From positions 1 to 64,000 of the IMG/VR virus record IMGVR_UViG_3300037249_000709: a stretch of 64,000 nucleotides of DNA; one strand, written 5' to 3'. Shown here piece by piece: positions 1 through 64,000 of the stretch (position 1 is the first letter of the stretch; the number at the start of each line of letters is the position of its first letter). The notes under the pieces are model-generated. The model had not been told where the DNA came from. It did not search any database and saw only the letters and a program-made list of their open reading frames with translations. A program made the position numbers and the translations under genes. The stretch is from a virus (taxonomy: Duplodnaviria > Caudoviricetes).

Positions 1-10
1 TAGGAAGAAA

Positions 11-196
11 ATAAAACATAGATTTTATAGACAAAAGGAGCATAAATGGAAGAATTGACAGATAAATCAAACAATAAATATACAAATAAAGACCTAAAAG
101 AAATGCAATCGTGGGATTTATCCCGTAAAATTCAAGTTTCTAAGGCAAGAATCATTGAATTTTCTGAAAAATTTGATGATAAAATCTATGTTTTAT
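11..196. other. Invertible segment 1 (sites ATAAAA-cataga-TTTTAT, inverted), carries RBS and N-terminus of a PAPS-reductase-like gene
   Basis: 11-28 is the exact reverse complement of 179-196; identity extends to 1-28 vs 179-206. Confidence 0.8.
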
Positions 197-207
197 TTTC
201 TTCCTAA
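46..207 (+). pseudogene. Detached 5' end (53 aa) of a PAPS-reductase-family gene, flipped to + (OFF orientation)
   Basis: AAGGAG RBS + MEELTDKSNNKYTNKDLKEMQSWDLSRKIQVSKARIIEFSEKFDDKIYV, clearly paralogous to the N-terminus KNKYTSADLKEMQGWDLEKKIQVTKARIIEW of 2983-3897. Confidence 0.8.
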
Positions 208-944
208 TACACCGCCACAAGTCTTTCATATATATGCTTCCAATCATTTGCGCGAAGCAACCTCGGCTTTTCGGTATCGCAACCCCTATTGTGCGGTGCA
301 TCCATTAAAATCCTTAACCAAGTTTTCACCCTAATAAGATTATCTGGATTATCGTCGATGAAAATTTGTGCATTTATCATTTCTTTATGACTTGTAATAA
401 TCACTTGTTCCCATTTAATATACGGGAAATATTTCTGTATAAATATCTCGTATTTCATTCTGACATTTCGATAATCGGTAGCAGAGCATAGGTAAATAGA
501 AAAGCCATAATCCATCAGCTTTTTGATATATTTAACCGCGCCCTCTTTTGGTTTAACAGTTTCCCAAAATGATTCTTGTGTTAGTGGCTCAAAAACTTGG
601 CTTTTCGTTAAAGACGGAAAAAACTTACATATGTCCCATTCTGTTACATCCGAAACCTTAATATTAGTATGATACTTTTTATCAAGCCACTCGCACCAAG
701 CCTCGCATAGGTTATTCATAACGTCGTCAATATCAATAGCTATCGAAACGTCTAAAGGCGGTGCTTTTACATATTTTTTTGCTCTACTATAAAAGTTATC
801 AAACGACTCCACATCATTATCGTATAATAGATGTAACCCTGTTCCTTGCAGACTATCAAAATACTCTTTAAGCCTTCTAAGTTCTCTTAACTCACTATCA
901 TTACGAAATTCTTCAAGCGTCATTTCTTTATGTCCTGTCAGCAC
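204..944 (-). CDS. 5'(3')-deoxyribonucleotidase, HAD family (NT5C-like)
   Basis: IAIDIDDV motif I and IFIDDNPDNL motif. Confidence 0.8.
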   Translation of the reverse strand: MLTGHKEMTLEEFRNDSELRELRRLKEYFDSLQGTGLHLLYDNDVESFDNFYSRAKKYVKAPPLDVSIAIDIDDVMNNLCEAWCEWLDKKYHTNIKVSDVTEWDICKFFPSLTKSQVFEPLTQESFWETVKPKEGAVKYIKKLMDYGFSIYLCSATDYRNVRMKYEIFIQKYFPYIKWEQVIITSHKEMINAQIFIDDNPDNLIRVKTWLRILMDAPHNRGCDTEKPRLLRANDWKHIYERLVAVY

Positions 945-980
945 TTTATTAATTATTATCCCCCTATTTTTTAAACCATT

Positions 981-1373
981 TTATGCGTTAAACCACTCTA
1001 ATTTTTTTGTGTAGTAACTATTTAGACGAATGAAAAAATCTTCATAATCATAAGAATTAGAAATATAATCTTTTGTGCAAACCATTATATCCAGTTCTTT
1101 ATTAAAATAATCTCTCATTGACATTTCTGGAACAAACATATCTAACGCATAGTTGAAATCATAGAATACACATAACATATCAATTATTTTTGAGCGTATT
1201 GCTTGATTGATTTCATAATTTAATATATCATTAGTTTCATTGTGGTAAGTCCATCTCCAATCAGCCAATAGTTTTGAATCCGGCAAATAAAGCGACAAAA
1301 ACTCACATACTTCTCCAAGTTCTCTATTAAAGTCATTATCGTGCAAGGTTATTCTTAAATATATATCTTCCAA
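981..1373 (-). CDS. hypothetical protein
   Basis: ORF with GAGGTG RBS, co-oriented. Confidence 0.6.
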   Translation of the reverse strand: MEDIYLRITLHDNDFNRELGEVCEFLSLYLPDSKLLADWRWTYHNETNDILNYEINQAIRSKIIDMLCVFYDFNYALDMFVPEMSMRDYFNKELDIMVCTKDYISNSYDYEDFFIRLNSYYTKKLEWFNA

Positions 1374-2237
1374 TATATCACCTCACAAACACCAAATTGA
1401 TATTAGTTTGCTTTTATATTGCTCAGATGGATTTTTATGTGCAAAAAGATTATTACCATATCCCCGAAAACTATTTCCTAAAAATTCTTCTATTTCAGAG
1501 TCGTTATGCCCTTCCCACATCTTCGCTTCTACCAGTGTGGATTTAAGTCTATAATTCATTTTATGCTCATCCTCTATTATAAATCTATATTTTTATATAA
1601 TCTGCATCTTCTAAATGTTCTAAAACTATTATAAGACATTCTTCATCTTCTTTAAGACAACTTATTTTTAAATGGTAATTCTCTTTTATATCATCATTGG
1701 CACAAGGAAGTATTTTAAGGCTCTTAATTCTTTGCCTAAGAACTTCAAGATTATGTTCATACAACCGACCGTAGTCATCCCAGCCACGATACCCCCAACC
1801 GCGTATATTCCAGTTGGCGTTCAAATGAATTTTATAATAAGCCCTATATCTCCTATCCATCCTTATAACCCTCTCCAATCGCACTAAACAATAGTACAAG
1901 ATTATATAAATCTTCGTCGTTTATTTCATCACAAATATCACTGAGTTCTGAAAACAATGTGTAAAGTGACTTGATAGATGATGAACTACCAGTTTCATAA
2001 ATCGAAACACCATCGGGAGTTTTGCTTGTTATTGTTAGCTTTTTAATTAAATCATTTATGTATTCCATCCATAATGCCCCAAAATATAATCTATCTCAAA
2101 TTTTAGCTGCTTTAGCTCATCTTCATATAATTCAACTAAATACCTACGCCCTGTTTCTCCCTCTTTAGAAATTAGAAAATAGCTATCATAAAACGGGTTG
2201 AAATTAATTTGCTCCTTGTTCCCCACATCTCGTACCC

Positions 2238-2513
2238 TCATATAGAAATCCCGTCTATCGCTCTTTGTGCAGCACCCGCTCCGTTATCTCTGTCATAAAG
2301 CCACTCGTTGAAACCTATATCACTTACAAGGTCAACTTTCATAACTCTACCTTTGAGATAATCGAAATATTGTCTTGTTTTTAGTATTTCGTTCGCTTCT
2401 TCTTCGGTCATAGGCGTAGGGTCATATTCAAGAAAGCCCAAGCCAAGTGGTTGAGAAGCATTGTATAAAGCTGCCAATACCTTTCCCTTCGAGAGTCCTG
2501 TAATATCTACCAT
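2238..2513 (-). CDS. conserved phage hypothetical protein
   Basis: ORF with AAGGAG RBS; VLAALYNAS..GLGFL / FDYLKGRVMKVD / YDRDNG pattern. Confidence 0.65.
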   Translation of the reverse strand: MVDITGLSKGKVLAALYNASQPLGLGFLEYDPTPMTEEEANEILKTRQYFDYLKGRVMKVDLVSDIGFNEWLYDRDNGAGAAQRAIDGISI

Positions 2514-2579
2514 AATATAAATTCTCCTTTTTGCATAGTGTAATTTTTAGATACCTGTTTTTATTCTTGCAACCTTATA

Positions 2580-2963
2580 TTAGCTCGTTTTGTCGGTAAC
2601 ATCTTTCATCTCAACAATGTTTTGATACCAACTTAAAAATGGAACTCGCAATCCAACTACCGTAAATTCATAGGTGTGTCCTACTTCAATCTTGTTATAA
2701 ACGCTGGAGGAATCAAACTTTCCTCGATAAAAGTTATCTACATTTTGAAATTCATAATAATTATCATCGGCATCTTTGCAAAATATCAGATAGTAGCCGC
2801 TATCCCCTCTATTTACATTTTCTTTATCGGTCACAGTTACAGTATAAATTGTATCATTGTATGACCAATGAATATCTATTACAAAGCAACCTACTATCAC
2901 AACAATAAATAAAACAACGACAGCCCAGAACGGCACTTTTTCATTTTTTCTATAACTATTCAT
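2580..2963 (-). CDS. membrane-anchored DUF1523-like protein
   Basis: N-terminal TM helix, TVTVTDKE and G.RVPFLSWYQNI. Confidence 0.55.
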   Translation of the reverse strand: MNSYRKNEKVPFWAVVVLFIVVIVGCFVIDIHWSYNDTIYTVTVTDKENVNRGDSGYYLIFCKDADDNYYEFQNVDNFYRGKFDSSSVYNKIEVGHTYEFTVVGLRVPFLSWYQNIVEMKDVTDKTS

Positions 2964-2982
2964 TTCTTGTTTCCTTCTAATA

Positions 2983-3944
2983 TCATTCTATTTTTACTCC
3001 AATTTCTTTCAAGACTTTCCTCATACCTAAACCGCCCTCATTCCAATTTCTCATACAATAGCTCCATAATTGAGGGTGAGTTTCTTTGAGTCGCTGAAAT
3101 CTATTTGGTTCTTTTTCGATTTGGCATCCATAAGCACAGAAGATGCAGCCCGTCCTATCACATTTTGTAGTGCGATACTGACCGTTCCTATCTTGTATAA
3201 TTTCGCCGTAAACACTTGCATAAGCCACATTGTACTCAACTATATATTTGAGTACATCTTGTTCCAACCAAAATGCCATAGGGTTTGAAATCGGGCGTTC
3301 GCTTTCAAATGCGTTGCAGCCGTTTTTTAACCACGCATTTCGTCTTAAACGGCTTTCACAAGCCATCATAGCAGTAATCGGCTTAACGCCGTATGCTTTT
3401 TCATATGCTTTTACAGGGTTCTTTTTCATCACATCACAGCATAAATGACTTATTGGTATATCGGAATCTTTTAACTTCGCCCATTTAACCACGGAATATG
3501 CAGAACCATATTTTTTATCGTGAGGATTATCCGGCAAAAATCTTTGGGCAGTTTTACCGTTGGGGCAGTTTCGTGCAACATAAATATTTCTCGACACTTC
3601 CTTACTGATTAAAGGATAGCCGTATCTCTCAATCACTTGCCTAAATCCTATTTTGGGTCGAAGTTTTACAATATGCTTCTGACTTAAAGCAAATTCTTTG
3701 ACTTCTGGATATTCTAATCCAGTATCAACATAAACCGCGCAAATATCGGGGTAAATGCTCCTTGCAATATGTAATAGCACAGTCGAATCCTTACCGCCAC
3801 TAAACGATATATAAACCCGCCCATCATTCTTCTCATACCATTCAATTATTCTTGCTTTGGTTACTTGTATTTTCTTCTCCAAATCCCAGCCTTGCATCTC
3901 TTTGAGGTCTGCCGATGTGTATTTATTTTTAGATGAATTAGATT
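2983..3944 (-). CDS. PAPS-reductase-family (PP-loop) protein, putative DNA modification; native start lies in inverted segment 2 (currently OFF or N-truncated)
   Basis: SFSGGKDS, DTGLEYPE, CCDVMKK, RTGCIFC motifs; frame open upstream of 3897 up to the site but no start codon there. Confidence 0.8.
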
Positions 3945-4102
3945 TTTTATAGGCAAGTTATATAGAGAAGTTCTCATAAATTGAGGAAGTTTAGCAAGGC
4001 AACTAAAAACATTTTGCAACATTGACTAATGTTGTAAATATATGAGTTACCAATTATTGGGAGGTTATTAATAAGTGAATGATGATAAAAAATCTATTTT
4101 AT
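3933..4102. other. Invertible segment 2 (spacer aatcta)
   Basis: - strand ATAAAA-aatcta-ATTCAT at 3933-3950 vs + strand ATAAAA-aatcta-TTTTAT at 4085-4102; inversion fuses GGAGG..GTG AAT GAT GAT AAA AAA TCT in frame to the gene. Confidence 0.85.
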
Positions 4103-4357
4103 TGAATTATATCTTCTGAATATACATTTCACAATAGTCATCCCAATTATTAGCTTCTACAACAATATAAGTCTGCTTATTGTGTTTCACTAATATACCC
4201 TCTGTCATAGCAAAATTAGGTTCAAAAAATATTCTTCTTACCTTGCTGCCACGCCCTTTATCATCGGGCTGAGAATCACATCTATATGTTTTTTCATCAA
4301 TTTCTATGTAACTATTATTAAAAACTTCAAACATTATTTCATTCCTTTCTGCTTGTG

Positions 4358-5317
4358 CTATTTGTCTATCCATTCTTTATAATGTTTTACAACATCTATC
4401 AACCAACCATAACTATCAAATGTGCTACCTTGCCACTTTCTATCACACATTCTGCTCCAACTCAACGCTATATCCTCTGCTGAAACACCATACATCAACT
4501 CTCCATCAAGATTGATATAAGGTAGTCTTAATATCACTTTCCTATCCTCTGGTTTGACTCTTCTATATCCTACTTTTTTAATCTCGTATCTTGGAGACGT
4601 AGCATAAGACGGAACTTTTGCTTTTTCGGATTGATAGAATTGCAAGAACACTTCTTTATTCTCGAACCACTTTACTTTGGATTGACCACAAATATTATCT
4701 GGCGTTGCAAGAACATAACTTACAAGAACAGCATTAGGATTATCATGGAATCTCTCCCACTCTGTTTTGTTAATCTTATTTGGCATTGCTGCTTTTTCTG
4801 CACTATAAATATAGCCCAGGTCATCAACCCAAAGTATTTCTCCCTCTTTATCGTAAAACCTTTTTGCTTTCATCTTTTTGATTTCTTTAGGTGTTACAAC
4901 AAAACCTTGTGACAATTCTACGGCAGGTCTACCAAACCACTCACAAAACTCCTTCGGATTGCTTAATGTCCAAGGAATAGGATTCATCAAACCTCTGCAA
5001 TCCCACCTCTGATACTCACAATAATCATAAAAATCTTCACCATCGGTATAGAGCTTAACGAGAATAAAACTATCATTGCGAGGATATTTATAGATTTGCT
5101 TCTTATCGTTCTTAGCTATTAGTTCCAAATTGCTTTTGATTTGGTTTATGTATTCTATATAGGACATATCTGTATCTTGCTCAATAGAAATGACCTCGAA
5201 ATTTTTACTCCACTTGTCATACATAGTCTGTTTATCTTCGCCGTAAAGTTTGACATCTTCTATGTTACCGTCGGGATATTTGAATTTAATTCTCCAGCGT
5301 GGAATTATATTAACCAC
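4358..5317 (-). CDS. hypothetical protein
   Basis: 319-aa ORF with RBS. Confidence 0.6.
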   Translation of the reverse strand: MVNIIPRWRIKFKYPDGNIEDVKLYGEDKQTMYDKWSKNFEVISIEQDTDMSYIEYINQIKSNLELIAKNDKKQIYKYPRNDSFILVKLYTDGEDFYDYCEYQRWDCRGLMNPIPWTLSNPKEFCEWFGRPAVELSQGFVVTPKEIKKMKAKRFYDKEGEILWVDDLGYIYSAEKAAMPNKINKTEWERFHDNPNAVLVSYVLATPDNICGQSKVKWFENKEVFLQFYQSEKAKVPSYATSPRYEIKKVGYRRVKPEDRKVILRLPYINLDGELMYGVSAEDIALSWSRMCDRKWQGSTFDSYGWLIDVVKHYKEWIDK

Positions 5318-5325
5318 CTCTATTA

Positions 5326-6102
5326 TTAGTCATTGGTCTTGGTTAGATAATCTTTAAGCATTGTGTCTTTTGCCTTTGTGTAAAACTCTGTATTGGTTTC
5401 AAATCCATAACTATTTCTTCCACATTCAGCCGCTGCTCTCAAAGTTGAACCGCTGCCAGCAACAGGGTCTATTACTATATCGCCCTCATCTGTAAATATC
5501 TGAATTAACTGTTTTAGCAATCCAATAGGTTTTTGTGTTGGATGAATTTTGGGATATTCTTTTGCACTATCCCTTTTCCACTCAAACCAGTTAAAAATCA
5601 TTCTCTTTTTGCCTTCGGAATCTACATTATTGAACTTTGGTAATTTGTCTCTATATAAAACCATCGCATATTCGGTAGCCCCAACAATTTTCATATTTGC
5701 TTTAAGTACCTGTGCAGAATAATTCTTGCAAAATACCAATGGGTAATTATGATTAAACCCATGTTTTTTACCGTATTCTACAACAGTGGGTATCTGCTCA
5801 AATGCACAGAATACTATCATTGCAGGTGCTTTATTTCGCTCTTTTGGCTCTTTTATCAACAACTTGTTACAGAAATGAAAGAACTCGGCAATGTTGAATG
5901 AGCCGTCACCGTTGAAGAAACTTTTTGCAGCTTTCTTACTTTCTCCATTCTTGTTGTCCCCCCCCTCATACCACATAGGGTTTGAGGCATAAGCATTAAC
6001 TCCGAGATTATAAGGAATATCCGCTATAACTAACTGACCTTTTCTGATGTTGTATTGTTTATAGTTTTGAAAATTATCGTGATATAATTCTGTTTTTACC
6101 AA
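5326..6102 (-). CDS. DNA methyltransferase (N6A/N4C, beta class), G8 tract in frame
   Basis: DIPY, HPTQKP, DPVAGSGST; C8 on + at 5958-5965. Confidence 0.9.
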   Translation of the reverse strand: MVKTELYHDNFQNYKQYNIRKGQLVIADIPYNLGVNAYASNPMWYEGGDNKNGESKKAAKSFFNGDGSFNIAEFFHFCNKLLIKEPKERNKAPAMIVFCAFEQIPTVVEYGKKHGFNHNYPLVFCKNYSAQVLKANMKIVGATEYAMVLYRDKLPKFNNVDSEGKKRMIFNWFEWKRDSAKEYPKIHPTQKPIGLLKQLIQIFTDEGDIVIDPVAGSGSTLRAAAECGRNSYGFETNTEFYTKAKDTMLKDYLTKTND

Positions 6103-6875
6103 TTATTCTCCCTCTTTCTACGCATCTTCGTTTGAAGGTATATCAACAAATTTGCTAAAATCTATCTTGTCGAGCTTTAATAATCCATCGAACCCATCAT
6201 ATAGGTTTCTGGCAATAATATCTTTGTTTCTACCCTTATCGGAAATGCTAATCTGAATACTATCATGATAAACTGTGATTCGTACAGCTCTATGATTAAG
6301 CGAACGCCCGAAATTTATATCCATAATATCAAAATATCCGTATCGTCCACGCTTATCAGACTCGTAAATGCGAGCATCACAACGAGTTAAGTAGGGTTCA
6401 TATTCTGTATCATAGAATAAAGCCCTTATTTTTGTCACGAGTTCATATAAATATTTGTCCATTTATTTGTTACCTTTACCTATAAACATATTTAATTTAA
6501 ATACTCACGAATATCATTTATCATTTTTTCTGTTTCGTCCAACAAATATCTATAAGCATCATTTGTGTAGATTTCAAAATAGGGAATTGGGTTGTCGTTT
6601 TCATCATACATATATCCCAACTTTGATTCTGAATCAAAATAGACCGAAACTGTTTTGTCATTCTTTTTTATTACAAATCTAACTAATGCACCTGCAAACG
6701 CAGGAATAATTTTAACTTCCCAATCAGAGTCAAATTTAAAATATGGCAGTTTCTCTCCCCATTCTCTCCACCGTTCATTGTTCTCAATCTGAAACCTATT
6801 TGCTATATCCAAAAAATCAATCATATTATATCCTTTCTATGATAAGTTTGATTCCTATATTTTCTTTCATAAATA

Positions 6876-7328
6876 TCACAATAGCCTATACACAAACACA
6901 GTACAATTTTTTAGTTCCTCTACAATGATGGCGGCAACATCAAGCCACCTACCTCCGCCAAGACCGCACCCCATTTTATAAGGTAATCCTACTATCTTTC
7001 CTTTATAATAAGAGTTCACCAATTTTAAGCATTTTCTTAAAGCATCATAGTCTGTGTATTGCTTGTCTCTACCATATCCATCCTGAGCAAACAAGTTTAC
7101 TACATCTTGATATTCATTTATATGAACTCCCTGTATGAAACCCAAAAGTGATTTTGTGTCATCTTTATGTTGTTTGCAAAGGGAAACATACTCGTCATAA
7201 ACCATCGGATATTTATTCCGAATTTGTTTAGCAAGACCACTTCCCATTACTCCTTTGCAATTTACTTGATGAAGAATGGCATCGGCATTGCTATCTAATA
7301 AATCAGCATCATCTATGATATGAACGAT
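6876..7328 (-). CDS. macro domain (ADP-ribose processing) protein
   Basis: frame extends upstream of the called ATG to IVHIIDDADLL..ILHQVNCKGVMGSGLA; PYKMGCGLGGG; start possibly ATC. Confidence 0.8.
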   Translation of the reverse strand: MVHIIDDADLLDSNADAILHQVNCKGVMGSGLAKQIRNKYPMVYDEYVSLCKQHKDDTKSLLGFIQGVHINEYQDVVNLFAQDGYGRDKQYTDYDALRKCLKLVNSYYKGKIVGLPYKMGCGLGGGRWLDVAAIIVEELKNCTVFVYRLL

Positions 7329-7474
7329 ATGAAATCACTTCTCTCTTTTATGTAATTAACTTCGGTTTCTTTGTGCTTCGTTGCGGAATCAAACCGAAAA
7401 ACTACCGCAAGACGCTTAACCACTACAGACCTCCCACGGGGGTTTTAATGACTTTGCCTTGTCAATGTCGTTTG

Positions 7475-7876
7475 TTAGTCTTTGTAATCTGGTACAAATG
7501 GAATCCACATCTTCGGATTGTAGTTTATCTCATAGTGATACTTGCTAACTTCGCTACCCGTTATATCTTCGACTGTATATGTTACATTATCTGACAAACC
7601 AATAAAGTGTTTTTTGTATTTGCCCGCATCAGTTTCGACAATTATTTCAAGCTGATTATCTTCGGTGTCAGCTTCTATATTCATTCTACCTTCAATCTCA
7701 AATAAGGTGTCGCCTTGAATACAGTTTATTACCGTTACCCTACGATAAACATTGAAATTCTGTGCGTTCTCTGTGATATTGTAATTAACTCTCTCTGCTT
7801 CGTTACAACCGCTTGCCGAAAAAGCAAGAACCACCAAAGATAATAGCATTATAAAGTTTCTTGTAATTTTTCTCAT
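7475..7876 (-). CDS. phage lipoprotein
   Basis: signal peptide with lipobox ASGC. Confidence 0.7.
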   Translation of the reverse strand: MRKITRNFIMLLSLVVLAFSASGCNEAERVNYNITENAQNFNVYRRVTVINCIQGDTLFEIEGRMNIEADTEDNQLEIIVETDAGKYKKHFIGLSDNVTYTVEDITGSEVSKYHYEINYNPKMWIPFVPDYKD

Positions 7877-8269
7877 CTTATCTCTCCTTTATATGTCAAT
7901 ACTCGATTACCGCAGCAAGGGCATTCGCAACAATAGTATTCAATCGAAAATGATGATTTTATTTCGTATTCGTTGTGATTTGCTTCAAATATGCAATCGC
8001 AATCATTGCATTCAAAGCTAACAACTTTATTTAACTTGTCTAAATTACCATCTCTAATAATTTTCACTTTGCAACCCTTTTAATATACCTTTCTAAATCT
8101 GCCGGATTTTCTGCTTTGTGATTGGTTTTAACCAACTTTCCATTTTCAACTTTACATAGATAATATATATCCCGAATTTTTGTTGAAGTAATAGCATAAG
8201 CTGGCTTGCCATCAATTAGATATGTGACCCAAATGGTTTCATTCTTTGGAGCTTCTAACATATCTCACC

Positions 8270-9304
8270 TCACTGAGCGGTTCTATCTGCACGATGGAGC
8301 AGCATTACTTCGTTAAAGAAATCTTCGCCCAGCAAATCTCTGTCTCTTTTGAGCGCTTTTTCGCTCTGCTTCCACGACAAAAACGGGTGCATATGATAGT
8401 AAATCAAGTTTGCAATATGTATCATCTCGTCCTCATTTGGTGACAAATTGTATGTATAAAACAAAGAGTCATATGCTCCGCAATGCTGATGATTGTAATA
8501 ATGACATTCATTTGTTTCTTCGCCTTTTGCGTTAAGGTGGGATTTAGTAAAAGGCTTACCAATGTCGTGTAAAAGAGCTGCCAAATACAAGTTATAGTTA
8601 TCTGGGCAAAGATAAATAATGTTTACAGCGGCTTGTATGCAATGGTCGCCGATAGTCCTTTTGTGATGTCTGTTTTCTTGTTCTATGCTGCAAGCGTTGA
8701 TTTCGCCACCAAAGAAATTGTGTAAATTATACTTGGTTTTTATATCAATATCTCCGAAAGAATAGCACAACACAATATCATCGAATCCTTCTTGCTTTGA
8801 AGGAGGACACCATTTCAAATACATTGACCTTATTACATTTTCTGGTACTATCCTTTCTCTACCCACATTATTCTTCAAACAAAGTTCGTAAGGTGTCATA
8901 ACGCAAACTGCCACATTAAAACAATCAATGTTTTTCAACTCTCGAATAAAGTTAATACGAAACTTCTTGTTAATGTTGGTGGCATCAAAAACTACATCTT
9001 TGCCGTCCTTTAAATCTTGTTTCATTCTCTTATGAAGCTCGGAGAAAATCATTCCGTTGTCGCCCTGTGTTTCTTCTTTTCCGAACAGCTCTTTTCTTAG
9101 ACTGTCGGAAGAATGAATAACCGGACGAGAGTATTCACCGGTATTTCTTTCTACAACAAGGTTGTCAGCAATGGTAGACTTGCCGCTACCTGGCAAACCT
9201 ATCATAGTGAATAAAACTGGTCTTTTATCGACATTTTCGTTGCGATAAACCCTCAATTCTTGGGGATTTTCATTTTTGACTTCAAAGTACATTTTCAATG
9301 CCAC
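8270..9304 (-). CDS. polynucleotide kinase (P-loop) fused to HD phosphohydrolase
   Basis: GLPGSGKST, DATN, ALLHDIGK, YHMH. Confidence 0.85.
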   Translation of the reverse strand: MALKMYFEVKNENPQELRVYRNENVDKRPVLFTMIGLPGSGKSTIADNLVVERNTGEYSRPVIHSSDSLRKELFGKEETQGDNGMIFSELHKRMKQDLKDGKDVVFDATNINKKFRINFIRELKNIDCFNVAVCVMTPYELCLKNNVGRERIVPENVIRSMYLKWCPPSKQEGFDDIVLCYSFGDIDIKTKYNLHNFFGGEINACSIEQENRHHKRTIGDHCIQAAVNIIYLCPDNYNLYLAALLHDIGKPFTKSHLNAKGEETNECHYYNHQHCGAYDSLFYTYNLSPNEDEMIHIANLIYYHMHPFLSWKQSEKALKRDRDLLGEDFFNEVMLLHRADRTAQ

Positions 9305-9641
9305 CTTTATTTTAGTTTATTCTGCTTGCTTATCGTCTTTCTTTTGTGAAATAGATACTTTACAGTACCTTTTAATGTCAGAAATCCTATCCATAAGCGG
9401 TTTTGAAGTATCATTTAGTTTTTCAAGGACTGTCTGACTTACTACAAACATTCCACCTTTAAGCCCTTGCAAAAACTGTTTCTGTAATTCGATTTTGAAT
9501 AGTTCTTCTAATTTTTCTTCGCTGCTTTTTTCAGTCTTTTCATTGTCAAGCAAGAAATCAATATTTCTACCTGCGGCAGTATATTCGTTGCTTGAAGTAG
9601 ATATTTCTATATAACGAGTATTTTCGCCCCCGTTGTTTTCA

Positions 9642-10958
9642 TTAGGCTGTTTCTTCTCGTCGTTCATTGATTAACTCCTCCGCTTCCTCAATGTCGGGAA
9701 CGTCTGACGTGTCCTTAATAATAGACTCCAAAACTTTGAAATAAAAGTTCTTATGTTTGAAGGCTGTAAATGTACCGCGATTATCAATTCTCACAACAAC
9801 ACCTTCGCGGATGTGTGTTTTGCCAATCGGGTCTGTGCCATCATAATACTTTTCAACGCGCTCCATCAAATCTTCCCATGTGGTGTATTCAAATCTCTCA
9901 AAAGTAGGTACACATTTAAAGCCTAACTTTTCAGCCTCCTTCTGCACCTGCTCCCACGGAATTTCTACAACATATCCATCGGGGTTTGTCATCGTCATAC
10001 GATAGACATAGGCATCATTTTCGCCCACTTCACAGCCATAAGAGAATACCGTTTCGTTTCCGTACTTTTTGGAGAACTCTTTATCTTTTACGAGCTTATT
10101 AGAACATTTGCCCATAATGGTTTGAGTGTCGTGCGTGTAACCGACAATTTCATAAAAGACCTCCATACCCTTTGGCAATCTATCTTTGAGCATATCGTGG
10201 TATTTCATTCTAAATTCATTGCTACCATAGTAACCGCCTTCGACCGATTCTATTGTTGTTCTTCGTGTACCACTAACCAGAGCATAGTCTTTTTCAACCT
10301 TATCGGGAATATGTAAAATCTTCTTAATAATCGGATTTCTCTTTTTGGTTTTTTCTTCGATTACATTCGCTGTTCTTGCAGATGTACCGTGCATCTTCAA
10401 TGTAATATAACAAATATCCCCTGGCTTAAACGCCTTTTCGTTAAATGCTAACTGCTGTGTATCTATATGTTCAAAAAATGTAGGAAACTTAATTACCTTG
10501 ATTTTCTTTTTGTTTACCTTAGTTTTTGAATTAGGATTATTATTTCTTTCCTTGGTCTGTGGAATGTATTTGCAACAGATTTCGTGACCATCAAGAACGG
10601 TGATTTGGTCGCCATCTCTTAACTTATCCACATTTGTATATTTTGAGAGTGTTGCAATCGGCAGAACCAGCCCCTCCGACTTTTCTCCACGCAATTTTAG
10701 AGCCTTAATATTTCTTTTCTTCGGGTCAAGATAGCCCCCTACATTGTTGCCGTTCTCATCTTTCTTAATTAGTAGGTTGTTATCGCTTGCGTAATCAAGA
10801 GCGAGCTGACCATCGACAGGAAAATAAATTACTCTGTCACCCTCTTTATAGCTCAAATCTACAATTACATTGTTGCCAAAAATCTCACAACACTGTAGCC
10901 GGTCGGCGTTGGGGTGTTTTGTTATTTTACGAATAGTTGTAATATAGGCGCAATACAA
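9642..10958 (-). CDS. RNA ligase (DRB0094/Rnl2-like, N-terminal OB domain)
   Basis: HPNADRL N-terminus, KMHGT adenylation motif, EGVV, FKHKN. Confidence 0.85.
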   Translation of the reverse strand: MYCAYITTIRKITKHPNADRLQCCEIFGNNVIVDLSYKEGDRVIYFPVDGQLALDYASDNNLLIKKDENGNNVGGYLDPKKRNIKALKLRGEKSEGLVLPIATLSKYTNVDKLRDGDQITVLDGHEICCKYIPQTKERNNNPNSKTKVNKKKIKVIKFPTFFEHIDTQQLAFNEKAFKPGDICYITLKMHGTSARTANVIEEKTKKRNPIIKKILHIPDKVEKDYALVSGTRRTTIESVEGGYYGSNEFRMKYHDMLKDRLPKGMEVFYEIVGYTHDTQTIMGKCSNKLVKDKEFSKKYGNETVFSYGCEVGENDAYVYRMTMTNPDGYVVEIPWEQVQKEAEKLGFKCVPTFERFEYTTWEDLMERVEKYYDGTDPIGKTHIREGVVVRIDNRGTFTAFKHKNFYFKVLESIIKDTSDVPDIEEAEELINERREETA

Positions 10959-11038
10959 TAAATATCAAGTCCTTTCTTATAATGTGATTATTTGGGTTGT
11001 TTTTTAATGTTACAATATGCCCTTGTCCCTACATTTTT

Positions 11039-11086
11039 ATTATATCATAAATTCTTAAATTTGTCAAGTAGTTATTTGAGTTGTTT
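11039..11086 (-). promoter_or_regulatory. sigma-A promoter with AACYCAAATAACT box
   Basis: TTGACA-17-TATAAT on - strand, repeated family. Confidence 0.85.
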
Positions 11087-11144
11087 CTTAACTTTAAAAA
11101 ATGTATGCCACTATGTTTTTTGTTCATAATGGCATACAACATAG

Positions 11145-12113
11145 TCACTCCCACGGATTACTGATAGGATTAAGAAACCTTGCAAGTCTACCATTGTAGT
11201 AAAACACCAAATCATTTGTGCTTATAGGTTTGTCGAAGTAATACTTGATTACCTGATTGTAAATATCCGCACTAAGACATTTGAACTCAATCTTGCCATC
11301 GTCCTGGTTATAGGTTTTAAGCCAACCAGTAGTGCCGTCAATTTTGCTCAATTCAAAACTCGACACTCTAAAAGAATCCTTTTCGAGTATTGGGAACTCC
11401 GATACGGTTTCTCTTAGCTGCTTTAATGAAAACCCCATTGAACCATTAACCTTAATGATAATCTCATCGTTACTTACGCTGTATATTGGAAGATTAGGAA
11501 ATTCTTTAAGCAGGTACTTACATAGCCAGCACATTATTAGGCGCTCATATTGTATCTGCCTCTTGGGATTGCAAGCTCCCATTATAACCTGTCTAATGTA
11601 CTTGCTATTTATGATATGTAGATTGCCCGTGAACTGTCCTATAAATTCTTCCCAAGACGAATAGCCATCGAAGATTTCTGCCGAGAAATGATGTAGTGCT
11701 GTAAAATTGGCTTTCTTCATGTCAATCGAAACAAAGCTGCCACCATCGTTATCTTCTATATAAAGATTTTTTTCTGAAAAAGGTACTGGCACATCAAGAG
11801 GAATATATAAAACATTTCTTGGCAACTCTGTAATAGGATTAGCAATAAAACGAGCAAACCCATCGCTATTTTTTATTTTGTTAATAGCACTATCCTTCAC
11901 ACAATTATAATACTCGAAATACTCTTGCTCAGAAGTATAACTCTCTAACTCGGCACAAAAAGTAGCAAACTTTTCGACACATCCGAACAAGATGTCCAAA
12001 TCTCTTAAACGCTCGAAAAAGTACGGATTATCATACACCACAATAGGCAAATTATTGTCTTTGCAAAACCTTTTCTTCAAAGATATTGACTGCATAACTT
12101 CTTCTCTGTCCAT
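11145..12113 (-). CDS. hypothetical protein with polymerase-palm-like acidic motifs
   Basis: SIDMKKANF and SVSNDEIII resemble motifs A and C. Confidence 0.45.
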   Translation of the reverse strand: MDREEVMQSISLKKRFCKDNNLPIVVYDNPYFFERLRDLDILFGCVEKFATFCAELESYTSEQEYFEYYNCVKDSAINKIKNSDGFARFIANPITELPRNVLYIPLDVPVPFSEKNLYIEDNDGGSFVSIDMKKANFTALHHFSAEIFDGYSSWEEFIGQFTGNLHIINSKYIRQVIMGACNPKRQIQYERLIMCWLCKYLLKEFPNLPIYSVSNDEIIIKVNGSMGFSLKQLRETVSEFPILEKDSFRVSSFELSKIDGTTGWLKTYNQDDGKIEFKCLSADIYNQVIKYYFDKPISTNDLVFYYNGRLARFLNPISNPWE

Positions 12114-12127
12114 TTTCTCATTCTCCT

Positions 12128-13156
12128 TTATCTTCTACATACTTGGGAATTGATAGATTCAACGAGGTCGTAGATTTTTGTCCTGTCTACCTTTGGCGGT
12201 AAATCTGTGTTTCGCTTTGCGTAATCCAATCTTTGCTCCAGCTTTTCAACCATATCATAAAATTCAGTTGTTGGCTGATTGTTGTCATCGAGATAATCAC
12301 CATTTCTTATTGACATAAGTAAATCGTGTTCACCATATCTATATGTGTTTATTTGGTGCTTTTCTAAAATATCAAAACACATATAATAAAGTCTAACGAG
12401 GTGCATCATATGCTTGCCAAGTTTATCGTGAGCAATAGCATTTTGATTCCTGCCGCCCATTTTATCATATGATTTCACAACGGAGTTCATCTCGCTCCAC
12501 AACCCTTTATAATCCCTCAATGGATAATGGCTAAGATGTATATCCATATAGATTTCACTATTCATATCCTCCCTTGCCGATTTGTCAACATATAAGCGAA
12601 TTGCATCGTCCGGCATTTCAAAATACCGATTTCTATATTCCAAACTTGCATACTCGATAGATTTTAGGATGTGTTCTTCTCGTTCGGTTTGTGAAACCAA
12701 TCGCGCCGATTTATTTTGCAATCGTCTAAGTTGAGCGGTGGCATAACCACCAAATGAGTGTGCGGCAATCTGAGATAAGAAAAGACTGCTATTATCCACA
12801 AGCATTTTACCTGCTGATGTCATAATAAAATAATCTTGCGGTCGCAAGCCCAACATTTCTATTGTATTTGGATTACAGTTGCTAAGTAATTTTACAATCT
12901 TTTCTAACGAATATATAGTTGTGTCTGTTTGTACATCGACCACCTGCTCAAAGTCATTTCCAGTAAGAATATACCTCCTACTATTGGTTGCTACGCCTCT
13001 TATATCCAAATCAGAGCCTTCATTATTTGTGCCATATGCGTGTGAACCGCCTATTCCAAGCAAAATGACATTATCTCCGAGGAACTTATTGCTAATTAAG
13101 AAATCGTATTCTTCTCCTAAACTACTTTTTAACTTTTTTAAATCCATTTTTTTCAT
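12128..13156 (-). CDS. nucleotidyltransferase, Pol-beta superfamily (RlaP/YcgL-like)
   Basis: GGSHAYGTNNEGSDLDIRG, NPNTIE; RBS favours ATG at 13156. Confidence 0.85.
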   Translation of the reverse strand: MKKMDLKKLKSSLGEEYDFLISNKFLGDNVILLGIGGSHAYGTNNEGSDLDIRGVATNSRRYILTGNDFEQVVDVQTDTTIYSLEKIVKLLSNCNPNTIEMLGLRPQDYFIMTSAGKMLVDNSSLFLSQIAAHSFGGYATAQLRRLQNKSARLVSQTEREEHILKSIEYASLEYRNRYFEMPDDAIRLYVDKSAREDMNSEIYMDIHLSHYPLRDYKGLWSEMNSVVKSYDKMGGRNQNAIAHDKLGKHMMHLVRLYYMCFDILEKHQINTYRYGEHDLLMSIRNGDYLDDNNQPTTEFYDMVEKLEQRLDYAKRNTDLPPKVDRTKIYDLVESINSQVCRR

Positions 13157-13164
13157 CTCACTCC

Positions 13165-13276
13165 TTGACATATTAGAAAATATAATGTATAATCATAAAA
13201 AATACGGTCTGATTTTCTAACCGTGAATTTATTATATCAGATAATTTTCTATATGTCAAGCACAATTTTAGAAAAT
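13165..13276. promoter_or_regulatory. face-to-face sigma-A promoters with TAGAAAAT operator repeats
   Basis: + TTGACA-17-TATAAT at ~13165-13193; - TTGACA-17-TATAAT at ~13231-13259; TAGAAAAT/ATTTTCTA four times. Confidence 0.75.
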
Positions 13277-13302
13277 TAGACCGTTTTGGAGGTGAACTTA
13301 CT

Positions 13303-13662
13303 ATGCAAGAAACTTTATATGAACGAATCAAAAAATTATGCAAGCAAAAAGGTGTCACTATTGCAAAGCTGGAGTCTGAACTTGGATTTGGCAATGCTTC
13401 CATAAAGAAGTGGGAGCGTATAAGCTCTCCGTCTGTTGACAAAATAATAAAAGTGGCTTCTTATTTTGGTGTCACAGTCGATTATTTGCTCGGCAGAACC
13501 GACATTAAAAGCTCGGCTTCGGAAATTTTACAAGACGATGACATCATATCATTTCAACGAGCAAGGCAGAAAATGCCCGAAAAAGACAAAAATAAAATGA
13601 TGCAGATGCTCAAAATTAGTTTCGATTATGCTTTTTCTGACGAGGAGGACAACAATAGTTAA
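13303..13662 (+). CDS. XRE-family HTH repressor (ImmR-like)
   Basis: HTH_3 pattern IAKLESELGFGNASIKKWE..PSVDKIIKVASYFGVTVDYLLG. Confidence 0.9.
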   Translation: MQETLYERIKKLCKQKGVTIAKLESELGFGNASIKKWERISSPSVDKIIKVASYFGVTVDYLLGRTDIKSSASEILQDDDIISFQRARQKMPEKDKNKMMQMLKISFDYAFSDEEDNNS

Positions 13663-14301
13663 ATGTTAAGGTACGCATACATCAATCAGTTGGTTTTAAG
13701 TATTTATAGAGAGCTACCCATAGTTTCATTCCCTATAAATCCACAAGACATTATTAAACACATATCAAATTGCCGTTATATGTCTTATCAGCAATTTATG
13801 AAGTTAAATGGCTGCACCCTCGATGATGTTATCCAAGTCTGCGAAAGTAAGTCTGGCTGTACCCACTATGATAAATCTACTAATCGCTATCTTGTATTGT
13901 GCAATGAATCTTTTGACAACAATAATAACTCTGGTAGACAACGTTGGACGTGCAGCCACGAAATAGGTCATATAGTTTGCAAGCATCACACATTATCTGC
14001 TTATAGCAAATTATCTGAAAATGGCTTGTTAAAAGTTGATAACGAGATTTTTGAAAAAGAAGCCGACTATTTTGCAGCTACTATTTTAGCACCGTTCCCC
14101 CTGTTTAAAGTGTTGAATATTAATACACCAGAACAGGTACAAGAAACATTCGGTTTGTCTCACGAGGCTGCAACTAATAGATTTGAACAATATCTAAAAT
14201 GGAAACACGACCATAGAAAAACATCTTGGGAGAACGACATTGTTAATGTGTATTTAAGAAAGAAAAGATTATCAGAACTGCAAGAGGAAAGTTATCAATA
14301 G
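13663..14301 (+). CDS. ImmA/IrrE-family metallopeptidase
   Basis: RQRWTCSHEIGH and EKEADYFAATILAP, adjacent to XRE. Confidence 0.9.
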   Translation: MLRYAYINQLVLSIYRELPIVSFPINPQDIIKHISNCRYMSYQQFMKLNGCTLDDVIQVCESKSGCTHYDKSTNRYLVLCNESFDNNNNSGRQRWTCSHEIGHIVCKHHTLSAYSKLSENGLLKVDNEIFEKEADYFAATILAPFPLFKVLNINTPEQVQETFGLSHEAATNRFEQYLKWKHDHRKTSWENDIVNVYLRKKRLSELQEESYQ

Positions 14302-14304
14302 CGA

Positions 14305-15022
14305 TTAAGCCACATCATCTATCCTTCGCTTTGCTATTTCAAAATATTTCTCGTCCAATTCAACGCCTATAAACTTTCTGCCACTATCTCTACACGCAAC
14401 TCCTGTGCTGCCGATACCCATAAAGGGGTCTATCACTACATCATTCTCTTTTGATGAGTTTTCGATTAGTATTTTCATTAGCTCTATCGGTTTTTCAGTA
14501 TCGTGCAAATTTTTACCGTCCTCTCCCTTTGTTTTAACGTTGGGAACGGATAGTATATCGCTTGTGCCACAATGATTTATTTTTATGCCTTTGCCTTTTC
14601 GGAAAAACATTATATATTCATACTGTGACATATAATATTGCCCCATTATTTTGTTGCCCTTATTCCATATAAGACATTTAATAAAATGAAAACCAGCCTC
14701 CGTGAAAGTGTTAAGCATATTGATGAGATTCACGTGATTTGTCATAACATAACAATGACTTCCATCTTTTAATATTCTATAGAACTCTGGAGCATAATCT
14801 TTGCAGTCTATACTATTACACGAAAAAACTTGTCCTTTCTTATTTATTTCCTTTTGCAACATCCCGCCACTATTACCAGCATTTCCACGAGATGTTGTAC
14901 GATAGGGCGGGTCTGTAACTAATAAATCTATGCTTCCTGCTTCAATGTCTGAAAGCGTTTTTAAGCAATCCCCTCGAACAAGTCGAATTTGTTCGGGGGG
15001 GAGTTCTATATTTAAAACTCAT
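14305..15022 (-). CDS. DNA methyltransferase (N4C/N6A), frameshifted at a C7 tract (OFF)
   Basis: GDCL..TDPPY upstream of the called start, HDTEKP, DPFMGIGST; ATG at 15022 in frame only with C6/C9 (G7 on + at 14995-15001). Confidence 0.85.
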
Positions 15023-15048
15023 ATTATGTATTATTCCTTTCGGTGGTT

Positions 15049-15288
15049 TTAAGCACGTAGCACATATGTACTATATTTTGCTGTATTTCCATATCTATCA
15101 GTACACTCACTATTGACGCTTTCTATCGTGTATATTTTTCGTAGATTGTAGATAATTGCGCTCAATCGCGTTGCACCATAAAGGTCAATAGCCTCAAAAC
15201 TTGTAATTGAACCGTGTTTCTGTAAATGCTCTAAAACTTTCTGCGTCTTGTTGGTAGTTCTTTTCTTTGTCTTGTTGTTCCCAACCAT
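15049..15288 (-). CDS. winged-HTH DNA-binding protein
   Basis: GSITSFEAIDLYGATRLSAIIYNLR. Confidence 0.7.
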   Translation of the reverse strand: MVGNNKTKKRTTNKTQKVLEHLQKHGSITSFEAIDLYGATRLSAIIYNLRKIYTIESVNSECTDRYGNTAKYSTYVLRA

Positions 15289-15349
15289 AATTTATCATTC
15301 TCCCTACATTTTATTTATTTGAAGAATCGCCTAATAATATAGGCTTAAT

Positions 15350-16141
15350 TTAATCTTTATCCGTTACCTCAATAATCTTCCACCCAGCTCTGGTCGCACT
15401 TTCTCCACAGTTGGTCGTAAGTGTTCCGATGGTTGATTGGTCACTTCTGACTCTGCTATTATAATCATCATAAACCAACATTAAACTCCCCCCGGAGCTG
15501 TCGAGAGATGGGTTTTCAACAGATGTCTTTTGCTTATCAATATCTTCAAACAATCTATTTAGACCAATCTCGAATGCTCCTATGCCAGAAAAGTAGCTAC
15601 CAACCTTCAAATCATCAAACAAGTACGGCATTGCTGAATATAATTCTTTAAAAATATGATACAACACATCTGTCACGATAGAGTTGCCAGCTTGTTTGTA
15701 GAGTTGCGTATTGCTTACTCCGGCATTTCTTGCATTTTCAAAGTCCTCATCAGAAAATCCCATTAAACGCCAACACTCTTTTGGCGTAAGTTTTCTAATA
15801 CGATAACCAATATCCGTGTTATTTATCACTTTTATACCGCTCCTATTAGCTCGTTGTGTGGGACAATAGTCTGTTGTTTTTTCGCCCCACCCCTTGTCCC
15901 TATCGTCAAAGAAACAAGGAACTTCTGTGTGTTTAATTTCAATCACTTGTTTATCCCTCACAAAGTCCTTTTTACACTCCCATTGTTCAAGTAAATATGT
16001 ACACTGTGTAGCTCCTGGATTTGCCTGCAATGCTGGGTGTATATATCTAATTTCTCTTTTTCTCGTCTTTACTCCATCACCAGCTTTATGCGAAAAATTA
16101 TTTGGAGTTAGTAGACATATTTTCGTGTTGCTCACATTCAA
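15350..16141 (-). CDS. C5-cytosine MTase C-terminal part (motifs IX, X, then permuted motif I)
   Basis: RKLTPKECWRLMGF, LYKQAGNSIV, followed by FSGIGAFE. Confidence 0.85.
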   Translation of the reverse strand: MNVSNTKICLLTPNNFSHKAGDGVKTRKREIRYIHPALQANPGATQCTYLLEQWECKKDFVRDKQVIEIKHTEVPCFFDDRDKGWGEKTTDYCPTQRANRSGIKVINNTDIGYRIRKLTPKECWRLMGFSDEDFENARNAGVSNTQLYKQAGNSIVTDVLYHIFKELYSAMPYLFDDLKVGSYFSGIGAFEIGLNRLFEDIDKQKTSVENPSLDSSGGSLMLVYDDYNSRVRSDQSTIGTLTTNCGESATRAGWKIIEVTDKD

Positions 16142-16280
16142 TTACTCCATTCATAGACTGATTGCCAAAGCCTTTATAATCTCTTGCCATAAGTGTATTA
16201 GCTATATTGATTTCTCTGTCTATCTTGCTACATTGCCGAGAAACTAATACAGTATGGATGGCACTTGAACCACATCCCAT
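16098..16280 (-). CDS. TRD-like module of the split C5 MTase
   Basis: IANTLMARDYKGFGNQ..GVIE; in frame with 16291-17061 if the G tract is G7. Confidence 0.55.
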   Translation of the reverse strand: MGCGSSAIHTVLVSRQCSKIDREINIANTLMARDYKGFGNQSMNGVIECEQHENMSTNSK

Positions 16281-16290
16281 TGATGTCTGT

Positions 16291-17061
16291 CTATACTTCC
16301 TCTCCCCCCCCGGCTCTTATGGCATTAGAAACGGCTTTTTCGAGTTTACCACTTGCAATTAAGTTTTCAATAAGCTCTCTTGCTTTTGGCGTATTTATGT
16401 AATATTTTTTATCGACTTCATCTTCGAGCATATCTTTTAAGCGCAAGCCATTATCGAATGGTTCTGGAAACTTGAAAAGTCCATTATCAAATTCTTTTAG
16501 TATAATAATTAGATAAACTCGCTCACGATTTTGAGGAATACCGTAATCTTTTGCGTTTAGAACTTTATAATAAGTGTTGTAACCATATTCATTAAGTTCT
16601 TCAATAAACATCTGAAATGTATCTTTGAATTTTTTACCTACGATATTTTTGACATTTTCATAAATTCCCCATCGAGGCTTGTTTGCTCGAATAACTCTTA
16701 GCCATTCAACCAGTAGCGAACTCCTTGTTTTATCCAAGTTTTCACTTTCACACTTCGGACATCTATGGCGTTTGGAATAATGAACTGTTAAAGGATTATA
16801 TTCTTCTCCGCAGTCAAGACACTTCCACATACTACCAGCTCCCTTGCCTGCTACTGAAAAATCTTGACAAGGACTGCCGCCACATATCATATTAAACGGC
16901 TTTAAGTTATGCTCGTCCACCTTTGTTATATCGCCCAGATTAAGTGATTCACTAACCTTGTGTACAGCACAATAACTTTTTGTGGCATACTTATCAAATT
17001 CACAAAAGTTTACAAGTTCATAACTTCGTGTATTTGAATTATCACTTTTATTCATTTCCAA
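16291..17061 (-). CDS. C5-cytosine MTase N-terminal part (motifs II-VIII, Zn-ribbon insertion)
   Basis: FCEFD, GDITK, GGSPCQDFS, CLDC..CPKC, ENV, PQNRERVY; no motif I. Confidence 0.85.
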   Translation of the reverse strand: MEMNKSDNSNTRSYELVNFCEFDKYATKSYCAVHKVSESLNLGDITKVDEHNLKPFNMICGGSPCQDFSVAGKGAGSMWKCLDCGEEYNPLTVHYSKRHRCPKCESENLDKTRSSLLVEWLRVIRANKPRWGIYENVKNIVGKKFKDTFQMFIEELNEYGYNTYYKVLNAKDYGIPQNRERVYLIIILKEFDNGLFKFPEPFDNGLRLKDMLEDEVDKKYYINTPKARELIENLIASGKLEKAVSNAIRAGGGEEV

Positions 17062-17190
17062 TTCTAAAAACCCTCCTAAACTCGGTGTTTTCTTTATTTA
17101 CTAAATAAATTGCAGTTGATAGATTTTCCTTTTTCTTCCCATAAATTGAGAACTTCTTCTGATTAAACGTAGATAAAAGTGATATTTTAT
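17034..17190. other. Invertible segment 3 (spacer gtgata), ON
   Basis: - ATAAAA-gtgata-ATTCAA at 17034-17051 inside codons NKSDNS; + ATAAAA-gtgata-TTTTAT at 17173-17190. Confidence 0.85.
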
Positions 17191-17646
17191 CTACATTTAA
17201 ACCTCAAAAAAATCCTCAATTATTGGGCTTTTTTATTTTGTCTATTTTTTAAAATCCCTATCGTTTATCGCCGTAGCGACGGCGAGGAAGATTACCACAA
17301 GAAATATTAATAATGCGGCAGAAATCCACGTTGGAGATAGCACCCACCACCAAGACCATTCGATTACATTGAGTAGTTTGAGTGTGATAAATACAATTTG
17401 TAATAGTCCCCAAAATCCTATGCCACCGCTTGCTGCGGGGGGTGCTACTTTCGTTTGGCTTACTCATATATTACTCCTTCACCTTTGGCTTCTTAATGTC
17501 GTATGCCATACGCTCGTAGTCCTGCATATACCTATTGTTCTCTTTGAGATACTTTTTGAGCATATCATACTTTGCAGCCTTTACTACCAACTTTTCAAAC
17601 TTCTTCTTGCTTATTTTCATTATTTATTCTCCTTTTTTATTTCATC

Positions 17647-18177
17647 TTACATTTTAACTTTCTTTTCAACCACAACAATAGTATCATTGTGCCAGCCGCC
17701 GTGAGCCACCAACAATATTTCTTGTGTCACAAATCCATATTTCTTTCCAATGCCCCCTGAGTTCCACGAGCAAGTTATTACAATTCCATTGGGTTTTACT
17801 ATCCTGCTTATTTGTTCCTTTTGCTGCGACCAGTAACTCGATTGTGTGGTTTTAGTATCGACTGTTAAACCTAATTTTCTGTAGCACTCTGAAACTTGTC
17901 TTGGAGAATAGGGTGGGTCATACAAAACCGTATCAACAGAATTATCATCAAACCGTTTAAGAAATTCGGTGGCATCAAGATGATATGTAGTATCATACGC
18001 CGGGTCAATATCATTTGTTATTGTCGCAAGTTTATTGTTATTTGCAAACGGGTCTATAACTAACCCGAACTTGTACTTATTGATAATGTCGGCGATTGGT
18101 TTAATTGAAAATGTCCTGCTATTTGGCATTGCCCATTTCCTATTTATCTCTGGCAATATACCACCTCTTATTTTCAT
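17647..18177 (-). CDS. small adenine-specific DNA methyltransferase-like protein
   Basis: VIDPFA, DPPYSPRQ, HGGWHNDTI. Confidence 0.75.
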   Translation of the reverse strand: MKIRGGILPEINRKWAMPNSRTFSIKPIADIINKYKFGLVIDPFANNNKLATITNDIDPAYDTTYHLDATEFLKRFDDNSVDTVLYDPPYSPRQVSECYRKLGLTVDTKTTQSSYWSQQKEQISRIVKPNGIVITCSWNSGGIGKKYGFVTQEILLVAHGGWHNDTIVVVEKKVKM

Positions 18178-18714
18178 CTTCTATTTTTTGCCCCACAATT
18201 TGGGCAATAGTCATAATAGCATTTGTAACAATAATTTGCTGTCTCAACTACCCCTTTACACGCCGAACAATGCCATGTCTTAGTAGGCAGCACACGCCCG
18301 CTTTGCCATATACCGTGTTTTATAGCTGGGCGTTCTTCTAACCGGTTTGATAAATCCTTTTGAATATAAGATTGCATATATTTAACATCATCATATAACT
18401 CCTCTAATTCAAATTGAAAACAATCGTAGTCAAAATCAGGAGATACACTTTCTTTACAGTAAAGAATGCGGTTAAGAACATCATCTTTAAGCACTAATTC
18501 TTTGTTCATTGCCAAATTACATCAACTCTTTTCGTTGGTATTATATAGCTTTTTCATTGCTATCTCTACCGCACATAATGCTTCATAGTCTTTCATAATT
18601 TCTTCTCTTAATTCAGGGCTTTCTTCTTCACACATAGCTGCCATACTTCTACGCAGCATAGACCTAATGCGACTAATCCATTTCTCGATGTTTCTATCAA
18701 AACTGTTTTCCATA

Positions 18715-18972
18715 TCAATCTCCGACTATTCTAATATTCCAAAGTCTAACAGCCGCTTCATCGCTCGAAAACTCTGTACTTATTGTTACTTCTTTGGCTT
18801 GTGCGCCACAACGTCTGCATTTCACAAAAGAAGTTCTTTCAGCTTGATTAAATGTCGCTTTGCCGCCACCGTGTACAAGGTCGGCTTCTGCTCCACAAAA
18901 CGGACAAGGCAGAATATCAGAATTTGTTCTCTCTACATCAATCAGTTCCATATTTATTTTCCTCTTTATCAC
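18715..18972 (-). CDS. Lar-family restriction alleviation protein
   Basis: LPCPFCG..C..CGA..A..WN. Confidence 0.7.
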   Translation of the reverse strand: MIKRKINMELIDVERTNSDILPCPFCGAEADLVHGGGKATFNQAERTSFVKCRRCGAQAKEVTISTEFSSDEAAVRLWNIRIVGD

Positions 18973-19727
18973 TTATTAGTTTTGCTCCGCATTCTTCACA
19001 ATACTCTGTAGGATAGTCTTGTATATGTTCACACTCGCTACATACATAATCTGTCCACTCGCAATCTCCAATAGGCGTTGCTTTGGGGTATGTTGATATT
19101 ATCCAGTGTGGCTTGTTTTCTCTTTTATTGAGTTCTTCGCAAACATCTTTATAAAAATCAACCCATGATGTCGGTATGCTTGAATTATTAAACCCCAATT
19201 CAGTTATTTCATTCATTGTTTTCTTGTAGTATTCATAATCTTTCTTGAACTCATACAATACTTCATTGTTAAGATGCGGCAGTAAACATTTTATATAGGC
19301 AATATCTGCTATAATTCTATCGGATGTTCCTCCCATTGCACATCTTACAGCAAAATTAAGAATATCTCCGAACACCCCATTATCTACCTCCACAACCACT
19401 TTGCTATCAAACTTGCCGTGTATGCCCTTATCCCAATCATTTATTTCATCAGTTCCTGACGTAAATTTATACTCCATCTCTTACCTCACAAAATATTCTT
19501 CACTATTATTCCAAGACTTTTGATATTCAAAATAACGGTAACATTGGTAAAACATAAAGCACGGCTTGTCCAAGCAATCATCATAATTATGCTTTTCGCC
19601 ATACCAATTCTCGCAGGCGTGACACATTTTCATTAAGTCATTATCTTGATTGAGGTTTTCTCGTATTCTCCAATAATCGTCTTGAATAAGTTTTTTAGTA
19701 TCATCACACATTCGGCTTCACCCAATG

Positions 19728-20456
19728 TCAAACAGGAATACCAGCTTTCTTGCAAGCATTCTGCCAATCACTATATTCATCCAATAGCTTTTCGTAAAGT
19801 TCTTTATCGCTAATTTTTACAATATCATTTATTTCTACAAAATTAGCATTATCGACAACTCTGCCGGAGATGTTATCCAAATGTTTAAGAAAATCAAAGC
19901 CACCCGAACCAATACCAATAAACTTCCAGAAGATATTATATTGAGATGCATCGACAATGGCTTTCTCTGCTTCATACCTATCGAAGTTATCTCCGTCAGT
20001 AATGAAAATCACAAATGTTGGAGTTTTTGATTTAAACAGCTTCCCGTAAACGCTTGTGATTTTCTTCATTACAGGCGAATAATTTGTTCCACCCATAATT
20101 TCGTGTTTACCCAGAATCACATTCTGAACATAAGACTTTATGTTAGACAAGGTAACTGCTTTTAGCTGGACAAAATTATTATTGAATAGATAAAACTCCA
20201 TTTTCTGGTTATCGTCAAAAACCATAGCCATTGGGAAAACTCTTTCAAGCAACTCTTGTACTCTACCCGAAGTATATTCCTGCTGCATTGAGCCGGACTT
20301 ATCTAATACGAAAACGACTCGCGCCTCCATATTAGAGGGAGGGTTCTTTGAAACAACATCTTCGAGCGTTTCTTTTCTCAAAGTTAGCTTCTTCTTGCTC
20401 CCATCATCAATAATCGGTGGTGCTTCCTTTTTTATTAGTCCATTAAAAATTCCCAT
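19728..20456 (-). CDS. vWA domain protein (TerF-associated type)
   Basis: DKSGSM MIDAS, GGTNY, FITDGDN, WKFIGIG, RVVDNANF. Confidence 0.85.
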   Translation of the reverse strand: MGIFNGLIKKEAPPIIDDGSKKKLTLRKETLEDVVSKNPPSNMEARVVFVLDKSGSMQQEYTSGRVQELLERVFPMAMVFDDNQKMEFYLFNNNFVQLKAVTLSNIKSYVQNVILGKHEIMGGTNYSPVMKKITSVYGKLFKSKTPTFVIFITDGDNFDRYEAEKAIVDASQYNIFWKFIGIGSGGFDFLKHLDNISGRVVDNANFVEINDIVKISDKELYEKLLDEYSDWQNACKKAGIPV

Positions 20457-20493
20457 CTTATTTGTCCTCCTAATATGATTTTGTATAATGTAA

Positions 20494-21399
20494 TTACTTG
20501 CATTGTTTCATACAGTTAAAAATATGTACTATGACTCCCACAGTCCAACCATTCCCGATACATCTTGCTCTTTCTCTATCGCTTACTCCAAGAGTGTACC
20601 CTTGTGGAAGATTCATAGCCAATTCTGCTTCTTCATTTGTTAAGTAACGGTATCTTTCACCATCGGTAATCAAAACCATACCGCTATGACTTTGGTTGTA
20701 ACCTCTTGCTGTCAAGCAAGGAAGTTTTACACCACTACCAATCAATGTGGCACATTCAAGTGGTTTCTGTTGTGCTTTCCACTTTGAAACCTTATCAATA
20801 TATTCTTGGCTTAACCACGAATTATCATTTTTGTTTATGTCATCAAATGTTATATTGCTTTCTTCTGGCTGCGTGATAGAGAAATTTGCCCAATATAGCC
20901 TATCTCTCCTTGCAGCGGAAACAGTCGATGAGTTTATTCTTACTGGCTGCACACCCAGCTTTTCACTAATAATATCCTGCCACTCCGCTTTCATTTTCAC
21001 ATTTTCAAGCAAAAATTTTATATTTGGATTTCTGTCTTTTATGTAATTTAAAATATCGACATAAACAAAGAATAGTTTACTTCGTGGGTCTTGAAAATTT
21101 AACATATTCCCTGCTAAACTAAATCCCTGACAAGGACTACCGCCTATTAGCAAGTCGATATTGCCCCAATCAACATCCCATTTTCTCCAATTATTAACAT
21201 CTCCTAAACGAATAATATCTGGATAGTTATTTTGGCTTACCTTTATAGCATTAGGCTCGATTTCGCTTGCATAGTATTTATCGACCTTGATGTCTGCCAT
21301 TTCAAGTGCAAGCATACCGCAACTAATACCATCAAATAAACTCAAAACATTTATCCCATTCGGTTTGGATAAAATAATTCTTTTATTGCCATTCTGCAA
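20494..21399 (-). CDS. C5-cytosine DNA methyltransferase
   Basis: LFDGISCG, GGSPCQGFS, ENV, GNGW; likely TTG start at 21399 after AAGGGGG. Confidence 0.9.
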   Translation of the reverse strand: MQNGNKRIILSKPNGINVLSLFDGISCGMLALEMADIKVDKYYASEIEPNAIKVSQNNYPDIIRLGDVNNWRKWDVDWGNIDLLIGGSPCQGFSLAGNMLNFQDPRSKLFFVYVDILNYIKDRNPNIKFLLENVKMKAEWQDIISEKLGVQPVRINSSTVSAARRDRLYWANFSITQPEESNITFDDINKNDNSWLSQEYIDKVSKWKAQQKPLECATLIGSGVKLPCLTARGYNQSHSGMVLITDGERYRYLTNEEAELAMNLPQGYTLGVSDRERARCIGNGWTVGVIVHIFNCMKQCK

Positions 21400-21539
21400 T
21401 AATAAATCCCCCTTATTACTCATCTTTTTTATATTCTCATAATTCTTTTTAAGCACTTTCTTTTAAGTATCATTAAAAATATGTTCTCAATTATTGAGGA
21501 CTTAATTTAATTTTTATGTAAATAAAAGAATTATTTGCT
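21369..21539. other. Invertible segment 4 (spacer gaatta), ON
   Basis: 16-bp inverted repeat AATAAAAGAATTATTT; sites at 21369-21386 and 21522-21539. Confidence 0.85.
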
Positions 21540-21550
21540 AAACAATATAC

Positions 21551-22345
21551 TTATGCCGCATCGCATTGCTCCAACGCATTCTCAATTCTATCTATTGCTA
21601 TGTCATAATACTTCTTTTCTAATTCAATCCCAACAAATCTACGGTTTGTATTTACGCAAGCCACACCAGTTGAGCCGCTGCCCATACAATTATCAAGAAC
21701 CAAGTCGTTTTCATCCGTATATGTTTTTATTAGGTATTCTAATAATGATACCGGCTTTTGTGTTGGGTGAAACTTGTCTTTATCTCTTGTAAATTTCTGA
21801 ATTGTTTTAGGATGCCGCAGTCCAGATGGATTATCGGTTACTATGTTTTTTAGTCCACCCTTCCAATTCTCTGACACCCTTCCCGACATTTGTTTGTATG
21901 GCTTACCCTCTGTCTTTTGTGGGTGATATTTCATTGGAGTCTTTGTACCGTTAGTCACACGCCCTTTGCCGAAGATAAATACAAATTCGTGGATTCTGAA
22001 TGGTTGAAGATTGACATTAGGAGCATTAGTGCCATTGTCCTTTTCCCATACCCAATCATACTTGTATAAATCTTTTGCTATGGAGTAGAGCTGAAATCCA
22101 AACTTCATTGTACCATTTAACGCTATACAACCATCGTCTGTAATAATTCTTCTATACTCATTAAACAGCTTTTCAAGGTCAACCCCTTTATCCCATTTAT
22201 TGCCTGTTTCTACATAAGGCAAATCACACAAAACCATATTCACACTTTTGTCGGGTATCGTTTTTAACACTTCAAGACAATCTGCATTGTGTGTTGTTAT
22301 CCTACTTGGCGATAAAATATCTGTTTTATTTATGCCTTTGTTCAT
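21551..22345 (-). CDS. DNA methyltransferase (N6A/N4C, beta class)
   Basis: DLPY, HPTQKP, DNCMGSGSTG. Confidence 0.9.
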   Translation of the reverse strand: MNKGINKTDILSPSRITTHNADCLEVLKTIPDKSVNMVLCDLPYVETGNKWDKGVDLEKLFNEYRRIITDDGCIALNGTMKFGFQLYSIAKDLYKYDWVWEKDNGTNAPNVNLQPFRIHEFVFIFGKGRVTNGTKTPMKYHPQKTEGKPYKQMSGRVSENWKGGLKNIVTDNPSGLRHPKTIQKFTRDKDKFHPTQKPVSLLEYLIKTYTDENDLVLDNCMGSGSTGVACVNTNRRFVGIELEKKYYDIAIDRIENALEQCDAA

Positions 22346-22458
22346 AATACCTCCGTTTTCTACATTTTTCGCTCGATAGTTTCATAATAATATTGGTTTT
22401 ACACACGCCAAAGCCCCAATTATTGAGGGTTATGGTGTGCATAAAACAGATATTTAAT
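22312..22458. other. Invertible segment 5 (spacer cagata)
   Basis: 15-bp inverted repeat ATAAAACAGATATTT; sites at 22312-22329 and 22441-22458. Confidence 0.85.
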
Positions 22459-22478
22459 TCCTCTATCTCACAGTTATA

Positions 22479-22525
22479 ATTATATCATATAAATACAATT
22501 TTGTCAAGTAGTTATTTGGGTGTTT
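22479..22525 (-). promoter_or_regulatory. sigma-A promoter with ACCCAAATAACT box
   Basis: TTGACA-17-TATAAT, repeat family. Confidence 0.85.
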
Positions 22526-24528
22526 TTATTTTTTATCATTTCTTTAAATTCAAATTCGTCAATAATTTTTGTACCGTATTTTGCAGCTTTCGCATTCTTA
22601 CTTGAACCGCTTGTCTTATCATTTGTTATCAAGTAATCCGTGTTTTTAGTTACACTTGACATTACATTGCCACCATACTTCTCAATGTCAGAAACAAGCT
22701 CATCACGATTAGAGTAATAAAAAAGTTTACCAGTAATACAGAATGATTGTCCTTCCAATACATTTTCATCATTTTCTGATTCTTCTGCTTCAATGTTAAG
22801 AATATCAACAAGCATAGAGATATTATGACGATTCTCAATAATATAATCATTTATAGCCACACTCATTGTTTTTCCAATATTATCTATAATAGACCAATCG
22901 TAATAATTACAAGCCATCTCAATGAACTTTGGCAGCGTTCTGCAATGTTTGGCAATAAATTTTGCCATTGCTTTTCCAACACCAGGAATGCCAATGGCAA
23001 CTAATACATTGGTCAATTTGCACTCTTTACTTTGCTCAATAGCATTCAATAGATTATTTACACTTGATTCTCCAAATCCATCTATATCGCAAATCTCACT
23101 TCGATGTTGCCAAAGACTATAAATGCTTGCAAAATCCACAATATACCCTTTGTCGATAAGGCTTTTAAGTCTTTCCTCTGACAATCCCATAATGTTCATT
23201 CCTTCACGACTTGAAAAATACGCTATCTTATCGTGAAGAATTGCAGGGCAAGAGCGGTTTGTACAATATAATGTTGCTCTACCATTATCATTCTTTATCG
23301 TCAATGGACTTCCGCAAGTTGGACATACTTTTGGTAATTTATAGCTATTACTTCTTGTTAAGTTATCTTTGATTTGCGGTATAATCTGATTAGCCTTAAT
23401 AATAGTCAAAGTATCTCCAATTCCAAGTTCAAGCTCTTGCATAAAACTTGGATTATTTAATGTTGCCCGGCATACCGTTGTTCCATCAATTTCAACTGGT
23501 TCAACAATAGCAACAGGATTCACAAGCCCCGTTCTACTTGTACTCCACTCTACATCTAATAGCGTTGTTTCATTGTTTTCTTGATAAAATTTGAACGCTA
23601 ATGAATGTTTAGGGTGATGTCCTGTGCTACCCAAACTATTTCCGTATTCCACATCGTTAAACGCTCCCACAATACCATCTATGGGGTATCTTAGTTTAGC
23701 ACAAGTGTCTTTGAGTGTTTTAATGGATAACTCATAATAGAAAGTTGCAGCCTTTTTATTGGCAAAGCTATGATGTTCGCATAAATATGGAGCAACCTCA
23801 AATCCCAGACTTTTTAAAAATCCAAACCCTTCTTCAAATGTTTTACAGCATTCTAATTCATTACCCTCACTATCTTTTGCACTATACAATTTCCAAGCAA
23901 GGAATTTTACTTTTCGTATAGCTAAGTTTTCGCTTGATAATTGCCGAACAGTTCCACTTACAAGATTTCTTGGGTTCTTATAATTTCTATCTGAATGTTT
24001 CTCATTGATAAGAACAAATGTATCATAATCAATAATACATTCTCCATCAACAATTAGTTCACCCTTGTACGGAATTGTCATCGGAAGATTTACAAAATGT
24101 TTCGCATTATGAGTAATATCTTCGCCTACTTCGCCATTCCCGCGACTTTCGGCAAGAACCAGCTTACCGTCAACATATTTTAATGATGCTGTTAGACCGT
24201 CCATCTTTGCCATTAAGCAAACATCTCGCTGCCCAAAGTAGTCCGCAAACTCTTTTATATCTGTGGTTTTACCTAATGACAATAGAGGGTGATTATGATT
24301 TACCTTTCGGAGCTTGCTTACTGCTTCATATCCAACCGTTATAGTTGGAGAATCAGCATACACAATTCCGCTTGTGTATTCCATTTCTTTGAGTTTGTCA
24401 AAAAGAATATCGTATTCTCTATCCGATATTAGACTATTATTATCGTTGTAATACGCATTTCTACATTTGTTTAACTCATCTACCAGTTTTCTTATTTCAT
24501 TCATTCTTAGCTCCGTTTCTATCATCAT
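22504..24528 (-). CDS. ligA: NAD-dependent DNA ligase
   Basis: KMDG, SRGNGEVGEDIT, DGIV, C4 zinc finger, HhH repeats, BRCT. Confidence 0.95.
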   Translation of the reverse strand: MMIETELRMNEIRKLVDELNKCRNAYYNDNNSLISDREYDILFDKLKEMEYTSGIVYADSPTITVGYEAVSKLRKVNHNHPLLSLGKTTDIKEFADYFGQRDVCLMAKMDGLTASLKYVDGKLVLAESRGNGEVGEDITHNAKHFVNLPMTIPYKGELIVDGECIIDYDTFVLINEKHSDRNYKNPRNLVSGTVRQLSSENLAIRKVKFLAWKLYSAKDSEGNELECCKTFEEGFGFLKSLGFEVAPYLCEHHSFANKKAATFYYELSIKTLKDTCAKLRYPIDGIVGAFNDVEYGNSLGSTGHHPKHSLAFKFYQENNETTLLDVEWSTSRTGLVNPVAIVEPVEIDGTTVCRATLNNPSFMQELELGIGDTLTIIKANQIIPQIKDNLTRSNSYKLPKVCPTCGSPLTIKNDNGRATLYCTNRSCPAILHDKIAYFSSREGMNIMGLSEERLKSLIDKGYIVDFASIYSLWQHRSEICDIDGFGESSVNNLLNAIEQSKECKLTNVLVAIGIPGVGKAMAKFIAKHCRTLPKFIEMACNYYDWSIIDNIGKTMSVAINDYIIENRHNISMLVDILNIEAEESENDENVLEGQSFCITGKLFYYSNRDELVSDIEKYGGNVMSSVTKNTDYLITNDKTSGSSKNAKAAKYGTKIIDEFEFKEMIKNKNTQITT

Positions 24529-24676
24529 ATATTTGCCACGGAATTTTCACCTTGACAGATTTCTTCGTTATCATACAAGTCTTTTACTAAGCTAACACTT
24601 GTCAATTTATTTATGTAATCGTCTTCGCAAACATATACCCTTCGTGGTTTCCCTAAACTCAATTTACATCCCCTTA

Positions 24677-25501
24677 TCAACAAAGAACACTTAATAAATA
24701 ATCGTCCAAATATTTAGCTATAATTTCATCTGCGTTTTTCATAATCTCATCGCTGGTATTGTCGTATAATTCTTCGGCAATACCACCTCCAATCGCACAT
24801 AAAGTGTCTGTGTCGCATTCCAATCTAAACACATTTCTTATAAACCCTGTGTAGCTATTAGCTTCATATAGGCAGCGGATTACAGCAGGCACACTACCTT
24901 GACAAGTTGCATTCCATATGTAGCGTGTACTCATTTCGTTCAAAGTATAGGCAGGACTATAACCGTATTTGTCTTTTGGGTATTGCTCTACCCCATATTT
25001 AAATAAATCTTCTTTACTCATACCAGATTTAGCCATTGCGATAAGCATAGCAACTGTTTGCGCACCCTTTATTCCCTCATCTGAATTGTGCGTACATTTT
25101 GCAGACATTTCAGCTTGAAGTAATAGCTCTTTATTGAACTTTTTTTGAGGAATAAATTGAGATTTCGGCATTAACTCAATATAATCCACTATAGGTGAAA
25201 CTCTCATTGCTGAACCATTGCCATAACTACCGTATGGAGTTTTATCTTTTGAGTATAGCCATTCTACAAATCTTTCGCCATACCCAACTCTAAGATATTT
25301 GTTCCCGAACAAATAATAAGCATCTCCATATTCTATGTTGTTATCCAACGCATACTTTGTAGCTATTGTTAATACGGTATCGTCTGTAAACATACATTTA
25401 TCTGTAAGCAAAGGCACAGTTTGCCAGTCGAAGTCATCAGGTCTTTTAAATTCGTATTGCGAACCGATTATATCTCCCAAAATTGTACCTTTGATTGCCA
25501 T
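24677..25501 (-). CDS. ADP-ribosylglycohydrolase
   Basis: GDIIGS.YE, FTDDT, GNGSAMRVSP, DTDT. Confidence 0.9.
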   Translation of the reverse strand: MAIKGTILGDIIGSQYEFKRPDDFDWQTVPLLTDKCMFTDDTVLTIATKYALDNNIEYGDAYYLFGNKYLRVGYGERFVEWLYSKDKTPYGSYGNGSAMRVSPIVDYIELMPKSQFIPQKKFNKELLLQAEMSAKCTHNSDEGIKGAQTVAMLIAMAKSGMSKEDLFKYGVEQYPKDKYGYSPAYTLNEMSTRYIWNATCQGSVPAVIRCLYEANSYTGFIRNVFRLECDTDTLCAIGGGIAEELYDNTSDEIMKNADEIIAKYLDDYLLSVLC

Positions 25502-25866
25502 TATCTCAGACCTTTCATTTCGTCAATCTTGCATTGTAACTTCTTTATGGTTTCATTACACCATTGGATTTTCTTTTCTAATATTTCAGTAAACAACTCT
25601 TGGCATTCTTCTTTTGTATCTGCATAATAATATTGCGTAAAATATGCGGCAGCACGATTGTTTTTCGCTTTCTTTCCGCTTTTGGTATAAGGAATAAATG
25701 CAAGGTCGTCATAACCAAATCCACCCTGTTCTATTTCTCCTAAAATCGGCTCTTGTGTTTTCTCTTTTCCCCATTGAACAATATCAAACTCATAATTACA
25801 AGCCCAAAGTGGAACACCAATAATTCTTTTATTGTAAATATCTTGATATGTGTATTTCATAGTTAT

Positions 25867-27066
25867 TTACCTCACAATTACTTCATTAGAATACTTTGAA
25901 TTAGACAAATAGACTTTATCAACCATTTTAGCTAAATCATCTATTGTGCAGTCGCCGCAAATTTCGTTATCGGTATAATTTAAGTGCGAGATAAATATAG
26001 AGAACTTTGCATCGGGTCTAATACTTTTTGCCAAACTCATATCACGATTTACCCTTTTTGAAAACTCTGCAATTTCAAATTTGCCATATCTGATGCTATC
26101 TTGATATTCGTTAAAGACATTAGTTTTGTCCTCAATGTTTTCACATATATCTGACTTTCGGCATTCTGTAGGGAAATGACCTGCACCATGTCGGGTGAAA
26201 TAAGACCTTGTAATATAGCAAACCTCAATATCACAATCTAAATCCTTGATAGAATATAGAGGGAGCTTTGATGTTGTACTACTTGCTGTGACATATGGAT
26301 ATGCCTCCACATTATCTTCATCAAGCTCCAGTCCTTGCGCTCCCTCAAAAACTATACTTTTATAATTGCTTCCGTTTCCTAAAAGCTGCATTAGTTCTTT
26401 TGGATTTTCTAATTTCATTTGCATTTTCCGGAAGTCATCTATATAATGTTCCCTTAATGGTTGTGATACACACAACTCCTTGTATTCTTCCGGTATAGCT
26501 CTACAACAATAAAAGCTCAACCTTTTCGGCAAATACTCATTGGCAATACTTTCAAGATAGTCATTCATTTCCTTGTTGCTTAATGTGCAAAGGTCTTGAT
26601 ACGACAAATCATATTGTGGGTCATAATATCGAATTTCCGTTTCCCATATGCCACACCCGCAAGAACCGTGTTTGTTATCCCCTCTTAACTTTTCAGCTAT
26701 ATGATTTATAAAAATATCATAAGGTGTTGTTACCCTACAATTTGGAGAGGTAAAACAAATGGGATATACCCTATGATTATAAACAAGGGTTTCATACTCT
26801 TGTACAAATATCATCGGATTCAACATAAAAGTACCGTCAAAGTAGGTATGAGCGTTAGAGAATGTTCCGCTGCCGAAGTGATGGAAAACGTGGCGACCAC
26901 CATTTTCCAAATCGACCGTATGTCCTCTTTGACACCCACCATTGAATAGCACATTTAGTGTTCCCGAATCTTTCCGCTTGCATTCTTCACAAAAATACTT
27001 TGTTGCAAGACCTTTACATTCATCTCCATAATTGCTCCCAATAACTACTTTGACGTTCCTTTTCAT
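25867..27066 (-). CDS. adenylosuccinate-synthetase-like protein
   Basis: GSNYGDECKG, NGGCQRGHT, HGSCGCG, FEGAQG, TRHGAG. Confidence 0.85.
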   Translation of the reverse strand: MKRNVKVVIGSNYGDECKGLATKYFCEECKRKDSGTLNVLFNGGCQRGHTVDLENGGRHVFHHFGSGTFSNAHTYFDGTFMLNPMIFVQEYETLVYNHRVYPICFTSPNCRVTTPYDIFINHIAEKLRGDNKHGSCGCGIWETEIRYYDPQYDLSYQDLCTLSNKEMNDYLESIANEYLPKRLSFYCCRAIPEEYKELCVSQPLREHYIDDFRKMQMKLENPKELMQLLGNGSNYKSIVFEGAQGLELDEDNVEAYPYVTASSTTSKLPLYSIKDLDCDIEVCYITRSYFTRHGAGHFPTECRKSDICENIEDKTNVFNEYQDSIRYGKFEIAEFSKRVNRDMSLAKSIRPDAKFSIFISHLNYTDNEICGDCTIDDLAKMVDKVYLSNSKYSNEVIVR

Positions 27067-27075
27067 ATTATCTTA

Positions 27076-27942
27076 TCACCACGAAATTTCTGCATTGTTT
27101 GTGTTATTTGTTTCCGAAATAGCTACGCCGCTGCCCGAAACGATATTTACAATCGTGCTGGCAATATCATTTAGTCCTACCACTTTAAGATGGTCTGAAT
27201 CAAGATACTTTCCAAACGACTTCTTAATACCATCGGCATACCAAGTATATGAAGTAGACCTATCATCTACCGCCAAATGGTAAATGTCAAACTTTTCGGC
27301 AGCCTGCTTATACAAATCGGAAGTTTCGACATCCCCTTCTAAAGAGTCGCCCGTAACTCGACTTAGCTCTCTTGCTGGGAGATAAGGATTCAAAGGCTCA
27401 TCACCCATTGTAATGATAATTCCTTTCTTTCCTCGCTTCCAACAATCAAGGCTTGTGTGCCTTAAACCGAAATACCACGCAGCAGTGTATGATTCATAAC
27501 TATTTCCACCACCGCCGCGCTCAAAGTAAACCTTGTCAAGCTGCTCGGCAATTCTTACATCAGACTCGTACTGTGATGCCTGGATAGGAGCGCTATCGTA
27601 TGCCAAATCGCCAATGCCCATTACCAAGAACTCAACATCAGAAACCTTGTCAAACAGTTTTGTCATAACCTCATTGAGTTTTTTGGCTACTTCTGCTGCA
27701 CCAGACCCCATACTACCGGTTACATCAAGTGCAAGAATAACAGGCACAGTATTTGGATGTTCTTCTGTATCACAGCATTCCCTAACCACCTGATAAGGAT
27801 TTAGTTCGGGCTGAATGCCACGAGCCTTAAATAAATCCTGCGCCATATAACTCGGTGACAATGTGCCGTCATCAAGTACAACCTTCTTTGTCGCTCTCGA
27901 ATAATTTACAAAAGCGCTACTTGTCCAAGAACCAGAACCCAT
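27076..27942 (-). CDS. vWA domain protein
   Basis: MGSGSW N-terminus, DVTGSM, GGGGN..ESY, MGDE. Confidence 0.8.
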   Translation of the reverse strand: MGSGSWTSSAFVNYSRATKKVVLDDGTLSPSYMAQDLFKARGIQPELNPYQVVRECCDTEEHPNTVPVILALDVTGSMGSGAAEVAKKLNEVMTKLFDKVSDVEFLVMGIGDLAYDSAPIQASQYESDVRIAEQLDKVYFERGGGGNSYESYTAAWYFGLRHTSLDCWKRGKKGIIITMGDEPLNPYLPARELSRVTGDSLEGDVETSDLYKQAAEKFDIYHLAVDDRSTSYTWYADGIKKSFGKYLDSDHLKVVGLNDIASTIVNIVSGSGVAISETNNTNNAEISW

Positions 27943-27944
27943 AA

Positions 27945-28547
27945 TTATTCATCCTCGCTTTCGTTTGTGTCATCTTCCATATCATCTTCGCTGGCAGAGT
28001 CAAAATCAAACATTCCGTCAAACACATCTCCGAAATTTGTACCGCCACCAAGCATCATAAATGGAAGCATATTGCCGAAGCCACTATTGTTTGAAGCACC
28101 GTTGTGACCCTTCATCATTTCGGAAATCATCATATAAGACATCATCTTATTCATACCCTTCTTGCCTTTCATAGCATCTCCAAACATAGAAACAATCTTG
28201 CCATAAAAGTATGTGTTTCCCATAAAGACGTGTCTTTCCGGCAGAATGTCCTTGATTGTGGAATCCTCGTAATCGATGACCTTAATCGTATCTTTGCCTA
28301 CCGAGATTACACACTTAGGCTTTCCACCAATAAGAATAATGTCACCTGCCTCAACCTTGTTAGTAGGAATTACAAAGAAAAATTCCTCGCCAATATCGAA
28401 AACAAAGTTGTTGCAATTTGTTAGACGATTTGTTTTAAGGTTATAAGTCTTATAACCATCATTTGTCTTTACTGCAATGCCGCCGTTCATAGACAGTCTG
28501 CACATTCCATTTGCTACCTTACCAAACATTCCATTAAACATATTCAT
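27945..28547 (-). CDS. hypothetical protein, Met/Gly-rich C-terminus, in operon with vWA and PurA-like genes
   Basis: tight spacing with 27076-27942. Confidence 0.6.
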   Translation of the reverse strand: MNMFNGMFGKVANGMCRLSMNGGIAVKTNDGYKTYNLKTNRLTNCNNFVFDIGEEFFFVIPTNKVEAGDIILIGGKPKCVISVGKDTIKVIDYEDSTIKDILPERHVFMGNTYFYGKIVSMFGDAMKGKKGMNKMMSYMMISEMMKGHNGASNNSGFGNMLPFMMLGGGTNFGDVFDGMFDFDSASEDDMEDDTNESEDE

Positions 28548-29055
28548 TTTTACACCCTATCCTTTTCTATTATTTTGTAATTTACTCTCTGATATTTTGA
28601 CTTCTTTTTACCTTTACTTGCATTGATTCTTGGCTTATCTTTGGGCTTGTTTATTTGCCCGTATATTTTCCATATTCCGATTGCCAAATTTATTGCCGCA
28701 AGAACAAACCAACAAATTGCAAAATCGGTTTGTTTTTCACCAATACTATAAATACCCATCGTAACGCCTATAATTGTGTACCCGAAATATGAAAGGTCAA
28801 TGGTAAGACTATCTTTCATCATCTTTCCCTCCGTTTTATCAATTTAATCTGCCACTTCGATTTGAATGTTCCCAGAATAAGCATATATGGATTTAACCTC
28901 TTTATCCAGTACAAAATAAGGTGCTTCTCTAATATAACCTGAATAGTATTTCTTTTCTATAGCCTTTTCACACTCTGCACTTTTTATAACTACTTCAATC
29001 CAAACACATGGATTTCCTTTAATCATTAAAGGTAGCACATCTTTTACTTGCATAT

Positions 29056-30123
29056 TTACCTCACTTCCCACGGAAATACTGGATTACCGAAATGCCCAAA
29101 TTGTGCTGTTTCATAATACTTAATCGCTTTCCAATCATCAAGCTGCAAATGTTTAATTATTGCAGATGGTGTGCATTCATTCTTTAATGAATCATATAAA
29201 GAATAATGCTTACCGTTATTGTCTCGAATAAGAATTGCAAGCGGAATATCCATGCCTATCGCATAAGACAACTGAACAATACAAGACTTAACATTTGGAT
29301 AATATTTTAGAAAATTTATAGCTATTTCCCTTGCTTTATATGCGGCAGAACGGTCAACTTTCGTGCAATCTTTTCCACTAAAAGCTCCGCCGCCAACGGC
29401 AGAGAAGGAGTGATAATTGTCAATAAGTAGTTTTCGCCCAGTTAAGCCAGCATCTCCATCAAATCCGCCAATTTCAAACTTTCCTGTTGGATTGAAATAA
29501 AAATCTTGTACACATACCTTGTATTGATTACATAATCGCTTGCAGAAATCTCTTAATATCTCATCTGTTTCATTTCTGTCTTTTTCGGTGTTTTGATAAG
29601 AAATCACGAAATCAATTATTTCTTCGAGTTCGCCATTATCGGAATATCTACCCGTGATTTGTGCTTTGCCATCTGGTAAGAATCTATTATCTCCCTTTCT
29701 TAGCACATCATAGTACATCGCAAGTTTTTGAAGTATCTCCATAGACTTTGGAATATAATTAGGTGTATCTCGGCAAGCATACCCGAACATCATACCTTGG
29801 TCGCCTGCCCCACCAATATCTACTCCCTGTGCAATGTCTGGCGACTGCTTACCAATGTTATCAATGATTTCGTAGTTGATTGAATACCCTACATCTTTGA
29901 GTACACTTTTAACAACATTCTCAACATCGACATTTGCCTTTGATGTAACTTCTCCCGTAATGAATATCTTTCCCTTACCACCGACCGTTTCAATTCCACA
30001 ACGACTTTTATTATCCTGCGCCAAATGTGCATCAAGCAATGCGTCGCTTATCTGGTCTGCCACTTTGTCAGGGTGTCCCCTAAAGACGATTTCGTTGCTG
30101 TAATAGTAACTCATTGTTACCAC
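29056..30123 (-). CDS. metK: S-adenosylmethionine synthetase
   Basis: GHPDK, GAGDQG, DGKAQ, GGGAFSGKD.TKVDRS. Confidence 0.95.
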   Translation of the reverse strand: MVTMSYYYSNEIVFRGHPDKVADQISDALLDAHLAQDNKSRCGIETVGGKGKIFITGEVTSKANVDVENVVKSVLKDVGYSINYEIIDNIGKQSPDIAQGVDIGGAGDQGMMFGYACRDTPNYIPKSMEILQKLAMYYDVLRKGDNRFLPDGKAQITGRYSDNGELEEIIDFVISYQNTEKDRNETDEILRDFCKRLCNQYKVCVQDFYFNPTGKFEIGGFDGDAGLTGRKLLIDNYHSFSAVGGGAFSGKDCTKVDRSAAYKAREIAINFLKYYPNVKSCIVQLSYAIGMDIPLAILIRDNNGKHYSLYDSLKNECTPSAIIKHLQLDDWKAIKYYETAQFGHFGNPVFPWEVR

Positions 30124-30141
30124 TCCCTCTCAAATTGTTAT

Positions 30142-30414
30142 TTATGCCACAACAAATTCCTCGATTTTCATATAAATATCCTCATCGCAAACGCACCAAA
30201 TCGTGTTCCAATCGACTTCGTGCGCCGTATGTGTGCGGTTAATCTGCTCACGCTGGCTAATTACAAGAGATGCAAGTAGTGACTTTGCCGAAATGTTCCA
30301 GTCACTACCATTCTCATCTTTTCCGACCAGTCTTACATCTGCGTCAATACTCTTTGCGATACTTACAAACTTCTCTACTGCTTCCAAATTTGTCAATTCA
30401 ATCTTTGCTCTCAT
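30142..30414 (-). CDS. HPr-like small protein
   Basis: FV..A....DV.L / SAKSLL pattern, no His15 motif. Confidence 0.5.
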   Translation of the reverse strand: MRAKIELTNLEAVEKFVSIAKSIDADVRLVGKDENGSDWNISAKSLLASLVISQREQINRTHTAHEVDWNTIWCVCDEDIYMKIEEFVVA

Positions 30415-30441
30415 TTCTTTTTTTTCTCCTTTGTCTTTTCT

Positions 30442-31668
30442 TTATATTCTATTGGTTTTGTTTTTGCCGACCATTGTTAAACAAACAATAAGCGCGACAA
30501 TATATATAATCACACCGCAAATCAGTACATTATTATAATTATTTGTTGCTCGTAAAATGATTTCCGATGTGTTGTTTCCCGTAAGTCCCGCGACCGCCCA
30601 AGCAGACAGTGCAAGTCCGTGTATCTGGCTTATTTTCTGCATTCCAAATCGTTCTGAAAGCAGCGCCGGCAAAGTTGAAAATCCTCCACCATATCCGGCA
30701 TTTATCACAATTAAGAACAAAACAACAATCGCAAGAAGAATATTATTTGTGGTTGAATTTAATGCTCCAGTTGCAATGGTATCTACCGTTATCGTAATGC
30801 AACTTATAAATATAATCTTATAAATCGTTACTCTCTGTTTTAACTTGTCCGAGATTGTTGAGTAACCAATCCTACCAAGTGCATTGAATGCTGCCGTAAC
30901 AGATGGAACAACACTCAACACGGTTGCTAATATTGCAGTTTTTGCAAAAGCATTATTAAGGAGCTGCTTTTCGTAAGAAATAATCATTAAACCACAGTGA
31001 ATATTTGCGTAAAACATTAACCAAATGCCGACAAATTCTCTATTCTTAAACATTGAAATGATTGGAGCTTGATTTGGGGCATCCCGCTCAATCCAACCAT
31101 CAGGCTTTTTAAGCAGATAGTGTCCGACCATCATAACTACAAAGTATGCCGCACCTAAAATTATAAACATTTCCGATATGCCGCAATTCTCTTGCAGATA
31201 CATCATTATTGGCGTGGCTATTGCTTTAGCAAGTCCGAAACCCATTATGGAAATTCCCGTTGCAAGCCCCTTACTATCCTCAAACCATAGCATCAAGGTT
31301 TTGACTGGTGTTAAATATCCTATGCCTAAACCAATCCCCATAATAACGCCGTAGCAGAGATATATTCCTATTAGTGCTGTCCAGCCAGTTAAAAATTTTA
31401 TTACAATTCCCGTTCCGAGCATTCCAGCCGTAAAACAAATTGTGGCGACAAGCGACGATAGGTGTATATCTTTCTCAACAACCTTGCCTGCAAAAGCTGC
31501 CGACATTCCGAGAAAAAATATTGCCAACGAGAACGCCCAACCTACTGCAAAATCGCTCATTCCTATTCGTTCAGCTATCGCTTGTTTGAATGTTGACCAG
31601 CAATAAACCGTTCCTACCGAACAATGTATAAGTAGTGCCGGAATTGCCGCACGTGTCCATCTATTACT
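30442..31668 (-). CDS. MFS transporter (OFA/oxalate:formate antiporter family)
   Basis: about 12 TM helices, GIGY.TPV, KGLATG, YGGGFS. Confidence 0.85.
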   Translation of the reverse strand, partial: SNRWTRAAIPALLIHCSVGTVYCWSTFKQAIAERIGMSDFAVGWAFSLAIFFLGMSAAFAGKVVEKDIHLSSLVATICFTAGMLGTGIVIKFLTGWTALIGIYLCYGVIMGIGLGIGYLTPVKTLMLWFEDSKGLATGISIMGFGLAKAIATPIMMYLQENCGISEMFIILGAAYFVVMMVGHYLLKKPDGWIERDAPNQAPIISMFKNREFVGIWLMFYANIHCGLMIISYEKQLLNNAFAKTAILATVLSVVPSVTAAFNALGRIGYSTISDKLKQRVTIYKIIFISCITITVDTIATGALNSTTNNILLAIVVLFLIVINAGYGGGFSTLPALLSERFGMQKISQIHGLALSAWAVAGLTGNNTSEIILRATNNYNNVLICGVIIYIVALIVCLTMVGKNKTNRI

Positions 31669-32231
31669 CATTGGCTTCCTCCTCTGTTTCTTCAATTAGT
31701 CCAAATCCTCGAACGCCGCAAGGACTTAAACAATAATCAAACCATTGAGAGTTTAGTGCGTTTGGTCTGCAATATATCATTGTATATCTTCGCTGAATAA
31801 TTGGTGCGGCAAATTCTTCAACCCAAAATACGTCAAGCAAATTGCTCGAATAAATCAAACTATTGACATTGTTTTCTTTATCTGCTATGTATTCATCTCC
31901 GAGTATTTTTTTGAGATATTCTTGTGCCATTTCCTTTGTCGGAGTGGCTATTGCTACGTTAATTTTTGTGTATTCCATTGATACTCTCCTTACTTGTTAT
32001 ACCAGCAGACATATGGGTATGTTTCATCATTCCACTCTTTTTTATCCCACACGCTTATATCTGTTTCCCATCTCCCATTGTATAGATAACCTTCACCATC
32101 AAAAGATGTAAACCAACCTTCTTTAATTAACCTCTTAAATTCCTTGCTGTCATAAACTACGCAGCCATCTGCTTCCAGTTCTACTTGGACTTCCTCTAAA
32201 TCTTTCACTTTTACTTAATCTCCTTTTTTGT

Positions 32232-32717
32232 TTATCCGCCCATATTGGGGAATGGGCATTCCCATTGCCAATCATTATATTTAATTATCTCGTCCAGCGT
32301 AACTTCACCGCCGATAATTTCGATTTCGTGACAGAATTGCATACCACATTCGATACCATATAGACGAATATCGAGGTTAAATTTCTTTGATATATCAACC
32401 CAATTTTCGGGTAGTAAATCCCACGCTTGTCTTACATTTACTACACAGCAAGATAAATTTTCATCATCTTGGTGAAAGTGTGTTTCTCCGTTGATAAACG
32501 CTCGTCGTGTGCCTTCTACCCATGTAGAGCTATCCCCAATTACAATATCTATCCACCCGTCATCTTCTTCGAGGCTAATATAATCATCTCTTGGGAGTTT
32601 TGTTACTTCATTTTTTGATAAATCATAAAAAGAACAACTAATCCCTTCTAAAAAGAATCTTTTGATGTCTGCATATTTTCCGCGCAGTTTTAAACTGCCT
32701 TCACACCAGTTTGGCAT
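32232..32717 (-). CDS. conserved phage protein (DUF1281/Api92-like N-terminus)
   Basis: MPNWCEG start, QAW. Confidence 0.5.
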   Translation of the reverse strand: MPNWCEGSLKLRGKYADIKRFFLEGISCSFYDLSKNEVTKLPRDDYISLEEDDGWIDIVIGDSSTWVEGTRRAFINGETHFHQDDENLSCCVVNVRQAWDLLPENWVDISKKFNLDIRLYGIECGMQFCHEIEIIGGEVTLDEIIKYNDWQWECPFPNMGG

Positions 32718-34628
32718 TTCAATCCTCCTTGTCCGTTGCTAATTTCATTTAAATCTTCTTCTGTAATTTCTCCGATAGTAGTAAGCAAACAGGGCTTTAC
32801 ATAATCATTAAACCATTTCGTGGTTCTTACCTCTTTAGTACAAAATACCATATGAAACCTCATACCAAGTACATTGAGATTATTTTCACCTACCCACAAA
32901 AATTCCATCAACGAGTTTTCATATATCAATCTCGGCGTGTTGTATTCCTTACCTGCGGGATAAGCTGCACCCAATTTATACTTTAAGAAGTTCTTTGCCA
33001 TTTCTCGTGTTGGAGTAATGATTGCAACCCTTATTCTATCGTAGCACATTTTAATTCTCTCTTTTATTCACACTGTCTATTTGTCTTTTCGGCAATGCTA
33101 AGTATAGCCAATTACCTTCTATTGTCTTTTCTAACACCCGATATTGCAGACTCTTTAAAACAGAAATGTGTACTGGATGCCCACGCCAATAGAACAGGGT
33201 GTCTTTGCTATTCACAAATTGTTCCATTGATTTAATAGGTTCACCTTCGATGTATTTCCGTTTTGGTTCTAACGTGGTTTCTTCGTACTCTTTGCGAATT
33301 TCACAAGTATCTGACCTCCAGCACTTATTGTGCGTTTGTTTTCCGTTTCTTTTTGTATGTTTATGTGCATATTCGCAATTTCTACAAGGGTTTTTCATCT
33401 TACCGTCCTCTTAGATTTTTAAAATGCGTGTTTTATTGTTTTGTACCTATGTAAAATTATAAGGTGCTAAAACCTCAAATTAATAATATTGTTTAGCACC
33501 TATTCACAAAGGTTTTGGCGAGTGCCAATACCTCACCTTTTGGCTGCAAAATCAGCCGTTACTCACGATTTTTAGAAAATCGCTTTCTGTTTAAAGCTCG
33601 TTAGGGCTTAATTTGTTTAGGCATTACGCCTTGCCTTTCGTTCTTCTCGTTCTCGAATAATTTTCGCTCTTTCCGACAACTCTTTGGCAATTCCATTAAG
33701 CTGAACTTTCTGCTCAAACAAGTACATCATAGCCTTTTCGAGTTTTGCTCTCTCGGCATTTCCTATCTTAGAATTATAACGACGTTTCTTTTCCTCTAAT
33801 TGCTTTTCGATTTTCAATGCGTTTTGGCGGTAATCTTCCGCCCACTTTTCGTAGTCATCTGCGGTCATCATCTTTGCCCTTTCGTGTATGTTTATAATAT
33901 AGTTATTTGGATTGTTTCTTAGAGGCTAAAAAATATGCGAAAAATGTAAAAAAGTCCTCAAAATTCGCTCATTTTTCGTGATTTTATTACACATATTACA
34001 AATTTTGTATAACAAATCTGTCGATAAAACTATTATTTTATTTGCACTCTTTTTTATATCTTTCATTTTCTGCCACAAGGAGATTCCAAAGGTCAGATAT
34101 TGATGTCAGTGGTATCGGATTTCCAGCTTCATCTTTAACGCCATATTCCTCCGCCTTTGTGCCACACTCTAATTCGCACACCCAATAGTCTATCCACTCG
34201 TATTTGTCATTGGTGAGCTTTTCAAGAAGTTCGACTACATTATAGGCTAAGTCGGGAAATTCCAGTGAGAAATCACCTGCTCTATTTTCTCGGTAGTATT
34301 TCCTACCCAACTCATAAAGAGCATTCGACAGCTCTGTGATTGAAATTACATCTTTAAGATGTCTTTCAAATTCTTCATAGGTTATTTGCATCGCAACCTC
34401 CTGTATGTAAAATCTTAGTATGACTCTGCTTGTCCCTTCGTGCAGAAGAAGTGGAAACCTGTTGAACACTCTTCATTGCTCATATCGAAATTGTCTATTA
34501 CAACATCATCTGCAAGCATTCATAGCCGCCGCACGAACACGCCAATCCTCGTCTTTCAGCCAACGCTCGATAGTTTCAATAGATAATTCTTTTTTCATAT
34601 TAGTATCTCCTTTAAAAATTTGTATTTT

Positions 34629-34808
34629 TTAATAATTAAAACCTTTCAAATACTCATCAATTCTTGATTGAGCTGCATCCGACAACCTTAGTGTGCCGGA
34701 CTTCCATTGATATATTGCTTGTGGGGATAACCCAACTTTTCTTGCAACAACCGTCATCGGTACTCCAACTTCATCTAAGAACTTGTTAAGTCGTTCGACC
34801 AAACTCAA
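34629..34808 (-). CDS. Cro-like HTH protein (59 aa, not in ORF track)
   Basis: AAGGTG RBS, TTG; MSLVERLNKFLDEVGVPMTVVARKVGLSPQAIYQWKSG; directly behind a promoter. Confidence 0.75.
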   Translation of the reverse strand: MSLVERLNKFLDEVGVPMTVVARKVGLSPQAIYQWKSGTLRLSDAAQSRIDEYLKGFNY

Positions 34809-34913
34809 TGATTTTCACCTTCTTGTTAAATGTTCTTATGATAATAACTATAAAGTATTTTTGTAAATTTAATAGTGCAGGTTGTCTGCACTATTGATTT
34901 CCTCAACATCTTT

Positions 34914-34960
34914 ATTATATCATAAATTCTCAAATTTGTCAAGTAGTTATTTGGGTGTAT
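34914..34960 (-). promoter_or_regulatory. sigma-A promoter with ACCCAAATAACT box
   Basis: TTGACA-17-TATAAT. Confidence 0.85.
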
Positions 34961-34969
34961 TTAAGAAAA

Positions 34970-35836
34970 TTATAAATTTATTTTGCTCCACCGTTTTTTA
35001 TCCCAATACTTCCATTCGATATGTCCGGACATTATTCTGACTTCCACATCTTCTATCTTGTCAAATTGTAGAATATAATCCCTATATATTTGTTTGGTGT
35101 CATTCGGGATATTATATATGCCTGCCCACCTATCAAGTGTGTGGTCAATTTGCTCTATCGACCACTCGACATCGGACAATGCTGCTTGTCGCTCAAATTC
35201 TTTTTCTATTTCATCATATTTAGCTTTTACTTCCTCTGCTGTTTTGCACAAGTCACGGAATTGGACAGTTAAATATGTTGGGTGGTATTTGCCGTTATAG
35301 TTTCTAATAATACGCCACCCCTTATGTTTATCAATCTCGGTTTCAAATCTGCCGTAATCGTTTTCTTGAACTTTAACCAAGATACCATTCTCTATAGCTT
35401 TTCTGATAATTTCTTCCGTTAATGTTCCATTGACACGCAGCACATTTTTATTCTCGTCAAACGGTTCAAATGTTATGTGCATTAACTCGGTGTTGTACGT
35501 CCAACCCTTTGGAAGTTTCTGCCATCGTGTTGGGGTTTCAAACTCATTAGCTGGTACTCCCTCAATAATTCGACATTCTTTATAGTCGTATAGTTGTACG
35601 GTCGTTTGACCACTATAATGTGCTATAACCTCACCAAAGCAAAGATGATATCCACCACCCAAAGGTATTGATGAACCCGAAGGCGAATAATTTGAAAGCC
35701 AAAACACAAAATTACCTATCGGAAATGATTCGCATTGTTTATTGCAGTGGCGAGGGCATAATGTCCAATTCCAATTTTCCGTATCTTCTCGTATAGTTTC
35801 CGGAGTTACTATTGGGGTATATTCAGCCATATTCAA
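34970..35836 (-). CDS. hypothetical protein
   Basis: 288-aa ORF with RBS. Confidence 0.6.
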   Translation of the reverse strand: MNMAEYTPIVTPETIREDTENWNWTLCPRHCNKQCESFPIGNFVFWLSNYSPSGSSIPLGGGYHLCFGEVIAHYSGQTTVQLYDYKECRIIEGVPANEFETPTRWQKLPKGWTYNTELMHITFEPFDENKNVLRVNGTLTEEIIRKAIENGILVKVQENDYGRFETEIDKHKGWRIIRNYNGKYHPTYLTVQFRDLCKTAEEVKAKYDEIEKEFERQAALSDVEWSIEQIDHTLDRWAGIYNIPNDTKQIYRDYILQFDKIEDVEVRIMSGHIEWKYWDKKRWSKINL

Positions 35837-35852
35837 ACACCTCTTGCATTAT

Positions 35853-36332
35853 TTAGTTATTAACGCACTCGAATCTATATTCCATTATTCCGCTATAATT
35901 ACCTGCCTTGCCATAATCTTCATAGGTTATGCCAAAATCTTTTGTTGCAAAACCTTGACTAATATCATTTGCTGAAAATGACACAAGTGGTGTAACAGTG
36001 TCAACATTGGTGTTTAATGCGTTATTCACAAATCCGCACCTAATAGAACCGCTTCCGCTTTCGTGGGTTAGCGATATGGAATTAGCATCGTCTATGTTGG
36101 TTACATAAACATTAACCGAGCAATCATTTTCCAAATCGGCATCATTTATTGTAACTGGCACATAATTACCACTATTCAAGTCAATGGTTGCCGGAATTGT
36201 AATATTGTATCTACTGTAAATATGTGCTTTGATTTCTGCTTGACCGCTGCCAGCAATGTTTTCAGCATATGCCGTAAATGAGCTACATAAAACCATAGCA
36301 ATAGCCATAATAATTGATATTCTTTTCTTCAT
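35853..36332 (-). CDS. secreted beta-rich (WxL-like) protein
   Basis: signal peptide, ITIPATIDL, AGNYSGIMEY. Confidence 0.55.
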   Translation of the reverse strand: MKKRISIIMAIAMVLCSSFTAYAENIAGSGQAEIKAHIYSRYNITIPATIDLNSGNYVPVTINDADLENDCSVNVYVTNIDDANSISLTHESGSGSIRCGFVNNALNTNVDTVTPLVSFSANDISQGFATKDFGITYEDYGKAGNYSGIMEYRFECVNN

Positions 36333-36338
36333 ATTACC

Positions 36339-36791
36339 TCACTTAGAATTTATTTCAATATTGATTGTACCGCTATTCAAGACGGATTTATCATTTAACG
36401 AATAACACTTATAAGCTAACAAGCAATTTTTGTATAATCCTCTTTTTAGCGGTAATGAAATCTCTATCTCGCTTATTCTTTCGTTCGGCTCGATATAATC
36501 CGACTGCCAAAGCTCTATTCCATTTGAAAGACGTAACTCAATTTTAAAATAGCAGGAGTTTTCTGCTGGATTATAAAAGTCAACTTGCTGCGTTGTTTTT
36601 CCTGCGTCAAAATTCAAACCGCTAACAGCCGGGATTACTATTGTATCTTCTGAATCATATGGAACGAAATCAAGGGTGCTAATATTAGGTATAGCAGTTT
36701 CATCGGGTATCACATCAGTTTCGTTTGTGTCAATGATTACTAATGCTATTACAACCACAACAAAAGCAATTATTCGTCTTTTAATTTTCAT
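36339..36791 (-). CDS. membrane-anchored Ig-like protein
   Basis: N-terminal TM, NPAEN.CYF. Confidence 0.5.
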   Translation of the reverse strand: MKIKRRIIAFVVVVIALVIIDTNETDVIPDETAIPNISTLDFVPYDSEDTIVIPAVSGLNFDAGKTTQQVDFYNPAENSCYFKIELRLSNGIELWQSDYIEPNERISEIEISLPLKRGLYKNCLLAYKCYSLNDKSVLNSGTINIEINSK

Positions 36792-37030
36792 TAGGACGTT
36801 TTCTCACTTCTTGATAGAGTGCAATAATCGACCGTTGATAAACCTTTTCGGTCATATCCCCCGTGTGCTGTTTCATAAAGCCCGCATATTCACTATTGCA
36901 ATGCTTGCAATTATGTATATAAACTGGATAACCATATCCATTTATATCCTCAACTGTGTTTTCGGGAACATTCTCAAATGTTTCTTGAAATCCACAATTT
37001 GGACAATAAAAATAGAACATTATTTGCACC

Positions 37031-37810
37031 TCACTCTATTCTTTTTATTTCTTGATATATAACATTGTGCTTTTTATATATGCCATACTCGTTTTTGTGT
37101 AAGTGACCGCTCCACCACTCTGAATATTGCAGTCCATTTTCAATTAACTTGTCAAAGTAATCTCCAAGACTATCCGAATCGTAGAAACCGAACCATTTGC
37201 AAACTTCTTTGTTCGGGCAATGTGTCAGAACATAATCCACTCTATACCCGACCTTTTCTAATTCGCTAATCCCTCTTTGCATTTCTTCCTCGCTCGGAAG
37301 TTCCTCTTTCCACCACGAGATGCCATCAATTCTTAATAGCTCTCCGCTGCGCGTTCTCTTATTGTAATCCCTTGCCAAGTCTTTGAGCGATTTATAATCT
37401 GATGGTTTTAATATTCCGTCTTTAATGTCGTGGCTACTTGCACCGCCCATAGCAAAGAACTTTTTACCCTCAAAATCAAAGATATATCCACGCATTAGAT
37501 GATAGATGTTATCACGAATTTTATGAGCTTTGCCACCGTGAAAATCTACGATAGGAAATTCATCGGTGTAATACCTTGAATGATTCTCGTGATTGCCGTC
37601 TATATAACAGAGAGTAAAAGGTTTATCATTAAGCCAACCGAGCCAATAGTTTTCTTCCGACATATCCATCTTCTCGTTAAACCATACACCACCAAAATCT
37701 CCGAGAATAATTACAATATCATCTTTGGTCAATCCTTTTTGCTCTGGAAACCTTTTTGTTGTAAATCTTCCAAAATCAGCGTGTGTATCTCCCGTTATAT
37801 AGATAGCCAT
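37031..37810 (-). CDS. calcineurin-like metallophosphoesterase
   Basis: GDTH, GDFG, DGNHEN, GHLH. Confidence 0.9.
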   Translation of the reverse strand: MAIYITGDTHADFGRFTTKRFPEQKGLTKDDIVIILGDFGGVWFNEKMDMSEENYWLGWLNDKPFTLCYIDGNHENHSRYYTDEFPIVDFHGGKAHKIRDNIYHLMRGYIFDFEGKKFFAMGGASSHDIKDGILKPSDYKSLKDLARDYNKRTRSGELLRIDGISWWKEELPSEEEMQRGISELEKVGYRVDYVLTHCPNKEVCKWFGFYDSDSLGDYFDKLIENGLQYSEWWSGHLHKNEYGIYKKHNVIYQEIKRIE

Positions 37811-37818
37811 TGTTTACC

Positions 37819-38508
37819 TCACTTCTTATCTGTAGCTCTTTTGATTGCCTCCGCAAGCACATCAATTAGCTTTTCTGTTTCGGCAGCTTCTCGTCTTGCC
37901 TGCCGTCTTGCTCTCTTTTCTGCCAACTTCTTTGCTCTCTGCTTCTCTGCTTCGTCAGCTCTACGAGCTTCATCTTCCCATTCTCTATTTTCTTTCATTA
38001 CCTTCATAGCGTGACGAATAACAGAGTTGTAAACCTTTGTGCCGCTTACCGAATCACTAACAGACATTAGCTTCTTTGTGATACAAATAGAAATTCCTGT
38101 TTCAAGAGAATACGTATCTTCGTCGCTTAGTATAGCCTTCTCGGTTGTTCCATCTGCAAAATCAACCATAACAACCTTCGGCTCGTCCGTGTTAGGCTTA
38201 TTTACAACTCTAACATCTTCAATATTTGGCATTAGGTAAGCATAATAACCATATGCATCTCTTATTTTAATACTATCGTCACCATAGCGAACATTACTCT
38301 TTTTCTCATTGTTATCATAACCAATAGCTGGTGTTCTTGGTTGTAATGAGGTTATGTTTGGAATAAAATCTCCGACGTAAGATATCCCATAATCATGTTT
38401 CCTAATCGCCTTAATCCAATTAGCTTCGATTTCCTTTTTAATTTCCTCGTTGTTTTTGTAATCACACATTTTAAATCTCCCTTTATTATATTTGTTTTTT
38501 TTGCACAA
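37819..38508 (-). CDS. conserved phage hypothetical protein
   Basis: FADGT..A....D.Y..E.G..C..KK pattern. Confidence 0.55.
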   Translation of the reverse strand: MCKKNKYNKGRFKMCDYKNNEEIKKEIEANWIKAIRKHDYGISYVGDFIPNITSLQPRTPAIGYDNNEKKSNVRYGDDSIKIRDAYGYYAYLMPNIEDVRVVNKPNTDEPKVVMVDFADGTTEKAILSDEDTYSLETGISICITKKLMSVSDSVSGTKVYNSVIRHAMKVMKENREWEDEARRADEAEKQRAKKLAEKRARRQARREAAETEKLIDVLAEAIKRATDKK

Positions 38509-38539
38509 TACCTTTTAATTATTTAAGGCTTTGTGCATA

Positions 38540-38623
38540 TGGTGAGGCTGGTGGGACTTGAACCCACAACGCTTACGCAACGGGTTTTGAGACCGCCCTA
38601 TCTGCCAATTCCAGCACAACCGT
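38540..38623 (-). tRNA. tRNA-Leu(CAA), 5' end disrupted by IS607
   Basis: cloverleaf with CAA anticodon, long variable arm, CCA; first two acceptor pairs mismatched. Confidence 0.8.
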
Positions 38624-38793
38624 TACTGAAAACTTATAAAAAGTTATAAAGCAAAAACTTTTATGTTCCATTCCTTATTCAACGTGTCCATTTTTGATAT
38701 GACAAGCCATTATCTACTCATGTTTGGTATAACACTCCGAAGGCGTAAATTCCCGACTAACGTATCGGTACACATTAACAGCACTTGTTTTAG

Positions 38794-39954
38794 CTATGCT
38801 GTCAATCCATAATTCATTAAGTTGACACTTGCCTGAAAATCTCTATCAATCGTTAGTCCGCATTCTGAACAATGATAAATTCTGTCAGATAGTTTCAAAT
38901 CGTTTTTGATATTTCCACAACAGGAACACATTTTACTTGATGGATAGTATCTATCTGCTATCACAAGCTCAATGTTGTGCCAATGACACTTGTATTCTAT
39001 CTGTCTGTAAAATTCATAAAAACATTGTTCCTGAACCACTCTTGACAAGTATTTATTTTTCATCATACCGGTTACATTCAAATCTTCTAAAACAATAAAC
39101 TTTGGCTTTCGGTTTATGATTTCGGAAGTGACAGAATGTAAATAGTTATGACGAATATTTGTTAGTCTGTGATTTGCTTTTAAAAGATTTCTTTCACTTT
39201 TTACAATGTTGCGTGTTTTACAGAAACAACCTTCTTCCTTGTTTTTTAAGTATTTTTTAGATACTCTGCGTTGCAACCTACGCTGTTTCTTCTTTATTTT
39301 TCTAATCTTTTCAGTTTTGTTAATATTCGGATAGACATTACCATCAGAACAAATTGCTAAATCTTTGATGCCAATATCAATTCCTATTCCTTGATTTGTT
39401 GGCTTTTCTTGTGATTCTTCACAATCAATTCCAACGGAAATCCACCAATTTAAGCCATCAAAAGTGATTCGTGGATTGGAATATTTTACATTAACGGGAA
39501 TCCTATTAGACTCTGCCAATTTTACATAATTGAATTTCTGCTTGTTCTTCTTTCGGCTTGTTGTCAGCTTTTCTAACTTTACATGAGTAGAAGTAAAACT
39601 GATTTTGGCAGTATCAGCATAAAAAGATGGTCTGGATTTTCTTTTGCTCTTGAATTTCGGAAATCCTGCAATACCTCTAAAAAAGTTTTGATATGCTGCG
39701 CAAGCATCTTTGATGGCTTGTTTTGTAATGTTATTGCTATAATCATTTAGCCATGTATATTTTGACTGTTTTTTCAGTTCTGTGAAAATTCTGCGAAGTT
39801 CGTAATGGGAAATAAACGAATTTTCGGCTTCGTGATTTGCTTTTTCATAGCCTAATGCCCAATTATAGGCAAATCTTGCTGCCCCCACACATTCAAACAA
39901 CTTTGTTTTCTGTTTGTTGTTTGGAAGGAGCATTACTTTGATGGTCTTAATCAT
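38794..39954 (-). CDS. tnpB: TnpB RNA-guided nuclease
   Basis: GIDIGIK, VLEDL, CSCCG..CSECG zinc finger, DRDFQASVNL. Confidence 0.95.
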   Translation of the reverse strand: MIKTIKVMLLPNNKQKTKLFECVGAARFAYNWALGYEKANHEAENSFISHYELRRIFTELKKQSKYTWLNDYSNNITKQAIKDACAAYQNFFRGIAGFPKFKSKRKSRPSFYADTAKISFTSTHVKLEKLTTSRKKNKQKFNYVKLAESNRIPVNVKYSNPRITFDGLNWWISVGIDCEESQEKPTNQGIGIDIGIKDLAICSDGNVYPNINKTEKIRKIKKKQRRLQRRVSKKYLKNKEEGCFCKTRNIVKSERNLLKANHRLTNIRHNYLHSVTSEIINRKPKFIVLEDLNVTGMMKNKYLSRVVQEQCFYEFYRQIEYKCHWHNIELVIADRYYPSSKMCSCCGNIKNDLKLSDRIYHCSECGLTIDRDFQASVNLMNYGLTA

Positions 39955-40058
39955 TTTCTGTAAGTTCCTTTATCATTTTTTTACTTTATTCGCACGCTAT
40001 AATAGCAATAACCATTTACACTTTTATGATGTGGTCTTAACTTGCTGGATTTATCCCA
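39947..40058 (-). pseudogene. tnpA: internally deleted IS607 tnpA (serine recombinase)
   Basis: WDKSSKLRPHHKSVNGYCYYS joined to RANKVKKMIKELTEND*. Confidence 0.7.
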
Positions 40059-40106
40059 TTATTACAATATTTTATAGGAATGTTCTAACTATTAAAACCC
40101 TCATAG

Positions 40107-40178
40107 TAACCGGTACGGGACTCGAACCCGCGTCTCCGCCTTGAAAGGGCGATGTCTTAGCCTCTTGACCAACCGGTC
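40107..40178 (-). tRNA. tRNA-Glu(TTC)
   Basis: cloverleaf, loop CTTTCAA. Confidence 0.9.
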
Positions 40179-40183
40179 ATAAG

Positions 40184-40257
40184 TGGGAAGTATGAGAATT
40201 GAACTCATTCCGACAGTGCCACAAACTGCCGTGCTAAACCATTACACTAACAACCCC
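40184..40257 (-). tRNA. tRNA-His(GTG), G-1/A73
   Basis: loop TTGTGGC; two U.U pairs in acceptor stem. Confidence 0.8.
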
Positions 40258-40264
40258 GTATGAG

Positions 40265-40337
40265 CCTGAGTGGTGAGACTCGAACTCACGGCATCTTGCT
40301 CCCAAAGCAAGCATTCTACCAACTGAATTACACCCAG
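40265..40337 (-). tRNA. tRNA-Pro(TGG)
   Basis: loop TTTGGGA. Confidence 0.9.
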
Positions 40338-40426
40338 ATGTTGCCTTGCGACCAACAAGACATATTTTTTTCATTCGCGGACTCACATCACAAGTCAATT
40401 CGATTGCCGCAAAGGTCGATGTTCAG

Positions 40427-40497
40427 AGTGGATAAAGGGAATCGAACCCTTGTCTTTTGGTTGGAAACCAAGTATTAACCCTCTTAACTATACCCAC
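40427..40497 (-). tRNA. tRNA-Gly(TCC)
   Basis: loop TTTCCAA. Confidence 0.85.
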
Positions 40498-40761
40498 ATA
40501 TACAATTTGCGGAGTCAACCTACCCTATCCGCAATCAGAATACCGTACAATTTTGATAATGACTACCAAAACTGCCATATCCCTAACCAAAATTGCACCG
40601 AAATCCACACGGTACGACGAATCACAACCTCTGCAAAGGCTATAATCCTTTTGCCAGACCAACCTTGCAGGATTACTCTGACTTGGATTCGCATTTTAAC
40701 ACTTATGAACGTGTTGGGCTGCTGGCACACCCATCAAGTTTAACGACATTGACAAGTCAAG

Positions 40762-40839
40762 TTTCGAGGATAGGAATCGAACCTATGTTTGCCAATATCG
40801 TGCAAAGAACAGCTGTATAACACTAAGCACTACCTCGAA
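40762..40839 (-). tRNA. atypical or pseudo tRNA (GCA, Cys-like)
   Basis: perfect acceptor and T arms, unpaired anticodon stem. Confidence 0.5.
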
Positions 40840-40857
40840 ATATTTATTGAATTTAAG

Positions 40858-40941
40858 TGCCGGCGAAGGGACTTGAACCCTCACGAGTATTTCATCGACG
40901 GATTTTAAGTCCGTTGTGTCTGCCAATTCCACCACACCGAC
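40858..40941 (-). tRNA. tRNA-Leu(TAA)
   Basis: loop CTTAAAA, long V arm. Confidence 0.9.
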
Positions 40942-41076
40942 ATAAAGAGAACTCAGCTTTACCTCGCCCTTAACGACCATTCTCTTGTTACGGCTAATAC
41001 CGTACTGCCGACTGCCATACTCGCAGCTTTACTACTTCTAATCTTCCCTATTCAAGAGTAGCATTGAATAGCATAT

Positions 41077-41166
41077 TGGCGACAGAGGTAGGATTTGAAC
41101 CCACGGAGGGTTTCCCCCCAACGGTTTTCAAGACCGCTGCTTTAAGCCAAACTCAGCCACTCTGCC
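41077..41166 (-). tRNA. tRNA-Ser(TGA)
   Basis: loop CTTGAAA, long V arm, CCA. Confidence 0.9.
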
Positions 41167-41172
41167 ACATAG

Positions 41173-41252
41173 TGCGGATAACAGGATTTGAACCTGCACG
41201 CTTTCGCACCAGAACCTAAATCTGGCGTGTCTGCCTATTCCACCATATCCGC
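41173..41252 (-). tRNA. tRNA-Leu(TAG)
   Basis: loop TTTAGGT, long V arm. Confidence 0.9.
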
Positions 41253-41380
41253 ATATTCCGCAAGACCCTCAAACAACTTGCGGCAATTTGGCTAACCAAC
41301 ATAGAAAGGAGATACTACAAACAAAACACATCAACACAACAAAAACACAAAAGTTAGCCGGGTTTTAACTTATACTCAAA

Positions 41381-42145
41381 TTACAACTGTGAGAAGAATA
41401 AATCCATAAGATTCCATTTTCTTCTACCTACCCAAACATCAGAAGAAAACATTGGTGTGTACCAAATTTCTTGACTTGATGTTGGTGTCGGAAACAATGC
41501 CGATTTTCCGGTCAGCGGATTTGTCAGCGTATCGGCAATCACTACATAGCCTGGACAGCCAAGCAATGAAAGCTGTATATAACACATAAGTCCTGCTACC
41601 CTATCAATATCCTGCGCCACAAACAAGACGTGGTTTTGATAATTGATTTCTCTATCCTTTAACGCATTCGCCATAGCAATTAGCATTGCTCCTGCGCCGC
41701 AAGCAGGGTCATTAACCGAAATCCAGCCTTTTTCTTTTACTTCTTCTTCTGCAAAATCAGCATTGATTGCTGCCATTGTTCTACATACACAGTACGGGGT
41801 GAAGAATTGACCTTTCCAATGGCTACCAAGATTTAGCCCCATAAACAATTCTCCGAGAAAATCCTGCTCTGGATTTTCTTCTAATGCTTCAACAATATAA
41901 GCAAATAGCTTAGAGCTTTTATCTACTCCGCCAAGTCTTTCAATGCAATCTGCATACTCTTTTTCTCGCTTGTCGTGTGTTTCGCCCTCTCTATCAATAG
42001 AGTTTGCAATAGCACAAGCCGTTGCCGCGATAAAATCCGCCCACACACTCCAAGAGCTTCTTGATACGCAAAGTTCTCCAAATGTCTTGATGAAAGATTT
42101 TGCGTAATCGTTTCTTATGATTGTAGTTTTTACTGTTTTAGCCAT
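41381..42145 (-). CDS. N6-adenine MTase-like protein (HsdM-like N-terminal half)
   Basis: GQFFTPY, DPACGAG, QDID; no NPPF (WYTPMF instead). Confidence 0.75.
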   Translation of the reverse strand: MAKTVKTTIIRNDYAKSFIKTFGELCVSRSSWSVWADFIAATACAIANSIDREGETHDKREKEYADCIERLGGVDKSSKLFAYIVEALEENPEQDFLGELFMGLNLGSHWKGQFFTPYCVCRTMAAINADFAEEEVKEKGWISVNDPACGAGAMLIAMANALKDREINYQNHVLFVAQDIDRVAGLMCYIQLSLLGCPGYVVIADTLTNPLTGKSALFPTPTSSQEIWYTPMFSSDVWVGRRKWNLMDLFFSQL

Positions 42146-42170
42146 ACGAACATCACCTCAAAATAATAGT

Positions 42171-42245
42171 GGGTAATTTGGGATTCTCATACTGTTATAA
42201 CTTTAAACCAAATTATGTAATTAGAAGGAAGAATCCCAATAGCCC
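42171..42245 (-). ncRNA. structured repeat RNA unit A
   Basis: GGG-CUA-UUGGGAUUCU-UCCUUCUA-loop-AGAAUCCCAA-AUUA-CCC. Confidence 0.75.
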
Positions 42246-42299
42246 GTTCTCTACTCTCCCGGCGTTCGACCGAGAGAGTGAAATGGTGAGTCGTTTTGT

Positions 42300-42372
42300 A
42301 TCGGAAATTTTAGTTTCTAATCAAATACTTAAAATGGATATTTTTTTAGAAGGAAGAAACTAATTAGCCGAT
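42300..42372 (-). ncRNA. structured repeat RNA unit B
   Basis: AUCGG-CUA-AUUAGUUUCU-UCCUUCUA-loop-AGAAACUAAA-AUUU-CCGAU. Confidence 0.8.
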
Positions 42373-42380
42373 AATTTATT

Positions 42381-42461
42381 GGTCGGAAAGGTGGAGTTCT
42401 AAAATCTAATTCTTCAAAATCTGTATTATTCTATAAGAAGGAAGAACTACAATAGCCGACC
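42381..42461 (-). ncRNA. structured repeat RNA unit C
   Basis: GGUCGG-CUA-UUGUAGUUCU-UCCUUCUUA-loop-AGAACUCCAC-CUUU-CCGACC. Confidence 0.8.
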
Positions 42462-42477
42462 TCTTGACTACTCTTAT

Positions 42478-42524
42478 ATTATATCATATTTTCTCAAATT
42501 TGTCAAGTAGTTATTTGGGTGTAT
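42478..42524 (-). promoter_or_regulatory. sigma-A promoter with ACCCAAATAACT box, driving RNA units C-B-A
   Basis: TTGACA-17-TATAAT, -10 box 16 bp upstream of unit C. Confidence 0.85.
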
Positions 42525-42542
42525 TTAAAAAATCAAAAAAAT

Positions 42543-44774
42543 TTATAACATTTCGCCCATATAATAATCAACATCAAACGGAGTGTAGATTTTTACATCT
42601 TTCACTTTCTCAACAACTTCTATCTCTTTGGTTTTTGGATTAACAACCTCAACCTTTTCGGTAACTGGTGTTGTATCAAGTGAAAATATGACATCCGCAT
42701 CTTCTCTCTTAGCAACTATCTCGCCCCTTGCCGCCACATTGAGCTTTACCAAATCATAAAGGTTTGGCTTTCTTAAATGTGTCATAGCATAGCATACAGC
42801 CGTCACGCCTTTAAGATTGCTCTCGATGTTGTTGCCGAAATAATGCGTTCTTGTTTGTGCTATTGGCATTGCAATATCACACCACACAAAACTTCTATCA
42901 ACGCAATCAAACACAACCGGAATACACACCTTACTATCAGAGTTTAAGTCGATATTCATTTCAACTGTTGATGGTTCAAAGATTTCACCTGAGTTCATAT
43001 CTTCTCTTTCCATCCAACCGAACGTCGAATTGGGCATTTGGTTGAAATGCTGCCCTGTGTAGCTATAAACTTGGAAAGCTACATACCTACCGCGTTCTGC
43101 AATTCTGTCAATGTTGATGTCGATAAACTCTGCAACACCTTGTCCATCGGGTGAACCACCATCTGTCCTATCGCCAGAGTGTATAGCAAGTAGGTCAGAT
43201 GAACGCAGCCGAGTATATGAAACGTGTTCAACAAAGTTCCAATGCTCATCATAAATTGCAGCAGACAAATCAAGGTCTACTCTGCCAGACCAGCCGCCAC
43301 ATGGAATGTTTGTCCACCAACAATATGCCCTTACAACATTAGAATTACCCTTGGTGTGTACACGGCTTCCTCTTACAAGATGTTTGCCACTCGTGCTTGC
43401 AGAACGCTGACTAAATGGCACGAGGAAATCCTTGAAGTCGTAGTCGATAAACACCTTGCCAAGATACTCCTTGCTCTTAAATTGACTTATAAGAGCATTG
43501 TTGCAAATTTTGACAATACTATCGCAAACATTTGTGTTAATGGGCGATAAATCATTGCGGATAGAAACAACATTCGAGAGCTTGCCTTTTGGGAAAAAGA
43601 CACGGTAATTATCTTCTTTGTATCTATCTGCGAAGTGCTGCCTAACTTGGAGCAAAACAGGAGTGGAAACTTCTTTCGCTACATTAGCAAAGCAATTTAC
43701 GATATAATTTTTATCCTTGTTATTAGCTTCTCTCAATAACTTATCCAACTGCCTTGCAAAGTCGCCTGGTCTTGACTTCAACATTTCCGCCGCACCCAAC
43801 ATATCCTTATTCCTAATTGCTTGCTGAACAAGTCCGGGTACGAATAGCGGCTTCTTATCATTGCGGATTTTCTGGAAAGCCTCGACAACGCTTTTATACT
43901 TTAACTGCTTGTATTCAGATGGGTGTACAATTTCCCCTACACGAATCCATTCGTATTGGTATCTATACATATCCTCTAAGATATTACCGCAGCCAGCAAG
44001 CAAGTCCATTATCATACGGCGCTCGTATCTCCGCAAGCTCCTATAATGTGTCTTTTCAGCAAGAGAAATGTCTCCATCAGACAAACAGGTGATTAGTCGC
44101 AAAACATCTGTTGCAGTCTTATAATACCTCTGTATCTTGTCTGCTTTCTTAAATGCCGCATTATCCAAAATCAGCTTACCGAGCAAAGCAACATTTTCTT
44201 TAAGAGGAATTTCTTCCGGCAGGACTTCGTAAAAGTTGTAATGTGTACTAATAAATTCCGACACATCCGCCTTGTCCTGCTCACTCAAACTCGTCTTGCT
44301 ACCCAAAAGATTCTTGAATATCTCAACTAAATCCTCATAAGTGCCGAGCGAGAGAACTTTCAGCTTAACATCGTCTATTAGCGGAAATCTTTCTTTTACC
44401 TCATAGCTCGGAACGATTTTGCCGTAACTCCAATAATGAACCATTGCATTGAAAAATAGCTCAAATTCACTTGCTTCGATTACCTGCTGCGGAAAATTCG
44501 GATAGAAAGGTTTATATACCTTGTCAGCTCCCACGAGCTTCTTTAGCTTATTAACAAGGTCAAAATAAAACTCCCTCCTATCATCATCGTCCAAAACCGT
44601 AACTGCATCAAACAGGCTTCTATCGAATGTAAAACCATATGCTTGAATATTTTTCATTATGGTTGCTGTCTGCCTACGGTCGTCATCCGTGCAAAATGGC
44701 AATGGAGCAATCGAGCTTGAAAGCTTTACTTTATTTCTTCGTCTTAGTAACACTTCGTTAATTTCGTTGTACAT
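42543..44774 (-). CDS. large helical protein with C-terminal TerD-like domain
   Basis: PFYPNFP.QV, TATDVLR, RPGDFARQLD; TerD-like VDLDLSA, HSGDRTDG, AEFIDI; AAGGAG favours ATG at 44774. Confidence 0.7.
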   Translation of the reverse strand: MYNEINEVLLRRRNKVKLSSSIAPLPFCTDDDRRQTATIMKNIQAYGFTFDRSLFDAVTVLDDDDRREFYFDLVNKLKKLVGADKVYKPFYPNFPQQVIEASEFELFFNAMVHYWSYGKIVPSYEVKERFPLIDDVKLKVLSLGTYEDLVEIFKNLLGSKTSLSEQDKADVSEFISTHYNFYEVLPEEIPLKENVALLGKLILDNAAFKKADKIQRYYKTATDVLRLITCLSDGDISLAEKTHYRSLRRYERRMIMDLLAGCGNILEDMYRYQYEWIRVGEIVHPSEYKQLKYKSVVEAFQKIRNDKKPLFVPGLVQQAIRNKDMLGAAEMLKSRPGDFARQLDKLLREANNKDKNYIVNCFANVAKEVSTPVLLQVRQHFADRYKEDNYRVFFPKGKLSNVVSIRNDLSPINTNVCDSIVKICNNALISQFKSKEYLGKVFIDYDFKDFLVPFSQRSASTSGKHLVRGSRVHTKGNSNVVRAYCWWTNIPCGGWSGRVDLDLSAAIYDEHWNFVEHVSYTRLRSSDLLAIHSGDRTDGGSPDGQGVAEFIDINIDRIAERGRYVAFQVYSYTGQHFNQMPNSTFGWMEREDMNSGEIFEPSTVEMNIDLNSDSKVCIPVVFDCVDRSFVWCDIAMPIAQTRTHYFGNNIESNLKGVTAVCYAMTHLRKPNLYDLVKLNVAARGEIVAKREDADVIFSLDTTPVTEKVEVVNPKTKEIEVVEKVKDVKIYTPFDVDYYMGEML

Positions 44775-44823
44775 ATCATATCTCTCCTTTGGTAATTTGA
44801 AAATCATTTTTTTCTTTTAGCCT

Positions 44824-44888
44824 AATCGGAAATTGCGGTTTCATAAAGTTTACCCCATCTTTAGAAGGAAGAAACCGCATAGCCGATT
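44824..44888 (-). ncRNA. structured repeat RNA unit D
   Basis: AAUCGG-CUA-UGCGGUUUC-UUCCUUCUA-loop-GAAACCGCA-AUUU-CCGAUU. Confidence 0.8.
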
Positions 44889-44899
44889 TTTGAGATTAA

Positions 44900-44979
44900 G
44901 CAAGGAAATTTTAACAACTAAATTATAAATTTCAAGTCTATATCTTCACAAATAGAAGGAAGTTGTTAGATAGCCTTGC
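44900..44979 (-). ncRNA. structured repeat RNA unit E
   Basis: GCAAGG-CUA-UCUAACAAC-UUCCUUCUA-loop-GUUGUUAAA-AUUU-CCUUGC. Confidence 0.8.
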
Positions 44980-44982
44980 AAG

Positions 44983-45055
44983 TGCGCCAGATGGGACTCG
45001 AACCCATGCTACCACGATTAAAAGTCGTGTGCTTTACCATCTAAGCTACTGGCGC
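44983..45055 (-). tRNA. tRNA-Lys(TTT)
   Basis: loop CTTTTAA. Confidence 0.9.
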
Positions 45056-45172
45056 AAATTTGCAACAACCGCCATTGATTAGTAGCGATGGGTAGTTTTA
45101 ATTCTTCCCAAGAATACAAGCAGTTTATATACCGTCAGACTGTTAGCGGTAATCTTTGTTGTTGCGTTTTAC

Positions 45173-45247
45173 TGGTACTGAGTAATGGAGTCGAACCAAT
45201 GTCGGTCGCTTATAAGGCAACTGCTCTTACCGTTGAGCTAACCCAGC
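45173..45247 (-). tRNA. tRNA-Ile(TAT)
   Basis: loop CTTATAA, CCA. Confidence 0.85.
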
Positions 45248-45262
45248 GTTTATATTTAAAAG

Positions 45263-45350
45263 CGGAGGGAGCGGGACTCGAACCCACACACCGTTGCCGG
45301 CTACTCACAGTTTAGCAAACTGCTCCCTTACCAATTAGGGTTATCCCTCC
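45263..45350 (-). tRNA. tRNA-Ser(GCT)
   Basis: loop TTGCTAA, long V arm. Confidence 0.9.
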
Positions 45351-45353
45351 ATT

Positions 45354-45443
45354 TGGCTGGGCGGGTGAGAATCGAACTCACGAGCGACCTTGTGGGTCTT
45401 GCAGGGGTCAAAGTCCTGTGCCTTACCGCTTGGCGACCGCCCA
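45354..45443 (-). tRNA. tRNA-Gln(TTG) with long variable arm
   Basis: U1-A72, loop CTTTGAC, ~20-nt V region, CCA. Confidence 0.8.
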
Positions 45444-45655
45444 ATATTTAACGCATAGATATTATTGCATAGTGCATTTAGCTTACCGCGCCGAGATTCG
45501 CTGCCTGTCAAGTTGCGCATACTTGACTGCCACTAAATGCACTACGGGTTGTTTCTTGGGCGAGATGACAACCAACTCGTTTCATTGAATAAATCCGCTA
45601 ATGTATTTCATTTGTACCTCCTCTTTCTTTTATCTCTCTCGGTTTCTACTCTTAT

Positions 45656-45700
45656 ATTATATCATATTTTCTCAAATTTGTCAAGTAGTTATTTGGGTTT
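45656..45700 (-). promoter_or_regulatory. sigma-A promoter with ACCCAAATAACT box (tRNA cluster)
   Basis: TTGACA-17-TATAAT. Confidence 0.85.
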
Positions 45701-45712
45701 ATTTTTAGAAGT

Positions 45713-46492
45713 TTAATTTTCTTCTATATAAATAAGATTGTCAATATATTTACGCCCTTCCCCTTGAAAAATTGGTATCTCGTCATCTATGCTCCAATGG
45801 GGGCGACTACCATCTTCCTCTACTTTCTTTACACAACAGCTTCCCCTTTTATATTTTGTTGCATAACTCTCCCAATCAACGCCGATTGCTGATAGCATTT
45901 CTTTTACTTCTTTGCACGACTTGTTCTGCATATCTCTATGTGAGAAATATACATTACCCACCATATTGATAGAATTTCTCTCTGCATCCTTTTGTCGCCA
46001 CAAAATAACATTGCAGACTTCTTCTTTGGGAACATTGAACACACGGGCATCAAACATTCCGCCACGCTCCCACGCTCTCTGATACGCCAATGTTAGCACG
46101 GGAGATGTGATTTCAAGCTGGTCAAGATTTTTGCGATAAAATTTGTTAAACGCCATTGTAGCCATACTTGCCGCCACACTTGCACACTTCTGGATATTAT
46201 AATCAAACCATCCACAAGTATTTAGTTTGTTATAATCCACAAGCACAAGTGTGATTTCATCAGATTGCGTATAGCCCAACACAACACCCTGTATGTTCTC
46301 GCAAAGATACTTCATTGTGTCCTGCATAGTATCGGACATCAGCTTGTCGAATGGCTTTACAAAACCTCTTGTGAAAGTGTGGAACGCTTTTCCGTCAAGT
46401 CGGATAATAACTGGCGTTCTTTGCGTAAGATAGTTTCGCGTAACTTTTTCGTAACGTTTCATTCTGTCTCCGAACTCATCTTTTCTACACAT
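45713..46492 (-). CDS. tRNA(His) guanylyltransferase / Thg1-like 3'-5' polymerase
   Basis: RLDGKAFHTFT, YTQSDEI, FDAR, WRQ.DAERNSI. Confidence 0.95.
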   Translation of the reverse strand: MCRKDEFGDRMKRYEKVTRNYLTQRTPVIIRLDGKAFHTFTRGFVKPFDKLMSDTMQDTMKYLCENIQGVVLGYTQSDEITLVLVDYNKLNTCGWFDYNIQKCASVAASMATMAFNKFYRKNLDQLEITSPVLTLAYQRAWERGGMFDARVFNVPKEEVCNVILWRQKDAERNSINMVGNVYFSHRDMQNKSCKEVKEMLSAIGVDWESYATKYKRGSCCVKKVEEDGSRPHWSIDDEIPIFQGEGRKYIDNLIYIEEN

Positions 46493-46504
46493 TGCTTTCT
46501 CTCC

Positions 46505-47161
46505 TTATTCAAATAAATGTGTTAATTTTCTCGGCTGATATTTCCTTGCATTTAAGCTACCGATTGTCGTTTTTACTTTGTCAATCATCGAAGAATCAAC
46601 GGTACATTCACTAAACTGACTTAATACAAAAAGCTCATCCTTTATCTTTCTTCTTTGTCGTAGTCTGTTCCTTAACATATTAAATGCAAGCCAACCTTGA
46701 TAAGCGTTGAATTTTCCAAACTCTATGTAATGATGAATGTCTGTTATTTCCAAATCAATATCGCTTAAATCTCTATTGAGCTGTTGCTTTCTTTCTTCTG
46801 TACTTACCACAAATTCCGAAAATTCGCTCAATTTTTCAGCAAATATATCGAGTTTAGTTTCGGTTATTTCGCTATCGGCAATTTCTTTTGTGGCTTCTTC
46901 TTTGGGCTTGACAAAATATTCTTCTTCTGCGGTACGAGCCTGCTCCACAAATACCTCATCTGCAACCTCGACAACGCGATAACGACCTCTTAAATTTTTC
47001 GCAATACAATTCTGTAATATATTTGTTGCTTTATTGCGCTGTTCCCATACTTCTCCTAATTCTTTTCTTTTTACAGGAACATAATTTCCATTATTATCTT
47101 TGCGAAGATATGTTCCATTTTTTGCTTGTATCATAAACTTAGACATCTCAATCACCTCCAA
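46505..47161 (-). CDS. hypothetical coiled-coil protein
   Basis: DIHHYIE..RRKIKDE..Y.PR pattern. Confidence 0.55.
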   Translation of the reverse strand: MEVIEMSKFMIQAKNGTYLRKDNNGNYVPVKRKELGEVWEQRNKATNILQNCIAKNLRGRYRVVEVADEVFVEQARTAEEEYFVKPKEEATKEIADSEITETKLDIFAEKLSEFSEFVVSTEERKQQLNRDLSDIDLEITDIHHYIEFGKFNAYQGWLAFNMLRNRLRQRRKIKDELFVLSQFSECTVDSSMIDKVKTTIGSLNARKYQPRKLTHLFE

Positions 47162-47221
47162 TTAATTACTTGCGTTGTTTCTTGTGGCTTAATCAAAGGC
47201 TGCCGAAGCAGCCAATGATAT

Positions 47222-48211
47222 TTAACCGAATATGGTCAGTGCGTCTTTCAATACCGACATACGCTTCTCTATTACTCCGTATTCTTTGGCGTATTTTGCA
47301 AGCTCCATATTATCCTCTTGATTCTTTTTAGATGTAATGATTTCTTGCACCCTTTCGTTACCTAATTGCTCAACAAGAAAATCATAAAAACCAAGTAAAT
47401 AAATGTTTCTTTGGCTGATATTACTAATCTGCTTGTATCGAATAACATCTAACATTTTGTGGCTTAACGCCCTTGCGAAATCAGCTTTATCTCTTGAATC
47501 AACATCATGCTCTCTTGACGCTCTAATGATGAGCTTAAAATAACCGCCTTTATACGGCTTTGCAACCATCATTCCTTTTGGCGTGTCTATCACACCTAAA
47601 TTATGCACCCATTTCAATAAATCCAGCGTTTTATCTTGTAACTTAACAACTTTGTGAGGAAAATGAACTTCTTTGTTGTCAAAATCTATATCGCTTTCTT
47701 GAAGCTCTACAATCTCTTTTGTGGTAGCAAAGCCATCATATATTAGCATTATTAAACATTCTGCATATTTTGCTGTGTGTTCTCCAATGGTTGCATCATT
47801 GTATATTTTGCGTATAATATCTTCGATAGTGGCGTAGGTAATTGTTTCTTGCTTCTGAGGAAGTTGCTTCATTATGCCATCAATCAGCGCACTACCCCTC
47901 ATTCGTTTGTCGTTCCACGGGTTTTTTATGACTTCCACATTATCAATGTAATAATTCCATAATGCGCGGTAAACAGTAGATATTAGCATATAGGTTTGTT
48001 TCGTAAGTAATTCGCCCGTTCTTATACTTCTAAATGTTACGAGCAGACCAAACAGTTCATCAACATCCATATCAAAAATTGATTTCCCTAATGTTTTTTC
48101 GTATTCGTAAAGCTCTGCCCTATCTACCTGCGCTCGTCCTCTTTCTTCTGTTGACTTAGGTATTGTTTCGTAATACCTATTAAAAACCTCTTTTGTTTCC
48201 ATTTTTGCCAT
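47222..48211 (-). CDS. catalytically degenerate tyrosine-recombinase-fold protein (MrpR/YopR-like repressor candidate)
   Basis: LIYDGF..KEIVEL...DID integrase-like segment without R, HxxR or Y; own promoter with partial box. Confidence 0.55.
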   Translation of the reverse strand: MAKMETKEVFNRYYETIPKSTEERGRAQVDRAELYEYEKTLGKSIFDMDVDELFGLLVTFRSIRTGELLTKQTYMLISTVYRALWNYYIDNVEVIKNPWNDKRMRGSALIDGIMKQLPQKQETITYATIEDIIRKIYNDATIGEHTAKYAECLIMLIYDGFATTKEIVELQESDIDFDNKEVHFPHKVVKLQDKTLDLLKWVHNLGVIDTPKGMMVAKPYKGGYFKLIIRASREHDVDSRDKADFARALSHKMLDVIRYKQISNISQRNIYLLGFYDFLVEQLGNERVQEIITSKKNQEDNMELAKYAKEYGVIEKRMSVLKDALTIFG

Positions 48212-48287
48212 ATAGAATACCTCCATTCTATCTAAGACTAAGAATAACACAAATTAAAAATTTTGTCAAGTAATTATTTGTATAAAC

Positions 48288-48689
48288 TTAACCACAAATT
48301 TCCGCTCTTACTCTTTGAAGAATAGGGAATTGTATAAGCATAGCTTTCCATATAGCATTTAGCAATTCCTCGTTTTCAATAACTCCAATACACTTTTCGA
48401 GACTTTCAATCGGAATCGTTGTAATTTGTTCAATCAGCAATGTACTGGGCTGCCTTAATCCGTACTGCCCATAATCCCATAGCTCAACGTGAATAGGCAA
48501 ATTCCTTTTGTTCATCTTTGTAGTTAGTGGAATTACATTAAGAGTGGGCGCGTATGTATTATTCTTGTCGTTAGATAGAATGAATACAGGTCTATATCCT
48601 GTCTGTACGCTACTGCTTTTAATGGTTATCTGACACATCCAAATTTCGCCACATTTAGGGTTCTTTCCATAGTTGGCTTTAATACACAT
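48288..48689 (-). CDS. PemK/MazF-family endoribonuclease
   Basis: GEIW, Q.GYRPVFILSND, PLTT, LIEQITTI. Confidence 0.85.
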   Translation of the reverse strand: MCIKANYGKNPKCGEIWMCQITIKSSSVQTGYRPVFILSNDKNNTYAPTLNVIPLTTKMNKRNLPIHVELWDYGQYGLRQPSTLLIEQITTIPIESLEKCIGVIENEELLNAIWKAMLIQFPILQRVRAEICG

Positions 48690-48928
48690 ACTTTACCCTC
48701 CGTTCCTTTTTTAATATGTAACGGAATTTGCACTTTTGGGGAGAAAAGCAGTGCTTGAATGTGCCTATTGTTTTACCTTCTCTTTCGCATATTTAGCATT
48801 GGAATATCTCTCGCTTTTTTTGCACAAAAATACCGTTACCCGATTTCTTGCACATATTAAGATTTAATACCCCAAAACTATAATTATTCTTCACCATCGG
48901 AAGCACCTCTTGTCTTTGTTATCTTGTA

Positions 48929-49891
48929 TTATTTTTGTACATTCTCGACCATTTCCATTAAGGCATTAAATGCGTCGAGATGAACAGTCACACTATCTGT
49001 TTTTGCATTTTCTCGCCCTAATTCGTATGCAGATTGGATTATACTTCTTAAATCATTAACATCAATCGACACGACCGGACTTATTGCTACCTCTTTGTAC
49101 TCTTTTCTGCCTGTTACATAATCATCGAAGAATGTTCCCATATCCTCATAATAAGCATCTGTCTGCTTTTTCGTCAAACCAATATAATGATTAGTTGTCT
49201 TTGCATCACTATGATTATAAATGACTTGTAGCAACTGCATACTATTATGGTCATTCGGGTGCAGCATTCGACTTATCATTCCAAAAGTCTTTCGAGGACT
49301 GTGTGTGCCAACATTATATGTGATGCCCACTTCTCGTGCTGCTTTTTTTAGAGATTTCAAATACCCGCTATCTGAAAGCACAGACCCTTTGAAATTTCCT
49401 GCAAGCTGAATAAACACAAAGTTTTCATATCCATTTTCTTCCGGTCGGCAACCCGTCATCTTAATATATTTCTTGATTGCGTTTCGGCAAGCACTATTGA
49501 TATGCGGATTTGCCAACTTGTCCGTTTTATCCTCTTGGATTTCGAGAATATCATCTCTAAATAGCCCTGTTTGTGGATTGTAAAAGTTAATCCAACGGAG
49601 CGATAGCATATCGCCGACACGTCTTGCGAGATTACAGGAGAGAATAAACACAAGGTACTGCGTCCACATATTCTTGCTTTCAAAATAAGCAATAATCTTT
49701 TTAATATCTTCTATTTCAAAAGCATAGACTTCTGATTTCTGCCCCTTTTTCTTGTTTCCGCTGCAAATGATTTTTCTTGTACCATCTTTTTTGAGTTTTG
49801 GTTGTGGTTGGTCTAAATCATTCGATGCCGGCAAGAGTCTTATTATGTTGTCCTCGCTAACATCAAATCTAACTGCTACCGAATTTGTCAT
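48929..49891 (-). CDS. tyrosine recombinase, catalytically intact
   Basis: RVGD (R), EDKT (K), HSPRKT (HxxR), NHS (H), HYIG (Y). Confidence 0.9.
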   Translation of the reverse strand: MTNSVAVRFDVSEDNIIRLLPASNDLDQPQPKLKKDGTRKIICSGNKKKGQKSEVYAFEIEDIKKIIAYFESKNMWTQYLVFILSCNLARRVGDMLSLRWINFYNPQTGLFRDDILEIQEDKTDKLANPHINSACRNAIKKYIKMTGCRPEENGYENFVFIQLAGNFKGSVLSDSGYLKSLKKAAREVGITYNVGTHSPRKTFGMISRMLHPNDHNSMQLLQVIYNHSDAKTTNHYIGLTKKQTDAYYEDMGTFFDDYVTGRKEYKEVAISPVVSIDVNDLRSIIQSAYELGRENAKTDSVTVHLDAFNALMEMVENVQK

Positions 49892-49930
49892 AACTCTCCC
49901 CCTCCCTCACAAGCGTTGAACTTTATTATT

Positions 49931-49975
49931 ATTATAGCACCACTTCATAAATTTGTCAAGTGGTTATTTGGGTTT
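49931..49975 (-). promoter_or_regulatory. sigma-A promoter with ACCCAAATAAC box (recombinase)
   Basis: TTGACA-17-TATAAT. Confidence 0.8.
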
Positions 49976-50308
49976 ATTTATAGAATTACAAAATTGTTTC
50001 TTCTATTTTCATTACGCCCCACGGTTCTGATTTGTTTATGCTATATTCTTTCATACCGCAAAAATGCGAATAGCAATCGTTATATATACAGCCTTTTTGA
50101 TAGCCATTAAGTGAGTCAATATTTATTGGCGTTCCGTCTTTGTTTGTCATAATGTATTTGTCCGGAAACATCCCTTCGCCGATAAAAGTTAAGATAGCTA
50201 CAAAACCATTATCAATACTTTCAATTATTTCTTCCGGCACGGAATACTTTTCCCGCAAATACTCAATATCGTCAATGTGGTATGTCACTTTACGCATTCG
50301 TATTCACC

Positions 50309-52180
50309 TCAATCAAAAATTGGCTTATATGTGTTAATTATCGGTCGATGTCCCTGCTTCTTATAGTGTAAAATAGCCACATCATACTGTCCTCTGTCAA
50401 ACGAACCGAACAATGTCATTTTTGTTGTAACGAGAAAGCCATCGCTTTCTTTATGCTCGATTTTATAGAACAATTCTTCGGGCAACTCTTCCAACCATCC
50501 GTTGTATATCAGTACCTCGCTATACAACATCATAGTTCTTTCCTTTCTCGAATTACGCGGTTTAAAAAACAGTTTAACAATGTTATCATACTGTGCATAT
50601 TTGCCTATTGTATAGCCGCAGAAAAGACCACACTGAACGCTGATGCCGCCAAACTCACTAATTTTTACAATCGTGATTTTTTGGTTAGGTAGAAGTCCAC
50701 ATCTTTCAATCTGCGTCTGTGCGCTCTCCGGCTCATTGAGTAACCTATACATAGCCGTTTTTAGCTCGCCTTCGGGCAACATTCTAACTGAATTGATGCT
50801 AAACGGAATTTCATTTTCCCTAATGTATTTGGTCATAGCTGTTTTATAACGGTCGAACTGCAAACTCGACCATGTGATGTCGATTTTTTCTCTTTCGATT
50901 ACTTCCTTACTTGCAAATTCAAGAGCATCTGCTTCTATTTTATATTCCTCTGCTTCCGCTTTGCTTATAGCCTGCGTTGTTTCAAGCTCGTTTCCGTTTC
51001 TTGTTTTCTCATCTACAAAATACACATATCTTGCATATGAATAACCTTCGGGGTCAATTATGATTGTGAGTTTGCCATTTACATAAATGGCTACTGCATT
51101 GTCGATGTACCACTCAACAGTCTTTCTTTCAAGCTCCGACATTCTGCGATAATCTTCCATAGCATTTATGCGGAAGTCATCAGTTGCCGTTCCGCCCTTT
51201 CCGTCAAGAAAGTCATAATCATCAAGTAACTGATTCTTGAAAAGCTCATAAGTTTCAGCACTCATATAGACCTCTCTTGTTACTCGGCAATTCTGGCGAC
51301 GATGTTCAACAGGAAGGTCGCCATCACAATCGTCAAAATAACCATCGGCGGTATCTTCTTTGCTCGCGTTGGTTGAGTCGCAGTCAAGAACATAATAAGG
51401 GGTAACATCTTTTACTTTTACACCTGCCATAATCTTTTCGTGGTTAGATTTTCTTATTACCTGCTGTCTTTTATATTCTTCTTCCTTTTCACGCTGAGTT
51501 TCAAGGTATTCCTGGTACTCTCTTTCCTTTCTTTCGATTTCTGCCTTGTCAAAAGCTGCTTTTTTCTCGGCAAAATCCTGCTCTGCGTTTTCTTCGCCAA
51601 CAGTTGCTTCGCGCTGCTCGTAATCGTAGCGACTAACAATGTTCTGCTCATAAACGCCGTAGAAATTTACATCATAGTAATCGGAGTACGAGTCGCTATT
51701 GTCATAATTATAGCTCTGAGCATACTTGTAAGCATAATGCACTATTGCTTTAAGAATGTCGCTATCAATAGCATAAGGGCTAACCAATAGATTAACATCA
51801 ATACTATTGTAGTCACTTCTTACGCTCCACTTGCACATTGGAAAGCGGCTTCTTAAATGCTTGCGAATAATTGCAGCTATCTCTTTTGTGTCTGTAATAT
51901 GCAGCGTTTCGTAGTGATTTTCAATATCGTCAACTCTCGTAAGTTCCCAAAGGTCAACAATCTCGGTTTTCTTTGCCGGTATTTTGTCCGAAATACTAAC
52001 TTCTCCAAAACCCTTAACAATTTCAAACCTTTCATCGGTATGCTTTGCATACCACATTTTCTGCTTACCACTCCATCGGAAACCATTGGCTTTCAATGTT
52101 TCGAGTACACTACTATCGGGCTTTATTGCAAATCTTACTTCGATGCCGTTTTTCTCTTTGTTCATTGTAATAATTGTCAT
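50309..52180 (-). CDS. polyvalent-protein-domain (LPD29-like) protein
   Basis: LKANGFRWS..KMWYA; YNYDNSDSYSDYYDVNFY. Confidence 0.6.
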   Translation of the reverse strand: MTIITMNKEKNGIEVRFAIKPDSSVLETLKANGFRWSGKQKMWYAKHTDERFEIVKGFGEVSISDKIPAKKTEIVDLWELTRVDDIENHYETLHITDTKEIAAIIRKHLRSRFPMCKWSVRSDYNSIDVNLLVSPYAIDSDILKAIVHYAYKYAQSYNYDNSDSYSDYYDVNFYGVYEQNIVSRYDYEQREATVGEENAEQDFAEKKAAFDKAEIERKEREYQEYLETQREKEEEYKRQQVIRKSNHEKIMAGVKVKDVTPYYVLDCDSTNASKEDTADGYFDDCDGDLPVEHRRQNCRVTREVYMSAETYELFKNQLLDDYDFLDGKGGTATDDFRINAMEDYRRMSELERKTVEWYIDNAVAIYVNGKLTIIIDPEGYSYARYVYFVDEKTRNGNELETTQAISKAEAEEYKIEADALEFASKEVIEREKIDITWSSLQFDRYKTAMTKYIRENEIPFSINSVRMLPEGELKTAMYRLLNEPESAQTQIERCGLLPNQKITIVKISEFGGISVQCGLFCGYTIGKYAQYDNIVKLFFKPRNSRKERTMMLYSEVLIYNGWLEELPEELFYKIEHKESDGFLVTTKMTLFGSFDRGQYDVAILHYKKQGHRPIINTYKPIFD

Positions 52181-52231
52181 AATGACACATCCTTTCTTTG
52201 CTTTCGTTTGTTGTGTTTATCTTGTATTAGT

Positions 52232-52278
52232 ATTATACCATAACTTTACACTTTTGTCAAGTAATTATTTGGGTGTAT
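52232..52278 (-). promoter_or_regulatory. sigma-A promoter with ACCCAAATAA box
   Basis: TTGACA-17-TATAAT. Confidence 0.8.
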
Positions 52279-52448
52279 TCAAAATATATTTTTATTGCCG
52301 CCAATCGTGTTTAATTTCACCATTGACGGCGTTATTATTATGTCACTATGACATTGATTCATTCATTTTTTGTAAATAAAAGAGTTGTTTTATCTTAAAC
52401 CAACAACGACAAATGATAAAGTCGCTCATAAGCGAAGCGTTGAGCTAC

Positions 52449-52589
52449 TTCATACTAATACATTATTACTATTATAATACTTATAAGAATCTTAATAGTA
52501 TTAGTATGTCTATTAAGAATCTTATATTTATAACTATAGTCTAATACTTATACTATAATATATGATTAAGGAAATGCAATTTCTTAACA
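52449..52589. repeat. AT-rich palindromic repeat copy 1
   Basis: near-identical to 53477-53598. Confidence 0.75.
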
Positions 52590-52794
52590 TAGCTATGTAT
52601 AGTAATAAGCTACACTATGTGTTATTGTTGGTTCAAGATTTCCACTTTTTCTATGGTTTTACTTTACACATTTTAACATATGCCCCAAAATCAATTCTAA
52701 GCCGTTTTAAGCCACGATTTAATTAAGGGTGTAACTTTACCTCTTAATGCCATTTCGTTGATTCTGGGGCATCCTGGTGAGCAGGAGAATGCTT

Positions 52795-53073
52795 TTAACT
52801 ATTCTCTCTACTATATGCTGATTTTATCTTTTTCTCTGCGGCTTTGCTTATCGTGCCATCAATGTAATTGCCAAGATACTGTTTGCACTGACAACAATAA
52901 GCTCTGCCATTATATATAACATCGATGCTATCGTATAAATCCTCGTTATGAACGCCGTCCTCCTTGCCGTCAAAGCGCATATTTGGGTATATATATCCTT
53001 TTACCTTTTGCTTTTCGCAAAACATATCACTACCGCAAAAAGGACACTCTTTTAATTCACTAAAAGGCATCAT
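52795..53073 (-). CDS. zinc-ribbon (Lar-like) protein
   Basis: LKECPFCG ... CCQCK. Confidence 0.5.
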   Translation of the reverse strand: MMPFSELKECPFCGSDMFCEKQKVKGYIYPNMRFDGKEDGVHNEDLYDSIDVIYNGRAYCCQCKQYLGNYIDGTISKAAEKKIKSAYSRENS

Positions 53074-53476
53074 AAAAATCCTCTCTTTGTGTTACTCTCT
53101 ATCTCTCACATAATAATCATCTGCTCCCGACTTGTATTTCGCATAATCAATTTTGTGTAGGTTGTCTTTATTCTTACACTGAAATGCTGTTCTGCCAACG
53201 AATCCGACGTATGCAAGCTGTTTGTTTTCCTCGATTGCAATAATGTCGTCCGGCTGGCTATCTGTGGGTTTAATTGCGCCAAAGAGATAGCCTTCTTTCT
53301 CGGCGTCAACAAGAAATTCCTTTGCAGTCTGGTTATCTTTGCAAAAGATGTAGACCTTGCCATTGAGTGTGTTTCTAAGATTTTCGATTTTACGCATTAT
53401 AAATTCCTCCATTGAATAAATCTATTTTGAATAACTGATAGTGGTTTTTCATTATCAAAAAATTTTGTAAGAGAAC

Positions 53477-53598
53477 TCATACTAATACGTTATTACTATT
53501 ATAATACTTATAAGAATCTTAATAGTATTAGTATGTAATAGTTAGAGTCTTATTACTATTATTATAATATATGATTAAGGAAGTGCAATTTCTTAACA
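53477..53598. repeat. AT-rich palindromic repeat copy 2
   Basis: near-identical to 52449-52589. Confidence 0.75.
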
Positions 53599-53610
53599 TT
53601 TTTTGAAATC

Positions 53611-53946
53611 TCAATAAAAATCTACTTGCTTAAATAGTGATTTGTTAAGCTCCGATAATTCTAAGTTTTTGTTTGATTCTGCTTCGCAGTATTCATCTAC
53701 ATCGTCATAATAGTCGTTCTCCGTTTCACAATACCAATCAACCCAATCGTTTTCTTCTTCATTCCACATTTGCAATCCGCCGGCATTACAAAAATCCGGT
53801 TTAATTCGTTGGTTGTATTGGAAACAATCATAAGCAGCAAGAATATCCATAACCACTTTGGCTTCTTCTGGCGTTTTGACTGGTATATGGAATGTCTTAG
53901 CTCCAATTTGTGGCATCCACCAAACCCGCATTTTCTTTTCACTCAT
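53611..53946 (-). CDS. P22 gp17-like protein (superinfection exclusion / anti-abortive)
   Basis: RVWW.PQ, YDCFQY..RIKPD.CNAGGL..W. Confidence 0.65.
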   Translation of the reverse strand: MSEKKMRVWWMPQIGAKTFHIPVKTPEEAKVVMDILAAYDCFQYNQRIKPDFCNAGGLQMWNEEENDWVDWYCETENDYYDDVDEYCEAESNKNLELSELNKSLFKQVDFY

Positions 53947-54489
53947 TTTATAAAATCCTCCAATCTCTTTTGAGCCGCCTACAAGGCTCGTCACGCCGTT
54001 TTATTTTTAGGGGTATAATACTTTACCTCTTTACCCTAAATCGTCTGATACAGGGCGAATTTGGGCGGTTCTCGGCTATTTATCATTCAACAATCCTGTT
54101 CGACTTCTTCTACTTCAATATCGTCATATGCGGTATTAGCAACTGGGCTTCGCATATCGCTTACAAATTCCATATGAGCTATATCAACCGCCTCATCTTC
54201 CGATTCTGCTTCTACTTCGTATGTGTAGTATTGTGTAAATGTTACCTCAAATTTCATTTATTTCACCTCCTCTGACTTGACTTTCATACTACATAATCGG
54301 CAACTTTGTAGCACAAAAGTAAACTCCTGCCGTTTCCGACAGGAGCAACTTTCGTTTCCTATCGGTCAAGCATTACCACCTTACATAAGCAGGTTGGTGT
54401 ACGGTCATTGAGCTTGTCTCTCGCGCACTCTAAATAGGTTTTTTCTTTTATTATAACACACAATTTATTATTTGTCAAGTATTTTTTTA

Positions 54490-54762
54490 TTATTCTTCTG
54501 AATCTTCTTCAACGCAATCCTCGCCGATATATGCGTTAATAGCCTTATGCAGCGGCTCACTTATGGTAATTCCGTCTGCCTTACACTTTGCCTTGTATCT
54601 TTCGGCAATGTCCTTTTTAACCGAAACACTTATCTGTGTGTAGGTCTTTTTATTGTAGCGATTTTTAACTGCCGTTGATGTTGTTCTTTTCTTCTCGTCT
54701 TTATGTTCTCTGTAATATCTTGCTTGATATTCTCGGTCTGCTTCCTTGTCTTTTCGTGCCAC
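54490..54762 (-). CDS. small RHH-like DNA-binding protein
   Basis: RYNKKTY.QISVSV..Y.AKC..DG. Confidence 0.55.
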   Translation of the reverse strand: MARKDKEADREYQARYYREHKDEKKRTTSTAVKNRYNKKTYTQISVSVKKDIAERYKAKCKADGITISEPLHKAINAYIGEDCVEEDSEE

Positions 54763-55474
54763 TTATAACTCACCTCAATATAGTTTCTCCTTTTTATCAT
54801 ACCATAATTTTAATTTTTGTCAAGCAACTATTTCCGGCTCGATTATCCAACCAATGCCTTCTTCTTTGTATTTTATCCCGCAGTGGTCTAAAATCGGCAC
54901 AATATCGCCGCATATAAACTCGACCGTTCTGTCGCTAACAATGCCGTTATACACTCTAACCAACTCTTGAAAAACATACTGACTTGATATGCCTTTCGGG
55001 AATTTTCCTTTGTTCGTGGCTGTTTCATATACTTTCTCAATGTATGCTTTTAGCTTTTTATTATTCATTAAATATTCCTCCCAACAACTATTTTTTAGGG
55101 ATACGATTTTTCTCAACATCATAATGAGTATGAAAGTGTGCTATTCGTAATAGGTTACTTCTTGCTCTTAAATTTTCCTCTATGATTTTAACTTTCTTCT
55201 ATATTTCCTCTTCTGTAGAATCATCATCGACATAGAACTCAAAGAAATATTTTTCTATTATTCTAACATTAATATACCCCGACACTTTTTTCATAATTAG
55301 ATTTCCCCCATTGCTTCGCAGTATTTGTATTCCCGATTGTTGCACAAGTACAAAGCAATTTTCTCCCTGTCTTATTTTCCTCAGTAATGATAAAGCTACT
55401 CTCACCGTTGTTGATGTGTTTTACAAATTCATCAATAGTTCTCATAATAAATACCTCCTGTTAAAATATTCGTT

Positions 55475-55810
55475 TTATGTTCTCCAAGCTGATTTACATT
55501 TTCTGACAATATACCAATGTTCACCATAATCCTCAATTCTATCCTCGGTAGGTATTAAATTGTGGCGTAAGCAACATTCAGATATTTCATTTAACTGTTC
55601 TCTCCTTGCGGCGAAATAATCATTAACTGGTAATCCCGAAGGAATTGAATATTTAGGAACAAGAATAACATAATCCATATCATCCCAAAATCCATCAATA
55701 TCAAACTCGACTTCGGATATTCCTTTGATTTTAAGTAAATCATTCTCAAGTTGCTGTAACTTGTTTAAAATTCCAAATCGTTCAGCGGTTTCAATCGTTC
55801 TTTTATCCAT
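55475..55810 (-). CDS. hypothetical protein bounded by TAAAA-N6-TTTTAT sites
   Basis: AGGAGG RBS; sites at 55461-55478 and 55826-55843. Confidence 0.6.
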   Translation of the reverse strand: MDKRTIETAERFGILNKLQQLENDLLKIKGISEVEFDIDGFWDDMDYVILVPKYSIPSGLPVNDYFAARREQLNEISECCLRHNLIPTEDRIEDYGEHWYIVRKCKSAWRT

Positions 55811-56602
55811 TTTATTTTTCCTCCTATAAAATACTTGTTTTATTAGTTTTCTTCCTTAATCGCATAAACATTATTACCTTCTGCTATTATTTCATATCCG
55901 CATTTTTTATAAAAATCTGCGGCACTGCTGTTTATGCGTGAAATTACATGGTTCGGATATTTTCCAAGTAAATGAGCAAATCCGCCTTTTAAAGCTTTGA
56001 GCATTCGTCTATCGCATTCTCTCCACTCTAAACCGTTCTTGTGCTCCAACCAATCCTTGATATAATCCAAAGGCATACATTCTATTCGTTCGATAAAATC
56101 TGTTCCGGCAATCATAGCAAGACCAAAACTTTCATTTGCCGACATTGCAGCATCAGCATATTCCCTCAACCATCCGTATTCAGGGTGTTGGCTAAAGTGG
56201 TTGATTTTCTCGTTAAATAGTTTATACCTACTTTCTTTCCATTCTTTGTAAGAAAGTGCATACATTTTACTCATAATGATATCTCCTAAAAAATTATTGT
56301 TATTATTTCCCTTTTAATGCTCTGTTCATTTCGTCTGAAACATTCAAGCATACCTCTCGTGCTGCATCCCAAATGTCAATCTGTATTCTCAACACTTTCA
56401 TTTCTTCCTTTAGATTGTTGAGATACTTTTCTAAATCGACATATTGTTCATAAGATAAGTTTTTCTTTGCATTTTCTCCTTTTAATCTGGATTCTGCTTC
56501 TAAAAATTCCTTGTGGGTATCGGCGTACATTTTTGAATATTCTACATACTTATCTGAAATAGCTTGACGTACTCTTTTGTTATATCTTTGCTCCTCCATT
56601 TT

Positions 56603-57115
56603 TTACGCTCCTTGAATTAGTTTTAATCTTCCGTGACATCTTCCACAAGTATATAATGATGTATGCTTTATAAGGTCGCTCCTTTTCTGCCTTTTTATGA
56701 GTTGTCCGCAGCACTCACATTGAACAATATACTTCGGCTCTACTTGCTTTCTAACTGGCATAGTTTCTTTTTTTACACCTATGCCCGCCGCAGGACAAGT
56801 ACGCTTGATGTCATAGCCGTATGCTCTTTTTACTTTATCCGCAAGCCGTTTCCATTCTGCTCCGTGATTCATACAGCCCTTACAACTATGAAGTAGCTCA
56901 TGTATGATTGTGTTTTTCAAGCCTTCCACATCGTTTCTCTCGTCAAGAAGAATTGCATTGATATTGATTGCAAATCCACCAGGAACTTTCCGACATTGAC
57001 CCCATCTCTTTTTCGCCCTTGTGTTGATAGACCACTCGATGATTTCGCCGTATTTAATTCCTATCTTGTCAAGCTCGGCTTTACACTCGTTTATATACTT
57101 CTGAAAATCTCTCAT
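56603..57115 (-). CDS. SprT-like zinc metalloprotease
   Basis: WGQC, HELLH, HG.EW, C-terminal CECCG..CGRC. Confidence 0.85.
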   Translation of the reverse strand: MRDFQKYINECKAELDKIGIKYGEIIEWSINTRAKKRWGQCRKVPGGFAININAILLDERNDVEGLKNTIIHELLHSCKGCMNHGAEWKRLADKVKRAYGYDIKRTCPAAGIGVKKETMPVRKQVEPKYIVQCECCGQLIKRQKRSDLIKHTSLYTCGRCHGRLKLIQGA

Positions 57116-57375
57116 AAGTTATCCCTCATTTCTTCGATTTGGTCGATGATACTTTCACACTCAGCTACGCAAAATTTTAAAGACTTTGCTTCATACGGGC
57201 AATTAGCAAAAATCTTCTGTCCCATCCTCTGAATCACAATTACACATTCATATCCTCTATACATGAACATCTTTTCAATAGCATGGTTTATCATTGTAAA
57301 TTCTCCTCTTTACCATATAATTATTTGGGTTGTTTCTTAACTTAAAAAAAATAATTGGTTTCACTCACCATACTT

Positions 57376-57404
57376 ATTATATCACACTTTTAGTAGTATG
57401 TCAA
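57376..57404 (-). promoter_or_regulatory. sigma-A promoter, box downstream at ~57319-57340
   Basis: TTGACA-17-TATAAT. Confidence 0.75.
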
Positions 57405-59288
57405 TACTTTTTTTATAAAAAAATAAAAGTTTTTTTGAAAGGTCGTCATCGGGCAAAGCTATATAGCCTCGCCCTCGACATATTCCTTTGTTTTGGCATT
57501 ATGTCCAAGATAATACACCAATTCGCCGTGTTCGTCCTCATAGTCGTCCATCAGCTTATAGATACATTCTTTTGTTGTTGAGCCGTGTACTTCGGTTTCA
57601 AAGCCATCTTCAAATTTTCCTGTCATCGTCCAGTCCATATATCAATTCTCCCTTGTCGTTTCTTGTTCCTCTGCAAAATCTGCGGATTTCTCCTTCGATT
57701 ACCATTTCTGTATATTCTTTGGGGCTTGTCCCCATATCTTGTGTATAGTATTTTTGAGCTTTTCGCAAGCCGATAAGACCGACTTCATATAAATATGATT
57801 TTTCAATATTGAATTTTTCCGCATATTGCTCTGCTGTTTTAGATATAAATTCCGTATCTTTCATAGTTTACTCCATGTCAATCCCAGAAAATGTTGTCGG
57901 TTTCGTAATTGCTTACAACAGTTTCGCAAATATAATTCTCATTTCCATCATTACAAGGCAAACCAAACTGATAGGCAAGATTGCCGCCGTCTTTATACGC
58001 CGTATAAACCTCTGCTATCATTGAACTATCCTCATCTGATTCCATTGTGTTGAATATCACATAGATGATTTTCTTATCTTCTGTATCAAGGTCGATAACT
58101 ATTGTCTTTGTCAGTGTTATTTTATAGTTAGCTTTCATTATGCAACACTCCTTTTTATTCTCTCGGTAAATCCAATATGGCATCTACAAATTGTGTGTTC
58201 GGGTAAGACCTAACATACACTTTTCCATTTAATGCAATGACTGGAATAAGGTATTTATCGCTATTAGCAAGGAATATTTTTTTTCCTCGCTCTCCTCCTG
58301 CTCTATCTTTTTGAGCATAAAATAAACATCTTGTGTTGTGTGGTATGTTTCTCCGATATATAAACCCTCAATGTCAAGAGGATTATAAGAAACAATGCGA
58401 CCTTTACGCATACGGATTTTTGTTACATAGTTAGGCATCGCAATTTTCCTCCCAATTTGAAATGATTTCTTCTGCCTGTATGGGTATTTCTTCCCAGCGT
58501 TTTCTGTCTATGTTAAATTTGTATCTTCTTGTTCCCTCCGATGGTTTAAATGGTGGCAACGAATGTCTGGTTGCAGTCCACAAAACTCTATCATCGTATT
58601 TTCCTTTATATGGTGACATATCGAATATTCCGGATGCCCTATGAAAAGTTTTTCCTTTTTTTAGCACCTCGTTATAGTCATACCCACTCGGTTCTGTTCT
58701 ATATCTATTTATATGCTTTCTTGCTGACATATGAAACACCTCGTTTTACCTTTATTATATCATAACATATTATTTTGTTCAATACTTTTATTGGATTTGT
58801 TAGTCTTTAGCAAAAATCATCGCTAACGCCACCGGCACAAGCACTAACATATATGTAACATCTCTTTCTCCCAGTGCAATCATAATTTTGCAAAGAAAAA
58901 TAGAACCTATCAACATTCCAAATCCGAACAATCTTCTTAACATAGTCTGTTCTTTTCTCTTTTTCCTTGCTCTTGCTTTTTCTCTTTCTTCTTTGCGTGT
59001 TTTGATATATGTTTGACTTTTGATTTCATCTACGTATGTTTCCAAATCAAACGGAGTAAAATTTCCGTATTGATTCATTGTATAAACTTTCATAGGTTTT
59101 GTTGTTTTCATTGTTGATTCCATTTATATTCTATCCTCCTTTTAGGTTTACTTTCACACTACATTCTTAATAGTTTTGTAGCATGAAAGTAAACCAATAT
59201 ATATATTCCGAGTGTGTTTCAGAAGTTGCAAGTTATTACGGATATATTACATATTTGTATCAAAAGCGTAACAACGGATTATTCTGTA

Positions 59289-60422
59289 TTAAGCAACATT
59301 CTTAACAAAGCTATGTACTCTTTCTTCATCTTCAGGTTCTGTTCTCAGTGGCACAAGTAGTACAGAACAATCAGAATTTCCGTTAATTTTCCACATTCCT
59401 GCTTGTACATCAATACGAACATTCTCTTTGCCATAAGTTTTCATAACTAATTCTACATATACAGGGTTAAAACTCTGTATATATTTTTCCGATTCCAATA
59501 TTGTGGAATTGTCAACAGTCTGTAAACTATCCATAGTTTGAATGTTGTTGCCAAGAGCCATTGCAGACAATTCTCCGCTAACATTGGTAAATACCATTTC
59601 TGGCGAAATATCCTTATATTCCTTTGCCAATTTACAAATTTCATCTGCATCTATATCAAAAGCACTTGTAAAATTAGCGTTAAAAGATTGTTCCAAATTA
59701 GCATACTTGCCTTCCAACAACCTTGTTACAAATTTAAAATCTTCTCCCTCATAAACAACAAATTTTCCACCGTATGACACCACAATATCACAGTCTTGCT
59801 TGCTATTTTTTGTTCCAGATACACCCTTGATTTCTTTTGATACTTCGGGAATCGTAATTTCAAATGTATCAAAATCTCCGTGTACCTTTTGCCTGATGCC
59901 ATAGAATCCCGAACAACCATAAAATATTCCAAGACCTTCTGCACCAACAATATGAATACCTTTATAAATAAGTTTTGAATCTCTCTTAAACAAATAAGGC
60001 TTGATTTTTGTCATTATTGCCAACAGTTCAGACTGCTTGACAGTGAAAGCGTGTTGTGTTTTTCCAATTGTCGGCAATGAAAAATCTTCTGCCTTATCAT
60101 ACACAAAAAATCGACTTGCTTTCTTTGTAGACTTGACAACACCAGATTTTTCCGCAGATTCAAGCGTAATTCTGCCTTTCATGTTGTACAGGCTTTTAAG
60201 GCTATCCCTGTGAATAACCATAGTTCCTTCCTCGACAACATCGACCTCATTGGTTGCAACTTCCGCATAATAATCAAGGTTATAAGCTTTTGCGACTACC
60301 TTGTTATCACTTGCTTCAATCAGTACAGATTCCATAACAGACGAGCTACCTTTCTTCGCTGTTGCTATTACTGCTCTTTCCGTGATGTTCTTGAAGTCCT
60401 CTGCGTACATTGAAATTTTCAT
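59289..60422 (-). CDS. DNA polymerase III beta-clamp-like protein
   Basis: 377 aa, TRLLEGKY, FNPVY, LLVPLR. Confidence 0.75.
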   Translation of the reverse strand: MKISMYAEDFKNITERAVIATAKKGSSSVMESVLIEASDNKVVAKAYNLDYYAEVATNEVDVVEEGTMVIHRDSLKSLYNMKGRITLESAEKSGVVKSTKKASRFFVYDKAEDFSLPTIGKTQHAFTVKQSELLAIMTKIKPYLFKRDSKLIYKGIHIVGAEGLGIFYGCSGFYGIRQKVHGDFDTFEITIPEVSKEIKGVSGTKNSKQDCDIVVSYGGKFVVYEGEDFKFVTRLLEGKYANLEQSFNANFTSAFDIDADEICKLAKEYKDISPEMVFTNVSGELSAMALGNNIQTMDSLQTVDNSTILESEKYIQSFNPVYVELVMKTYGKENVRIDVQAGMWKINGNSDCSVLLVPLRTEPEDEERVHSFVKNVA

Positions 60423-63400
60423 GTTTTATTCCTCCTTATATATTCAACTATTTTCTATGTCATTTAAAGCATTTTTAATACAATCTAATTTTACACTAAT
60501 CGAAATCAACTGATTGATTGTATAAACTCTTGCATCGTATTTCAACCCTAATTCTAATTCTTCAAAGGCATCAAGAGCTTTATTGACAGATTTTTTCAGA
60601 TTTTCTATATCTTCAATAGTCTGCTGTCTATGTTGCTCAATCAGATTTCTCATATTCATTCCTCCTACAATTTTAATACTATTAAAGCACCTTGTCACTT
60701 TTAGATACGCAAGTGTAGATTACTAATTTTCCATATACTATCCACAACTTAAGAAAAAAATACAAATTTTGTGGCAGACGTTTTGTCGCTCCGTTCCTGT
60801 ATTCTATGCAGTACCGCTTTACTCATAAAATGCTTAAGTTGTGGACAGTGATTCCCGTCTATTGTATTTCCTTCGGCTATTATGCTATCTCAATCCACCA
60901 CAATTTAGGCTTTTCAGCCCAATCTTTAGGATTATCTGCATTAGTCGTTCCCCAATTACGGTAAAGAACAGCAACACCACGTTTGTTCTTGTATACTACT
61001 TCAAGACTTTCACAGTTGTTACCTCTTCTACAACTGCCGGTGTAATCTGCTGACCATATTTTGCCTACCGTAGCCTCTTTAAAATCCTTTGCGTAAAGAT
61101 TAATTTCTTCGCCTCTACCGCCTTGAAAATCGCAAAAGTCACTTCTAAGAGTTACAATCGGAGCTTCTACCAATACACTTGTTTTCATAATGATTCCTCC
61201 TATAATCTTAATTAAAGCACCTGATTACTTTGGATATATCAGTGTAGCTTTACAGCGTGAATATTGTATCCACACTGCCATCAGCGTTATGCTTTTGTTT
61301 ATGATTTAACTGTAATAGTTAGCGTATAACCGTTTTCTTCCGTACATAAATTATTTAATTCCATTAGCTGTTATAAGCATAGATTTGAATATATACATCA
61401 AGGTCGGGATATTCTGTGCCGAAAAATCCGTTAGCCCTACAATTAAAACAGATTTCTGATTCCGCCTTTAAGATTTCAAAATGGTCATTTGAACGGCTTG
61501 CAATCCTCGCAGCGGTCTGACAATCTTCCATGAAGCTCTCTTTGGTTATTTCTTTCATATCATTTATGATTTTCCTAACTTCGGGCATCATATCCAATGT
61601 CAAGTGTTTTCTCATCTCAGGCGTAATTTTAACTTTCATAGCTCATTCTCCTTTGCTTAATACAATTCGTCAAAAGCCTCTATGATTCTCCTTTTGCGTT
61701 CTTCGTCATTGTCCGCAGATGTTTCGTAAATGCTCCAGGTACAGTCAAAGCCGCAGCGATTAGTTACTTCTTCGATTCTGCCGTCAACAATCAGTCGCAT
61801 AAATATCTTTGTGCCGTATGTGTGTTCTGTTATTTTCCGTACCTTATCATCAAGGAAAAATCCTGTTGATTTGTGATTTATTAAATACCTTCTTACGCAA
61901 TCATAAGCCTTATCAATAGTCAGGTAGTTTTCAACATAATCAACATACTCGCCGTTTTCAAACAGCACAACACAAAAACTTCTGCCGTCCTTATTTCTCA
62001 CAACCGTGATTTCGTCGCCATCCTTTGTGGCTCTTATGAGATTATGCAGTTTATTGAAGTATTCCTCACAAGTATAATCCCCATCTATGATGTGCTTAAA
62101 TCTCATTTCTGTCATTTTATCACACCTCCAGTTCTGATAAAGCCGCTGCCAATTCTTGCAGCATACCGTCAATATCTTCTGCATCGTGTACCAATTCCCT
62201 TGCTGACGGAATGCCACTCACGCCGTTTCTTTTTGCCTCTATCCGCATTTCGATATGCTCATCAATATCAAAATCGGCAGCATATTCTCTAACTTCTTTG
62301 ATGATGTTTTCCTTGCCAACTGTAAAGCTAAAATCTTCTCCTGCTGGACTATACTGATAAAACGATACCGTGTCGCCGTCATCTTCTACAGACCAGCCAA
62401 GAGCTTCCGATGTTTTGATTATTTTATTCAACATTGTTATTTCCTCCTTGCTTAATGGAATATTCCCGCTCGTATTCTGTCTTGCTAAGAATTTGATTGA
62501 CGAACCACTCCGCAGTTCTGTTACCTCTGCCCTTGTCGGCTTCTACATTATCCCATACTATTCGTGTTAAATCTTCGCTTTCTTGTCTGTCATATCCTTT
62601 TGCTTGTATCATTTTCATCACTCGGAGAAAATTTCTATGTGTTCGATTTCGCATTTTCATTCCTTACACCTCGTTCCATTTTCCGACTTCATAAGCTGTT
62701 GAGCCGATGCTTATTGTAACAGTTCCTTCGTGTGTGATACCTTGACCTACCAAGTTTATTCTTTTGGTTATTCTGCAAAGCGGCATATTATATAATGACT
62801 TATCGTACACAAGCAGCTCGACGGATTTTCCGCTTTTGGAGATGCTGCATATCTTTATGTGGTCGATGTTCCTTTCCCATCCACCTCTATCTACTATTGC
62901 ACACCTCTCTTTAAGAGGAATAATGCTTCTGTTATATACTGTCATAATCTGTTTCATATTATCCCTCCTGTATTATATTTCCATCTCTGCAAAAGAAGTC
63001 ATCTCAAAAGTCAAATCTTCCGGCGTTCTTGCGAATTTTTCAACCCATACCGAAAAATGCTGCGAAAGATACGATTCAAGATTTTCAAGATTTTCCGGCT
63101 TTTCAGATATAGTTTTGATTGCCTTGCAAAACTGCTCTGCTAATATCTTGTTGTTCGCTTCCATATCATCATCTCCTTGTGTTGTTAGCACTCTTGATAC
63201 TTTAGACTGTCAAGATGTAGCCTTAACAGCAGCTGTTCTGGCTGCTGCCTATCGGTCGTCGTGCGTTTAATATCCATAATGGAGTATTTGTAGGTCGTTC
63301 CACATATCAGGATTAAATCCTTTCAGCAAACCTAAAAACGGTTTTAATCGTCTATAATTATCTCTCTCGATTTCGGATTCCAGCCATTCGATAACCTTGT

Positions 63401-63710
63401 CGATTTTGGCAGATTTTATTTTGTCACCGTATCTATCCCTGCTCGTTGTGTGGTTGCCATCTTCCGCATATATTTCATAATCTATTTCTTCTGTGAATAA
63501 TTTGTAAAACGAATAATCCATTCTACACATTTCCATTGTGGCAATAATTTCTGCATATACTTGCTCAGGCTGATTTTCTGGCTTCCAGCGTGTTACATCG
63601 ACTATAAAAATTTTGCATTCATAACCCATAAATCATTCCTCCATTTATAATATAGTTATTTGGATTGTTTCTTTACTCAAAAAAATAATTTCCATTTACT
63701 TACTATAATA

Positions 63711-63739
63711 ATTATACCATACTTCTATTAGTATGTCAA
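63711..63739 (-). promoter_or_regulatory. sigma-A promoter, box downstream at ~63653-63675
   Basis: TTGACA-17-TATAAT. Confidence 0.75.
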
Positions 63740-64000
63740 TACTTTTTTTAAAAAAATTCGTTTATTATCTAAAATCATAAAGTTTGCAGTTTTCTTCAAT
63801 CCAATCAATGCCAGAGAATAAGTCAGCCATATTCTCGCCTATATCTTGCCAGTTAGATGGGCAGTTAAATGTTCTTGCCATTTCAGCCATAAGTTGATAT
63901 GCAAATGCTGCCATCTCATAGTCTTTGTGTCTGTACGCCGATGTAATCATATCTTCTATAATCTTTTCCATAATGCAGCCTCCCTAACATCAATTATTAT

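Follow-up and report, generated by a model that had tools for sequence, protein, structure and literature searches.

Five inverted site pairs adjoin DNA-modification genes

The window analysed here, the whole stretch of 64,000 nucleotides from a phage genome of the gut or rumen, contains five short segments bounded by inverted sites at genes predicted to act in DNA modification, which raises the question of whether these segments invert and switch the adjacent genes on and off. The genome as a whole (G000) is of 167 kb and its contig is circularly permuted; no close relative was found in the phage collection by megablast. We consider it very likely that the five segments are site-specific invertons, matched by their spacers and each gating one DNA-modification gene. 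The elements concerned are the following (RBS, ribosome-binding site; MTase, methyltransferase).

11-28 and 179-196 (span 1-206), + strand: sites of inverton 1, spacer CATAGA
36-41 (RBS) and 46-48 (ATG): interior of inverton 1, with codons 1-47 of PAPS-reductase-like gene 1; OFF
3933-3950 and 4085-4102, + strand: sites of inverton 2, spacer TAGATT, outer arm ATGAAT at 3933-3950
4059-4064 (GGGAGG) and 4075-4077 (GTG): interior of inverton 2, facing away from the gene; OFF
2983-3932, - strand: body of PAPS-reductase-like gene 2 (PAPS_reduct at 2983-3897), without a start of its own when OFF
17034-17051 (proximal, outer arm degenerate) and 17173-17190 (distal), - strand: sites of inverton 3, spacer TATCAC
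17055-17053 (ATG, with AGGAGG), - strand: interior of inverton 3; ON
15350-17061, - strand: C5 MTase of inverton 3 (C5 MTase called at 16291-17061), circularly permuted
15818-15835: third half-site, in the 3' module of this MTase, with the spacer and inner arm of inverton 3
21369-21386 (proximal, perfect, inside the coding sequence) and 21522-21539 (distal, outer arm TTTGCT), - strand: sites of inverton 4, spacer TAATTC
20494-21456, - strand: C5 cytosine MTase of inverton 4; inverton ON in the window
22312-22329 (proximal, perfect, codons 5-11) and 22441-22458 (distal, one mismatch), - strand: sites of inverton 5, spacer TATCTG
21551-22345, - strand: N6/N4 amino-MTase of inverton 5; inverton ON in the window

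All five pairs lie where the first-pass annotation had placed them, and its observation that the spacer is the same within a pair and different between pairs was confirmed at 5/5 pairs. The arms are of 6 bp (ATAAAA/TTTTAT), a few bases longer in some sites, and the inner arm together with the asymmetric 6-bp spacer constitutes a perfect 12-mer in every pair, with five mutually distinct spacers, while the outer arm of one site per pair is usually degenerate. Each of the five pairs encloses a segment between inverted repeats (147-186 bp), as expected of an inverton, and the sites have the organisation of tyrosine-recombinase core sites, namely inverted arms around an asymmetric overlap of 6-8 bp that is identical in partners. 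The window contains 10 copies of the exact motif ATAAAA-N6-TTTTAT as compared to 0.09 expected, and inward-facing pairs with the same spacer number five in the whole genome, against a mean of 0.06 and a maximum of 1 in 200 dinucleotide shuffles. In a repeat search, all five pairs (I1, I4, I6, I7 and I8) ranked among the eight longest inverted repeats of short range. The claim that one site of each pair lies inside the 5' coding region of a DNA-modification gene holds as to the gene assignments, except that the body of PAPS-reductase-like gene 1 is located beyond the window, at 165833-166653 of G000, the far contig end. A participation of PAPS-reductase-like proteins in DNA modification is suggested at the level of the protein family.

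Both orientations occur in natural assemblies

This phage would be able to switch three genes, those of loci 1, 3 and 4, on and off singly, as both orientations are present in public assemblies. The first-pass annotation had proposed a comparison of orientation with related phage assemblies, and this comparison revealed flipped states at two loci in almost identical phages from other samples. In L258 and L260, the locus 3 interior runs in the opposite direction (interior 98.3% identical, flanks 98-99.5%), with the window orientation in L254, L256, L257 and L259. The locus 4 interior is inverted in L256 and L257 (99% identical, flanks 98-100%) and also in L147 and L261. Segment 3 in the ON state was found with segment 4 ON as well as with segment 4 OFF.

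At locus 1, window bases 1-15 repeat positions 192-206 in reverse complement and represent the flipped junction, and the contig's final 126 nt are identical to window positions 16-141, with the preceding 15 nt being different. The 15 nt ahead of this overlap correspond to the PAPS-reductase body (..SFSGGKDS) at the contig end and to the reverse complement of the right flank at the contig start. The contig ends are the parental and the reciprocal flipped junction of locus 1, and a graph artefact is unlikely, since the shared repeat of 13 bp is too short for the 141-nt overlap. Evidence of switching within the sample is confined to contig ends, with both junctions seen at locus 1. Among the related contigs, L256 starts exactly at the proximal site of locus 5, which is the point of orientation divergence, and L259 exactly where the locus 4 orientations diverge; such contig ends at sites hint at mixed orientations.

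The ON state of locus 2 was sought via two neighbouring genes, and all the contigs retrieved were OFF; 7/7 assemblies covering the locus are OFF. Flipping of segment 2, as claimed earlier, thus found no counterpart in these assemblies, and this locus may be locked or strongly biased. The more general proposition that the segments are invertible is upheld by the natural occurrence of both orientations, the end points falling within the repeats, at loci 1, 3 and 4 and at the homologous inverton B of relatives, to which locus 5 adds a contig break. The window genome has both PAPS-reductase-like genes in the OFF state and all three methyltransferases in the ON state.

The same architecture is found in other, more distant phages. 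G005 carries an inverton with another spacer at the 5' end of an amino-MTase, G006 one with yet another spacer at the 5' end of a C5 MTase, and the relatives L148-L167 have three invertons, of which inverton B is flipped between contigs with flanks 97-100% identical. For another of the L148-L167 invertons, two contigs have the spacer TTAAAC/GTTTAA and a third has TTGGAC/GTCCAA, the changes being compensatory in both copies, which bears out the expected co-variation of the two spacers of a pair among homologues. Inverton B was sought in IMG/VR without success, and no inverton is present at the amino-MTase gene in its IMG/VR relatives of 69-75% identity. The tandem repeat of L152, which pairs with a site-like word, is unrelated.

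Predicted effect of inversion on the adjacent gene

An effect of orientation on the reading frame of the adjacent gene is seen in silico as well as in gene calls. In-silico flips of segments 1 and 2 generate full-length PAPS-reductase-like proteins of 317 and 325 aa, which align collinearly through both junctions, with 52% identity. The latter initiates at the GTG of segment 2, and the predicted in-frame start upon flipping of this segment was correct. Likewise, the prediction that flipping of segment 3 or 4 removes the start is matched by gene calls that shorten and track orientation (320 versus 283 aa; 254/269 versus 199/224 aa), the first two figures being those of the inverton 4 MTase in the ON and the flipped state, respectively. 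The inverton 3 MTase is divided into two or three frames, which a variable G tract at 16304-16311 connects; its half-site at 15818-15835 is kept in relatives, and no rearrangement at this half-site was seen.

Proposed mechanism and candidate recombinases

Most likely, a tyrosine recombinase would bind the arms, pair the two sites of one locus and exchange strands across the matching spacer. As the spacers differ, sites of different loci could not recombine with each other, and hence the loci would flip independently and leave the genome unscrambled. Each segment carries the RBS together with the start codon and the initial 5-47 codons, as one site is within the coding sequence, and therefore flipping is expected to stop translation even with transcriptional read-through from upstream. 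Segments 2-5 contain in addition a stretch of upstream DNA of about 100 bp that includes a putative regulator box. The enzyme class and the flipping of loci 2 and 5 are inferred, as is the benefit, which would be a varied modification pattern of phage DNA towards restriction and modification-dependent nucleases.

The invertase is probably encoded by the phage itself. The genome encodes three tyrosine recombinases with intact catalytic residues, and serine recombinases, those of the Hin/Gin type included, are not represented, as no PF00239 match was found in the whole genome; moreover, the identity between partner sites spans the 6-bp spacer, unlike the 2-bp crossover of Hin/Gin. No recombinase gene lies beside any inverton, no enzyme could be linked to the sites and co-occurrence across relatives singles out none. 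The genes to be considered are as follows.

48929-49891, - strand: tyrosine recombinase candidate C (P0003), with R, HxxR, H and Y invariant among homologues
47222-48250, - strand: divergent neighbour of candidate C with a weak recombinase-fold signal, adjacency kept in relatives
99317-100363 of the genome, beyond the window: Xer-like recombinase
135645-136850 of the genome: 401-aa integrase

From the proposal that one recombinase, encoded at 48929-49891, flips each locus independently, the independence of loci 3 and 4 stands, and the attribution to this single enzyme is tentative, given the three intact tyrosine recombinases. That candidate C alone serves all five loci is a possible but somewhat doubtful reading. 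This enzyme is intact, its catalytic residues are invariant among homologues, and homologues with 61-66% identity occur in the motif-rich G001-G005, of which G005 has an inverton. However, no inverton was found in G001-G004 in spite of the presence of the gene, although those genomes are 52-83% complete, the complete genome G008 contains the motif and no candidate C homologue at E<=1e-5, and the inverton-bearing G006 has a homologue of just 28% identity. Candidate C also lacks a recognisable N-terminal core-binding domain and is encoded 26 kb from the nearest inverton. Its neighbour at 47222-48250 was considered as an MrpR-like dead recombinase and rejected, with just a 14.5-bit Pfam match and no PDB or BLAST support.

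An equally tentative assignment is that of the Xer-like recombinase, a full-length, two-domain protein of the kind acting on arm-6-arm sites, which can be aligned over the full length with the XerA, XerC and XerD models and has XerA as its nearest solved structure. Its homologues are present in every complete or near-complete relative with the motif or an inverton (G001, G002, G003, G005, G006 and G008), but also in G010, from which the exact site is absent. The gene looks core to the clade and may do another job, such as resolving genome multimers, and it has no direct link to the sites.

Flipping by a host recombinase or by the 401-aa integrase is quite improbable. Host enzymes are possible on sequence grounds, and the integrase is present in G000 only, the genome with the most invertons; yet it is absent from G005, its G006 relative is of just 29% identity, and it is an unlikely invertase because its gene is bracketed by different inverted repeats of its own. 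The conservation of the arms across very divergent phages fits a phage-borne enzyme.

Comparison with known inversion systems

No published description was found of a phage that switches its own DNA-modification genes singly by inversion. In Clostridioides difficile, one tyrosine recombinase, RecV, serves many switches (cwpV, flgB, cmrRST and pdcB). The phage system resembles it, functionally only, in having short invertons that are scattered far from the recombinase gene, with own repeats each and ON/OFF control of one downstream gene. However, RecV acts on a bacterial chromosome, on repeats without a common arm motif and via promoters, terminators or 5' leaders, whereas the phage sites have common arms that differ in the spacer only, the start codon flips and the targets are the phage's own DNA-modification genes. 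The G segment of Mu and the C segment of P1 (Gin, Cin) and the R64 shufflon (Rci) are likewise phage- or plasmid-borne programmed inversions that generate population heterogeneity. Gin and Cin belong to the serine invertases; their sites are of 26 bp, with a crossover of 2 bp, and an enhancer takes part. They swap tail-fibre C-termini (host range) in one segment per genome, in contrast to five separate ON/OFF switches here, none on a tail-fibre gene.

The intragenic invertons of gut bacteria and fimS (FimB/FimE) have short inverted repeats, with a site in or just before the coding sequence, and lead to ON/OFF control or recoding, although both are bacterial and fimS moves a promoter only. With Cre/Flp, sites such as lox511 and lox2272 have identical arms and different spacers, recombine with their own kind and, as inverted pairs, flip independently with one enzyme. 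Such heterospecific lox/FRT sites, in routine use in genetic engineering, follow the same logic but are man-made and of 13-8-13 organisation, while the phage sites are natural, 6-6-6 (perhaps longer) and usually with one degenerate outer arm per pair.

Phage methyltransferases serve escape from restriction, and bacteria phase-vary their methylation. In Type I R-M hsdS shuffling and in phase-variable methyltransferases (phasevarions, BREX PglX), inversion alters the methylation pattern, often via a tyrosine recombinase (PMC7672463, PMC9881135). The hsdS/pglX systems belong to bacterial defence and swap specificity domains between long repeats within the gene, whereas in this phage orphan methyltransferases would simply be turned on or off through a flip of the 5' end (3' ends in relatives).

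If the proposed switching is true, a single phage lineage releases particles with differing DNA-modification patterns, and a mixed stock could be a hedge where some hosts cut unmodified and others modified DNA. One assembly would then represent one of up to 32 states, which affects the reading of host range and of phage-defence outcomes from genomes. The sites would also provide a natural set of short, mutually orthogonal targets for one small recombinase, a possible genetic tool once the enzyme is known.

Unpaired sites and a palindromic box

Beyond the pairs, the genome contains ten unpaired exact sites, mostly intergenic, which the first-pass annotation had left out of its account. Those listed here and a palindromic box are located as follows.

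9211-9228: unpaired exact site, within a polynucleotide-kinase-like gene, 76 nt from its 5' end
34024-34041: unpaired exact site, intergenic
52376-52393: unpaired exact site, intergenic
55826-55843: unpaired exact site, exactly between a stop codon and the RBS of the next gene
21484-21498: palindromic box CyCAATwATTGrG, inside inverton 4

In relatives the motif occurs unpaired 3-12 times, including relatives in which no inverton was found, and a search near each unpaired site in relatives found no partner, with the exception of the G005 inverton. The presence of unpaired motifs at intergenic, promoter-like places and of the box inside segments would suit an explanation of the pairs as paired operator or RNA-hairpin elements and of the apparent inversions as assembly errors, which is scarcely credible in view of independent assemblies (different samples and assemblers) whose inversions are exactly reciprocal and terminate within the 18-bp sites, a shared repeat of 12-18 bp that is below the word sizes of assemblers, and spacers that co-vary.

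With site-specific inversion retained as the preferred reading, the arms may have a second role or be recognised by another or an additional factor, since the motif is common in unpaired form. In SPbeta, the dead recombinase MrpR binds SPBRE sites. A wider and rather unlikely extension is that the 18-bp motif constitutes an addressable code for recombination and regulation, in use throughout a broad clade of large phages of the gut and rumen. Its arms would be read by one recombinase-fold family with the spacer as the address, inverted pairs of the same address would act as independent switches of DNA-modification genes, and unpaired, uniquely addressed junction sites would be operators (SPBRE/MrpR-like) or heterospecific docking sites for cassette swaps between co-infecting phages.

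Promoters in the segment interiors were unconvincing by eye. The CyCAATwATTGrG box is probably a regulator site, similar boxes are located at 4049-4063, 17213-17227 and 22413-22427, and the box is repeated in the intergenic region at 73.3-74.9 kb.

Short segments bounded by inverted sites with pair-specific spacers

Five segments, which the first-pass annotation had placed at 11-196, 3933-4102, 17034-17190, 21369-21539 and 22312-22458 (loci 1-5), were recovered at exactly these coordinates, each lying between two inverted 18-bp sites of the form ATAAAA-N6-TTTTAT. The 6-bp spacer is identical within a pair and different between all five pairs (CATAGA, TAGATT, TATCAC, TAATTC and TATCTG), and in every pair the segment-facing arm together with the spacer constitutes a perfect 12-mer. 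Using a general repeat finder, the five pairs, with interiors of 111-136 nt, fall within the eight longest short-range inverted repeats. The window contains 10 copies of the exact motif where 0.09 would be expected, and inward-facing pairs sharing a spacer number five in the 166,766-bp genome, as compared to a mean of 0.06 and a maximum of 1 in 200 dinucleotide shuffles. Among the six arrangements of the clade (these five and one in the relative G005), five combine a site having perfectly palindromic arms with a site carrying 1-3 outer-arm mismatches; in the inverton of the phage G006 both outer arms carry mismatches.

Evidence for inversion

The window derives from an IMG/VR virus contig rated 100% complete, the final 126 nt of which repeat window positions 16-141, indicating a circular or circularly permuted genome. 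The two contig ends differ in the 15 nt preceding this overlap, which at the contig end lie inside the body of a further PAPS-reductase-like gene (..SFSGGKDS) and at the contig start match the reverse complement of window positions 192-206, the opposite flank of segment 1. The contig-start junction is exactly the reciprocal product expected from inversion of segment 1. Because the sequence common to both locus 1 sites is only 13 bp, far under the 141-nt assembly word, the flipped junction must derive from reads; the source sample contained segment 1 in both orientations.

Contigs of the same species from other samples, found by exact-identity look-up of neighbouring proteins in public assemblies, present loci 3 and 4 in both states.

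Orientation of loci 3 and 4 in public assemblies
Locus 3, window orientation: L254, L256, L257, L259
Locus 3, flipped: L258, L260 (interior 98.3% identical, flanks 98-99.5%)
Locus 4, window orientation: window genome; SRR12150676 contig (from gene calls)
Locus 4, flipped: L256, L257 (interior 99%, flanks 98-100%)
Locus 4, flipped: L147, L261 (interior more diverged)

The flipped junctions at both loci are exact reciprocal products, and automatic gene calls follow the orientation, the locus 4 gene being called as 320 or 283 aa and the locus 3 gene as 254/269 or 199/224 aa. Locus 3 is ON, its segment providing the ribosome-binding site (RBS) and start codon, together with locus 4 ON in the window and with locus 4 OFF in L256 and L257, and hence these loci switch independently, as had been proposed for every locus. 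This comparison did not reveal both states at the other loci covered: locus 2 is OFF in all seven covering assemblies, five of them found via a neighbour gene and hence without bias, and at locus 5 only a contig break was observed, L256 starting exactly at the gene-proximal site, where the two orientations part. L259 starts one base before the proximal site of locus 4, again the point of divergence, and L261 ends 12 nt into the flipped interior of locus 3.

Switched genes and predicted consequences of flipping

The gene assignments of the first-pass annotation were borne out by Pfam and PHROGs.

Switched genes within the window, all identified by Pfam and PHROGs
2983-3897, minus strand: PAPS-reductase-like gene
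16291-17061, continued in 15350-16141, minus strand: C5 methyltransferase
20494-21456, minus strand: C5 methyltransferase
21551-22345, minus strand: N6/N4 methyltransferase

Their surroundings are rich in anti-restriction functions such as further methyltransferases, a Lar-like gene and S-adenosylmethionine synthetase. The gene-proximal site was indeed found inside the 5' coding region, within the first 5-47 codons, with the RBS and start codon inside the segment. In-silico flipping between the spacers yields open frames of 317 aa (ATG) at locus 1 and 325 aa (GTG) at locus 2, the latter being the in-frame GTG start predicted earlier for segment 2. The ON products of loci 1 and 2 align collinearly with 52% identity starting at residue 5, and because this identity runs straight across both junctions, the ON forms represent the complete native proteins. 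Both PAPS-reductase-like genes are in the OFF state in the window genome, with all three methyltransferases ON. The switched genes belong to a dense cluster of same-direction genes, so read-through transcription is likely, and a site within the coding sequence would ensure a tight OFF state at the level of translation. Physiologically, such switching may serve as hedging against restriction.

In the locus 3 C5 methyltransferase (15350-17061), which is circularly permuted, motif X (QAGNSIV) precedes motif I (FSGIGAFE), the latter lying in the downstream ORF. A G tract (16304-16311, minus strand), 8, 7 or 6 long depending on the assembly, links the pieces of this gene and sets which ORFs fuse (254+60, 269 or 318 aa), so that the gene has a second, slipped-strand switch. 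A class-V aminotransferase/cysteine-desulfurase-like gene (L262 4727-5836; genome 164727-165836) comes directly after PAPS-reductase-like gene 1, overlapping it by 4 nt, a combination recalling DndA-DndC and SspA-SspD of DNA phosphorothioation. The window also encodes an adenylosuccinate-synthetase-family protein (25867-27066), near the S-adenosylmethionine synthetase gene (29056-30123), and an NT5C nucleotidase (204-944). PurZ of other phages, a member of the adenylosuccinate-synthetase family, makes 2-aminoadenine DNA.

Related arrangements in other phages and known systems

The inverton architecture is also present in phages other than the window phage. G005, with a homologue 61% identical to the window recombinase, has one inverton (spacer AGATTG) at the 5' end of an amino-methyltransferase gene, and G006, a 169-kb phage with almost no DNA alignable to the window genome, has one at the 5' end of a C5 methyltransferase gene. 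Metagenome contigs L148, L149, L152, L154 and L167, whose amino-methyltransferases are 75-79% identical to that of the window, carry three invertons together: A, comprising the first 55 codons of a C5 methyltransferase and OFF in all three contigs having it; B, the last 25 codons of the amino-methyltransferase; and C, the last 63 codons of a PAPS-reductase-like gene. Inverton B lies one way round in L149 and L152 and the other way round in L154 and L167, with L149 and L154 flanks 97-100% identical. In two contigs the spacers of inverton C read TTAAAC/GTTTAA; in the third they read TTGGAC/GTCCAA, a double compensatory change that affects both copies, and thus spacers co-vary within pairs across homologues, as the proposed mechanism had anticipated. 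In a 105-kb relative (L003/L018, 6105-6381), a perfect 16-bp inverted repeat with the half-motif, AAAGTTTGATTTTATT / AATAAAATCAAACTTT, encloses an entire 70-aa gene on the strand opposite to its neighbours, which could be an invertible gene cassette.

Up to now, bacterial epigenetic invertons (Type I hsdS, BREX), gene-altering inversions, Bacteroides promoter invertons, RecV of C. difficile and phage structural-variant surveys have been described; our literature search found no description of a phage switching its own methyltransferase or PAPS-reductase genes through multiple invertons. Among working systems, the nearest analogue is the RecV regulon, with many scattered short switches and one tyrosine recombinase, and the nearest in logic is the set of engineered heterospecific lox sites. 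As to the host, the only hints are a dockerin encoded in another part of the genome and the binning of a related contig with a Gastranaerophilales MAG.

Candidate recombinases

Both the matching 6-bp spacer between arms and the location of the end points within the sites are as expected for a tyrosine recombinase. No serine recombinase was found in the whole genome, which encodes three intact tyrosine recombinases.

Tyrosine recombinases of the genome
Window 48929-49891: window enzyme, with invariant catalytic residues
Genome 99317-100363: Xer-like recombinase, full-length
Genome 135645-136850: integrase, 401 aa, bracketed by its own, different repeats

None of these genes adjoins an inverton. 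The Xer-like enzyme occurs in every motif-bearing relative and also in G010, where no exact site exists; the window enzyme, favoured by the first-pass annotation, is present in G001-G005 and, at just 28% identity, in G006, and was not detected in G008. Co-occurrence thus singles out no enzyme, leaving the window and Xer-like enzymes about equally probable.

The 401-aa integrase gene is flanked by 13-19-bp inverted repeats (TAGGAATAAACTCA..; L226 1059-1077/1440-1452 and 2687-2705; genome about 135.6-136.9 kb), and the lack of a close relative in sister phages suggests a separately acquired mobile or invertible module. The G006 contig bears the palindrome GTTATAGGATATCCCTATAAC at both ends (L234 1-80; L242 end), next to a 29%-identical relative of this integrase. 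The palindrome could represent a site belonging to that integrase itself or a further recombination site at which the assembly broke. Within the window, a 28-nt inverted repeat (48224-48251/48555-48582; 82% complementary, 303 nt apart) covers the start codon of 47222-48250, a divergent recombinase-like gene, and the 3' portion of an ORF (48288-48689); it could represent a further invertible segment with a different site type.

Unpaired sites and regulator boxes

The window genome contains ten more exact sites without a partner, eight of them intergenic, and G001-G006 contain 4-12 exact sites each, with none for a reversed-pattern control. The complete genome G008 has three, one just upstream of each of three consecutive methyltransferase genes, and L212, from a 128-kb contig of a more distant phage, has 15 motif copies in 20 kb (1-20729) at stop/start gene junctions. 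Several unpaired sites precede a conserved ACTATATATTGTG box by 12-14 nt, in a position resembling a -35 element. So many unpaired sites at gene junctions and promoter-like positions probably reflect a second role for the arms. The best precedent for this putative role is MrpR of SPbeta, a catalytically dead recombinase-fold repressor binding one element repeated across about ten promoter regions (PMC10516654); none of the phage proteins checked could be assigned this role.

The L212 sites often overlap the stop codon and end in the next ATG, and a site with the same spacer (TAGGCA) adjoins different genes in L212 and L207 (the comparison also listed L220). Many copies of a palindromic box, CyCAATwATTGrG, with the longer form GTTCTCAATTTAwGGGAA, are present in a non-coding stretch of 1.6 kb that separates divergent gene blocks outside the window (genome 73300-74950). 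Probably the binding site of a phage regulator, this box is also found as a single copy within or next to each of invertons 2-5 (window 4049, 17213, 21484 and 22413).
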